Below are positions 1 to 64,000 of a stretch of DNA of 64,000 nt, one piece after another. This DNA comes from Squalus acanthias (lineage: Eukaryota). Position 1 is the first letter of the stretch; each line of letters opens with the position of its first letter. The DNA lies in assembly GCA_030390025.1 (NCBI GenBank), contig CM059432.1, positions 29,762,001-29,826,000 on the forward strand, in the 5' to 3' direction. The position numbers and the translations under genes were made by a program. Under the pieces are notes generated by a model. It had not been told where the DNA came from and did not search any database. It saw nothing but the letters and a program-made list of their open reading frames with translations.

Positions 1-270
1 AGGGAGAGGGATGGAGTCGGTGGCTACGGAGCGGAGTTTGTGGCGGGGACACAGGACAACGGCTTCGGTCTTCCCAATATTTTGTTGGAGGAAATTTCTG
101 CTCATCCTGTACTGGATGTCGGACAAGCAGTCTGACAATTTAGAGACAGTGGAAGGGTTGAGAGAGGTGATGGCGAGGTAAACTCGGGTGTCCTCAGCCT
201 ACATGTGGAACCTGACGTTGTGTTTTCGAATGAAGTCACCGAGGGGCAGTATGTAGATGAGAAATAGGAG
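1..270 (-). mobile_element. L2-clade LINE RT-region fragment
   Basis: Near-identical to 17852-18120, whose minus strand reads SDCLSDIQYRMSRNFLQLNIGKTEAIV (L2 RT C-terminal motif). Confidence 0.8.
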
Positions 271-271
271 A

Positions 272-440
272 AAGCAGATTATCTGCCATTTATTTCATTG
301 CTGTTTGTGGGAGCTTGCTCTGCACAAATTGGCTTCCACGTTTCACCACATTACAACAGTGACTACACTTCAAAATATGTTTCGTTGGCTGTGAAGCGCT
401 TTGGGACTTCCTGAGGTCATGAAAGGCAACTTTTGTCTTT
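272..440 (+). mobile_element. 3' part of Deu-domain SINE with L2-like tail
   Basis: cattgctgtttgtgggagcttgct...cattacaacagtgactacacttcaaa...ctttggga..cctgaggtcatgaaaggc; this block recurs more than 10 times in the window. Confidence 0.8.
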
Positions 441-493
441 CACTTCAGGTGGAAAATCCCAGAACTGGCAGCAGCGGGGTAGGGGCGTGGGAG

Positions 494-627
494 CAATGTT
501 CTGGAGATCCCGCAGTAGCTCACCGGCTTTTAAATGGACGAAACCGCGCATGCGCGGAATTTTGAATGGACCGCGCAGCCCGTTAAACGGACCGTGCGGC
601 CCAAAAAATAAATTAGAGGGAACATTG
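494..627. mobile_element. Short hAT-type non-autonomous DNA element remnant
   Basis: Termini caatgttc (494) and ttagagggaacattg (to 627). The 8-bp flanks cgtgggag and tgtgggac match at 6/8, consistent with a decayed 8-bp TSD. Confidence 0.5.
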
Positions 628-1649
628 TGTGGGACACAGACCGAGTAGAAATCCTGCCCTCACGCTCAGCTTTCACATGAAGAATGGCTACATTAGTGAG
701 GTACAAATGAGCAGCGGGCAAGCCACAGCAGCAGATCCCGTGATGGGTGGGCATTCAAGAGAAGGGGAGAGAAAACTCCAGGTGGGGAGAACTTTAAAAA
801 AGCAGCAAAAACAAACTGAGCCAGAATAATTAACTGAGAGCACGCATAATGGGATCATACAATCGTAGAATTATACTGTACAGGAGAAGGCCATTCGTGC
901 TGTAACTTTCTATGATTCTATACCCCTGAAAGTCTAGCAGGTGGTGCTCTCATAATAGAGAGTGAAAATAATTTGTTTTACTGGTTAGTAAAAATGTTAA
1001 TTTTCTTACTGCCATAGAGGCCCTTGAGTCTCAGCTAGGCCGCTCTAGTGGAATCACTGGCCAAGAGCCATCCCCTTGCATTCTGGACTGGCTCCATAGG
1101 TTAACAGTAGAGGCTCCAGCTTTTACTGGGGCCTCAGCATGAATGTAGGTTTCCGATAGGAAATAGTGGCAGCAGCTTTTGTGCTTTTTCCTGAGGACTG
1201 AGCCTTCCCTCCCTGAGCTTCAGTGGTGGGGTGTGGGAGTCAATGAATTGAATTAGGTGTGGTTTTGACTTTATGATTATTTTAACTTGCTGCGTATTGT
1301 AAAATTGCACAAAAACTTTAGTTCAAAGTTACTTATATCGATGATGTTTTTGTTGAATCAGTGGTATTCACCTGTGTTTCTCATTGTGGTCAATACTGTA
1401 GAAACATCACAGAAGTAGTTTTTATTTAAACATTATTTATCCCGAAATCTTTCTATTCTTTTGTGTTTTATCTTTGATTTATAAATTATGTTATTCATCT
1501 CACTATAAAAAAAAGTCAAATATTTTATTTGGGGCTTGGTGATACTAAGACACTCAACTAAGGTAAATGCAGTAATATTTTCAAAAAGTGGACAGATGTC
1601 ACGTGATCAAATCTCCAGGAATACGTCAAACTAGAGTTGCCAACCCTAG

Positions 1650-1938
1650 GCAGACCAGTGTGGTGGGAGGAAGGTGGTGGGCAAGTCAGAGGACCTTCGA
1701 GTGGGGCTGCTCCTGGGCCTCATTAAGGCAGCAATTCACAGGTCCAGGATGGACATGGCCCAAGGTAGGGGGGGAGGAGGGGGTCGCTCTGGCTGCCTGC
1801 CCCTCTTCTGCGGACTTGTCCACGCCTGGGTGGCCCTGGAGAAGGAGCACGCGGTGTCCACTGGTACGCTTCAGGCCTTCCACGACCGGTTGGCACCACA
1901 GAGAATAAAGTGTCTGAGAGACACAGGAAATAACAATT
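1650..1938 (+). mobile_element. Tx1/L1-clade LINE ORF2 C-terminal fragment
   Basis: ORF 1674-1940 reads GLLLGLIKAAIHRSR...CLPLFCGLVHAWVALEKEHAVSTGTLQAFHDRLAPQ. A related copy lies at 19248-19500. Confidence 0.6.
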
Positions 1939-2688
1939 AGCCCAGATTTTGCAGTCGGTATTCTGAGAGTACGCCATCATACCACCTTTGAAATGAACAA
2001 GCGCATGCGGAAATCCCGACCTTACGATCTGTCAAGTTCCGACTTGACAGATGATCCGCACCGACATGGAAATCCTAATTGCTGGTGCAGAGTTGGGCTA
2101 ATTGCCCATCAACTGCCCAGCAATTATGCCTGAAAATTTTACGGCTGGTGCAAACAGGCGCAGCAGCCTGTTTGCACAATGTAAGGGGAGACCCGTCAAT
2201 AAAAAATCTTCATTTTGTTGAAATTCCTTTTAGTTAATGGTTATTAGCTGTCTGCAGGCTTTGACACTTAAACAAGATTTTGAGAAAAAAATCAGTTCAG
2301 CAATGAATATTATTGCATTATATGATAATATTGTTTTATTGTGAGGGCTCCACAGCTTTCTTCCTTTTTCCAAACTGGAACCAGCTGGCCATGAACCGTC
2401 TACAGCCAAGCAGGTAGACAAGTGACTTGCTCCCTGGCCTTTCTCCAAAGCCACTCCATTTGAGTCACTGGAAGGTGTACAATCTGATTGGAGCACCAAC
2501 CCACATGACCCCAGGTACGCTTCTGCACACGGTACGCCCCTGGGATCCGTGGGCCACTTCGCTGCGCTCAACTCCACAGCATCTGACAGCAACTTTTCTT
2601 TTGGGGCCTCGCAACAGGTAAGTGCGCATTCGGCTCGGATGCCGGCAGCATAATCCTTAATTACGCCACTGACCGCAAAATCTGAGCC
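1939..2688. mobile_element. Harbinger/PIF-type MITE
   Basis: 21-bp TIRs agcccagattttgcagtcggt (1939-1959) and actgaccgcaaaatctgagcc (2668-2688), 17/21 match. 3-bp TSD ATT at 1936-1938 and 2689-2691. Confidence 0.75.
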
Positions 2689-3729
2689 ATTATGATTTAG
2701 TTTTATCCGTTTCCTTTAGGTTCTGTTGAAGTGGGACTTTTCTTTTATTAGTTGTGCCTCCTTAAAAGAAATGGGCTTCTGAAAATGTGTTTTCTGTTGT
2801 TGACACTGGGGCAACCCAATGTCATCTTTGTGGATCAATTAAAAAGTGGCAACTGAAGCACCTCTTTCTTTGCAAACTCCACATTTAAGTAACACGGTGA
2901 ATGATATCATGAGACAAGGATTTTTAAAATTTAAATATAAAAAGAGGGACAAAAAACTGACACAAGAGCCTTTGGCTGGTTGTTTTCAGACCGGTCCAAA
3001 GCTGAGGCCCCACTCTTATCCATGGTGCCAGGAGACACTCTCCGTCATTGGCATCACCAGAGCGGCCTAGCAGGAAGGCCTCTGTGGGTAAGAAAGTTGA
3101 CATTTTTACTAAATCTTCAAACAAGATTCTGCTGAGTCTGTTACATATAAAACGGGGAAATACTTTGAACAAAAAAAATGCACACTAGACTTTCCTTCCC
3201 CTTTAACCAAATGAGATTATAGTTTAGCCAATTGGAACTCTCCTATATGAATATCCTTAATCTATCACTAACTGATGTATTGTTAAACCCTTAATGGCTG
3301 AACCACGTTAACTACACCAGCAGAAGTGTCAAAAGGCTCATTATCAGCTCCATTCAGCTCCCCCGTGCTTGGGGAACAATCCACTTGCAATGTTACAAGC
3401 TTCACATGCCAGCACAGATAAAATCTACGAGTCCTCAAAGGAGATCCTGACATGGGAAAATTAATTGCCTTTCTCTTTACATCCAGATGAGCCTCTCTCC
3501 CAGCACAAACACGGCAGGGCCACAAGGGACCCCAACCAAGATGAGGACTTGATATGATTCAGAAACGCCTCCCCACTTAGACGGCAAGAAATCAGCCACT
3601 GACGGCTGGGAATGCGCCAATTACTTCGCTAATATTCAATTACACGAGGAGTCTTTCTTTCGAATTACTCTTATTTTTTTTTTCTCTCTTTGCTTTCTCT
3701 GTTTCAACCAGCAGCTTTCATCAAACAGT

Positions 3730-4200
3730 GAACAGACATTGCGATTCGCGTCTGCGTTTTCAAGTTGCTCCATGACCTCGTTCTCCTCCGGTCGTGCCCC
3801 CCCCCCCCACCCCGCAAGTACCCTCTGCTCCACTGGCACGGCATTACCCGCTCTCTCAAGGCCACCATCGGAGGCCGTTCATTCAGTCACCATGTGCCCG
3901 CCCTCTGGAATTTTTTCCCCAAAATGTCTTTGCCTCAGCAAATCTCCTCCCAGCTTCAAAAAGCATCCCAAAAATCTTCTCCAACTCTCTCCTTTCCATT
4001 CAACACCTTCCAAATTATTTTCCTGCTTTTCCTTTTTCATTGCTGTTTATGGGAGCTTGCTTCGCGCAAATTGGCCAACCGCGTTTCCTACATTGCAACA
4101 GTGACTACATTCAAAAAAATTACTTCATTGGCTGTAAAGCACTTTGGGACGTCCTGAAGTCGTTGAAGTCGCTATATAAATGCACGGTCTTACTTTCTTT
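3730..4200 (+). mobile_element. Degenerate L2 3' end followed by Deu-SINE 3' part
   Basis: ccaccatcggaggccgttcattcag...ctctggaat (L2 3' region), then cattgctgtttatgggagcttgc...gctatataaatgca. Confidence 0.6.
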
Positions 4201-4317
4201 ACCATTCTGGTCGCCGCATGATGCAACAAAATGGATTTGCTGACTAAACATGACAATCAATCTCTATCAATTAGTCAATTAGTTAAGAAGCCAGGAAAAT
4301 CCCCATGCTACACTTAC

Positions 4318-4575
4318 CTTGTCATATCTCACTGGAGAGAGCAATCTCAATAGCCAACGTCCTCCTGGTGTCAGTCTAGTCAGTATGGGGCTCTGCTGTG
4401 TACAATAGGGCGCCAGTGTGCAAACAAACTGAGCTGATTCCTCATATTTACCTTCATGGAACAGACTTAAACTATTAATGGATTTATCGGCAGATACCTT
4501 CAAGGGTCTACACTGCCGTTCCTGCAGGTCCCACTGTTTATATTCGGGAGTGGGTGTTCGCAGTCGGCTACACTC
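4318..4575 (-). other. Candidate orphan coding exon (258 nt, phase 0/0, unassigned)
   Basis: Minus strand reads ttttgctatgcag|GAG...AAG|gtaagt, enclosing 86 open codons ECSRLRTPTPEY...LLSPVRYDK in non-repeat-looking sequence. No family recognised. Confidence 0.3.
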
Positions 4576-5214
4576 CTGCATAGCAAAAGCTGATTTTGAC
4601 TGGATTGTGATGCAGAACACGAGGGGAAAATATCCAGCCTCACCCGAATAAAAAGAAATAGGAATGTTATTTAAAGGGGCAAGAAGTGTTTGGCAAGCCT
4701 ATATTGGCTTGAGAAGAGCTGTGTGTTATTTATGTCACAAAAATGATTGGTTTCAAAGTGACTTACGTCATTATAGCCTGGAACATATGTGTGATTGTGG
4801 GAATGCTCAACACATTGTTTGAAATAGGTTGACGCCTCTGTTAAATAAGAGGGGAATTTGGTCTGAAGGTGTTAAATGTTTGAATAGCAACATCACCAGT
4901 GTAATTTCCAGGCATGTGTTCTCTGTTTCTAATGAAATAGGTTTGCCAAACCATTGTTTTTTAATGATAACCAGAGTACATTCCAATAGTTTCCAGACAA
5001 ACATGTTGGTTCTCACCCATAGTCTCCCCTTCCCCAGCCCGAAGATGTTAACTGCTTATTGAGATAAGGTTCCATGAGCTCCTATTCTTTGTCCATATGG
5101 ACATTATTCATCTGCAAGCTTAGACAGTAGGTGTTAGGCTATTCGATCACGGGGGTTTGGGTGTCACAGCTGAGCCATGACTCTGTTGATAGTTGACTTG
5201 CGCACATACACGCT

Positions 5215-5805
5215 TCAAGCACCTGGAGTACTGTGCACAGTTTTGGTCTCCTTATCTGAGGAAGGACACACTTGCCTTAGAGGCGGTGCAATGAAGGTTC
5301 ACTAGATTGATCCCTGGGATGAGAGGGTAGTCCTATGAGGGGAGATTGAATAGATTGGACCTGTACTCTCTGGAGTTTAGAAGAATGAGAGGTGATCTCA
5401 TTGAAACATATAAGATTCTGAGGGAGATTGACAGGGTAGATGCTGAGAGATTGTTTCCCCTGGCTGGAGAGTCTAGAACTAGGGGGCATAGTCTCAGGAT
5501 ATGGGGTCGGCCATTTAAGAATGAGATGAGAAGGAATTTCTTCATAGAGTCATTGTAGAGTCACAACGGCACAGAGGAGGCCATTCACTCAGAAGGTTTT
5601 GAATCTTTGGAATTCTCTATCCCAAAGGGCTGTGGATGCTGAATCATTGAGTATATTCAAGGCTGAGATAGATTTTGGGATTCTAGGGGAATCAAGGGAT
5701 ATGGGGATCGGGTGGGAAAGTAGAATTGAAGTCGAAGATCAGCCATGATCTTATTGAATCAGGCTCGAGCGGTCATATGGCCTACTCCTGCTCCTCATTC
5801 TTATA
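5215..5805 (+). mobile_element. CR1 LINE 3' fragment
   Basis: RLDLYSLEFRRMRGDLIETYKIL...SRTRGHSLRI...RRNFF, followed by the CR1 3' tail. Confidence 0.9.
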
Positions 5806-6127
5806 AGCTACTCTTAGAGGTCACCAGATAGTGATCAGTGGCTGGAAGCCTGGTCAATCTTCTGTTCCCCAAGTGTAGCACTCCTGCTGCTGTTCCAGTT
5901 GAGAACAGCCCAACTTGGTAGAGTGGGAGATCAAACCCTTGACTTTCCTTGTCTGTATGGTGTGGCTACTCAATCGATAGACTCCCTGAGCAATGGGACG
6001 GGAGCTTCATTTACAAGTCCTTTTACAAGTATAATTGTTTTTGCCACATTTACCCAGAGACATTTGACCCAACATCTGACGAACATAAAAACATTTACTT
6101 CTCATTTCTGTGACCTGACAGATTGAC

Positions 6128-6655
6128 AACAATAACTTGCATTTATATAGCGCCTTTAAAGTAGTAAAATGTCCCAAGGCACACCACAGGAGCATAATCA
6201 GACAAAAATTGACACTGAACAAAAAAGGAGACATTAGGATAGGCGATGAAAAGCTTGGTCAAAGAGGTAGCAGCATCTTAAAGGAGGAGAGAGGTGAAAA
6301 AGTTTGGGGAAGGAATTCCAGAGCTTAGGGCCTGGACAGCTGAAGGCACAGCCGCCAATGGTGGGGCAAAGGAATTTGGGGATGCACAGGAGGCCAGAAA
6401 TGGAGGAATGCAGAGTTCTTGGAGGGTTGTAGGACAGGAGATGGCAGGATTTGAACACAAGGATGAGATTTTTAAATTCAAAGCATTGCAAGTGTAGGTC
6501 AGTGAGCACAGGGGTGATGGGTGAACGGAACTTGGTGCGAGTTAAGATATGGGCAGCAGAGTTTTGGATGAGCTGACGTTTACAGAGGATGGAAGATGGG
6601 AGGCCGGCCATGAGAGCATTGTAATAGTCAAGTCTGGAAGCAACAAAAGCATTTT
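6128..6655 (-). mobile_element. L2 LINE 3' fragment
   Basis: AFVASRLDYYNAL.AGLP...LIQNSAAHILTR...ITPVL.DLH; tail ttgcatttatatagcgcc. Confidence 0.85.
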
Positions 6656-7394
6656 GACAAGGGCCGTGTTTGCCTTGCGGGGATCCGTGCAAAGGTTCAG
6701 TTTGAGGCACCTACGTTTCACTAGATAGTGATTCTAAATACTACTTACTTAACCTGTTGTCAAGTCCGCATACATACGATGGTGAAAAGGTACACTTGCA
6801 ACAGGTAATCTAGAAATAGTTGGCAAAATGATAAGGTATCTGCTATTACCATTGTGTAGGTGTCCTTTCACTGGATCCGCTCGGGGATACAGCGGAGCGT
6901 AAGAAGCCCTGACTGGATGAAAGAAGAAATAAATAAATACTTGCCTTTATATAGCGCCTTTCTTAACCTCAAGACATCCCAACAAGGTCCAAGGTCAACA
7001 TGGCAACGGATGTATTTCAGGCGTCCTTGGGGCGCAGGGCATAGCCTTGTCAAATTGATCACTTTTGCCCCCAATTTCCACCTGGAAAACAGGCACAATG
7101 GGGACCAATTTCTACCCCCATGTCTGAATATCACAATTTCAATTGTATGGAGGGTCCATTTCCCATAATTCAGAGCAGCATAAAAAAACTCCTATTAAGT
7201 ATATGGTAATCTTGAAGATCTTTGCTGTGTCACCCTTCTAAGGTTAATAGAAGGTTACGATAAGGTAAACAGTGATAAATTGATTCCACTGACCAGGGAG
7301 TCTGACAAGGGGCACAAATTTAAGATAATCAGAAACGGAATCGAAATCGAAGTTAGAAGATATTTCTTTATACAAAGATTTAGCATGTGGAATT

Positions 7395-10300
7395 ATAAGA
7401 ACATAAGAAATAGGAGCAGGAGTAGGCCATTCGGCCCCTCGAGCCTGCTCCGCCATTCACTAAGGTCATGATTGATCTGGTCTTGGCCTCAACTCCACTT
7501 TTCTGCCTGTTCCCCATAACCCTTGACTCCTCTGTAGCTCAAATATCTGTCTAGCTCAGCCTTGAATATATTCACTGACTCAGCCTCCACAGCTCTCTGG
7601 GGTAGAGAATTCCAAAGATTCACGACCCTCTGAGAGAAGAAATTCCTCCTCATCTCGTCTTAAATGGGCGACCACTTATCCTGAAACTATGCTCCCTAGT
7701 TCTAGATTTCCCCATGAGGGGAAACATCCTCTCAGCATCTACCCTGTCAAGCCCCTCAGGATCTTATATGTTTCAATAAGATCACCTCTCATTCTTCTAA
7801 ACTCCAATGAGTATAGGCCCAACCTGCTCAACCTTTCCTCATAAGACAATCCCTTCAACTCAGGAATCAACCTAGTGAACCTTCGCTGAACACCCTCCAA
7901 TGCAATTATATCCCTCCTTAAATAAGGAGACCAAAACTGTACGCAGTACTCCAGGTGTGGTCTCACCAACACCTTGTACAGTTGTAGCAAGACTTCACTA
8001 CTTTTGTACTCCATCCCCCTTGCAATAAAGGCCAACATTCCATTTGCCTTCCTAATTACTTGCTGTACCTGCATGCTAACTTTTTGTGTTTCATGTACGA
8101 GGGCACACAGATCCCTCTGTACCTCAGCATTCTGTAGTCTCTCTCCATTTAAATAATATTTTGCTCTTCTATTCTTCCTACCAAAGTGGATAACCTCACA
8201 TTTTCATACATTATACTCCATCTGCCAAATTTTTGCCCACCCACTTAACCTATCTATATCGCTTTGCAGACTCTGTCCTCCTCACAACTTGCTTTCCCAC
8301 CTGTCTTTGTATCATCAGCAAATTTGGCTACAGTACACTCGGTCGCTTCATCCAAGTCATTAATATAGATTGTAAATAGTTGAGGCCCCAGCACTGATCC
8401 CTATCGCACCTCACTAGTTGCAGCTTGCCAACCTGAAAATGATCCATTTATCCCGACTCTCTGTTTTCTGTTAGTTAGCCAATCCTCTATCCATGCTAAT
8501 ATATTATCCCCAACCCCATGAGCTCTTATTTTGTGCAGTAACCTTTTATGTGGCACCTTATCGAAAGCCTTTTGGAAATCCAAATACACTACATCTACTG
8601 GTTCCCCTTGATCCACCCTGCTCGTTACATCCTCAAAGAACTCTAATAAATTTGTCAAACACGACTTCCCTTTCATAAAACCATGTTGACTCTATTTGAT
8701 TGTATTATGATTTTCTAAATGTCCTGCTACTACTCCCTTAATAATAGATTCCAGCATTTTCCCAATGACAGATGTTAGGCTAACCGGCCTATAGTTTCCT
8801 GCTTCCTGCCTCCCTCCTTTCTTGAATAGGGGAGTTACATTTGCGGTTTTCCAATCTGCTGGGACCTTTCCAGAATCTAGGGAATTTTGGAAGATCACAA
8901 CCAATGCATCCACTATCTCTGCAGCCACCTCATTTAAGACACTAGGATGTAGGCCATCAGGTCCAGGGCACTTGTCAGCCTTTAGTCCCATTAGTTTGCC
9001 TAGTACATTTTCCCTAGTGATAGTGATTGTCTTAAGTTCCTCCCTCCCTTTTGCCCCTTGATTATCTATTATTATTGGGATGCTTTTAGTGTCTTCTACC
9101 ATGAAGACAGATACAAAATATTGGTTCAAAGTCTCTGCCATTTCCTTGTTTCCCATTATTAATTCCCCAGTCTCATTATCTACAAGGGACATTTACTTTA
9201 GCTACTCTCTTCCTTTTTATATACCTGTAGAAGCTCTTACTGTCTGTTTTTACATTTCTTGCGAGTTTACTGTCATAATCTATTTTCCCCCTCTTTATAG
9301 TTTTTTAGTCATCCTTTGCTGGTTTCTAAAAATTTCCCAATCTTCTGGCCTACCACTCATCTTCACAACATTGTATGCCTTTTCTTTCAATTTGATACCA
9401 TCCTTAACTTCCTTAGTTAGCCACAGATGGTTCATCCTTTTGATAGAGTCTTTCTTTCTTATTGGAATATATCTTTGTTGAGAGTTATGAAATATCTCCT
9501 TAAATGTCTGCCACTGCTTATCTACCATCTTACCATTTAATCTATTTTCCCAGTCCACTTTAGCCAACTCTGTCTTCATACCTTTGTAATTGCCTTTATT
9601 TAAGTTTAAGACGCTAGTTTCAGATTCAAGTTTCTCACCCTCAAACTGAATGTGAAATTCTATCATGTTATGATCACTCTTCCCCAGAGGATCCTTTACT
9701 ATGAGATCATTAATTAACCCTGTCTCATTACACAGTACCAGATCTAAAATAGCCTGTTCCCTGGTCAGTTCCACGTGGTATTGTTCTAAGAAACCATCCT
9801 GAATTCACTCTATGAACTCGTCCTCAAGGCTACCCTTGCCAATTTGATTTGTCCAATCGATATGAAGATTAAAATCGTCCATGATTATTGCAGTACCTTT
9901 CTTATAAGCCCCCATTATTTCTTGATTTATACTTTATCCTACAGTGTAGCTACTGTTAGGGGGCCTATAGACTACTCTCACCAGTGACTTCTTTCCCTTA
10001 CTATTTCTTATCTCCACCCAAACTGATTCTACATCTTGATCTTCCGAGCCAAGTTCATTTCTCACTACCATACTGATCTCATCCTTTATTAACAAAGCTA
10101 CCCCACCTCCTTTTCCTTTCTACCTATCCTTCCGAAATGTCAAATACCCCTGAATATTCAGTTCCCAGCCTTGGTCACCTTACAACTACGTCTCTGTAAT
10201 GGCTATCAGATCACACCCATTTATTTCTATTTGTGCTGTCAATTCACCTATCTTGTTATGAATGCTGCGTGCATTCCGATAAAGAGCCTTCAATTTTGTC

Positions 10301-11599
10301 TTTTTAACATTTTTCCCTACTCTGGCCCTATTTGCTGGTATAATCTTATGTTTGTACGCTCTGTCCCTTCCTGTCACACTCTGGTTATCATTACCCCTAT
10401 CACTACCCTGCATTATTGCCTTGTCCTTTCTCTTTAACTTTCTAAATTTCCCCTCACCTGACCCCTCCCCCCCCCCCCCCCCCACCCCACTATTTAGTTT
10501 AAAGCCCTATCTACAGCCCTAGTTATTTGATTCGCCAGGACACTGGTCCCAGCATGGTTCAAGTGAAGCCCGTCCCAACGGAACAGCTCCCTCTTTCCCC
10601 AGTACTGGTGCTAGTGCCCCATGAATCGAAACCCATTTCTCCCACACCAATCTTTGAGCCATGCATTCGACTCTCTGATCTTATTGACCCTATGCCAATT
10701 TGCTCGTGGCTCAGGTAGTAATCCAGAGATTATTACCTTTGTGGTTCTGCTTTTTTAATTTAGCCCCTAGCTGCTCATACTCCCTCGGCAGAACCTCTTT
10801 CTTAGTCTTAGCTATGTCGTTGGTACCAATGTGGACCACGACAACTGGATCCTCCTCTTCCCACTCCAAGTTCCTCTCCAGCCCGGAGGAGATGTCCTTA
10901 ACCCTGGCACCAGGCAGGCAACACAGCCTTCGGGACTCACGCTCTCGGCTGCAGACAACAGTATCTATCCCTCTAACTATACTGTCCCCTACCACTACTA
11001 CATTCCTTTTTACTCCTCCAACTTGAATGGCCGCCTGTACCACGGTGCTGTGGTCAGTTTGCTCATCCTCCCTGCAGTCCCTGCTCTCGTCCACGCAGGC
11101 TGCAAGAACATCATACCTGTTGGACAAGTGCAAGGGCTGAGGCTGCTCCAATGCTATCTTCTGGATCCCCATACCTGCCTCACTCGTAGTCACACCCTCC
11201 TGTCCCTGGCCACGGACCAAATTTAACCTAAGGGGTGTGACTGCTTCTTGGATCAAAGTGTCCAGGTAACTCTCCCCCTCCCTGATGCATCGCAGTGTCT
11301 GAAGCTCGGACTCCAGCTCATCAACGCTGAGCTGAAGTTCCTTGAGCTGCAGATGCTTTCTGCAGATGTGGTCGCTGTGGATTACACTGCAATCCACCAG
11401 CTCCCACATGCCACAGCTGCAACACATCACCTGCCCTGCCATCTCTATTTTATTTTATTTAGCTAATTAATTTTTTTAAGTTTAGAAATATCACTCAATT
11501 ATCTATGTATAGTTTTTAATCTATAATCATGGCTCTTAATTTAAACCAATGCCCTAGTTTAGAGAAAAAGAGAAAACAAGAGAAAAAGAGAAATACCAC
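7395..11599 (-). mobile_element. Near-full-length CR1 LINE (~4.2 kb), frameshifted
   Basis: ORF1, APE endonuclease start (LYRNARSIHNKIGEL...IAITET, 10186-10485) and RT pieces (9295-9774, 8692-9192, 8401-8676, 7739-8074) in colinear order. The 3' (ttcttatg)n tail is at ~7395. Confidence 0.95.
10711..11442 (-). pseudogene. CR1 ORF1: zinc-finger/coiled coil plus SGNH esterase-like domain
   Basis: CCSCGMW...HICRKH, VVVGDSIVRG, CLPGARV and VVHIGTNDI motifs. Frameshifted at the C-terminus. Confidence 0.85.
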
Positions 11600-11975
11600 T
11601 TTATACTTTCCTCCAGTCTGAAATGCAACCGTTCGCCAGTGCTCTCTGCTTTCATGTACATGTGCGGAATAAAGTTTCCCACTGAGCACAGTGGCCCATA
11701 TCACTGTTGTTGAAGCAGACTCCATGTTCTTATCTTCTTAAATGTTTTAAAAGGGAATTAAATAGTTACTTGAAAAAGAGGAATATTAAAGGAGCGAGTA
11801 GCAGAGTGAATTAGATGGCTTGTGAGGCGAAACATACTGGCACACACTTGATGGGCTGTTGTAACGCTCTGTGATATGGGCCACTGTGCTCAGTGGGAAA
11901 CTTTATTCCGCACATGTACATGAAAGCAGAGAGCAGTGGCGAACGGTTGCATTTCAGACTGGAGGAAAGTATAAA
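11600..11975. repeat. 105-bp inverted duplication (11600-11704 / 11871-11975)
   Basis: Arms are reverse complements with one mismatch. The 166-bp spacer is an old CR1 3' remnant. Confidence 0.95.
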
Positions 11976-12235
11976 CCAAAGGCGACATAAGAAAAATCTT
12001 GTTTATGCAGCGAGTGGTTAGGATCTGGAATGCACTGCCTGAGAGGGTGGTGGAGGCAGACTCAATCATGGCTTTCAAAAGGGAATTGGATAAGTACCTG
12101 AAAGAAAAAATTTTGCAGGGCTGCGGGGAAAGGGCGGGGGAGTGGGACTAGCTGAAGTGCTCTTGCAGAGAGCCGGCACAGGCTCGACGGGCCAAATGGC
12201 CTTCTTCTGTGCTGTAACCATTCTATGATTCTATG
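11974..12235 (+). mobile_element. CR1 3' end fragment
   Basis: cagcgagtggttaggatctggaatgcactgcctgag...ctgtaaccattctatgattctatg tail. Confidence 0.85.
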
Positions 12236-12504
12236 GGGAAAGATCAGGGAAATGGGATTAATTCAATAGCTCTTTCAAAAATGAGCCGAATGGCCTCCAT
12301 ATGTGCTGTATGATTTGATGATGTATTCCCCCCCCCCCACCAGAGAAAGATACTGGAGGTAGTACAGTCAATATTATGCAATAGAAAGAAGGTGTCAACA
12401 GGCTGTTAGATCTTCAAAGTTTACACTACACCAGTAACATCATTTGGGGTGTTTTTTTCCCCAAAACAGACCTGTATCAACAAGACCTGATGTGTGAGGC
12501 TATA

Positions 12505-13330
12505 GACCAATTTGCTCAACGTCAGTTGTAGGAAAGATAATGGAATCCTTAATCAAAGATGTAATCAAAAATAGAAACTGAAAATATAATAAAGAGTAGT
12601 CAGCATGGATTCAAAAAGGGAAGGTCATGCATAACCATCCTTAAAGAATTCTCTGAAGAAGTAACAGAAAAGGTAGATAAGGGTAATGTAGTAGACGTAA
12701 TATATTTGGATTTCCAAAAAGCCTTCAATATGTACCGCATAGTAGACTCATGACTAAGGTCAGAATATGTGGAGTCAGGGGACAAGTAGCAGAATGGATA
12801 GCAAGCTGGCTACAAAACAGAAAACAGAGAGTAGGAGTTAAAAGTAGTTATTCGGATTGGCAAATGGTGGGAAGTGGTGTTCCACAAGGATCGATGTTGG
12901 GACCACTGTTGTTCACCATTTACATAAACAATTTGGACTCAGGAATCAGAAGTACAATTTTAAAATTTGAGGACGACACCAAATTGGGGGATATAGTTAA
13001 TTCAGAGAAGGCCTGCGACAAAATACAGGAAGACATTAATAAACTTGCAGAGTGGGTATGTAATTGGCAAATGAACTTCAATATAGATAAGTGTGAGGTA
13101 ATACATTTTGGTAGGAAGAATAAGGAGGCCACATAATCTTTGGAAAATAAATATCGAAATGACGTAGAGGAACAGAGGGATCTGGGGTACAGATTCACAG
13201 ATCACTAAAAGTAGCGATGCAGGTTAATCAGGCCATAAAAATAGCAAACAAAGCACTGTGGTTCATTTCTAGAGGGATAGAATTGAAAAGCAGAGAAGTT
13301 ATGTTAAACTTGTATAGAACCTTGATCACA
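12505..13330 (+). mobile_element. CR1 RT fragment
   Basis: WIASWLQNRKQRV...SGVPQGSMLGPLLFTIYIN...KFEDDTKLG. Confidence 0.9.
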
Positions 13331-13454
13331 GTGCTTGGAGTATTGCCAAGTATTTCCCTTTGCCTCACCGTTACCGCCTGTGCCTTCGGCTGCCCAGACC
13401 CCACGCTCGAGAATTCCTTCCCTAAACCCCTTTGCAACTCTCCATTCTCTTAGT

Positions 13455-13765
13455 CTTTCACATGAGATGTTAAATTGAGGTCCCATCTGTCCTCTCAGGT
13501 CGACGTAAAAGATCCCATGGCAGTACTTCGAAGAGGAGTAGGGGAGTTCTCTCCGGTGTCCTGGCCAATATTTATCCCTCAACTAACATCACTAAAACAG
13601 ATTATCTGGTCATTATCACATTGCTGTTTGTGGGAGCTTGCTGTGCTCAAATTGGCTGCCGCGTTCCCTGCATTACAACAGTGACTACACTTCAAAAGTA
13701 CTTCACTGGCTGTTAAGCGACTTGGGACATCCTGTGGTTGTTAAAGACGCTATATAAAAATGCCT
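13455..13765 (+). mobile_element. Deu-domain SINE (5' truncated)
   Basis: ctctcaggt..acgtaaaagatcccatggca...cctggccaatatttatccctcaac core plus L2-like tail. Confidence 0.85.
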
Positions 13766-14424
13766 CTTTTTTTCCCTCCTTTAAAAGGTGTTTCATAGAA
13801 TCATACAGCTTAGAAGGCTATTCGGCCCATTGAGCCAGTGCCGGCTCTTTGAAAAAACTATCCAATTATTTCCACTCCCCTGCTCTTTCCGCATAGCCTG
13901 CAATTTTCTCTGATTTGAGGTGGTTTGGAAGGTAATGAGTGAGAAAAGAGAATTTGGAAAACAGAAGAAGAAAAGAATTCAAAGAGATAAGGGATGAATA
14001 ATATTACACTTTTATACTGTGCTGAAGGAATGGGGTGTTGAGTCATTTTTTCAAAGCAACATAAGTGGGACTGACATTTTCACTGCATGCTCGCATCAGT
14101 TTGGCATCAGGTAAGGAAAAGGCTCTACAGTTACCAGGAGACCCAGCTCATTCAGTGGTAATAGTGAGCTCACATTAATCAATGGATAGGCCATCCACTG
14201 CGGTCCACAGGGCTCTTGCTGTGCCAATGTGTTTGCAGTGAGGCAAGGCCTCAGGTGTGCAGCTAACCCACACTTGAAAATCTCAATCCCAGATTTGCCC
14301 TAACAGCTCTGGTCAACCAATGTAAAATTCGGAGAAGGGTGGGTAGCAAAGAAATCGAATCCGTTGTGTTAACACCTAATAGGAGCTTGAAGTCATTACA
14401 AAGAAATGGAAATCCAAAAATAAA

Positions 14425-14850
14425 TAAAGAACTTGTGTTCGTATCGCTCCTTTCACGGCCTCAAGATGTCCCAAAGCACTTCACAGCCAGTACTTTTGAA
14501 GTGTAGTCACTGTTGTAAGGCGGTAAATGTGGCAGCCAATTTGCGCACAGCAAGGTCCCATAAACAACAATGAGATTTTGACCAGATAATCTGTTTTTTT
14601 TAGTGATGTTCATTGAATGATAAATATTGGCCAGGACACCGAATAATGCTATGGGATCTTTTACATTCTCCTGAGAGGGTAGAGGGGGCATCGGTTTAAT
14701 GTCCCATCCAAAAGATGGTACCTCTGACAGTGCAGCACTCCCTCAGTAGTAGCACTGAAGTGTCAGCCTGGATCATGGGCTTAAGTTTCTGGGGTGGAAC
14801 TTGAACCCACGACCTTCTGACTCAGAGCGCTACCACTGAGACAAGGCTGA
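14425..14850 (-). mobile_element. Deu-domain SINE, near full length
   Basis: Reverse complement of a tRNA-like head (tcagtggtagc...gggttcaagttcc), the core and the tail. Confidence 0.85.
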
Positions 14851-15216
14851 AACCAGATCTGACAGAAAGTGTACTGCCAGTTTAACTAATCACAAGGTAA
14901 ACTCTCATTTGCTCATTATAAAGTCAAACAGCTGGTGAATTTTTCATCATCGTGGTCTGTCACGCAGGTGATTCTGGGCCTCCGAAATGTTGATTGGTCA
15001 CAGCGGCAGGAAGGTGACAGCTGGTGTATCTGATTAATTAACAGATCGGGACATGAAGCAAGTCCCCGGCGAGGGAGATCTATTTGCAAACTGCGGGCAG
15101 CAAGTCACAGAGGGAACGACCGCACGTAACACAAACATGGTTGGGGAGTTGGTGGGTGGAGAGGCTGAGACTGTTACGAATTAGTGAGACAACTGTGTCA
15201 GATTCTATTACAACAA

Positions 15217-15385
15217 AGGAAGGTAGGGGTTAATGTTTCAGGTCGATGACCTTTCGTCAGAGTCTCTGATTAAAGATCATGGACCTGAAACGTTAACCCC
15301 TACCTTCCTCTCTCCACAGATGCTGCCTGACCTGCTGAGCGTTTCCAGCATTTTCTGTTTTTATTTCAGAATCTGCAGTATTTTT
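15217..15385. mobile_element. PLE-derived family A remnant with fold-back (15217-15309)
   Basis: aggaaggtaggggttaa...cagag t ctctg...ttaacccctaccttcct. The turn lies at the 5' edge of the hammerhead core, and the family A 3' sequence follows. Confidence 0.75.
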
Positions 15386-15549
15386 CTTTTTTTGTTCAAT
15401 TAAACAAATATTGACAGAATATTCCCACATTTTTCCAGTGAAGTGTCTTTCCATTGCCTCACTGGCGATCTTTTATGTCATCTAACAGTTTTCTATTAAA
15501 GTGAGAAGTCGCACAATACCAGGTTATAGTCCAACAGTTTTATTTGAAA

Positions 15550-15587
15550 TCACAAGCTTTCGGAGCGGCTGCTCCTTCGTCAGGTGA
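15550..15587 (-). ncRNA. Minimal type I hammerhead ribozyme motif, PLE family B (insert 15500-15610)
   Basis: Minus strand: UCAC-CUGACGA-A-GGAGC(AGCC)GCUCC-GAA-AGCU-U-GUGA. The insert is flanked by a 13-bp TSD agttttctattaa (15487-15499, 15611-15623). Confidence 0.75.
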
Positions 15588-16139
15588 AGTGAAGGAATAC
15601 AAATCGACAAAGTTTTCTATTAAGCAGCTAGCAGGTTATTCAACCCATTAACTCCCTCTCCCCTTTGATCAACCACACTAAAATTCCAGCTTACCGTTTA
15701 GTTTTCAGTTCCGATGAGGAGTTTACACCTATCCTTTCCCGTTATTGATCTGCTTCAATTTTCTGTTGTTCTTTTAATAGATTGAGTTTTGAATTTAATC
15801 AAGTAAAGTGGAGGAGGCAAAGAAATGGCGTGAGATTAGTAAAAAAAAAAATGGACTCCCCTGTCCCCTGGTAGGACAGTGGTGATTGCTCTACTCCAAA
15901 CGGAACTGAGGCCTTCAGAACAGGAAAGCCCAAATCTCAGTCCCTTGTCTGTGTTGAGTTAGCTACTCTTAGATGGGTGGTGGTTAGTTAAACTATAATT
16001 GGTCTCAGCTCTCCAGGCTAGAGAGGGAAGTAAAATCCGCCAGAATTGCTGCTCCTGGTCACTATCCAGACTCCCTGCTAGAAAATGCACTTATGCAGAT
16101 CTCAGCTGTGATGCCCACCATAGTTAACTAGCCTGCTAA

Positions 16140-16540
16140 TATAGCACTCTTGCCTCTGAGTCAGAGGCTGTGGGTTCAGATCCCACACCAGAGACTTGAG
16201 CGCAAAGTTTAGGCTGGCACTCCAATGCAGGACTGAGGAAGTGCTGCACTGTCGGAGGTGCCATCTTTAGGATGAGACGTTGAACCGAAATCCAGTCTGC
16301 CCTCTCAGGCAGACATAAAAGATCCCATGGCACAATTTTGGAGAAGAGCAGTGCCGTTCTCCCTGGTGTCCTGGCCAATATTTATCCCTCAACTAACATC
16401 ACTAAAACAAATTGGCTGATGCATTTCCCAACATTACAATAGTGGGTACACTTCAAAAGTATTTCATTGGCTGTAAAGCGCTTTGGGACATCCTGAGGTC
16501 GTGAAAGGCGCTATATAAATGCAAATTTTCTTTCTTTTTC
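16140..16540 (+). mobile_element. Deu-domain SINE, near full length
   Basis: tagcactcttgcctctgagtcagagg..gggttcagatccc head, core and ggcgctatataaatgcaa tail. Confidence 0.85.
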
Positions 16541-17363
16541 AATGTCTAGGCTTACACAGAAAGGTGCCAAGGTTGTTGCAGCTCCATTGTTTTGGCTAGA
16601 GTTTTGGCATTAGAGTCAACCACATAGCGTGGAACAGGAGTCAAAAGTGTAGGACAGAGTGGGTAGAAGTGGCAGCTTCCCTTCCCTGAAGGACATTAGT
16701 GAACTAGTTTTGTCCTTATGACAATCCGGCAATTTTAATGGTAATTTCTTCGGATGGCAGTTCACAAATTGGCAGATTTATTAAATTCAATTTCATAGCT
16801 TGCCATGGTAGGATTAGAACTCCACTCCACTGGGTTCTTAGTCCTCCATCAATGCTACATTTGACAATTGGGGCCATGTTCCATTTCTCACCATTAACAT
16901 CCCTTAACCTGATGAATGCAAAAAAATGACCAAGAGAAAGTTACCAGATCAGTCTCACTGAAAGCTCAGTTTGATGCAGATTGTAATATGGATTTGTGCT
17001 GGTTTGAGGGTTAAATACTGTCAAACGGATTGTTAGTAAAATATTGGCATTCTCAAACCTCTCCAGTTTGTCCTTCAAGTAAATCTTTTCTGCACTGAGT
17101 AAACAGTCTGGAGCAATATGCTCCATCCCTCCCATCTCCTCACCTCCCCTATGTATAGACAAGTCTGGATTTGTTGGTGATTAACAGCTCCCATCATGCA
17201 ATGAGAGATTGCTAAGCAGCACTGGAGCCAGCTGAAGAATCCAGAACTTGCTTTACTCTATTAACCCCTCAGTGGCCATTCGCTGCTGTCAGAGCCTTCT
17301 GGCAACAGACACTCATGTCCAAGAATCCATAAATAGCAATCATTACACTGTAAATGAATGAGC

Positions 17364-17720
17364 GCATTACAAGATGGAATTGTACAGATAAAGCAGCTTA
17401 TTACAGGAGGGAGCTGTATAGAGCAGTGTATTACAGGATGGAATTGTACAGAGCAGTGTATTACAGGAGGGAGTTGCACAGAGCAGTATATTACAGGAGG
17501 GAGCTGTATAGAGCAGTTTATTACAGGATGGAATTGTACAGAGCAGTATATTACAGGATGGAATTGTACAGAGCAATTATATTGTATTACACAAGGGAGC
17601 TGAGCAGAATAATATATTGCACAAGGAAGCTGTACAGAACAGCATATTACACAAGAGAGCTGTACAGAGCAGTGTATTACAAGAGGGAATTGTACAGAAC
17701 AGTGTATAACAGAGGGAATA
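17364..17720. repeat. 30-bp minisatellite (~12 units)
   Basis: Unit gagcagtgtattacaggagggagctgtaca, degenerate at the edges. It produces spurious periodic ORFs. Confidence 0.9.
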
Positions 17721-17851
17721 TACTGACAGCTATGTTGGTTGATGCTTCCAGCACCCTCTTGAGAATTTCATTGACTATGCTTCCATTTTTCATCTCGGGG
17801 TCAAATATGACACCAAGTTTGCAAACAGTGGTTCAGCCTCAGACAGTTGGC

Positions 17852-18532
17852 AGGGAGAGGGATGGAGTCGGTGGCTACAGAGCGGAGTTTGTGGTGGGGA
17901 CACAGGACAATGGCTTCGGTCTTCCCAATATTTAGTTGGAGAAAATTTCTGCTCATCCTGTACTGGATGTCGGACAAGCAGTCTGACAATTTAGAGACAG
18001 TGGAAGGGTTGAGAGAGGTGATGGCGAGGTAGACTCAGGTGTCCCCAGCCTACATGTGGAACCTGACGTTGTGTTTTCGAATGAAGTCACCGAGGGGCAG
18101 TATGTAGATGAGAAATAGGAGAAAACAGATTATCTGGCCATTTATTTCATTACTGTTTGTGGGAGCTTGCTCTGCATAAACTGGCTGCCACGTTTCACCA
18201 CATTACAACAGTGACTACACTTCAAAATATGTTTCATTGGCTGTGAAGCGCTTTGGGACTTCCTGAGGTCATAAAAGGCAACTTTTCTCTTTCACTTCAA
18301 GTGGAAAATCCCAGAACTGGCAGCAGCGGGGTAGGGGCGTGGGAGCAATGTTCTGGAGATCCCGCAGTAGCTCATCGGCTTTTAAATCCTGCCCTCACTC
18401 TCAACTTTCACATAAAGAATGGCTACATTAGTGAGGTACAAATGAGCAGCGGGCAAGCCACAGTAGCAGATCCTGTGATGGGTGGGCATTCAAAAGGAGA
18501 GAGAAAACGACAGGAGGGAAGAACTTTAAAAA
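17852..18532 (+). repeat. Local segmental duplication, copy B
   Basis: Colinear with 1-800, with a 117-bp deletion between aaat microhomologies. Confidence 0.9.
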
Positions 18533-18879
18533 CATCACTGAAACAGATCATTGGCTGTAAAGAGTTTTGGGACATCCTGAGGTCATGAAAGGCGCTGTAT
18601 AAATGCATCATTTATTTAAATAGAGAATAAAAGAGATTTCAACATCTATCGCTTTCCCTTATCTATACTCTCCGTGCTTTCCAGAAGAATTAAATTAAGT
18701 TAGTCAGGCACAATCTGCCCTTTACAAATCAATGCTGACTCTCCTTGATTAACACTTTCCTTTGTAATTGTTCACTAACTTCATCCAGTATTATGAACTC
18801 TAGATAGTAGATTGTACCAATATGCACTCCCAACTTAGAGCTTTGATTACTAGGAATGTTTGTTGGGAATTTGAGCATT

Positions 18880-19246
18880 GAGATCAGCATACCACACAAG
18901 AGTTCCCATCCATTTGGTTCCGATAGGACTGTTCCTTCTTTGATATCCTTGTTGACTCTGATCCACCACCATTTCCAGCCGTCCTTCCCCCGGCACCTTC
19001 CTATACAACCACAGGAGATTGCAATTCCTGTGCATGTACCTCCTCCCACACCGCTGTCCAAGGTTCCAAACACTCCTTCTACTTGAGACAGCAATTCACG
19101 TGTACTTCCTCCTATCTCACTTTCTGCATTCACAGCTCACTGAGGAGACCAAACACGTTTGCCAAATACCCCTGCCTGTCTGCAGGTGTGACCTTGACCT
19201 CCCTCTGACTGACCACTTAAATTTCCTCTCCCATTCCCACACTGAC
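18880..19246 (+). pseudogene. Penelope-like element zinc-finger linker/GIY-YIG endonuclease remnant
   Basis: Frameshifted reading PGTF..NHRR/CNSCACTSSHTAVQGSKHSFYLRQQFTCTSSYLTFCI...ETK...LPLTDHLN..SHSHTD, matching the PLE endonuclease layout. Confidence 0.65.
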
Positions 19247-19247
19247 T

Positions 19248-19500
19248 ACGGGGGTGCGGATAAATCGGAGGAAACTCTTGTGGGTCTGTTCCTGGAGCTG
19301 GTCATCTATAGGTCCAGCATGGACGTGGCTCAGGGGATGGGGGTCACTCTGGCTACCTGCTTTTCTTTCACAGTCTTGTCCGTACCCGGTTGGCCCTGGA
19401 GAAAGAACATGTGGTGTCCGCTTGAGGCCTTCTGCGACTGGGGCCGGGGCACCACAAGGACTGGAGTGTTTTGTGGACATCAGGAATAATATTGTAACTT
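19248..19500 (+). mobile_element. Tx1/L1-clade fragment
   Basis: Homologous to 1650-1938 (tggccctggagaa..a.cat/cgcggtgtcc). Confidence 0.6.
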
Positions 19501-20349
19501 AGTCTCATAAGTTTCCCTTTGTTTTGTTCAAAGTTATTAAAGAACAGAAAAAAGATCTGATAACCTTGATTAGGCAACTCATTACTGTTGCAGCTGATTG
19601 TTCTTTTGAAGTTTAACCTTGTCTGATGATGTCAATCACCTTATAAGGCTGAAGACAAGTCTAAAAAAGTAAAAAAGGACCAGTCTTGCCTTTGGTCTTT
19701 TTTACAGTTCCAACTAGTTTCAACACAAGCTTCGGGAAGAGTATCTCGCTTTTCTCCTGGCATTCTGCAGCCCTTTGACATTGACTTGAGCAACTTCTGG
19801 TCTTAGGCATATCCTTCTTTTTCTTTACCGTACAGATTGCTGGTGATGAGGAGTGGTTGGTGTCAAGGGGGAAGGGAGGCAGGTTGACCTTTTAGCTGTA
19901 GTTCCTTTGTCAAAACACAGTGCTCTGGTGTTGTACTATTGTTGTCTTCTTTTGGGACTGGTGAAACCATTTTGTTGTGCCATCGCTTTCTGATCCATTT
20001 CAAACTTCCTGGACTTGCAGGGGCCTTTTTTTCTCTCCCAGTTCCCCCATTTTCTCACTATTTTCCCATTCTTTGCTTTCCATTATCACACTGGTGATCA
20101 TTCCATTATCGAACCGTTTTCTATTAAGCAGTTTGCAAGTCATTCAACCCATTAACTCCCTTTCCATATTGGAGTATTTAATTTATTGTTTCTGTTCCTT
20201 TGATTTTTTTGTCTATTTTCCATTGCTTATCTTTTAGTTTTCAATGCAGTTGAAGCATCAACGTACTACTTTGGAGATGCTGATCAACCTGCTGTGTATT
20301 TCCTGCATTTTCTATTTTTATTTCAGATTTTCATCATTTGCATTTGTTT

Positions 20350-20676
20350 TGACTGAGAGATGTACAGACAGTGCAGTGCATTATAGGAGAGATTTGCACA
20401 TATTACAGGAGCGGGCTGTGCAGAGGGAGCTGTGTAGAGGAGTGTATTACAGGAGCGAGCTCTACAGACATAGCACTAGAATACAGGAGGCAGCTGTACA
20501 GACACAGCAGTGTATTACGAGGCAGCTCTCTAGAGGAGCATATTACAGGATAAAGCTGTACGGACAGAGCAGTGTATTACAACAGGGAGCTGTGTAGAAG
20601 ACGTATTACAGGAGCGATTTGTACAGATAGAGCAGTTTATTACAGGAGGCCGCTGTGCTGACAGATCAGTGTATTC
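20350..20676. repeat. Degenerate 30-34 bp minisatellite of the same family as 17364-17720
   Basis: Repeated gcagtgtattacaggag..agctgtacaga. Confidence 0.8.
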
Positions 20677-21354
20677 CCACCCATCTCCTTACCTCCCTCA
20701 TGTGCAGATTACGGAACAAGTCTGGATTTGTTGCTGATGACTCCAATTAGCAGCTCCCATCATGCAAAAAAGAGATTAGCCGAACAGCACTGGAGCCAGT
20801 TGAAGAATCCAGAACTCACTTTACACTATTAACCCCACTAATGTCCACTTGCTGCTGTCAGAGTCCTCATGCCTTAAGAGACAAGATAAATCAACAAATA
20901 GTAGTTAGGTGATGTCAAGTTTAGGTTTGAAGAGCATGTAAATTGTAGAAGAGACGGACAACTGGATTGGGGGGACGGGGTGATCGTAGCGACTTCTACA
21001 GCCTTGACTTCCTGAGTAAGGGTAAGAGAGAATTGCAATGAGTCTTGATTTCAACATAGTGAGGATAAACGGAGGAGGAAGTTGGTATTTTTGGAGCGTA
21101 GCAGAAATAAACAGGGAATGCCCCATTCTGAATTACACAATGTTGCTGCGGAAACGATCTGGAGAAAAAAGTGTTCTCCCCCCCTTCCCCTCTCATCTCA
21201 CAAATTCAACAACTCCTCGCTGGAGTACACTTCTCTAAGCACCAGCCTCCTCTAATAATACAGCCAAGCGGGCAGCTGTTCAGCTAATCCAGTGGAAATT
21301 AGCGGCTGCAGGAGAACGAAGATCTGACCCTTCCATTTAGATATGTTTTATTTT

Positions 21355-22065
21355 AGAACCTCAGGGTGTTCCAAAGCGCTTTACAGCCAATTTACACTTC
21401 TGAAGTGTAGACACTGCTGTAATGTGGGAAATGCGGCAACCAAAATGCGCAAGGCAAGGTCCCACAAACAGCAATGACATAAATGACCAGATAATGTTTT
21501 AGCAACACGGTGGCATAGTGGTTAGCACTGTTGCCTCACAGCGCCAGGGACCCGGGTTCGAATCCGGCCTCGGTTGACTGTCTGTGTGGAGTTTGCACAT
21601 TCTCCCCGTGTCTGCGTGGGTTTCCTTCGGGTGCTCCGGTTTCCTCCCACAGTCCAAAGATGTGCGGGTTAGGTTGATTTGGCTATGATAAATTGACCCT
21701 TAGTGTTAGGGGGGATTAAATACGTGGGGTTACGGGGATAGGGTGGGATATGTGTCGGTGCAGGCTCGATGGGCCGAAATGGCCTCTATCTGCACTGTGG
21801 GGATTCTGTGATTCTGTGATTCAATGTTGGTTGAGGGATAAATATTAGCCAGGACACCAGAGGGAACTCCTCTGCTCTTCTTCAAATAGTGCCATGGGAT
21901 CTTTTACATCCACCTGAGAGGTCAGACGAGGCCTCGGTTCAACAAAGACAGCACCTCAGCACTGCACTGAAATGCCAGCATAGATTATGGGCTCAAGTCC
22001 CTGGAGTGGGACCCAGAACCTTCTGACTCAGAGGCGAGAGTGCTACCCGCTGAGCCAAGGCTGAT
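21355..22065 (-). mobile_element. Deu-domain SINE interrupted by a younger SINE
   Basis: The host SINE sequence resumes in register at ~21823 (aatgttggttgaggg). Confidence 0.85.
21502..21822 (+). mobile_element. HE1/V-SINE-type tRNA-derived SINE, full length
   Basis: A box tggcatagtgg, B box ggttcgaatcc, V-domain ctgtgtggagtttgcacattctccccgtgtctgcgtgggtttcc and a CR1-like (gattctgt)n tail. Confidence 0.9.
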
Positions 22066-23040
22066 TAGCCATCAGCATGCAGGTATACAGGTTATGATAA
22101 TACAGGTAGTTCTCAAGTCTGCTGATAATATTGTAAAAAGAAAATCATCTTAAGTAGGTCAAACGAAGTATGGATCCTGTCTCTTAAATAACCTGATAAA
22201 TTGTGATCCGCCAAAACAATGTCTGAAGTTGATTAATTTTGGAATGCAAAACGCTCACACTACGCTGTAAATCCTCAGAGGCTCAAGTCCCACAAGACAG
22301 TGTTTTTTTTTTCCCCCTTGGTTTTAACATTGTGATAAGGGACAACAGATGGGAAATTAGGCCAGTTTTTTTTTTCAATTATCTTTATGGGGAGGAGAGG
22401 AAAATTTCATGAGACTATCATGCAGTTACCAAGTTGGTAGAAGGTGAACTAGATGGGCCGTGGTCTTTTTCCATCTAGCAGTTCCTATATTCCTAGGAGG
22501 TAGTTGAAGCTCTCGATTCAAGTCCAATAAGAATTAGATTTATGGTGACTTAGTAGCTAAATGCAAATTCCTGCTACTGAACCAGACAGATCTGAAATGT
22601 CCCAGATTCGATCCCTGGATTATATTGGAGTTAGCTGAACTTAGTTAAATGGCAATAGAGGATGCTGCAGCTGGTCTCGGCACAGGTGAGTCCCTGCTCC
22701 TAATTCCCATCCTGTAACATCTGCTGAAAAGTGCGTATGTGTGCACATGAGGGGAGGACAAATTGGATTTAGTTATGATGCTCCCACATCCCACAATGGG
22801 TTTATAGGGTAGATTCAGCGATTCCACAATCCCATCTGGGAGCCATGCTTGAAGGGAGTGTGGGCTACAGAATTAATATTACAATGTTGAATATCTCCAG
22901 CTGACACCCTTTTGAGTCTGACTGCTGGGATTGTGAGGTCGCTGAATTTATTCTAACACGCAAGTGATTTTCTCACTGTATAATGTGCTCACAGATTTTT
23001 TGTAAAAGGTGCAACAAATATGTTTCTCCATGAAGACTAT

Positions 23041-23209
23041 GGGGGTGAAATTGGTCTTCGGCAGTAGCGCAAAATGAGCAACAATCGGTAGCCTGTTTTA
23101 CATCCTACCGGATTGACTTTAATAGAAAATAAAATCGGCTGGTGTGTAAAACGGACTGCAATCCATTATAGCTTGTTCTGTACTACTGCCAAAGACAAAT
23201 TTCACCCCC
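23041..23209. mobile_element. Palindromic MITE (169 bp)
   Basis: 27-bp TIRs gggggtgaaattggtcttcggcagtag with 2 mismatches. A second copy lies at 34915-35057. Confidence 0.8.
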
Positions 23210-23619
23210 AATATCTCTTTCAAAACAACACAAAATTTAGCTCCATGGAAGGGAATCTATCCCCACTGGAATTCTCTGTATCGGATTCAACAAATGGTGG
23301 GCTGTACCCAGGCCTTAGCTATGGACTTCTCTTTCTTCTGGTTTGTCAGTTTAGTTTAGGTGGCAGAACTCTCGCCTGTGAGTCAGAAGGTTGTGGATTT
23401 GAGATCCACTCCAGAACTTGAGCATATAAACTAGACTGCCATTTCAATGCAATTCTGAGGGAGTGCTACATTGTCAGAGGTGCTATCTTTCAGATGACGC
23501 ATTAAACTAAGAGCACATCAACCTGTTCAAGTGGATGTGAAAGCCCCATGGCACCCTATGAAGAGGAGCAGGGAGTGTCTTGAGCAATATTCATCCCTTG
23601 ACTAACACCACCACCATCA

Positions 23620-26600
23620 ACAATGACAATTTGCATTTATATTGTGCTTTTAGTCCTTCAGAGGCATAATAAATATAATTGATGCTGAGCCAAAGGAGAT
23701 ATTAGGAAGGATCACCAAAAGCTTGGTTAAAGACATGGATTTAAAAGAGAAGAGGGAGGTGATGAGGTAAATGGATTTAAGGAGGGAATTCCAGAGCATG
23801 GGATCTACATGGCTGAAGTTAAGTCCTTGGTGGGATGAAAAGGAGGTGGGCGGTTATGTTAACTGGAAGAAATTTCAATTCATTCATGACTGGATGTCAG
23901 GCAAGCATTTAACAGCACAGATGCAGTGGAGGGATTAATAGTGGCAAGGTAGAGAGGTGCATCACAAGCATACATCTGAAACCCCATGTCTGCTTATGAC
24001 ATCACTAAGTGGCAACACATAGATGAAGACCAGGAGGGGGCCAAGGATAGATCCTTGGAGGATGCTCAAGGTGACAATGCAAGGGCTCAGGGTAATCCAT
24101 TGCTAGAGATGTTCTGGCTAGATCAGTTGCTAAGAATGAAACCAATTGAGGACAGTCCTACTGAGCTGGACAACGGAGGAGAGGTGTTGGAATTTGAAGG
24201 TGTGGTCAACCATGTCAGAGTCTGCAGAGAGACTGAGAAGGTCAAGGAGGAATTATGCACCACAGTCAAAGTCAGAGAGAATGTTATTTGTGACTTTGGT
24301 TAGGGCTGTTTCACTGGGAGAGTCAGAAACTCAGAGGATTCAAAAGAGAAAGTGATGGGCCACTGTCAATCAATCAATCAATCCCACTGTTAGCAAAGTT
24401 TCTAGACAGGTTTCTGCTACACTCGCTGGAACTAAGTCCACAGCAGAGTCCAGTTGACATGAGGCGCCGTGCAGCTGTTGCACAGAGTTCTCGGTTAAAA
24501 TAACAAATCCAAAACACAACACAGAGGCATTTCAGTTAAAAAGGAATAAAGTGTATCCAGTGATAGAGTAGTGATGCTTCGGTTTGTATTAAACCAGTTT
24601 AAAAAAACGAAGTTAAATCCAGTTCCTTAAACCTCGCCTAAACTGCACTGGTTGCAGCTGCGGGGCTTCTCCGGCCAAAATCTCCTGTTTAAAAAAAGAC
24701 AAGTCCACCTTTTATTTTTACACATAGTCCATAATTTAGAGGTTACACAAATATTGCTGCTACATTACCAGTAAGCAAGGAATAATAAATATGAGAGAGA
24801 TGGGCACAGCTTTAGGAGTCAACAACATGTTCAAGGACTATAGAGAAGGGAGGTTGGAAATGGTTGGTAATTTGCAAGGAGAGAGGAATCATAAGTGGTT
24901 TTTTTTTTAGGAGGGCTGATGATGGCAGTTTTCAAAGGAAGTGGACAATATATTAGCAGAGGGAACTATTTATAATGTCAGCTAGCATGGGGGCCAAGAA
25001 GGGAAACTAGGTTGTCAGTGGGAATGGAGTGAAGTGAGCAGGAGGTAGGTCTCATGGATGAAATGAACTACGAGAGGGCATGGGGAAAGATGAGAGAGAA
25101 ACTGGAGAGAGAAGCATAGAAGATAGGAGCAGAGTAGGCCATTCGGCCCCTCGAGCCTGCTCCGCCATTCGATGAGATCATGGCTGATCATCCAAACTCA
25201 GTACCCTGTCCCTGCCTTCTCCCCATATCCCTTGATCCCTTTAGCTTTAAGAAATATATCTAACTCATTCTTGAATATATTTAATGACTTGGCCTCAACT
25301 ACCTTCTGTGGTAGAGAATTCCACAGGTTCACCACTCTCTGGGTGAAGAAATTCCTCCTCATTTCTGTCCTAAATGGCTTACCCCTTATCCTTAGATTAT
25401 GACCCCTGTTTCTGGACTCTCCGACCATCGGGAACATTCTTCCTGCATCTAGTTTGTCCAGACCTGTCAGAATTTTATATGTTTCGATGAGATATCCTCT
25501 CATTCTTCTATACTCCAGCGAGTATAAGCCCAATCGACCCAATCTCTCCTCATATGTCATTCCTGCCATCCCAGTTATCAGCCTTGTGAATCTTCGCTGA
25601 ACTCCTTCCATGGCAAGAACATCCTTCCTCAGATAAGGCAACCAAAACTGCACACAGTACTCAAGGTGTGGTCTCGCCAAGGCCCTGTACAACTGCAGCA
25701 GGACATCCCTGTTCCTATACTCAAACCCTTTCGCTATGAAGGCCAACATACCATTTGCCTTCTTCACCGCCTGCTGCACCTGCATGCTTACCTTCAGCGA
25801 CTGGTGCACAAGGACACCCAGGTCTCGTTGCACTTCCCCTTCTCCCAATCTATTGCCATTCAGATAATAGTCTGCCTTTCTGTTTTTGACACCAAAGTGG
25901 ATAACCTCGCATTTATCCACGTTATATTGCATCTGCCACGCTTCTGCCCACTCACCCAACCTGTCCAAATCATCCTGGAATTTCTCAGTATCCTCCTCGG
26001 AGCACACACGCCCACCCAGCTTTGTGTCATCTGCAAACTTGGAGATATTACATTTAGTTCCCTTATTCAGATCATTAATGTATATTGTGAATAGCTGGGG
26101 TCCAAGGACCGAACCCTGCGGTACCCCACTAGTCACTGCCTGCCACTCGGAAAAAGACCCATTAATTCCTACTCTCTGCTTTCTGTCCGCCAACCAGTTC
26201 TCTATCCAAGTCAATACCTTGCCCCCAATCCCATGTGCCTTAACTTTACACGCTAATCTCTTATGCGGGACCTTATCGAAAGCCTTTTGAAAGTCCAAAT
26301 ACACCACATCTACTGGTTCTCCCTTATCTATTTTCCCAGTTACATCCTCAAAAAATTCCAGTAGATTAGTCAAGCACGATTTACCTTTTGTAAATCCATG
26401 TTGACTTTGTCTGATCCTGTCACTGTTTTTCAAGTGCTCTGCTATTACATCCTTTATAATGGAGATTGTGGTGCAGGGCTAGGGCGAGGCCAGGTGCAGG
26501 CCTGTGGGGGCGGGGGGGAGGTTTGGCTGGGTGGGCAAGTGGAAGGGGGGAACAGTAGAGGCAGCTGAACGGATGGTCTCCAACTTGATGACAAAGCAGT

Positions 26601-26760
26601 CCATGCACTCCTTGCACTTGTTTTTCTCCAGAATGATCCTAAAGTGGTGGATGATTTTGAAATCGGAGAGTCAGGCCCAGTAAAGCTTGATGTGGCTCAG
26701 CTAAATCTGGTAATGGATGGCTAAGCCCGTTGTGTGACAGAAACGCTTAAGTCAGCACAA
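23620..26760 (-). mobile_element. Old fragmented L2 LINE hosting later insertions
   Basis: L2-like pieces at ~23620-24360, 24799-25110 and 26460-26760 are colinear around the inserts. Confidence 0.6.
25114..26460 (-). mobile_element. Young 5'-truncated CR1 with an intact 411-aa RT/C-terminal ORF (25198-26433)
   Basis: [38 protein letters not shown] and KFADDTK motifs, with no stops. Confidence 0.95.
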
Positions 26761-27481
26761 CTAAACAAACGATCTGGTTATTTGTCTCATTTGCTGTTTG
26801 TGGGGCCTTGCTGTGTACAAATTGGCACTTGCATTTGCCTCCAAAATAGCAGTGACTACACTTCAAAAGTAATTAGTTTGCTGTGAAGCACTCTGTGGCA
26901 TCCTGAGGGTGTGAAAGGCACTATAGAAATCCAAGTTCTTTCTTCTTTCTTTCACTATATCCTCATGATGGATCCCACAGCTGAGGAAGTTATACAGACA
27001 CCCTGTAAAAATTGGTAAAACTACACATCTCTGTAATTGTGAAAAGTCACAGCTATGCACTGTGAAGCAACAAGGATTGTAAATCAATGAGTTAGGAAGA
27101 GAGTTAACCAAGATAAATAAGTAGTTGAGAAAAAAAAAGTCTAAAGTGATAGGGTGTTAATTATTTTAGCCTGCTTTTTTTGCTCGTGCAATTTTCTCCC
27201 TTTCTTTCCTGAAGGTGCTGAATCATGCAATGGTATGACTACAAAGTCACTGGGTGACCTCTGGTACCTCACCCAAATGGTAATTCTTCAAGTGTGAGCT
27301 TAAGCAGTGAGTCGGCACAACTGTGGAGGACATCACAACTAGCCAGATCCTATCCTCCTCTAATGTTCACACATGCAAAGTTTTCAGTGAGGAGTGGTCA
27401 TGGGATAGTGATCAGGATTAAGGAATGTGACTGAGTTTAATTCTCCTTAGCTCAGGATTACTAAAGTCAACTATAGAGCAG

Positions 27482-28211
27482 TGGGGATGTATGTAGCCCA
27501 GGGGGCGCTTACAGGGCGCAAATGGCTTTGTGACAGGGCGCGGCGCTAACATCAACTACCACCATATTCGGCGGGAGTTTTGCGGCGGAGCTAAGGCATT
27601 GCGCCCTGATCTCCTTTGCCCGGAGATCATGGCGTCATCGCCGTGCGCATCACCCCGGTAGCGCCCCGGACCCGAAACTGACTTCCGCCCCCTGCAGCAG
27701 CGCCGGTCGAAAACACCGACAGCTGCAGGAGACGTGCATCAGGCAGCTGGCCGCTTCGGGGGCGATGATTGTGCATGATGATTAAAGACGAGGTGGCCGA
27801 GGTAAGTGGGAAAAAAAACTTACCTTCCCTGTTCTAGAGTTTTTCGCGGGTTCCTGTCCGCGATCGATCAGCCCGGCACTCTGCTTGAGTGCTGGGCTGA
27901 TCGTGCGGGATCGCGGCTGCCTTGGTGGTCCAGGTAGGTACTTTTTCTATTGCAGAGCCTGCAGCGATGGCCCTTCCCTTTAAGGGAGGGAAGGAGCCTT
28001 TGAACGGGGCAGCGCTGCACGGCCCAGTGTGCAGCACTGCTGAAGTCTCCGCCCCACACTCTGACATTAGCGCCCTAAGAAGGAAGCGGTGCACTTGATT
28101 TAGCGCTCCACTTCCCTCTTGAGGCGCTAAATCTCAATTTTGCGGCCGCCGGCGCTAATTAGCGCCCAAGCGATGTTCGCGCCCCAAAATGGTCGATACC
28201 GAATTTTTCCC
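27482..28211. mobile_element. GC/CpG-rich non-autonomous DNA element (probably Harbinger-type)
   Basis: Abrupt CpG-rich block with repeated ggcgct/agcgcc motifs, ending gaatttttccc. The left terminus is degenerate. Confidence 0.45.
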
Positions 28212-30172
28212 TCATGAGCAGAGTAGGAATATTGGAATAAGAAATGATAGGAAGCAAAAGTCACAACACAGAGGAAGAAACCGTGGAAGGCAATAAAACT
28301 GTAGGCAAGGTGACAACTAATAGAGGATACAGTGAATGGATACAGTGTAAAGAGGGATGATAGTACTAAAGGAATGCAGTTGAAGATCTCAAAGTTTATG
28401 CTAATAGGGAGGGGTTGGTTATGCCAATATGGTTAAATAATGATACAGAGTGGGAGGGGAGTAAATTTACAGGGATGTAGATTAATCAACAGGGAAATAA
28501 GGAATAAATCAGGAGAAACTTGGCTCTTTCTGTTAAAGAGAGTAATGGGGTTAGACCAATCAGAATCTGGTACAGAGTGTTGCAGATCACATTAAATAAC
28601 ATCAAGTGGAAGAAACCAACCATTGGAACTTGTTATAGGGCATGTCAAGTAGAGACGTTGTACTCAAATAAAGTGAGTATACAGGGGCAAACTAAATTAT
28701 ATTTTGAGACTTTAACTTCCCACGGATAAACTGGGGGGATTATAATGGCAGGAATAGGAAAGAAAACATTTTTATAAATATAATAATGAATTTGCAGGGC
28801 TGTGGGGAAAGTGCAGGCGATGGGAATAATGGGAGAGCTCTTTCAAAGAGCTGGGCCAAGCATGATGGGCCAAACGGCCTTTTTCTGTGCTCTAAGTTTC
28901 GATGGGCTAAAAATTCGTGGCCGCCATGAGAGTTGCCGGTGTCACCGCGGCCTTGAGTTAACGGCCGCTAAAAATGGACAAAGCGCTACAAGAGAAAAAT
29001 TAGTGCTGGGGTCTAAAGATTTTTAGCCCAGTGCTAACTTAGCATGTTACACCCTCCTGGTGGTGTTAGTGCAGGCATAGGAGTCGGAGTTGCTGTCCAG
29101 AAGCGGCGTTCCAGCTTCCAACAGCCTCTGGAAGCGAGGCAATAGAGTTTGCTAGGCATTGTGGGAAATCAAAAGGGCAATGCATTAAAAGGGCAATGCC
29201 TTCTGAACTGATAAAAATTAAAATGAAGTGAAAAAATGCAGTTTCAGCCCTTACTGCCTTTTGTTTTAAAAATTAACATTATAAAGAAGTCCCAAATGGG
29301 AGTCTTCAGCTCTTAAAGCTGAATTCCCTTCCGAACTCAAAAAATGGGAAAAGTGCTACATCACTAACACAAATGGCTCAGCAAGCCAGGGAAGGTGCAA
29401 TCAGGTCTCGCACGCAGCACTCCAGCTTTGTGCAGGGGGGCAACACTGCAAGAGAGGTTCTCTACTCACAGGGGTCAGGAGGCCCTCCAGAAAGAATGAT
29501 GTGGGACCATATCACTGAGGCCGTCACTGCCAGCAGTGTCACCCCCACCACCTGGCTCCAGTGCCCAAAGAAGCTTCATGACCTCAGACCACTGGTCAAG
29601 GTCAGTGAATGCATCTTCAAAAGCCGTCTCCTACCAACTGCATCACTAGTCTCACACACTGCTCAATGCACGACCCTCACCCCACAATCACTCACCTACC
29701 AACAATCTGCACCAAACACGAGGCACACCTCCCATCCCTAGCTTCACCTCACCCCCTTGGAGGAGACGGTGCTGACCATTCTTGGCAGGGGCTATGGTTG
29801 AGCCCTTGGCCAGCGGCAGGGCTGAAAAGGTACAAGATGCTGGTATCCTCATACGTTATCCTCCTTCTGACATGCACCTCTTGCTTTCCCACCCTCCCCT
29901 CGCCACAGCTCCACCCTTGTGCCTTCCTCATTTCACACACCCAAGAAATGTAGCCTGCCCAGCCAGTGGGTGCCCAAGAAGAGGGAGAGGAGGGTGAAGA
30001 AGAAGAAACACCATCACCCGATTTGACACTCTCAGCCACAAGCTCCGCAAGGGTGACCAGCAGAGCCATCTGCAGTGTCCCCCACTGAACCTCAGCAGCC
30101 TTCCACCAGCCATGCTGCAGCCACTGGGGTAGCACTGCATGACATCAGTAGGGTAGGCAAAGGCACACATAA

Positions 30173-30529
30173 GACAAAAATGAGAAGTCGCACAACACCA
30201 GGTTATAGTCCAACAGATTTATTTAATTTTACAAGCTTTCGGAGCAGTTCGTTCCTTCGTCAGGTAAGTTTAGCAGTGAGAGAATCTCCCAGAATTCACA
30301 ATTTAGACACAGACAAAATATATTCAAATTCAAAAAAGATTTGAATATATTTTGTCTGTGTCTAAATTGTGAATTCTGGGAGATTCTCTCACTGCTAAAC
30401 TTACCTGACGAAGGAGCGAACTGCTCCGAAAGCTTGTAAAATTAAATAAATCTGTTGGACTATAACCTGGTGTTGTACGACTTCTCATTTTTGTCCACCC
30501 CAGTCCAACGCCGGCATCTTCACATCATG
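30173..30529. mobile_element. PLE family B fold-back insertion
   Basis: 157-bp arms 30173-30329 and 30339-30495 (about 2 mismatches), a 9-nt loop, a one-sided tail 30496-30529, and a 12-bp direct repeat acacataagaca at 30165-30176 and 30530-30541. Confidence 0.9.
30401..30439 (+). ncRNA. Minimal type I hammerhead ribozyme motif, family B
   Basis: UUAC-CUGACGA-A-GGAGC(GAACU)GCUCC-GAA-AGCU-U-GUAA, predicted cleavage after 30435. The mirror copy at 30229-30267 (-) has one stem II mismatch. Confidence 0.75.
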
Positions 30530-31603
30530 ACACATAAGACAGTCACTAAGAGAATGCATAAGGGTGGTGAGTTGATTTCTTGATGTCATATTGGATGGAT
30601 AGATGTATAAAGTTGGATTGGAAAGTGTGCTTTGTGGTGGCTTTTATTTCAGCATGGTGGCCAAGAGGATGCTGTGATGGTCTGTAACAGAGGGAAGGTG
30701 AGGTGTGGGATAAATGTTGAAAGGGGAATTGGGGTTGTGGTCAGTGGGACCGCAGGTACCACCCTGGATATCCCGGCCAGAAAGGGGCAGTCTGTGTTGC
30801 CTCCTTCCTTCTGCTTCATCCTCTTCTGCTTCCTCCTCCTGTTTCCTCCTCTTCAGCTTCTTCCTCTTCTGCATCTTCTTCTTCCCTCTGCAACCAGATG
30901 CTGTAATTCTGAAAAGACAGTATAAAATTCTGGAAATACCAAGCAGGTCCGGCAGCATCTTGAACTGAGACATGAACTCTGTTTTTCTCTCCACGGATGG
31001 TGCCTGGCCTGCTGAGTATTTCCAACATTTTCTGTCTTCTCAGAGGCCTTCCTTTACCATCCGAGGCCTTGCACGCGATCAGCAGCACTCCCTACACATA
31101 TAAAAAACTTTTAACATGTATTGCAGCAAGCCACTACTTCAATAAAATGTTTAATTTTTACCAATTTAAGTTGGTTCTTAGCAAGGATTTGAAAAAAGTT
31201 CCTTCATAAACCTATACAAATTGCATTCCCCGCATTTGTGGCCATTTACCTTTAAGTGGCCACATTCCCTTTAAAATTCCCTCCAAACAATGTCAGCAGC
31301 CCCATTGCCTCCCACCGCACCGCACCCTCCCCTCCCTAGTGTGATGGCAAGTTCCCAGCACATAGCCCAATATGAGCCAGGAGCTTACCTACATAAATAA
31401 ACAAGTTCATCTGTCACGGGAAATCCCAAAAAGTCAGCCTGCAATTAAAGCAATGGATGTAATGCGGAAACTGGGAAATCTATGCTTATAGCCTGATGTA
31501 CACCACAAAGAAAGACCTGAAAAGGCCTACTGGAAGAAGTATTCGCTGGTCTGTTTGATTTACATGAAGAAAATCTAAAGCTTGAAAGGTAAGTTAATCC
31601 TTT

Positions 31604-32136
31604 CATAGAAGAAGGCCATTTGGCCCATCGTGCCTGTGCCGGCTCTTTGAAAGAGCTATCAAATTAGTCCCACTCCTCCACTATTTCCCCATAGCCCTGC
31701 AAACTTGACCTTTTCAGGTATATATCCAATTCCCTTTTGAACGTTACTATTGAATCTGCTTTCACCATCCTCTCAGGCTGTGCATTCCAGTTGATAACAA
31801 CTTGCTGCGTTAAAAAAAAAATCTCCTCGTCTCCCCCCGGTTCTTTTGCCAATTATCTTAAATTTGTGTCCTCTGGTTACCGACCCACCCGCCAGTGGAA
31901 ACAGTTTCTCCTTATTTAATCTATCAAAACCCCTCATATATTTGAACACCTCCATTAAATCTCCCCTTAACCTTCTCTGCTATACTTAGAACAATCCTAG
32001 CTTCACATTTCTCTCCACATAACTGAAGTCTTTCATCCCTGGTATCATTCCAGTAAATCTCCTCTGCACACTTTCCAAGGCCTTGACATCTTTCCTAAAG
32101 TGTGGTAACCAGAATGGGACGCAATACTCCAGCTGA
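31604..32136 (-). mobile_element. CR1 3' fragment
   Basis: QLEYCVPFWLPHFRKDVKALESVQRRFT; TRGHKFKI. Confidence 0.85.
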
Positions 32137-32896
32137 GGTATATAAGAGAGTAAATGGTATGGAAAAGGTAAATCCAGAATATTAGTTTGTGGACTATTTC
32201 TGGGATCCTTTATATACATTTATCATGCTGTATAATAATAATCAATATCTTTACTGTTGTAAATTATTTATTCGTAAATTCGATTTGCTTTTTTAATCTG
32301 TGTTATATTTTCTATCTTTCAAAATACTGAGCGTGTGGTGGAAATCTTACGTAAATTCCAGTAAGCAATTTCTACTGCAGTCTGGGTTATGTGTCTTGGA
32401 ACATTTTTCAGTGTTAAAGGCACTATATAAATGCAAGCTGTTAATTCCTTGACCTGGGTTACCTTAGTTCTTCAAGGCAGAGAGCAAATAAAGTCTCAAA
32501 TTTCAAATCATAAGGGATATATTCCTCTTATGGAAACACTCATCACAGTGATTCAGCTAGAAAACGATGTTGCAAATAGTTACAAGGAACATCACGAAAT
32601 AACAGTTAGGTGATGACAAGCTTTAAAAGCCTGTAGATAGAAAGTGACAGGACAGACCTGGAGAGTTCCACAGTTCTGAGGCCCTGAGAAAGATTGTTGT
32701 GGATTCAAGTTTGTCCTTTTTAATTTGATTAAAAATATCGAACTGCGAAATGCAGGGTTATTTTTGACCGTGCGCTGATGCCTGTAATTGTTAAGTTAAA
32801 TGCAATTTTTTGCACTTTAACAGCTCTGCAGTATTAGCCACACATGTGAACAAAAGTCAAGGGTTTCATCCACAGGTATTAATGGCTTGAATCAAA

Positions 32897-33575
32897 GGAG
32901 GGAATTTTAACCCCTCAGGATGGGCAGGAGAGGGGCGGAGGAGTTAAAATTTCAAAAATTGGAAACCTGACCCCAAACCACCTCCAACCCGCCCTCTTCC
33001 AGTTTTAATGGAGGCAGATTGGGGGGTGGGCAGCTAACCTGCTCTCCAGAGGTGGGTCCGTCATTTAAATATGCTAATGAGGCTGCACGCCTCAAATTTT
33101 TACAGACTTTCAGGTTTAACTGCTGCGGGTCGGGTTTCCCAGGGCTCAGGAAACCCGGCAGCTGAAGGGAAGCAAGAAGGGCTAGATTCATTAAGGTAAA
33201 TGCCTTTACAGCACAGCTTTTGGGCCAGGAGGAGCAGGAGTGTTCCCCCCCCATCACCTCACGGCCCACCAAGATAATCTGTCTGCTTCCCTCCCCACAA
33301 TCCGCCAACCCCCACGGTGGCCCCACGGCCTCCGAGCTCTCCTCCGACCCCCACGATACCCACCTCCCCCCCCCCCCCGCCCCCCTCTCCATGCCTTCCT
33401 CTCTGCTCCCCAGCTACAACCTACCAGTGCAGGCCATTCCGCCGAAAGCCTGCCAGCCTTTCAATCTGGCTGGCTGCCAGCCGGGAAACAGAGAAAAAAA
33501 TTTAAATGAGGTCCTGCCGTTAAATTCGGCAGGACCTCCGGGTTATCCGCATTTCTGGGTTTCCTAGCCAATACG
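32897..33575. mobile_element. Non-autonomous DNA element remnant (aattttaac-type termini)
   Basis: Starts gggaattttaacccc...gagttaaaatt. Related pieces lie at ~35277-35535 and ~37795-38030. Confidence 0.45.
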
Positions 33576-33651
33576 ATTCTCCTCGGCTCTTTCTTCATTC
33601 TTTTATTGATCATCTTTAACCTGTGCCTTTGTTATCAACACATTGACTAGT

Positions 33652-34241
33652 AGACTCGGTTAATTCCGGGGATGAGGGGGTGGACATACGAGGAGAGGTT
33701 GAGTAGATTGGGACTCTACTCATTGGAGTTCAGAAGAATGAGAGGCGATCTTATTGAAACATATAAGATTGTGAAAGGGCTTGATCGGGTGGACGCGGTG
33801 AGGATGTTCCCAATGATGGGTGAAACTAGAACTAGGGGACATAATCTTAGAATAAGGGGCTCCTCTTTCAAAACTGAGATGAGGAGAAACTTTTTCACTC
33901 AGAGGGTAGTGGGTCTGTGGAATTTGCTACCCCAGGAAGCTGTGGAAGCTACTTCATTAAATAAATTTAAAACAGAAATAGACCATTTCCTAGAAGTAAA
34001 GGGAATCAGGGGTTACGGGGAGCGGGCTGGAAATTGGACATGAGTTTGAGTTCGGATCGGTCAAGGCCCTGTGGGTGGCGGAGCGGGCCCAGGGGCCGAG
34101 TGGCCTGGTCCTGCTCCTACTTCTTGTGTTCTTTAGAGTTGAGGTTGGATCAGATCAGCCATGATCTCATTGAATGGCGGAGCAGGCTCGAGGGGCCGAT
34201 TGGTCTACTCCTGCTCCTATTTCTTATGTTCTTATGTTCTT
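33652..34241 (+). mobile_element. CR1 3' fragment with tandemly doubled tail
   Basis: ORF 33672-34043 reads YEERLSRLGLYSLEFRRMRGDLIETYKI. Two successive 3' terminal units follow, ending in (ttcttatg)n. Confidence 0.9.
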
Positions 34242-34314
34242 AAATAGTTTTGCCCTCTTTACCTTATTAAAGCCCTTCATAATTTGGGACACCTCTATCA
34301 GATCTGCTCTTGTC

Positions 34315-34755
34315 AGCTATGTCTCAGTGGTAGCACCCTCACCTCCGAGTCAGAAAGTTGTGGATTTAATTCCCACTCCAGTGACTTGAGCACAAAATCT
34401 AGGTTGACACTCAAGTGCAGTACTGAGGGAGTGCTGCACTATCGGAGGCACTGTCTTTCGGATCTAATGTTAAACCGAGGCCACGTCTGCCTTCTCAGTT
34501 GGATTTAAAATTGCATTTTTCAAAGCAGACCAGGGGAGTTCTCCCCGATGTCCTGGCCAATATTTATCCCTCAGCCAACATCACTAAAAATATATTATCT
34601 ACTTATCATCAGATTGCAGTTTGTGGGACCTTGCTGTGCACAAATTGGCTGCCGCATTTCCTACATTACAACAGTGACTACACTTCATTGGCCGTAAAGC
34701 GCTTGGGAATCCTGAGGTCACGAAAGATGCTATATAAATGCAAGTCTTTCTTTCT
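34315..34755 (+). mobile_element. Deu-domain SINE, full length
   Basis: tRNA-like head, core and L2-like tail all present. Confidence 0.85.
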
Positions 34756-34914
34756 TAACCTTCTCTGTTCGAGTGAAAAGAACCCAAGTTTTTTTAAGTC
34801 TTTCCTTATTACTAAAGCTTCACAACCGTGGTATCATCCTATTAAATCTGTTCTCTACCCTCTCCATAGCTTTGACATCCTCGCTAGGGCAGGGCACCAA
34901 AAACTGGACACAAT

Positions 34915-35057
34915 GGGGGTGAAATTCGTCTTGGGCAGTATCGCAAAGTGGGCGATAGCGAATTGGCAGCCTGTTTTACACCCAGCACGATTTTCTTTGG
35001 GCAGAGTGTAAAATAGGCTGCCAGTTTGCTCTACCACCCAAGATGAATTTCATAACC
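34915..35057. mobile_element. Palindromic MITE nested in an old CR1 fragment
   Basis: Same termini as 23041-23209. The flanks aaactggacacaat and attttaattttggc continue the CR1 minus-strand sequence. Confidence 0.7.
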
Positions 35058-35624
35058 TCATATTTTAATTTTGGCTGAAGCAAGTATTTGAATAGATTTA
35101 GCATCACCTCTTTGCTTTTGAACTCTTCCTGCCACCTTTTTTAAAAAAACGGCTGTGTCACTTTGTCCTGCCACTTTTAAAGATTTTCATATTTTTAAGA
35201 ACATTTGAATCTGGCACCAAATATGGTTACAATATGAACTTTTTATTGTGTAATCACGTCTTTGACCCACTCAATTGCCCTAGTTTTAACTCCAGGTGGA
35301 TTCCCGCTCAGGCCTGAGTTAAAATGACAGTCGGGTCTCAAGGATGTCATTGGGCCGCAACATGCATATGTAAAGAAGGACCAAGTTGGCTCCGGGCGCG
35401 TGTCCTTGCTGCCTGCTCAGGAGAACAGGTTAAAATTGCAGATGTTGCAATCATGGCAGCTTTCGGACAGGTAAGAGCCAGGGCAATTTTAGTTGCCCAG
35501 GTTTCTGCTAAGCGAGTAGGATTAAAATTACCTCGTCTCTAAGCAGTAGTTATAAAGAGAAATAAATACAATTACCCCATTTTTCCTCTGAGTAGAGACG
35601 TAACCTTCATCAAACCTTTCATTC

Positions 35625-36655
35625 TAGAAACATAGAAAAATCGGAGCAGGAGTGGGCCATTCGGCCCTTCGAGCCTGCTCCACCATTCAATATGATCATG
35701 GCTGATCCTCTATCTCAATACCATATTCCCGCTCTCTCCCCATTGATGCCTTTTGTGTCTAGAAATCTATCTATCTCCTTCTTAAATATATTCAGTAACT
35801 TGGCCTCCACAGCCTTCTGTGGTAGAGAATTCCATAGGTTCACCACCCTCTGAGTGAAGAAATTTCTCCTCATCTCAGTCCTAAATGTCCTACCCCGTAT
35901 CCTGAGACTGTGACCCCTCATTCTAGACCCCCCAGCCAGGGGAAACATCCTCCCTGCATCCAGTCTGTCTAGCCCCGTCAGAATTTTATACGTTTCATAG
36001 AGATCCCTTCTAATTCTTCTAAACTCTAGTGAATACAGGCCTAGTCGACCCAATCTCTCCTCATACGACAGTCCTGCCATCCCAGGAATCAGTCTGGTGA
36101 ACCTTCGCTGCACTCCCTCTATGGCAAGTATATCCTTTCTTAGGTAAGGAGATCAAAACTGCACACAGTATTCCATGTATGGTCTCACCAAGGCCCTGTA
36201 CAACTGTAGTAAGACATCCTTGCTCCTGTACTCAAATCCTCTTGCAATGAAGGCCAACATACCATTTGCCTTCCTAACTGCTTGCTGCACCTGCATGTTT
36301 GCTTTCAGTGACTGGTGTACAAGGACACCCAGGTCCCTTTGTACATCAGCATTTTCCAATCTATCACCATTTAAATAATACTCTACCTTTCTGTTTTTCC
36401 TACCGAAGTGGATAACTTCACACTTATCCACATTATACTGCATCTGCCGTGTATTTGCCCACTCAACTTGTCTAAATCGCCTTGAAGCCTCTTTGCACCC
36501 TCTTCACAACTCACAATCCCACCTCGTTTTGTGTCGTCAGCAAACTTGGAAATATTACATTTGGTTCCCTCATCCAAATCATTGATATATATTGTGAATA
36601 GCTGGGGCCCAAGCACTGATCCCTGCGGTACCCCACTAGTCACCGCCTGCCACCC
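35625..36655 (-). mobile_element. CR1 RT/3' fragment
   Basis: ORFs 36383-36643, 36153-36443 and 35715-36113 carry CR1 RT motifs. Confidence 0.92.
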
Positions 36656-39600
36656 TTGTTCTTGCCTCTCTCTACAAATTATGAAGGAAAGCTCAAGATC
36701 TTTATAGACCTCTAGTCAGGCACACTGTCCTTGCAATGCTGATGATTCATTATGGTCTGACAAGAATTTGTTGTAAACAAGATCCTCAGAAATGAGGTAG
36801 TTCCTACAAAACACCAGATGCTAACTTGACTACTATTAAGCATGTAACTAATCATCTTGGCCCTATTGTCCCATTTCCGTTGCTCAAGACTATCTCGTTT
36901 CCCAATGTATTGACAAAAAGAAGTCAACAGGCATGAATCACACATCCTCCACCTCATATCCTGCACCTCAGCAGAAAATAAACATCACAGACAGCTAATT
37001 TGTACACTGATACATTAAACCCTAAAGCATCCTGGAAGTGAACAATTTCATAATTTCTAGCTACAATACAAATCCACAAGCCACTTATAAGTAAACAGAA
37101 AGCAAAAACCTTAATCATATGAGATTAAACCAAATCCCAATCCTACGTATATATGTATACACAAATAGGGTACCTTACATATCTGAACCCCTAAATCTCT
37201 GTTTGTCCACTCATTTTAATGTTTTACCATTTATTTGTCACATTATTATTCCTGCCAAAATATATCACCTCACATTTCTCTGCCTTCCATTTCATCCATC
37301 TGCCTAATCAATTAGCTTGGCTGTGTCCTCCTGCAGCTGCTTACGGTCCTCTTCACAGTTATCCACACTCCCTATCATTGTGTTGCCTGCAAATATTAAC
37401 ACTGTGCCCCTATGTCTGAATCCAGATCATTTATATATATATTGTGAAGAGCAATGGTCCTAAAACTGACACCTGGGGGACACCACTGTTTACATCCCTC
37501 CAAAAAACATCCTTTAACCTTGCTCTCAGTTTTCTGTTCTTTAGCCAATTTCCTATCCAAGCTGTCATATTCCCTTTAATATCATTACGTTATTAACAAG
37601 CCTCCGATGCATCAAACGCCATCTGAAAATCCACTGTATTTTTCTTATTAATATACTTGTTATTTCCTCAAAGACATTTGTCAGACATAATTTGTCCTCA
37701 ATTAAGCCATGATTTTCAAGGTGAGAATTAATTTTATCCCATTTTATGTTCTCTAGGAAGTGACCCACTAACGATGTATGACTGACTGATCTATAGGGAC
37801 CGATTTTAATACCCCTCCCCTCCTCACCCGCTGGGAACGGAGCACGGGAGCGGTTAAGATCAGGCCGAGTCCACTTACCACCCCGAGCCGGCACAAATTC
37901 CACCCGGCGACTTTATAGCTTCACCGACTTTGAAGTAGGCCGAGGCTACCGTTGCAGGCAGGGCCCAATTTAACTCTTAACATCGCAGCACCGATGACAT
38001 CACTGGATGAACTCCAGTGAGTACCTGAGCCATGCGGGTCTGGAAGTGCTTCTTAAAAGTTAATGGGGTTGATTTCTTATCAGATCAGGTACTATTCCCA
38101 AAGCACATTTTTGCAGAGACGATGGAGAGGAAGAATTTGACGTTGATTGACTAGATTATTGACAGCAACCTTGCTATCGACACAACTACTGGAAGATTAC
38201 ATTCAACATGTAAACTGTTTATATCATTAAATATTTACTTCATTACCATTAATGTATTTAACCTTTGGCACCATTCCATAGCGTTGGGATTACTGAGGCC
38301 CCCAGTGTGAGTTCTGAAGAGCCACAAAACTGCTCCCTAGCAAAGGATTTAGTTATGAGGAAATATTGAAAAAACATGGGTTTTTGAACCTTGAAGGAAG
38401 AGGTGACTTTATAGAGATAAGTCTAAAATAATAACTGTTGAGAAAAGGTAGATTGTAAGACTACTTCAAACTAAACCACAGGGGAACTTTAGGGTCTTTG
38501 TAGATGAATGAGCTAAAATGGCCTTCCTCATCTGTATTTGTCATGTGGTTTTGTGCGATCTCACTCTATGTGGAAGAATACAATGTTTCTTTTTCACTAG
38601 AAGTCTTTTGCGACAGCCCACGACCTAGAAATATGAATTGCGTCCATAGTTCTGTTGCAATGATTTTCATTCTGTCGTAAGACCATAAGAAAACATGGGA
38701 ACAGGGAGAATGCCATAAACCCAGTCCTTTCACGGACCCTTGTGTGAACGGAAATGAAAATCGGGCAGTTTCTATAATGGTTGGCTGATCACCAGTTTTA
38801 CACTAGTTTTACGCCCAGGCAGCAAGTTTAAAATCTACCCCTCCGACTACATTTGAAAATAATGTTGAATGATGGGCAGTTATCCTGTGCTCCCATGAAC
38901 CTACTAGGAATTGGGTTCAGACTGTTCCTTACAGCTGTCTAACAGGGAAATTGCATCTGTGTCAGCTGCTCACTAGAGTAGTCCAAAACTAATCCCTCCA
39001 CTCTGTGTGCTCCCTATAGCCCTGTATCTTCCTCCGCTTCAAATATTTATCTAATTTTTCCCTTAAAAGGTGCCTCAACCATTCCCTTTGGCCAAGCATT
39101 CCATGCTCCAAAAACCCTCCTAAACACTCTCCCCATTCTCTTAGTGACATTTTGAAATATTTATTACGATTTAAAACAATTTAACATATAGCAGCTCCTG
39201 CTATTTACAAACTCTATCTTGCAGATTGCCTGGCTTGTCCAGTCTGGATCGAACCAGTTGCTCAGTTGATATATTGTCAGATACTGTTAATGGGATTTCC
39301 ATATTCAAACTGATATGAAACATCGACAGTTTCTGTAATAAGAGAACATCCCTAAATCCTCAAACTATTTCTTTACTTAACCCAGGAACAGAAATGACAT
39401 TTGTAGCACCCCTATCATCACCTTGGCTGAGATCTACTAACCAGCACAGATTGAGGCATCAAACCTGGGATCTTCCTGACCCACACTGCGTCATCAGGGA
39501 AACCTTGACTACATTTAAAATAAAAATAACTGGAACCCTAGCAAATAAAGATAGGGCGTGAATTTACACTGGGATTCTCCCGCTCGGCTGCTGTAACTTT

Positions 39601-40155
39601 GGCAAAAGAACCTTGGAAAGCCTGGAAAAATGGCAAGGGGGACAGAGATAGGGGAGAGAGAGAGATAGAGATTTGTTTATCTCATTGCTGTTTGTGGGAT
39701 GTAGCCGTGCTCAAATTGGCTGCCATGTTTGCCCACCCCACGTTTTTCTACATAATAGATCACTCCCTATGTGGCATTGTACAAATAGCTGTGCTGGGGC
39801 CTTCAGGGGCCTATTAAGCCTGCCCAGCGCATTACCCAGCCCAATGAGATGGAGTGGGATTGGTGACGCCATTCATGACGCGTTTTCATCCGGGATCCTT
39901 TTTCCACAAGCTCCAATACCACCCCAAAGAATTCTAACAGCTTTATCAAGTATGACAGTCCCCCCAAACAGCAATGCCGACTTGTCCTGATGACATCAGG
40001 CTACTTTAGGTGTTTCATGAAATCCTTCTTCAGGATAGCCTCCAACATTTTACTCACAACAGATTATCAGACTTACTAACCTATAATTTCCAAGACAGTC
40101 CCTTTGACCTTTCTTAAAGACAGGTAGTATGTTCCCATTGTACAATAGCTACCTG

Positions 40156-41914
40156 GGCCGGAATTTTGCCTATCTGGGCAGGTCCGGTGTGGGCAGTGTC
40201 TGTGGCGGGTCCCAACCCTGCTGCTGGCTCCATCCCGCTGTTGAAAATGAACTTACCTTCAGGGGTCTATTAAGCCCACCCAGCGTGTTACCCGGCCCAA
40301 TGAGATGGAGCGGGTCTGGTGACATCATTCATGACACGTTTTCAGCCGGGTTCTTTAAAGTGACCATGGCCACATTACATTTGAAGTTTAATCTAACATA
40401 GTGCTGTCAGTGCGCTACAGCATTGGAGTGCTGCAAACACGGACAATGACTACACAGAGGCAGAGGGCTGCACCCAGGTTCTCCGATGACTCTCTCCATA
40501 TGCTTATGGAGGGAGTCAGAGCATGCAGGGAGGTCCTCTTCCCTTCCGATGGGCGGAAGAGACCTCCCCAGGAGACCAAGACAGCCTGGTTGCAGATTGC
40601 AGAGGTCACAAGCAGGGATGTAGTCAGGAGGACCTGGGTGCAGTGCCGCAAACATTTCAATGATCTCAGTAGATCAGGAAACATTAGTACAAAGCCACAC
40701 TCAGCTGCATCCTGCTGTGCCTCTCATCACATCCCCATCACTCTGTCTTCCCTACCCTACTCCTGCACATCCTTACTCACACCAACATACCTTGCATGTC
40801 CACCCATCCCTTTCTCTCTATCTACATTATCACATCCCCATCTTACTAGCCACCCCTCACACTCACCCTCATCCTAGTGCAATCATACCAACTAACAACA
40901 CACAAGGGTAACCACTTGGGTGTTTTATCCAATGTTTATGTAAAGGTTCTGTTAATGTGGTGTCAAACATAAAAATCTTTATTTTCAACACTTGGACAGA
41001 TTTGCGTGCAACTTTGGAAGTGGCTTCGTGAGTTGCAGTGAATGGTGAGACTTAAAGGTACCCCTCGCAATGGTGATCAGTGTGAAAGAAAGGGCTTGGT
41101 CATTGTAAGGATGCTTTAAGGTGTTGCTGTGGGTTGGTGCCAACCTGGTGCATCATGTGGCAGCCATATGGTGTACAGCGTAAAGTTAACTAAATCTAGC
41201 CATGATGAGGCCATCCCTGGCCTCCCAGGCAGCAATGTGCTCGGGTGCTGATGCCCTCTGTCCTGTGCAGCATCAGGTGATTGCAGAGAAGGTTGGTGTT
41301 CTTGTTGATGCTGCTGGTGCTGCTGGTGTTGGGGATCATTGTGGTCCGATTCTGAGGACCAAGGTGAGACAGTATAAACGGGACCCATGTTGATGGAATA
41401 GATGGCAGGTGAAGTAGAGATGACAGAAGCAATCTGTCAATGGTGAGAGAGTTCTTCCAAAGAGGTGACACTGGTTGGAGACTTTGCTGGAAACACTTGC
41501 AGCCTGCAGAATCTGTGCTGGAAATGGACTGAGCAACAGTTTCTGCCTGAGGAAAGTGATCATCTGTCAGGTGGGAGCTTTCACTGAACATTGCATGCTA
41601 TCAAGTAATCAGCTGGAGCAATGGCCATGGAACTCCCGCCTCAGGTTGACAGACATGGGTCCTGAGCTGCGTGAATCCCGTGGCCATGCAGAGAAATTTT
41701 AAAAGTAAGTGAAATAAGGCTCTTAAGTGCCTGTAAATTACCTGATAACCGTCTCTATTGGGTCCCCCGCCGCTGTCGGTCAGGTCGGCTCCACAATGAC
41801 AGACACGCCTGGGGGAAAGGCGCGTGGGAGCGAGATGACAGCGGGTTCATGACCCGCTGTCAAAAATAACAACTTTCCCACCCGCTTCCACTACCACCCT
41901 GGAAAAATCTGGCC
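40156..41914. mobile_element. Internally deleted Harbinger element with convergent Myb/SANT (+) and transposase-like (-) remnants
   Basis: Termini ggccggaatttt and aaaaatctggcc. The + ORF reads APRFSDDSLHMLMEGV...REVLFP...WLQIAEV...RTWVQCRKHFNDL. The - strand ends HIAAWEARDGLIMARFS* (41186-41239). Confidence 0.7.
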
Positions 41915-43814
41915 ATGGTATCCATTATTCTATATATAAACCATCTGAACCCCTTGATTAGATTCCAGATTTCAATTGGATGTTGCACAACATTGGGAAT
42001 GGAGTGTAAGAAATCCTAGGGTTTATGACTGTCTTTCAGTCACATTCAGATACTCAGAGGAGCAGTGGGGGATGGTTTGAAAAGTCAGCTGCCACCTAGT
42101 TGAATTAGTGAGATTGTTTGGTGTGATCAGTGTGAAACAGTTCTGCTGTTATTTCACTTTTTGATCTAACATTTCAAGCTGGATGATTTCTCTTCTGTTT
42201 GGTGCAGGCGAGAGCTCCACTGACAGCAATGATTGTTTCAGTCCCTACAGTTTTCAATGGGGGCCAACAGAGCACAAAGAGAACAAGTCACCAACCTGCC
42301 AGCATCCTCCGCACTCGGCTATTTTAACGTGTTCTTGTTCGCTCAGAACCAAGCTTTCATTTTGCTCCAGTTTGTGCCTTCAGGTGATCGATAAAAAAAA
42401 ACCAGAACAGTTATACAATAGCAGTGTCACCTTGGTTCGGTCCCAAGATCATGCTCGAGTCTCAGCTAGGCCGCAGTGGTGGAAGCTCGACAATGTGCCT
42501 TAGCTCCCCTGGGTTAGGGAGGGGGAAATGAGCCAAAGTTTCCACATCTCATTGCTACCCAGTGACCCTTTACTGGAAGTGTGCCTTTATGGATATTGAG
42601 TGAGGACAGGATCAGGCACAGCTGGGACGATCCGAGTGGTCAAATTGTCTGCTGGCACGTCAAGGCTCGTAAATCAAGATCAGGCACTTGGGGAAACATG
42701 AGAAAGTGGCCATCTGTCATGGAACCGTGTCTCACTTTGAGTCAGTACTTCTAGGAGTGGGGAAGAAAAAGTATCGATTTTCTTACCTTTTCTTGTTCAT
42801 TTTTTTCACAAGGGGTGTCATAGTGAAGTGCTCAATCCTACTGGCATACAAACTCAGGGTTGCTGTTACTGGCCATATATCATATTACTGTTATTACTAA
42901 ATTCTCGTCCGTCAGCTCAGCAATGATGATGATAGGGCTGAGTACATCACATTCAAGCGTTCAAATTCTATGTAAGAGAAATACGCCAGCAGCAAGACAT
43001 GAATTCACCAGCCATCGTCCACATATTAAACTGTTTTGTGAGGCAGATGCACATAGTCTCACTTTCCCTCCCCACCACCCTCAGAGCATATGAGATGGTT
43101 TGTCTTCAAACATGGACGCGATCAGTGGGATGTATTATAGCCATCCTCGCTATTCTCAGACCCTGTAACAGCCATAGTGAGTCACTTCCTGTTGGTGAGA
43201 GGCACAATAGAAACTGCTGTCCAAGTCTCTTGGAAACAAATGCTGAATCTTCCCCTCTCCCCACCACTGCAACCCCCACATGCCCAAATATTTGGAGCAC
43301 TAAGGCCTTGGAGAAACTGCAAAGTATCTGTTCATTTCGAGAACACTGAATGACTTGCAGTGATTGAAAGGGGATGTTGACACGAGATCATCGATATGCT
43401 GTAGCTTATTGCAGTCCTTGCCTCAATCACAAATGCCCTCTGGAAGGCTACAACATGCTACACAAAAGAGTGATGGGACACTAGCCACACACAGAACATT
43501 TCTAATTTCAATCAAGCCACTGCAACAGTCACTAAGTGTAGGTCGAGCATTCAACCAAGCCCTTTGACATGGCTGTGTAAAACCGGTGTACCTCAGTCCT
43601 ATCTTTGACCAAGCTTTCGGTCACCTGTCGTAATATCTCTTTTGTGGCTCGGTGTCAAATTTTGTCCGATAACGCTCCTGTGACGCACCTTGGACCAATT
43701 TACTAAAGGCGCTATACATATTGCAATGTGTTGTTGTTTTTCCTTCCATTATTGGAAAGCAACAGAAAGAGTCCTCAAACAGTCAACAACTTTGGTATGG
43801 TGTAAATGGAAGCC

Positions 43815-44232
43815 CATAGGCTTGTGGAGCAGCAATTCCAAAGAAGCTCGACACCATCCAGAACAAAGCTGTCAGCTTGATTGGCACTCCATCCACTGGC
43901 TTAAACATCCACTTGCTTCACTATTGGCGTACTGTGGCTACAGTGTGTTCTATCTACAGGATGCACTGCAGCAAGTCACCCAGGCTTCTTCGGCAGGACC
44001 TCCCAAACCCATGACCGCCACCACCTAGAAGGACAAAGTCAGCAGGTACACCTCCAAGTTCCCCCCGAAGTCACACACCATCCCAACTTGAACATAATAC
44101 TGCTGTTCCTTCAGCATTGCTGGGTCAAAATCATGGAACTCCCTACCAAACAGCATCGTGGGATTACCTTTTCAAAGGCAACTAGGGATGGGCAATAAAT
44201 GCTGGCTTTTCCAGCGACACCCACACCTGGAG
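43815..44232 (+). mobile_element. Unclassified LINE 3' end
   Basis: aagaagctcgacaccatccagaacaaagc...gggatgggcaataaatgctgg. The tail is shared with the SINE at 52140-52410. Confidence 0.55.
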
Positions 44233-46104
44233 AATGATTTTTCTTTTGAAATTGTCAGGCGAGGAAGAGGTGGGCTACAAAGGTGGACCCTAGACCACAT
44301 TACCAGCATCACTGCCCTAATGCATAGTCCAGCAATCCTGGTTAAACTTCCCCTGAAAACAATAGACAGGGTTCCAGCTGACAACACATCAGAATATACT
44401 GATCTCTAGTCTGTGAACTATGCAACTATACCATTTATGTTACATTTCCTATAGGCTTTTTCTTTCAACTGATTGGTCTAGCTTATGCTGTTTGCTGGGG
44501 GAGGGGCATGCATACAGAGAGACTCCTGTTAGACTTTAAGACAGAACATTGGCATTTATATAGCACCTTTATCACATTTCTCAAACACTTCAATGTGCTT
44601 CGCATACAATTAATTACTTTCAAAATGCAGTGAATGTTATTGAGGGAAATGCGGCAGGCCGTTTTGAAAATGGCGAGATGCCATAATCAGCAATTAAATG
44701 AATGACCAGTTCAACTGTTTTCAGTGGCATTGGTTAAGGGAGGAATGTTGGCCAGGAAAAGACTCCCTGCTGTCCTTTGAATGGATCTTTAAGATCCACG
44801 TGAACCACTGGAGCCTTGGTTTAATATTTCACCTGAAGGGCGACAATACAACACTCCCTCAGTATGCAGTGTCCGCCTGGGATATGAGCCATCAAATAAA
44901 CACAGCTGCACCTTTTAAAAATGAACCTTTATTTAGGATTTACATGACAGTTTATTTCTACAGTTTAGTGAAAAGAGCCTGAATTTATTCAAACTCAGCT
45001 AAAATAAATTTTAAAATATTTCAATCCAAAATAACTTTTATTTAAATAGATGTTTAATACAAAGCAAAGGCAGAAAAGAAAATGATTCAAAAATATAAAC
45101 AGCTCCAACCCTAGATTTCCCAAACAGCAAGTAACCTTAGACTTGTGTTCGACAGTGTTAGGATTTGATTTGATTTTGTGTTTATACATATTCTTGTATG
45201 TAGCTTTTTAGAAATGTAGGTTACTGCCACACTGAATGCAACATACAGACTTCAAGCAATTACTGGTCCTGCCCTTTTAAAGCAAATCCCTTCCCCTCCC
45301 CCAAAGTCACTAAGTCCTTGCTGGGAAGCAGTTCCACAGGAACCAGTTTTTCACCTGAGTGGTGAACATCAGCATGTTATTTGACCCTTGAGAGGGCATT
45401 ACCCTCTGGCATCACCCAACATTCACACACACATCCAACAGGGGTCACAACAGCAATGAGAGCAGGACCACCGGCTGACTTTATCGCCAACCCCCTCAGC
45501 CCACAGGGGCGCTGTGGCCATTTGTAATACCTCTACCTCTGCTGCGACACAGACCAGCTTAATCAGCAAAGACCAGCAATCGAACCGGGGCCTCTTTTGG
45601 GTCTGTATGACCAACCAGACAGTGCATTTAATCACCGAGCCATTAGCACGATACGATGGGCCATCGTGCCTGTGCGGCTCTTTGGTAGAGCTATCCAATT
45701 AGTCCCTCTCCCCTGCTCTTTCCCCATAGCCCTGCAATTTTTTTTCCTTTTCAAGTCTATATCCAATTCTCTTTTAGAAGGGACTATTAAATTTGCTTCC
45801 ACCATCCTTTCAGGTAGTGCATTCCAGATGAAAACAACTCACTGCATAAAAAAAATTCTTCTCATCAGTAACTGTTGTTGTGTTTACAGGTTTCTATTTG
45901 TTTACTTGTTTTTAAATTGGTGGGTATGGTGAGATGACGCTCAGACAGTGCATCACTGGACCAGTCCTGCACTCTTCGCATTTTTTAAGACTCATTTCAG
46001 TGCAATATAATAAGTACAATATGAGCACGCAACATTGAAAATGAGATGCAGTTTTGTTCTGGGATTTAAACAAACACACACACAAACAACACTCACAACT
46101 TTGC

Positions 46105-46228
46105 AAAAGCAAAATAGTGTGGATGCTGGAAATCTGAAATAAAAACAGAAAATGTTGGAAATACTCAGAAGGTCAGGCAATCTGTGGAGAGAGAAACAGA
46201 GTTAACGTTTCAGGTCGATGACCTTCTG
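46105..46228 (-). mobile_element. PLE family A short insert truncated at the hammerhead core
   Basis: Family A tail and body, with a 12-bp TSD tcacaactttgc at 46093-46104 and 46229-46240. Confidence 0.8.
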
Positions 46229-46667
46229 TCACAACTTTGCGCTGCTTAAAGGTGATGCGGAGAGCTGGAGGAATTTTTTGGCGGCTAAAAAAATACAACT
46301 GGCAGGACTCACAATGTTGGTCTGTTCTGACGAAGGGTCCCACCCCGAAAATTGACCCGTCCTTTTTCTTCAGATGGTGATTTATCTGTCCCAGCTTTAT
46401 TTTTTTGTTTTTATTAAATTTCCAGTGTTTAGCTTTTCTTTTTATTACAGAACACTTCTACTGGACCACAAACAGAAAGCTTAGCAATGGGGCAGGAGAG
46501 GAGGGATATAACTGCTAACCTCCAACACTGTGCTCCTGCACGCAGGGTCTTAATGTGTTCTGTACATCATCTGCGTGCTGATTGTGGCATTTTATTTCCC
46601 AGTAAGAAGTTCCTGCAGTGAGTTTGTCTAAGCAATTGTCCTTCCTACTGATCACGCTCCCAGGTTA

Positions 46668-47610
46668 CAACAATAACTTGCATTTCATTAGCGCCTTTAA
46701 CGTAGGAAAACATCCCGAGGCACTTCACAGGAGCATAATCGGGAAAAAAATGGACACCAAGCCAAGGAAGGAGACACTTGGATAGGTGACTAAAAGCTTG
46801 GGCAAAGAGGTAGGTTTTAAGGAGTGCCTTAAAGGAGGAGAGAGGTGGAAAAGCAGAGAGGTTTAGGGAGGGAATTCCAGAACTTACGGCCTAGATGGCT
46901 GAAGACACGGCCTCCAATGATGGGACGATGGAAATTGGGGGTGCACAAGGGGCCAGAGTTGGAGGAGTGCAGAGATCTCGGAGGGCTGTAGGGCCGGAGG
47001 AGGTTACAGAGATAGAGAGGAACGAGGCCATGGAGGGATGTGAGCACAAGGATAAGAATTTTTAAATCAAGGTGGACCGGGAGCCAATATAGGTCAGCCA
47101 GCACAGGGGTGATGGGTGAGCTGGACTTGGTGCAGGTTAGAATACGGGCAGCTGGTTTTGGATGAGCTTAAGTTTAGGGTCCAAACACGACAGGGTGCAT
47201 GGGAGAGGTGGCTCTGGGGTGTCCGCCTTGAACCTGCAATGCCCCGCTCAGTGGAAGCACTCTTACCTCTGAGTCAGAAGGTTGTCCATTCAAGTCCGAC
47301 TCCAGAGACTTGAGCACGTTATCTAGGCTGAAACTCCAGTGCAGTACTGAGGGAGTGCTGCACTGTTGGACGAGACGTCTGCCCTCTCAAGATCCATGCA
47401 CTATTCGAAGAAGAGCTGAGGAGTTTACCCGGTGTGCTGGCCAATATTTATCACTCAACGAACCAACATTTTTTATTGCTGGTTGCGGGACCTTGCGTTT
47501 GTAAATTGGGTGCCGCGTTTCCCTACATTACAACAGTGACTACACGTCAAAAGTACTTTGCTTTGGGACGTCCTGAGATTGTGAAAGGCACTATATAAAT
47601 GCAAGTTCTA
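46668..47610. mobile_element. L2 3' fragment (-, 46668-47175) and Deu-SINE (+, 47245-47610)
   Basis: LADLYWLPVHL.LKILILV...LHGLVPLYLCNLL, then SINE head, core and tail. Confidence 0.8.
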
Positions 47611-48139
47611 TCTATATTCATCGCATTAGCTATCAACATAAAGCCACTTTGAGATTGACCAGATGAATGAGGTTGCAGGATGACACCAGCCTATGCTCAA
47701 CAGCCACATCTTGTGATCTGAAACTAAGGAGTCTCCCATCACAGAAACTGGTCAGGTTTTTCTATCAAAAAGCAGCAGCGGTTTGAGCCTGAGGTCACAA
47801 ACTGGTAGGCAGCTTGACTTGCAAAGGGGTCGCAATCGAGCTGAGCGACCCTATATTGAGGTAAAAAATGACAGACAGGAATTAATCTCAGTCCAGGCTT
47901 TCCCACAGATAGTGTTTGAAACTGCCCAAATTCAAAAGCAGTCACTTTTGATATATTTATTGCGTTTTCTTTTTGTATATTTTCTTCTCTTTAAGGTGAG
48001 GGATCTCACTGGAAAATCAAACTATTTCCCACTTCATACATCAAACACTCCTAGGTCAGGTCCAACACAGCAGAGTAAAGTCCCCTCCACTCAGCTTCAG
48101 CAATGTCCCTCAGATCCACCCTCAGAGGAACCTCCTACG

Positions 48140-48631
48140 ATAGCAAAATACTGCGGATGCTGGAAATCCGAAATAACAACAGAAAACGCTGGAAAAACTC
48201 AGCAGGCCAGGCAACATCCGTGGAGAGAGAAACAGAGTTAATGTTTCAGGTCGAAGACCCTTCGTCAGAACTGGAAAAAAGCAGGAAATTAAATAGAATT
48301 CAAGCAAGTATAATGCTGGGAAAAGGGGGAGGGGATGAAAGAACAAAGGGGAAGGTCAGTGGTAGTATAGAAGGCAGGAGACATTAAGAGACTTGAATAT
48401 CTCTTAATGTCTCTCAATCTCTCCTGCCTTCTATCCTACCACTGACCTTCCCCTTTGTTCTTTCATCCCCTCCCCCTTTTCCCAGCATTATACTTGCTTT
48501 AAATCTATTTCATTTCCTGCTTTATCCAGTTCTGACGAAGGGTCTTCGACCTGAAACGTTAACTCTGTTTCTCTCTCCACGGATGCTGCCTGGCCTGCTG
48601 AGTTTTTCCAGCGTTTTCTGTTGTTATTTCG
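48140..48631. mobile_element. PLE family A fold-back insertion
   Basis: Arms 48169-48391 and 48400-48631 (one 10-nt indel, about 7 substitutions), a one-sided 29-nt tail 48140-48168, and a 12-bp TSD gaacctcctacg at 48128-48139 and 48631-48642. Confidence 0.9.
48528..48564 (+). ncRNA. Minimal type I hammerhead ribozyme motif, family A
   Basis: AGUU-CUGACGA-A-GGGUC(UUC)GACCU-GAA-ACGU-U-AACU, predicted cleavage after 48560 (GUU). Confidence 0.75.
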
Positions 48632-48979
48632 AACCTCCTACGCTCTCCAGTTTTCACACAAACCATCCAATGGTTTCTCCGAGTGAGATTATTAATTTAG
48701 TGCCAGTTTAGTGTTATGTTTTGGCAACACAGTTGAGACTCAATTCACATAGAAGCTTCACCGCCAGCAGCGAGCGGTGACATTCACCCTGTCAGTCTGA
48801 GCTGGCCCCCGGAGGCGAATGGACAGTGGTTAACCTACAGCACCCCGAGTGCCCACTATACCTTGAATTGCCCAGAATGCATTATGGATAATTATTGCTT
48901 GGCCCTACAACGCAAGCTCTAAGTTCTTTCAAATATTATGCTGTTTTAATTTTAGATACTTCCACAGACAATGACAATG

Positions 48980-49070
48980 ACAGAAAACGCTGGAAAAACT
49001 CAGCAGGCCAGGCAGCATCCGTGGAGAGAGAAACAGAGTTAACGTTTCAGGTCGAAGACCCTTCGTCAGA
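48980..49070 (-). mobile_element. PLE family A fragment ending at the hammerhead core
   Basis: Near-identical to 48179-48269. The core CUGACGA...GAAACGUU is intact but the 5' strand of stem I is lost. Confidence 0.8.
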
Positions 49071-49419
49071 TTAACTGCAACAGGTTGGGTTTCAGCTAAC
49101 TAGCTCTGGAATTCCCTCGATAAACCTCTCCACCTCTCTCCTCCTTTAAAATGCTCCTTAAAGCCTATCTCTTTGACCAAGTTTTTGGTCACATGTCCTA
49201 ATATCTCTACGTGGCTCGGTGTCAATTTTTAAAGGCGCTATATAAATGCAAGTTGTTGTTGTAGATTTAGGCGCCAACCTTTGTCACATCTTAAAATTTA
49301 TCTGGCCCAGTCTAATTTGAACAGATTATCAATCCGTGTGTCTAAAGGCTGCACGCTTCTGTGTGAATGGCTGCAAACTAGCACAGAGGCGCTTTAAGCC
49401 ACTGTTGATGACACCTTAC

Positions 49420-50710
49420 ACTTAAATGAAGCCTCCCTGCCTGGCTATACCTTCCACCACTTGCCCCGCTCAGACCGCCGTGGTGGCGGTGTGGCTCTCA
49501 TCACCAAATCACACCTTGGTCTGTCCCCCTACTCCTCTGGCACTTCCTTCTCCTTTGAGCATCTCACCTTATTCCACCCCTCTCACCTCTCATTTAAAAT
49601 TCTCGTTCTTTAGTGCCCACCCAAGTACCATAAAAATGTTATTACCGAGATATCTTCACTGCTCTCCTCCCTCAGCCTCTGCACCGAGCGGCTTCTCATC
49701 CTTGGTGAGTTCAACCTCCATCTCAATTCATCATGCTCTCTCTCCTCTGAGTTCACTAACCTCCTATCCTCCCTTAATCTCTCCCTCCATGTAAACTCCC
49801 CAACCCATATTCTCGGCCACCCCCTCGACCTTGCCATCTCATGGCCTTGCTACTCCCATCGTATCAATCGCAGATAGAGCCATCTCTGACCACTTCCTTG
49901 TATCACTCTCCACCCACATCCCCCTTCACCTGCACCCCCACCCACACTACTTTCTTCTGTGTCTGCCCCTGGAAAAAACTCTCTCCCAACTGCACTTACA
50001 AAATCCCAACTGTCCAGTCTTTGGCCCTCCATTCACCATGATATTTCTGCAGATACCGATCTGCTCAACCACACCCTCACCAGCACCTTTGATGCCCTAG
50101 TCCCTATTAAAACAATTACTCTCTCTCACCCTGGCCGTTCCCCCTGGTACGGCCCTCATCTTTACTCCCTTAAGTCCAAGGGACGCAGACTTGAATGGAT
50201 ATGGCGGACAACTGGTTTAGCCAATCACCGCCAGATCTGGCTAGACCACATAAAGCATTATTGGGTCCTGCTCTCGTCTGCCAAAATTGCTCATTATTCC
50301 AGAACCATTCTGGAATGCAAAGATAATCCCTACTTCCATTCTCCACTGCTAACCATCTTCTTAAACCCCTTTCCCCTGTTTCCTCCACCCTCACCTCCGA
50401 CAACAAGTGTGAGGGGCTCATGGACTTCTTTGTCTCTAAGATTGAGACCATCCGTTCAGCTGCCTCTGCCACTTCCCTTCCTTCCCCTAGCCCACAGGGC
50501 CAAACTTGCTCTAAGGTTCCCCCCCTGCCCTAGCCCTGAACTCACATCTTTCTCCAGTTTCTCTCTGATCTCCCCTCATGGCCTCTCTGCGCTGATCTTG
50601 TCCATGAGACCCACTTCCTATTCCCTCGACCCTATTCCCACCAAACTGCTGACCAACCAACTTTCTTTTCTGGTACTGTCCCCCTCTCCCTTAAATCTGC
50701 CGTCCCCATT
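49420..50710 (+). mobile_element. L2 LINE endonuclease-to-RT fragment
   Basis: Pyrimidine-rich, with ISDHFLVS, SPWYGPHL.SLKSKGRRLE.IWRTTGL and LDPIPTKLL motifs. Confidence 0.85.
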
Positions 50711-50754
50711 TTACAATCTTCTCCCTTCCTCACCCGAGAGCTCTGACTCCTTTT

Positions 50755-51050
50755 AGGAACATAGCAACAGGAGTAGGCCATTCAGCCTTGTTCTGCCATT
50801 CAATTAGATCATGGCTGATCTATATCTTAACTCCATCTACTTGCCTTAGTTCCATATCCCTTAATACCCTTTCCTAACAAAAATCTATCAATCTCCGTTT
50901 TTAAATTTACAATTGACCTAGCCTCGGCAGCTTTTGGGGGGAGGGGAAGAGTGTTCCAGATTTCCACTACCCCTTGTATGAGGAAGTGCTTCCTGACATC
51001 ACCCCTGAATGGCTTAGCTCTAATTTTCAGGTTGTGCCCCCTTGTTCTGG
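50755..51050 (-). mobile_element. CR1 3' fragment
   Basis: RTRGHNLKIRAKPFRGDVRKHF plus the tail. Confidence 0.85.
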
Positions 51051-52139
51051 GATACAGTTCCATGGGTGTCATGCACCTCACACACTGGCCTATTCTTCAA
51101 GTGTGTGCCTAGACAGTGGGCATCAGCAGACTATTTTATGCCAGGTTGGCAGAGCTCGTTCAACATGATATTTTAATAGTCCATTCTCTACCAACCATCC
51201 CCTGACAAACAAACAAGTGAGTTCTTTCAGTTACTTATTTGCCTGCCTCACGCTGCTCAGTTAAGAAGTCTCCCGATCACCGGTGTCTGTTTGTAATTAT
51301 TTAACATACAATATTCATCTGAATAATTTATTTTTAAATCTTCGCTGGTAATTTAGAACATTGCACGTCAATATCCCTTCTCACCAATCGTGCAGTGCGA
51401 GCTTTCCACAGATGTCACTGAGCAGCAAGGCACGGAGAGATTGGACACCTAGAGATGGACACCGTTCAAAAAAAAAACAGGAAGGTGGAAATTAACAGTA
51501 TGGTTCCTTGTTTTTTTTTATTAAACGTCCCACAGCTCTCCAGAAGGATCAATGGGTAATTGCACTGTTCAGTGTGTAAATGACCCACAGAGAAGGAAAA
51601 CCCCTAAATAGAAAGACTTGCATTTATTTAGCGCCTTTCAGGATGTCACCATGCCCTTTACAGCCAATGAAGTACTTTTGAAGTGTAGTCACTGTTGTAA
51701 TGTAGGAAACGTGGCAGCAAATTTGTGAACAGCAAGGTCCCGCAAACATCAATGTGATAATGACCAGATAATCTGTTTTAGTGATGTTGGTTGAGGTATA
51801 AATGTTCGCCAGGACACCAGGGAGAACTCAATCTGTGCCGAGTTATTTGATCTGAGCCTTGGTGGCAGTAAGGGTACTATTACACATGGCCTCAAGAGAC
51901 CATGGGTTAGGGAAGGGGGAAATCAAATTAACCAGGATTCCCACTCCCGATTTCTTGCAAGTACACGTGCGGACATGATCAGATCAGCTAAAACAGTGAT
52001 TCACTTTTGTGCCCTTTACTGCTGTTTTGAAGCCATCCACTAGGGGGTGCATGAGACAGTCTCGAATTCTACATCTCTCTGCTAGCCTATTAGCAGTAAA
52101 GTAACTCTGCAATGGAAGTGAGATAAATTGGTATGGGTA

Positions 52140-52410
52140 CGGTAGTGGTTTATGGTACTGGACTAGCACCCAAGGTTATGAGTTCAAATCCCACTTTCTG
52201 CAAGTGGGGAAAATAAATTCAGTAAAACCTAGCACCAGATAAAATAACCATGAAAGCGGCTGGACTGTTGTAATAAGGACAATCCTCAGGTAATTGTTCA
52301 CTAATGTCCTTCAGGGAAGGGAACCTGCAACCATGACCTCATCTGCCCTACGTGTGACCCCAGTCCCACAATTTGTGGTTTACCAGGAGTGGGCAATAAA
52401 TGCCAGTATT
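52140..52410 (+). mobile_element. tRNA-head SINE of a third family
   Basis: gagttcaaatccc B box, ttcactaatgtccttcagggaagg core (also at ~16680-16710 on the minus strand) and gggcaataaatgc tail. Confidence 0.6.
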
Positions 52411-53944
52411 CCTGAGAACAATTTTTTTAAATAACGGTTGTGCTCTAATCCCGTGGGTTTAGGAGAGGGTTTGATCCCACCTGAATGCTGTTACATTCCG
52501 ACGCAAACTGATTATATTATCTGGCTATTGTAGCTGGTGTCTTGCTTTTTACCTTAAAGCAAAAAAATAATGATTTTTGTTTTTCCCATTTGCCCATCAA
52601 CCCCCAAAAAAGTTAAAATTCTGCAGGCAAAATCATCATGTAATCTTATCATGAAACTTGTAATGCTGGTAAATGCTGGTAGAGTGATTGCAGAATTCAT
52701 GCCCCCCCCCACCCCTCTCTCTTATTCTAATGCTCATTTCCCCAGACTGCACAATGTGAATCTGCAGTTTCACCTGCTGTTTAGCTTTTCCACTTCACCC
52801 AAATTTGCTTCCATGTTTAATTTTTTTTGTAGCAAATGAAAAAGCATCGATACCATCAATTGGGGTCCAAATGAAAAATGGTTTAAAAAGTTACAAAAAC
52901 CAAAACTCCTATTTGTACAATAAACCCAGACTAAAAGGCGATACCTATTATAGATGCAAGCAGATCTCCAGTGGGGTTGAGCAGTTGCTAATCTGGTCTG
53001 CTTTAAGGCCACTCCTTTAAAATTCAGGTAATTGTAGCACTTGGAAATTGCTGAGGTCAGAGGGCAATTGTAATTACTGGTAAATTTCAGGATGCTGGTC
53101 AGTCATTTACTTTTTTTTTTATTTGTTCTGTAACAAAGTCTGGTGTGTGATTGGCATGAATAGAAGTATAGATGTGACTTAATTCTCAGCTTATTACTAT
53201 TTATCGTGATCATACAACGAGTGATTAGTTTAGAAGGATGCAGCCATTAGTACAGGCAACAACATTTGCCAACAGGCCCTGTTTCTCGCCTTAACATCCA
53301 CCATCAACAAAATAAAGTGTTCCAAACTTAATAAGACCCCCTCATTCTGCTTAGTGTATATAATGTATTACAAGAAGAGTCCCAGATTGGCTTTCATCTC
53401 CTAATTAGAGTGTTTTCATGTTTTCCTCACTGCAAGATTACTGACTGAAATTCACTCCTCACAGGTTCATTATTCTCTAAGTAATTAATGCCAAGAGACA
53501 GTTATTCTGCATGGACCTCGTCCCCAGGTATCGGCTACTCTGAGTAACTCACTCCCAGGTGCCCATTATGCATCCCCGAGTACCCATTACACTCTCAACA
53601 CTATTGGATAGACTGACAGGGCCCAGCCTATCCAAACCTCAAGTCCCAGTTAATGGTGCGTTTTCAGAATTCCACAATAACTGGGAGCCACGCTGTGGTC
53701 TGAGTTAATAGTAGCATATTCAGAGAACACTAAGGAATTCTAACTTTTAGTTACAGATAGTGTGTCATGTGCAGCTGCTGCTTTCAAACTGCAGGGAGAC
53801 TAGGCTACACGAGGTAATCACAGATGGATTGTTAGAACATCTTGCCAGTGAAACATCAATTAAAGCGGCCTTAGAAACTCCTTCTGCAGCCGGCTTTTTT
53901 TTTTTGGAAGGGCAGTGGGTGGGGGAGGGAAGCGTGCTGCCTAC

Positions 53945-54255
53945 AGTGGGTAACTCAGTAAATGCACGGCCACAGAGCAGAAAGGTCCCAGGCTCAATCC
54001 CCAACCTGCACCAAATTAGCTGCTCTTAAATCAGGGCAGCAGATGGGGGCTGCCGCAATGTGCCTCAGCATCCCGAGGCTACACCGAGTGAAATATATAT
54101 GGTGTATATGCTAGTGCCCCTGATCACTATCCAGTTGACTTCTACTAGAAAAACAGAGGGGTATATGGACAAGGCGCGGACAGGAGTGGGTTGGACAGTG
54201 ATGCTCCTACAGTCAAATAGCCCTGCTGACACATGAAGAATGCCCACTTGGGCGA
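53945..54255 (+). mobile_element. Old tRNA-head SINE family (other copies ~15920-16135, 22590-22800, 42430-42740, 45340-45640)
   Basis: ggtcccaggctcaatccc...cctgatcactatccag...tgatgctcc..cagtcaaatagcc..atgaagaatg recurs across the window. Confidence 0.55.
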
Positions 54256-56759
54256 CACAATGTGACAACTGTATCCCAGAAAAATTCAGTATATTCCTGA
54301 GAGAAGGAAAGTTCAAGCAGGGAGCAGCAGCAGAGAGTCGAGGCCAGCTCGCACCAGTCTTGACAAGGCTGTTACAAAAAGACTTTCCACCGAATATTGT
54401 GAAAAATACATAATTCTCTATACATTCAGATCTAAAACTTCACTATTATATTCCTCTAATAAGCTATTCTTCTCAGCAGCGAACAGATCCGATAAAATGT
54501 AATTTGTCAAAATCACTACAGTTTTTAAAGACGCAAATTAGCAGATTTTCTTTTCAATTGGACATCCCGTTTGATCACTTGCTCTTTGCCTCCGCTCCAC
54601 CCCATCCTCTGCTCTGCAATGCTGTGCAAAATGCCGCTTGCGCTCTTCATCGCTGCTCGAATGGAGTCATCAACTCGGCCAGATTGTTCTGGCGTCACCG
54701 AGAATCTCTCCACTCCACTCACCAACCACCCCCCCCCCCAACCCCCACCTTTCCAATTTGCTTCCTGATGTACATGAACCTGGATTGAGAGCTGCGTAGG
54801 TTTTTTTTTTTTTTAAATTATTACGCTGAGCTTTGCAATTCTGTGCTCAGGACGCAAATAGTCTCATCATCATGCAGTAGGTGAATCAACCAACCACTTC
54901 AGTGCTGGGGTGGAAGGTAGGGCACACAAGGTGCGTCAGAGAATTTAAAGCCTCAAGTTTAATTTTAAAATTAATTAAAAAAAATAATTTTAAACTTATT
55001 TGCTTTTTTAAGACAACTATGAGAATGCTGACAGAAGGAAGTGCTGTCACAATCTTTTGCTAATTTTCTTGCACCTCTCCACCATAATATGCAAACTCAA
55101 GTCACTGGAGCAAGCGCTCGCTATTCCCTCCCTTGAATCCCAGTCCTTTTCGTTTTATAGTAAAATTATACTGCTCATGTGGGTTTTTTTTTTTAAACTC
55201 AATTTACTGGTACATTTTTCCTTTTTTAAAAAAGCTTTGTTAAATTAGTCCATGCATTTCAGCCCCCTCCATTCTGCATTCCCATTCCTATGCAAACAAT
55301 AGGCTCAAACGAAAAGCAGCTCGTGCAAAAAGGAGACAGCTAAAATGGCTAGAAATGGCAATTTGCGCCCTTCCCGCATGATTGCGTTCTCCCCACATGA
55401 TTGCCTTCTCAAGTGTAAGGATTTAAATATGTTTAAAAGAAGGGGTGATATAACTAGTGATTAAGGGTAAGCAAGACCGGAGTATGAAATCTATCCCATG
55501 GTATATCAAACGCACAGAGTGTCTTACTTGTCCTGCCTGGGTTTTTGGGTCATTTTATTTAAATTCTCATGCTGAATCATGAGGATGAGCACAAATGTCC
55601 AGTTCTGCCCTGACTGCAGCCGTTTCTCTGATTAACCATCGAGTGCTGTTTGTGCATTTCTACACCTCTCCCCACCCACCCCAGGACAAAAAAAAATCGT
55701 ATAGGAGGTTATGTTAGTCCAAGCTGCGGCAATTCCTGAGGCAATGAGACTAAACACCACAGATATGGAGGCTTCAACACCAAAAGAAATGCACTTTGAA
55801 CTTGCAGCCAAAGAGTTACCCTTCTCCCCCTTTCTCCCTATGTTCAAGTTCCGGTGGAACATGAAACAGATTGAAACACTCAGCCTAGGATGCGTAGCCA
55901 CTGGCATAGGTTGGTCCTCAACTCAAATTATCTGACAAGTGATGACTCGATATTTTTTTTAAAGCACTGAATACCCACTTTATTCAAGTTCTTCAATAAT
56001 TCAAATTTTAGTGCAACAAAAAACAGACTGAATTATCAGGCGTAAACTGCAGGTGAATTACCTTGTATCTATGCACACAATGAAATCAACAATCACTCCC
56101 CATGAATTGCTTAATTTAAAAAAAAATGTATTCGGTTTAAAAACACTACTGCAATTCATGCAATGCTCAGCTGTACCCAAGTAAGTAATGCATTCCCCTC
56201 TCTTTCTCACACAATCTCTCTCGGCAGAACACAAGAAGCCGGTTCTATTGCACAAGCAGGACATTCAATAAAGTCACCTTGCTGAATTCAAGTTAAAATA
56301 AACTGATCACCGGATAATGTTTCTCAATGATAAAAGCTCCAGACTCAGAAGGGCGGGCCGGAATCCCGCAAAAAAGGAGAGCGCGCCCCTAACGAAACGC
56401 AAGCAGGAGGAGCGCGAGAGCCTGCGATGGCTGCTCCTCGAGCGGTCATGAAGCATGCAGCAAGGCAGTGTCTAAATTGAAAGCTGCCGGTTTAACGTCC
56501 GAACCCCCCCCCGCAGGCTTGTTTTGGAAGCAAGCGGGACGGAAAAGACCGGCTCCTTTGGACATTGGTAACAGCTCCAGGCCCAACAGTCATGCGGGCA
56601 GACAATGCCAATCTGTCTTACTGAGGGTGACTTGCAATTTAAACAAACTGGAAATGAGAGGCAACAAAAAAGAAAAATCGGAACAATTTCAGTTGAGTTT
56701 AGATTGCATTGTAAAATTTCTGCACACAGGAAAAAATCTGCATTTTTTTTTTAAAAAAG

Positions 56760-59048
56760 CATTTTATTAGAGAATAAACACGTACAGATTACTCTGCGAT
56801 TCAGCTCTTTTTATTTCTCGAATTTGTTGCAAGCGGCAGCAAACGGGGATGAGGGGGGGGGAAAAAACAATTCTCTCGCGCAGGTTTTAGGAATCTGACA
56901 CCCGCGGTGCTAATTTTGCCCTTACATAAAACGCAGCGATAGAATGAAGCTGTTAAGTCATTTTTGGTGTCATTCAAAAACAGAGTGAACATGCAGCATC
57001 AATCGGAAAAACCGGATCCTCGCTCCCTTGGCCGGGGGAGGAAAAAAAAATTTTTTTTTTTTTTCCAATGAAACATTCAGTTGACAAAATTTCTGTAATT
57101 TTAAAGAATCCGTATTGCTTTATATAAATATAGATGACACGGCAATGTACAGTACTGCACCTGCCTCACTGGATTTCACTCTTTTTTAGAATGACTTTGA
57201 ATCACCCGTTTTCATCGGTTCCCATCATTCTTCTCTTCTTTTTCCCCTCCTATTAACAGTAACCCGTTCTAGAATCTTCTCATTCACAACTGTTCCATTT
57301 GCCTTTTTGACCCCCCCCCCCCCCCCCCCCCCCCAACCACCCCACAGACAATAAAGCTTGTGGGTGGCTGGGGCAAGGGGAGGAAACAATACTGATTTCT
57401 GCTTTTCCAAACCAGATGACATTTCATTTATAACCATACTTTTTAATTATAAAGCACTTGGATCTTTTGAACCCATGTAAAAAAAAATTTAGTGGAATTT
57501 CTAAACCAAATTTTTTTTTTTTTTAAATCAGCAAGTCTTCCAGAAATTTCTGCAATGGCTCGAGAGCTCAATAACTTATTATCTTTTGCGACTGGATTCC
57601 AGGAATACCTGCTTTTCACTTAAGAGCCCAAGGATCTCCCTTAAACAAACCCGGGATGCGCTTACCAATATACGGCTCCAGACAGTGTTAACCTTTCTTG
57701 CCCCCTCCCACCGCCCCCCCCCCAGGTACGGATTCTCCCTCCCCCGACAAATCAAGGAGCAATTTCCTACAAAGGCCATTGCTCCGCAACGATGGGAATT
57801 ATTCAATTCTATCCGATTTAAAACAAAGCCCACCATCACCTTTAAAACCTGAGCAATTTCCTTCCAAATTCCCGCTTTCCCCTCCCTCCACCCCCCCCCA
57901 CCCCCCGTCTCCAACCCAAGACTAAAACAGCAATCATCTCAATAATTCTAATAAGTTAAAAACAAAAGTTTAAAAAAAACATAAGCCTTATTTATAAAAC
58001 AAATTCGGCTTCTGATAGTGCAGTAGGCTTTTTATCTTTTTTATCTACATTATTAAATGATTTTTGTTTTCATTTCTTTACATTATCTGCATGCTCTTAA
58101 TTATAAAGTTCTTTTAAGACTCGATCAAGCAAAATATAGGCTCAAAAAAAAAAATGGAGAAAAAGGCAGATACCTAAACCATTCTATGTACAGGTACAAT
58201 GCAGTTAAATATTCAAGTCGTTTAAATTTTTCCCCCAAATCTGGCTTTATACAGTTTTTTTTTTTTTTAAATGGAAAACGTAGGATGATAATGCAAAAAG
58301 AAACTACAGCAGCGGCACTCGACCCATGTAATCGCTGGGGTAAGATCACTTGCAAAGTCATGTCTCCCATTATTTCCCCCTACTCTGTTGCGGGACATTT
58401 ACAGCTGCATTTCCACACGTTAAGTTATTATTCCAGAACGCAGCCATTTTTAATCCCCTTGTTGCTCTCTAATGATGCTCGGAAATGAAGAAAAATTAAA
58501 ATTAAAACCAGGAGCCATGCTTTTTTTTCCCCCTCCCAACAGGACTGGGTACAAAAAAGAGAAAGTACTTTAAACGCCATACATGTCCAGCATGCAGGAT
58601 TGGTTTTAAAAAGTCCACATTTGTTTGAAACTCACAATTTTTTTGTAACATGTCTCTTGTGATTCAAAGTCAGTTTTTGCCCCTGTAAAGTTCTTTTTCC
58701 TTTTTAAATATATTTCTCATTTTAGCTCATTTCTCTCTCCTCTTTCTCCTTACTGGATTTGTAAGTTTTTTTTCCCTGTTAAATATATCTTTCACCAGCA
58801 AACGTTTTTGACTTCCATTCTTCAGGATTGTACTCTTCTGAAATGAGTCTGTAACATTCCCCCATATCAAACAAAACTCAAAGCATCTGCAGAATATGTC
58901 CCACATAATTGTCTTTTTCAAATTATTTACATAGTCTTTCCACCCCCCCCCTCTTCTAAAAGGATTTGTACACTAAGTTGAAGTCACATCAAAAGTGTTT
59001 CTCGCCCCCTTTTGGTTTTCCTTTTTCCTAGTTTGAGTGCATTCCAAC
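56760..59048 (-). other. Probable MAFA 3' UTR (end uncertain)
   Basis: AT-rich, repeat-free, homopolymer-rich sequence directly after the stop codon. Minus-strand AATAAA candidates at 56810-56815 and 56763-56768. Confidence 0.45.
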
Positions 59049-59888
59049 TCACATGAAGAACTCGTTGGAAGAGGGATTGTTTTTGCCAGGGTTGGAGGAG
59101 GCCGGTGCCGGCTCCCTGTAGCTCCTGCTTGCCATCTTCTCGTACTTCTCCTTGTAGACGTCCCTCTCTTTGGCCAGCCTTGCCACCTCTTGCTTGAGCT
59201 GGTCTACCTGCTGCTGGAGGAGGGACTTCTCGCTCTCCAGCATGTGCCGCTGCTGGACCCTCTTGTACCTGCAGGACTGAGCGTAGCCTCGGTTCTTCAA
59301 GGTCCTCCTCTTCTGCTTGAGGCGGATGACCTCCTCCTTGCTAAAGCCCCGTAACTGCCTGTTGAGCTCCCTCACCGACATACTGACCAGCTGGTCGTCG
59401 GAGAAGCGATCCTCCAGGCGCAAGTGGTGGTGGTGGTGGTGGTGGTGCGGCGGGGCTTGGTGTTGGTGGTGCCCGTTGATGGGCATCTCCTCCCCGGGGT
59501 ACTGCTGCGCCCTGTAGCCCTCGAAGTGGTGGTGGTGGTGGCTTTGAGAGCTGCCGATCAGAGCCTCCACGGCATCCTCGGGGGTCAGGTTGAGAGCCTC
59601 GGGGTTGAGGTGGTGCTGGTAGTTGCTGATCCAGTAGAGGTCCTCCAGGTGATGCGCCTTGTTACTGCTGCCCGGGCTGGGGGCGCACAGGCTGGGCGAG
59701 GAGGGCACCGAGCTGCACGGGGTGCTGATCGGGGTGGAGGAGAGCGAGCCCGAGATGCGGTTGCAGTAGCGCTCGGCTTCGGGAGGCTCCTTCTTCACCT
59801 CGAACTTCATGAGGTCGAAGTCGTTCACGTACTCGATGGCCAAGGGGCTGGTGGGCAGGTCCGCGCTCATGCCGAGGTCGGAGGCCAT
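59049..59888 (-). CDS. MAFA: Transcription factor MafA (large Maf bZIP), 279 aa, uninterrupted ORF
   Basis: N-terminal [29 protein letters not shown], the S/T-P run [18 protein letters not shown], the motif [29 protein letters not shown], His tracts, the extended homology region [50 protein letters not shown] and a leucine zipper. The LAIEY, EPPEAER and [12 protein letters not shown] residues fit MafA better than c-Maf, MafB or Nrl. Strong Kozak context (gcaATGg) and GC-rich codons. Confidence 0.95.
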
Positions 59889-60639
59889 TGCAAGTTCATA
59901 TACTTAGGAGAGAGACAGAGGGAGAACCAGACAAACACAACGCAGACAAGTTGAGAGAGAGAGAGGAGGGAGCAGGGGGCTCCGATCTCCAAACACTGGG
60001 TGGTGGGGCTGAGCACAGCCGGGATGGAGTCGCTCTATCCCAGGGTGTTGCACCCCTGCTCAGTCCTGAAAAGAATCTTCCAAGTCAAACTCCCTTCCAA
60101 TTTTCTTCCTACGGCATGCAAAAAAAAATCCAATTAAAATTAAGTTTTTTTTTAACCCTGTATAGAAGGGAGTGAGATGCCTCTTATTTGTGCATGCGGA
60201 AACTTGGCTTAAAATTACTTTTTTAAAAAGACGATTAGATTTCTCAAGAGCTTTCCCTGTCTTATCTGGAACGGTAGCTGTTTGCAGTTAACTCTTCTGA
60301 ATGGCTTTATTCTTTTTCCCTCACTCACTTTTCGTTGCTGTCCTGTTGCAAAGTTTCTCCTCTGCAAAGATTTCGTTTCTTGCTCCCACTTGTCAGGAAA
60401 ACTTTCAGATGGAGCGTCCGGGTAATGATCCAGTGCAAATCTCAAGGTGTGTTTCCCGTTGGTTCCCCTTCCTTTCTCAAGAAGGGCAGAGTTCTTGCAT
60501 CCGTGCAGAATGGACACAATGCGCCGCTTTCAATAATTAATAAATAATTTAACTCCCACCGCGGCTGCGTTTTGAATTGAAAGTGTCACTTGGAGCTTTT
60601 TGCACTATTATTGTTACTCTCCCTCTCTCCTCGCCCAAC

Positions 60640-60850
60640 CCTGAGTGAAATAGCTCCCAGGGCTCAAAGAGCTCCCTTTTATACACCCCGGCTCATCGTC
60701 ACGCCCACAAAGGGGTGTGCGATGTCACCCGTCACCAATAGGAAACCTCTCCGGCGGATTGATTTGCATTACACCATAGCGACCGCCGCCGGAGAATGGG
60801 GAGGGGAGCTGTCAATCACTCCATCCATCGCTCGATCAATCAATCAACCG
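60640..60850 (-). promoter_or_regulatory. MAFA proximal promoter
   Basis: TATAAAA on the minus strand at 60677-60683, CCAAT 60735-60739, octamer ATTTGCAT 60762-60769, PBX-MEIS decamer TGATTGACAG (minus) 60809-60818 and ATCAATCA repeats 60835-60846, in a CpG-rich context. Implied start site ~60650. Confidence 0.7.
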
Positions 60851-62114
60851 GGACAGAGCAACAACTCCCTCTGTCTGCAACAAGGCTTCGAGGGGAGGGG
60901 AGAATAATCTGCAATTAATTTTCGGAGGATTCTGAAGAATCCCATTTTTGAAATGATAAATTAAGTTAATTTACGGAAAAATCATGAGCTGAAAAGTGTT
61001 GAATCTGGTTGAATCTCGCAGAGATTGATTGGAAAAGCAATTTTTCGTCGATTCAAAGCTGCAGGGGACTGAGTACAGAAATTTTGTAACTAATCTGCTC
61101 CTTTCTTAAATTATATTCCCTTATTTTTCCCATTTAGGAATCAACTCTGAAATTATAGTAATTCAACTTGTTCTATTAAACGCACTTTTTCTATTAATTA
61201 CATCACTAAATGTAATTAAAATATCATAAAATATCTAAAATTCTAACTTGATTCATTTCTGGAGAACGTGCTATATAATACTTAAGCTAATACTTACGAT
61301 GGTGGTTAAAAATGTGACTGTTTGCAATCTGTCTTCTTCCTCTTCCCACCATTATTCAGGAGCACACGTGGATATAGACTGGGAAGTGTCTTTTCAGTGA
61401 TTTGTATTAATTAGGGATTGGGTTGAGAGGGCTGGAGGGTGTCGCACAGAAAGATTGCTTTTAATTAAAGTGAATTTTATAACACAAATCAATATGTAAC
61501 TACCCTGGCATTAGAAATAAAAAAATAATACAGAGCTATTTACATGATTAATATTATCTTATTATTGCTAGCCTGCAACTTTCTCATTTTATCCTAATAT
61601 TCTCTCTTGCTCTCCTCAAGGTGCTGATGGGATATTGGCCACCATCTGGGTCCTTGGCCAAAAGACTAGAGAGTGAGCACCAGCAATTTATTAGACTGTA
61701 GGGAGGGGGACATCCTCAAAATGAATAAATAAAAATCCTCATCCAATATTCACATGTTCACGTTCCAGCAGGGTTCACTGAATGGCGATCGGGAACGAAA
61801 AGTAACAATTTATACGACTATTGCACCCTTAGGATGTCCCATAACACTTTTACAATGAACAGATTAATTTTGAAGTGCAGTCACTATTGTTATGTGAGCA
61901 AATGCAGCAGCCAAGTTGTGCACAGCAAGATCCCACAAACAACGACGTGTATTTATATAGTGCCTTTAACGTAGTAAAATGTTCCAAGGCGCTTCACAGG
62001 AGTGTTATAAGACAAAAAATTGACACCGAGCCACATAAGAAATTAGGGCAGATGACCAATAGCTTGGTGAAAGAGGTAGGTTTTAAGGAGCGTCTTAAAG
62101 GAGGAAAGCGAGGT

Positions 62115-64000
62115 ACATAGGACTACATAGGATTACATAGGATATACAGCACAGAAACAGGCTATTTGGTCCAACCAGTCCATGCCGGCGTTTATGCTCC
62201 ACATGAGCCTCCTCCCGTCTTTCCTCATCTAAATCTATCAGCATAACCCTCTATTCCCTTTTCCCTCATATGCTTGTCTAGCCTCCCCTTAAATGCATCT
62301 ATTCAGTTCAACCACTCCCTGTGGTAGCGAGTTCCATATTCTCACCACTCTTTGGGTAAAGAAGTTTCTTCTGAATTCCCTATTGGATTTCTTGGTGACT
62401 ATCTTATATTGATGGCCTCTAGTTATGCTCTTCTGCACAAGTGGAAACATTCTCTCTGTATCCACTCTATCAAAATTTTTCATAATTTTAAAGACCTCTA
62501 TTAGGTCACCCTTCAGCTTTTTTTTTCCCCAAGAGAAAAGAGACCCAGCCTGTTCATCCTTTCCTGATATGTATACCCTCGCTTTTCTGGTATCATCCTT
62601 GTAAATCTTCTCTGTACCCTCTCCAGTGCCTCTATATCCTTTTTCTAATATGGCGACCAGAACTGTACGCAATACTCTTAAGTGCGGACTAACCAAGGTT
62701 TGATACAGGTTTAGCATAACTTCCCTACTTTTCAATTCTATACCTCTAGAAATAAATCATAGTGCTTGGTTTGCTTTTTTATGGCATTGCTAACCTGTAT
62801 CACAACTTTTAGTGATTTGTGTATTTGTACTCCGAGATCCCTTTGTTCTTCTACTCCACCTAGTGATAAATGACCTCCCTATTCTTCCTATCAAAATGTA
62901 ATACCTCACATTTATCTGTGTTGAACTTCATTTGCCAATTATATGCCCATTCTGCAAATTTATTCATGTCCTCCTGTAATTTGTTGCAGTCCTCCTCAGT
63001 ATTGACTATCCCTTCCAATTTGGTGTTGTCTTCAAATTTAAAAATTGTGTTGTTGATTCCAAAGTCTAAATCGTTAATGTAAATTGTGAACAGCAGTGGT
63101 ACCAGCACTGATCCTTGTGGAACACCACGACCCACCTTCTGCCACTGTGAATAGATACCCTTTACTCCTACTCTCTACTTTCTGTCCTGAAGCCAGCCAA
63201 CAATCCATTCTGCGACTTGTGCCCTGACTCTCCATTCTCTGACCTTGTTCATCAGTCTATTATGGGGTACCTTATCGAAGGCCTTTTGAAAATCCAGATA
63301 AATTACATCTACTGCATTACCATTGTCTACTCTCTCTGTTACCTCTTCAAAAAATTCAATAAGGTTGGTCAAGCAAGACTTTCCCTTTTGAAATCCATGC
63401 TGACCATTCATTATTATATTTTTGGTTTCTAGATGTTCTTCTATTTTCTCCTTTAGTAGGGATCCCATTATTTTTCCTAGTACCGATGTTAAGCTGACTG
63501 GTCTATAATTCCCTGCAAATGTTCTATCCCCCTTCTTAAATATCGGTATTACGTTAGCTATCCACCAGTCCGCTGGCACTACACCTTTTTCTGAGTTATT
63601 AAATATGCGTAGTAATGCCTCTGCTATCTCTTCCCTAGACTCTTTTAAAATGCGTGGATGCAATCCATCCGGACCAGGGATTTTATCCTCTTTGAGTTTG
63701 ATTAGTTTATTTAATATATCCCCTTATTTATTTTTAAATGCACTTATCTCATTACTAATCCCATCATCCAATGTCTTATCCACCTGATCTATCTCCCTGG
63801 TAAATACTGAAGCGAAATAATGATTGAATATTTCTGCCATCTCTCTATCGTTACCTGTAGTATTATCCTGTCTATCCCTTAATGGCTCTATTCCCATCCC
63901 AACCTTCCTCTTTTTATTGATGTGCCTGTAAAATATTTTACTATTTTGTTTTCTGTTCCTTGATAATTTAATTTCATAGTTCCTCTTTGCATCCCTAATT
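62115..64000 (-). mobile_element. CR1 ORF2 fragment running off the window end
   Basis: HPRILKE...NYRPVSLTSV...QHGFQKGKSCLTNL...GVPQGSVL; tail (cctatgta)n at ~62115. Confidence 0.92.

Follow-up and report, generated by a model that had tools for sequence, protein, structure and literature searches.

Short hammerhead-bearing inserts in Squalus acanthias DNA are probably truncated 3' ends of Penelope-like elements

What are the short inserts with hammerhead ribozyme cores that recur at this locus, and how did they arise? The original prediction was that pieces of 110–500 bp, falling into two families (A and B), move as small ribozyme units. We scanned both strands of the window (the whole 64-kb stretch of DNA analyzed) with our own hammerhead descriptor, which is composed of a stem I of at least 3 bp, CUGANGA, zero or one extra base, a stem II of at least 4 bp, GAA, an A-N-N'-U palindrome, and H. 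There are exactly three matches, at 48532(+), 30405(+), and 15583(−), against none in 300 dinucleotide shuffles. The three predicted cores, with their cut sites and the stem I differences within family B, are thus as claimed. The family A core, 48528–48564(+), consists of stem I AGUU/AACU, stem II GGGUC-UUC-GACCU, stem III ACGU, and U17, with a predicted cut after 48560. The family B cores, 30401–30439(+), for which descriptor and folding were both used (predicted cut after 30435), and 15550–15587(−) (predicted cut after 15554), have stem III AGCU and U17, stem I being UUAC/GUAA in the former and UCAC/GUGA in the latter. All three possess the CUGANGA and GAAA boxes, an extra base before stem II, and paired stems I and II, and their loopless palindromic stem III is followed by NUH (ACGU-U in family A, AGCU-U in family B).

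These cores are minimal type I hammerheads, as had been proposed, and they follow the published consensus for Penelope-like elements (PLEs) as given in Fig. S3 of PMC4209133. In the accessible part of that study (Cervera and De la Pena 2014), the minimal hammerheads of metazoan PLEs also show CUGANGA, the extra base before stem II, a short stem I, a loopless palindromic stem III, and a U-rich 5' flank. U17 is frequent in its Fig. S3 (about 24 of 56 rows, by our own count), as in the cores here, and a G-U pair closing stem II, which is found in family A, is seen there too. None of the 56 motifs listed is from a cartilaginous fish. A comparison with Rfam models gave no hammerhead match at E ≤ 5; the 28 Rfam matches, mostly miRNA models picking up long hairpins, are all below the gathering score. 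When cofolded, the stem III palindrome forms a duplex in the best structure of one of the three cores (30401+). In family B, two of the four stem I pairs are changed on both sides, with 35 of 36 cells paired, a level reached by 16 of 500 shuffles and drawn from only four sequences, two of which are the arms of one insert. A scan for the hammerhead motif elsewhere yielded none in viral contigs, none in prokaryote genomes, and one locus in metagenomes.

The anatomy of the inserts is clearest in the family A insert at 48128. Flanked by exact 12-bp target-site duplications (TSDs; 48128–48139 and 48631–48642), it is a long inverted repeat with its arms head to head. The left arm, 48140–48388(−), has its 3' end outward and contains a second core, on the opposite strand at 48268(−), which is damaged by one substitution and has a broken stem III palindrome (ACAU). 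The right arm, 48397–48630(+), has an inner boundary between 48397 and 48415, and a small hairpin (48375–48414) lies where the two arms join. Comparison of the arms reveals a 29-nt 3' extension, or tail, present only on the left (48140–48168, −), with an end point that recurs in hundreds of contigs at the corresponding position, 46104. The arms have 9 differences in 216 columns, and transversions account for six of the eight substitutions, versus 36 of 139 places in run X6, the excess (~0.005) being after-the-fact arithmetic. Contigs from four runs, of DNA or of unspecified type, were compared with this locus. Both junctions of the insert are present in the two runs of organism A; both runs from other, related organisms (B and C) have an empty site with a single target copy. 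This indicates that the 503-bp insert came in as one unit.

The family B insert at 30165 is built in the same way. Between 12-bp TSDs (30165–30176 and 30530–30541), a left arm without tail, 30177–30329(−), is separated by a 9-nt spacer (30330–30338) from a right arm, 30339–30529(+), which alone bears a 34-nt tail (30496–30529, +; 38 nt if a 4-nt microhomology is counted; 68% A+C). Here too a second core occurs on the opposite strand (30263−), damaged by one substitution that breaks a stem II pair, and the arms have 2 differences in 153 columns. A one-arm-only extension is therefore found in both unrelated families, and each insert of 350–500 bp is a pair of short arms rather than one long unit. 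Copies with a single arm stop at the same places, with or without the tail. The first, in family A, is an older insert with tail (46093–46240, −; insert proper 46105–46228), which contigs of all four runs enter from both flanks. The second, in family B, has no tail (15487–15623, −; insert 15500–15610), and an insert-free paralogue of its flanking sequence, with one target copy, is located at 20049–20165(+). The four predicted TSD pairs are indeed exact (15487/15611, 13 bp; 30165/30530, 46093/46229, and 48128/48631, 12 bp each); an exact 12-mer at comparable spacing is encountered at 151 of 200,000 random positions, real repeats included. The 46093 insert, despite its flanking TSDs, is truncated within the core and has no intact ribozyme.

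Could the two-arm inserts, which number four (48128, 30165, 15217, and 30897), be DNA transposons of the MITE type whose terminal inverted repeats are long, or else artifacts of assembly? Inverted arms of 157–240 bp with a TSD would speak for this, but the ends are asymmetric, with a tail on one arm, and single arms insert with TSDs of equal length. Moreover, the arms differ from each other in the 48128 and 30165 inserts, and an artifact is also at odds with the contigs of two samples that cross both outer 48128 junctions and with the empty site in other organisms. We give these explanations almost no credence.

Further family A copies are present in the window. The older, decayed two-arm insert at 15217–15393 has cores at 15260(−) and 15266(+), 5 nt apart, an internal deletion in its left arm, and no clear TSD; that at 30897–31038 is decayed, with no recognizable core and no TSD found. 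A 91-bp copy at 48980–49070(−), identical to 48531–48621, starts 1 nt before the core, which is intact but for a stem I without partner; no TSD was found around it, and contigs of organisms B and C cease to fit beside it, at 48978. A diverged family A-like copy lies at 46324–46425(+) (64% over 113 nt, E 0.002), with a core at 46327 and a decayed stem III, and a decayed 3' end with tail at 20275–20349(+) (76–77% identity, E 5e-11 to 6e-9). In each run, 345–539 contigs diverge from family A where the tail stops, continuing into A/T-rich flanks that are unlike one another.

Structures of this kind have precedents among PLEs. The accessible parts of two papers describe an inverted 5'-truncated copy with a 30–40 bp tail at one end (Craig 2021, PMC8557442) and inverted pLTRs, mostly head to head, with a 31-bp tail, TSDs of 8–10 bp, and junction palindromes (Arkhipova 2013, PMC3846280). 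The insertion units of endonuclease-positive PLEs (Penelope/Poseidon, Neptune, and Nematis), as far as these sources present them, thus have in common with our inserts a hammerhead near the 3' end, variable 5' truncation, a head-to-head copy, a one-end tail, a junction palindrome, and a TSD. They differ in that the TSDs here are 12–13 bp rather than the 8–10 bp of the rotifer examples given in PMC3846280, and in that our inserts have no ORF. The available text of Cervera 2014 (PMC4209133) likewise reports dual minimal hammerheads on opposite strands 100–700 bp apart, most motifs being single truncated copies. For Anolis Poseidon PAc, both strands are cleaved and extended, two reverse transcription start sites bound the tail, and hammerhead cleavage is dispensable for insertion (Frangieh 2024, PMC11167929). 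As with the inserts, PAc copies span the cut site and terminate on the 3' side at two points separated by roughly the length of a tail; its tail is A+C-rich like that of family B, in contrast to that of family A (45% A+C).

By analogy with these systems, a PLE origin, as originally proposed, is supported by the inverted arms and the one-sided tail, and the empty 48128 site shows that insertion with a TSD did take place. The inserts are probably dead-on-arrival, 5'-truncated PLE 3' ends (pseudo-LTR pieces) from at least two endonuclease-positive families, with the ribozyme as a passenger. The anatomy, TSDs, shared 3' end, and in silico hairpin folding come from this analysis, as does the site that is empty in two other organisms; the enzyme, two start sites, and an uncleaved template are suggested by published PLE work. 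From both we infer the following scenario. A PLE RT/GIY-YIG protein would nick both target strands, 12–13 bp apart, and reverse transcription would start at one of two sites ~30–35 nt apart near the 3' end of uncleaved element RNA, the distal site giving a tail and the proximal site none. Synthesis would halt after about 90–260 nt. Fixation of one cDNA would leave a single arm, and use of both target ends would leave two arms head to head, one with and one without tail; the hammerhead, 70–130 nt from the 3' end, would be copied along. The genomic copies are very probably dead: they stand alone rather than in tandem, and those with two arms are buried in a long hairpin. Folding in silico predicts that two-arm transcripts are long hairpins concealing the ribozyme: the RNA folds as a 491-nt hairpin of −407 kcal/mol, and stems I and II have a pair probability of 0.0 in both such transcripts.

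The 5' ends are where truncation is least comfortable. They differ among copies, from about −135 to +4 relative to the core, all core-bearing copies extend across the cut site, and neither family occurs in tandem in the 64-kb window. These three features run counter to the notion of small mobile ribozyme units. Nevertheless, three of the six measurable insertion events begin within ~5 nt of the core 5' edge (the 15262 pair, 49070, and 46228), and the inner ends of paired arms agree within ~15 nt in three of the four two-arm inserts. The former clustering is not predicted by random truncation, nor the latter agreement by independent truncation, and both count against our preferred reading. A fourth event (15610) may also start near the edge. 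Among the matches listed, 255 contigs in run X1 and 171 in run X5 part from the sequence shortly before the core, counts that cover two of the four runs and are biased to contigs with unique flanks; these loose ends (median length 255, agreement 0.44) resemble the true 3' end. A favored 5' boundary may lie shortly before the ribozyme.

Such a boundary would be expected if the inserts came from short non-autonomous RNAs of a PLE terminal module, starting just upstream of the hammerhead and mobilized by a PLE protein acting in trans, much as LINEs mobilize SINEs; the ribozyme would then persist because it belongs to the module that replicates. The clustered 5' ends, the loose ends, and the compensatory stem I changes in family B would fit, as would the finding that pLTR sequence is enough for trans mobilization in a rotifer, reported in the accessible part of PMC3846280. 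However, the start lies 66 nt upstream of the core in one event and about 120–135 nt upstream in another, two decayed copies begin downstream of the core, the loose-end counts have the bias just mentioned, and covariation is expected in any PLE pLTR. Furthermore, no pair of pol III A and B boxes is present near the inserts and the window has no tRNA gene. We therefore consider this origin rather unlikely. A pol III SINE was itself rejected, there being additionally no B box near the inserts and no Rfam match to a tRNA, 5S, or 7SL head. We are equally doubtful of a scenario in which the inserts are Penelope satellites of very high copy number that have no ORF and whose RNA begins shortly before the hammerhead, the two-arm form arising when a dimeric PLE enzyme primes from both nicks on two RNAs, one per start site. 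Hints of this kind are the 5' ends near the core edge, the near-equal arm lengths, and the mostly transversional differences between the 48128 arms.

Another possibility is that the inserts are monomers of non-LTR retrozymes, excised by tandem hammerheads, circularized, and reinserted. The accessible parts of PMC7229834 and preprint 10.64898/2026.07.22.740005 describe metazoan non-LTR retrozymes as noncoding, with type I hammerheads, long TSDs, and a probable dependence on PLE machinery, all as here; TSDs above 4 bp and the insert sizes are within the retrozyme range (PMC7229834), and the preprint finds pLTR-derived retrozymes in its one chondrichthyan genome. By these same sources, however, the hallmarks of retrozymes are circular RNAs and hammerhead-bearing units repeated in tandem, and no tandem copies of either family occur in the window. 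In addition, the motifs are minimal rather than canonical with loop–loop contacts, the ends are not at the cut site, and both the inverted arms and a tail on one side only are typical of PLEs, which makes this explanation very unlikely. Truncated PLE 3' ends remain our preferred reading.

Is there a PLE protein nearby? A frameshifted relic at 18903–19246(+) comprises a PLE linker, cysteine knuckle, and GIY-YIG endonuclease, from which the GIY-YIG motif region is deleted and the C terminus and downstream repeat are absent. It was recognized only in a full phmmer scan, by a single match named as a stingray protein, and it aligns over the CX2-5CxxC knuckle motif of P0003 and P0004, which lies between RT and GIY-YIG endonuclease, with a score of 156 versus a shuffle maximum of 56. 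This confirms the predicted endonuclease relic and implies that PLEs were once active in this lineage. Judging by its sequence, the knuckle is of the Neptune/Nematis type, in contrast to Anolis PAc, which is intact and coding and belongs to the Penelope/Poseidon clade. Other searches added nothing: Pfam found no family in either relic frame, a PDB sequence search gave no match, a word-based homologue search with P0001 gave 92 candidates but none at E ≤ 0.1, the best ESM Atlas match (0.76) was uninformative, and none was confirmed for P0003 in viral contigs. The relic is not contiguous with family A or B, since it stops at 19246 with another repeat next, and a link to the family A piece at 20275 was rejected because no endonuclease C-terminus sequence lies between them.

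No insert in the window has an ORF, and none is linked to either family by comparison with the relic or with contig L001. Downstream of the search pattern, the 3' part of L001 shows homology to family B (score 45, reached by 0 of 2,000 shuffles); upstream of the pattern there is no family B homology (1,746 of 2,000 shuffles as high). Its ORF-like stretch 541–680, upstream of the family B-like motif, which by eye we took to resemble an endonuclease C terminus, was rejected as an ORF link, being no better than shuffles against P0003/P0004 and having no homologue found. The contig, which also carries a deoxyhypusine synthase gene, looks chimeric.

PLE termini with minimal hammerheads have been published before, as have opposite-strand pairs, tails, and TSDs. 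A literature search by title or abstract found no publication on family A or B; one entry pairing "shark" with hammerhead was discarded, "shark" there being only the ribozyme shape. Our analysis is thus of modest value in adding two families from a lineage missing in the 2014 hammerhead list. It also provides dated examples, with one insert absent from two related organisms and one shared with them, and material on how the tails and inverted arms of PLEs form and on whether the ribozyme has any activity at all. Should the satellite and two-template explanation be true, thousands of two-arm inserts per genome would be a natural experiment on Penelope integration (two templates or fold-back) and on the role of the ribozyme. 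If transcribed, two-arm inserts would yield 150–230 bp of double-stranded RNA. The two-arm inserts sit 10–30 kb downstream of a large Maf gene.

As for the ribozymes, the three predicted hammerheads were recovered by our own descriptor at 48532(+), 30405(+) and 15583(-), its sole matches on both strands of the 64-kb window, with 0 matches in 300 dinucleotide shuffles. The anticipated cut sites fall after 48560 (GUU) and 30435 (CUU), and that of the 15583(-) hammerhead is predicted after 15554. No Rfam hammerhead model matched the window at E<=5. The division into two families of short Penelope-like element (PLE) inserts also held, families A and B showing no BLAST similarity outside the conserved core. 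When family B is compared with a similar motif in the metagenome contig L001, two of the four stem I pairs are altered on both sides and 35/36 cells pair, a weak signal with four sequences only. A pyrimidine tract ending in CAG (48507-48529(+)), which overlaps the 5' strand of the family A stem I, is a possible splice acceptor. In Drosophila virilis Penelope, an intron terminates at helix I (PMC4209133).

The four expected target-site duplications (TSDs) are exact, one of 13 bp (15487/15611) and three of 12 bp (30165/30530, 46093/46229 and 48128/48631); among 200000 random positions, 151 show comparable repeats. Both larger inserts prove to be inverted repeats, a feature absent from the original prediction, and every arm has its own core. 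The arms of the family B insert (30177-30529) face each other head to head across a spacer of 9 nt, with differences at 2/153 columns; those of the family A insert (48140-48630) join in a small hairpin, with differences at 9/216 columns. Their second cores, 30263(-) and 48268(-), carry one damaging change each. In both inserts only one arm carries a 3' tail, which in family A measures 29 nt (48140-48168) and in family B 34-38 nt (reaching 30529). Single-arm copies share the same two end points, with the tail at 46105-46228 (the 46093 insert, which is cut within the core) and without it at 15500-15610. Family A also includes older two-arm copies (15217-15393 and 30897-31038), a 3' piece (20275-20349), a diverged variant (46324-46425) and a copy at 48980-49070, identical to 48531-48621 and devoid of a stem I partner, for which no TSD was found.

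Contigs from 4 of the 24 listed runs were placed on 45900-49200, including X1 and X5, two samples of organism A, one of which may be the window's source. In record 22 of X6 (organism B) and record 29 of X8 (organism C), 48127 joins 48631 directly, the intervening 503 bp being missing and the 12-bp target present in one copy. Since both records cease to fit at 48978 with 91 letters remaining, this suggests that the 48980 copy is also missing from organisms B and C. In organism A, contigs run from unique flank into these inserts, at both borders in X1 and at the right-hand border in X5. Contigs of all four runs enter the 46093 insert from either flank; it is therefore older, and at 86% its identity to the young copies agrees with that. 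At its tail end (46104), 491, 345, 539 and 518 contigs exit family sequence into dissimilar A/T-rich flanks; family A is therefore abundant, with a defined 3' end. For the family B insert at 15487, the comparison is with a paralogue of its flanks: 20049-20165 is insert-free and has the target in one copy.

By four tested features, the inserts are truncated endonuclease-positive (EN+) PLE insertion units; no ORF was linked to either family in this search. They agree point by point with published PLE insertions, which are described as truncated at the 5' end, where an inverted and likewise truncated copy is often attached, with a tail of 30-40 bp at one of the ends (PMC8557442; PMC3846280; PMC8969392). 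They also agree with the behaviour of the Anolis PLE protein, which in vitro cleaves and extends both strands, uses two start sites bounding the tail and does not require hammerhead cleavage, the ribozyme cutting only in the protein's presence (PMC11167929). Having no tandem organization within the window, the inserts are by that criterion not retrozymes there, nor are they pol III SINEs. Families A and B are real, added members of an already known class. Cervera 2014 (PMC4209133) reports that single minimal motifs number in the thousands per genome and that pairs on opposite strands occur 100-700 bp apart; 0/56 motifs in its Fig. S3 are chondrichthyan. A 2026 preprint (10.64898/2026.07.22.740005) describes tandem retrozymes in one chondrichthyan genome, and its supplementary tables may list relatives. 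Literature searches yielded no paper on either family; Repbase and Dfam may well contain them.

Because every core-bearing copy includes both sides of the cut site, the template RNA would have been uncut. Relative to the core, the 5' ends vary, lying at about -120 to -135, -66, -27 or -6, -2 to -3, -1 and +4; in two decayed copies the start is downstream of the core. To form stem III, the minimal motif depends on a partner in the same sense; dimers were cleaved weakly, whereas monomers showed no cleavage (PMC4209133). None of the inserts supplies such a partner. Moreover, folding predictions for the two-arm transcripts give hairpins of 150-230 bp, with a probability of 0.0 for stems I and II, and an isolated family A arm favours another structure (stem II 0.06); an isolated family B arm adopts the drawn structure (0.92-1.0). 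On these grounds, the ribozymes in these copies are quite probably passengers. Of the original prediction, insertion with TSDs and the PLE origin are supported; that the 110-500 bp pieces themselves move as small ribozyme units is not the favoured account.

Some observations count against the passenger reading. In three of the six measurable events the 5' start lies at most about 5 nt from the core edge. In the two runs for which exits were listed, 255 contigs (X1) and 171 (X5) exit just upstream of the core into dissimilar flanks, a count biased to unique flanks. A preferred RNA 5' end, or a stop of the reverse transcriptase (RT) at the ribozyme, would explain this. How the two arms arose also admits two accounts. 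Fold-back copying, argued from junction palindromes in PMC3846280, suits the inner ends of the arms, which match to within about 15 nt in 3/4 two-arm inserts (about 40 nt at 30897). However, transversions make up 6/8 substitutions between the family A arms versus 36/139 places in X6, an excess that suits copying from two templates; this contrast is about 0.005 by our own post hoc arithmetic, with variation of flanks and of repeats pooled among the X6 places.

The expected relic of a PLE endonuclease is present at 18903-19246(+) but is not joined to family A or B: it stops at 19246 and another repeat comes next. This repeat, which adjoins the relic directly, occurs at 19262-19486 and 1683-1929 (66% identity). 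Searches of Pfam, PDB sequences and the ESM Atlas, and a word-based search, did not identify the relic. A full phmmer scan gave one match (P0003; E 2e-4, 45% identity), named stingray "mucin-2" by its source, with a cysteine knuckle and GIY-YIG domain at its C-terminus (below Pfam cut-off). The alignment of P0003 uses two frames, covering 18903-19139 and 19196-19246 (E 2e-8 within the window), and scores 156 versus a shuffle maximum of 56. P0003 led to P0004 (43% identity over 169 aa), a protein of 893 aa whose matches to RT and GIY-YIG each fall below the cut-off. The cysteine knuckle marks Neptune and Nematis PLEs (PMC8557442). The mucin-2 label of P0003 is probably a misannotation of a retroelement.

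In L001, stem I differs from that of family B yet pairs, and homology extends into the tail region; an ORF-like stretch upstream passed none of the tests applied. The family B-like Penelope terminus (541-1010) lies in this low-coverage marine metagenome contig amid microbial-type genes (deoxyhypusine synthase); the contig is probably chimeric, with animal DNA assembled into it.

Elsewhere in the window, LINE reverse transcriptase fragments, which we take to be CR1-type, lie at 25198-26478(-), 7739-11454, 35715-36715 and 62289-63723; a frame of 426 aa among them matches Pfam RVT_1 (E 4e-26). A 105-bp inverted repeat (11600-11704 and 11871-11975; 99% complementary, spacing 166 nt) has LINE-like 3' pieces in its middle and arms with no other copy in the window, and a LINE-like repeat begins directly after its right arm. 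A direct duplication (1-535 and 17852-18387; 96-97% identity, spacing 17.85 kb) may represent either a repeat or the border of a recent segmental duplication. Related minisatellite arrays of 30-34 bp occupy 17392-17719 and 20436-20675. An intronless large Maf transcription factor ORF lies at 59049-59903(-) (Pfam bZIP_Maf E 5e-33, Maf_N E 1e-20), the inserts being 10-44 kb downstream of it.
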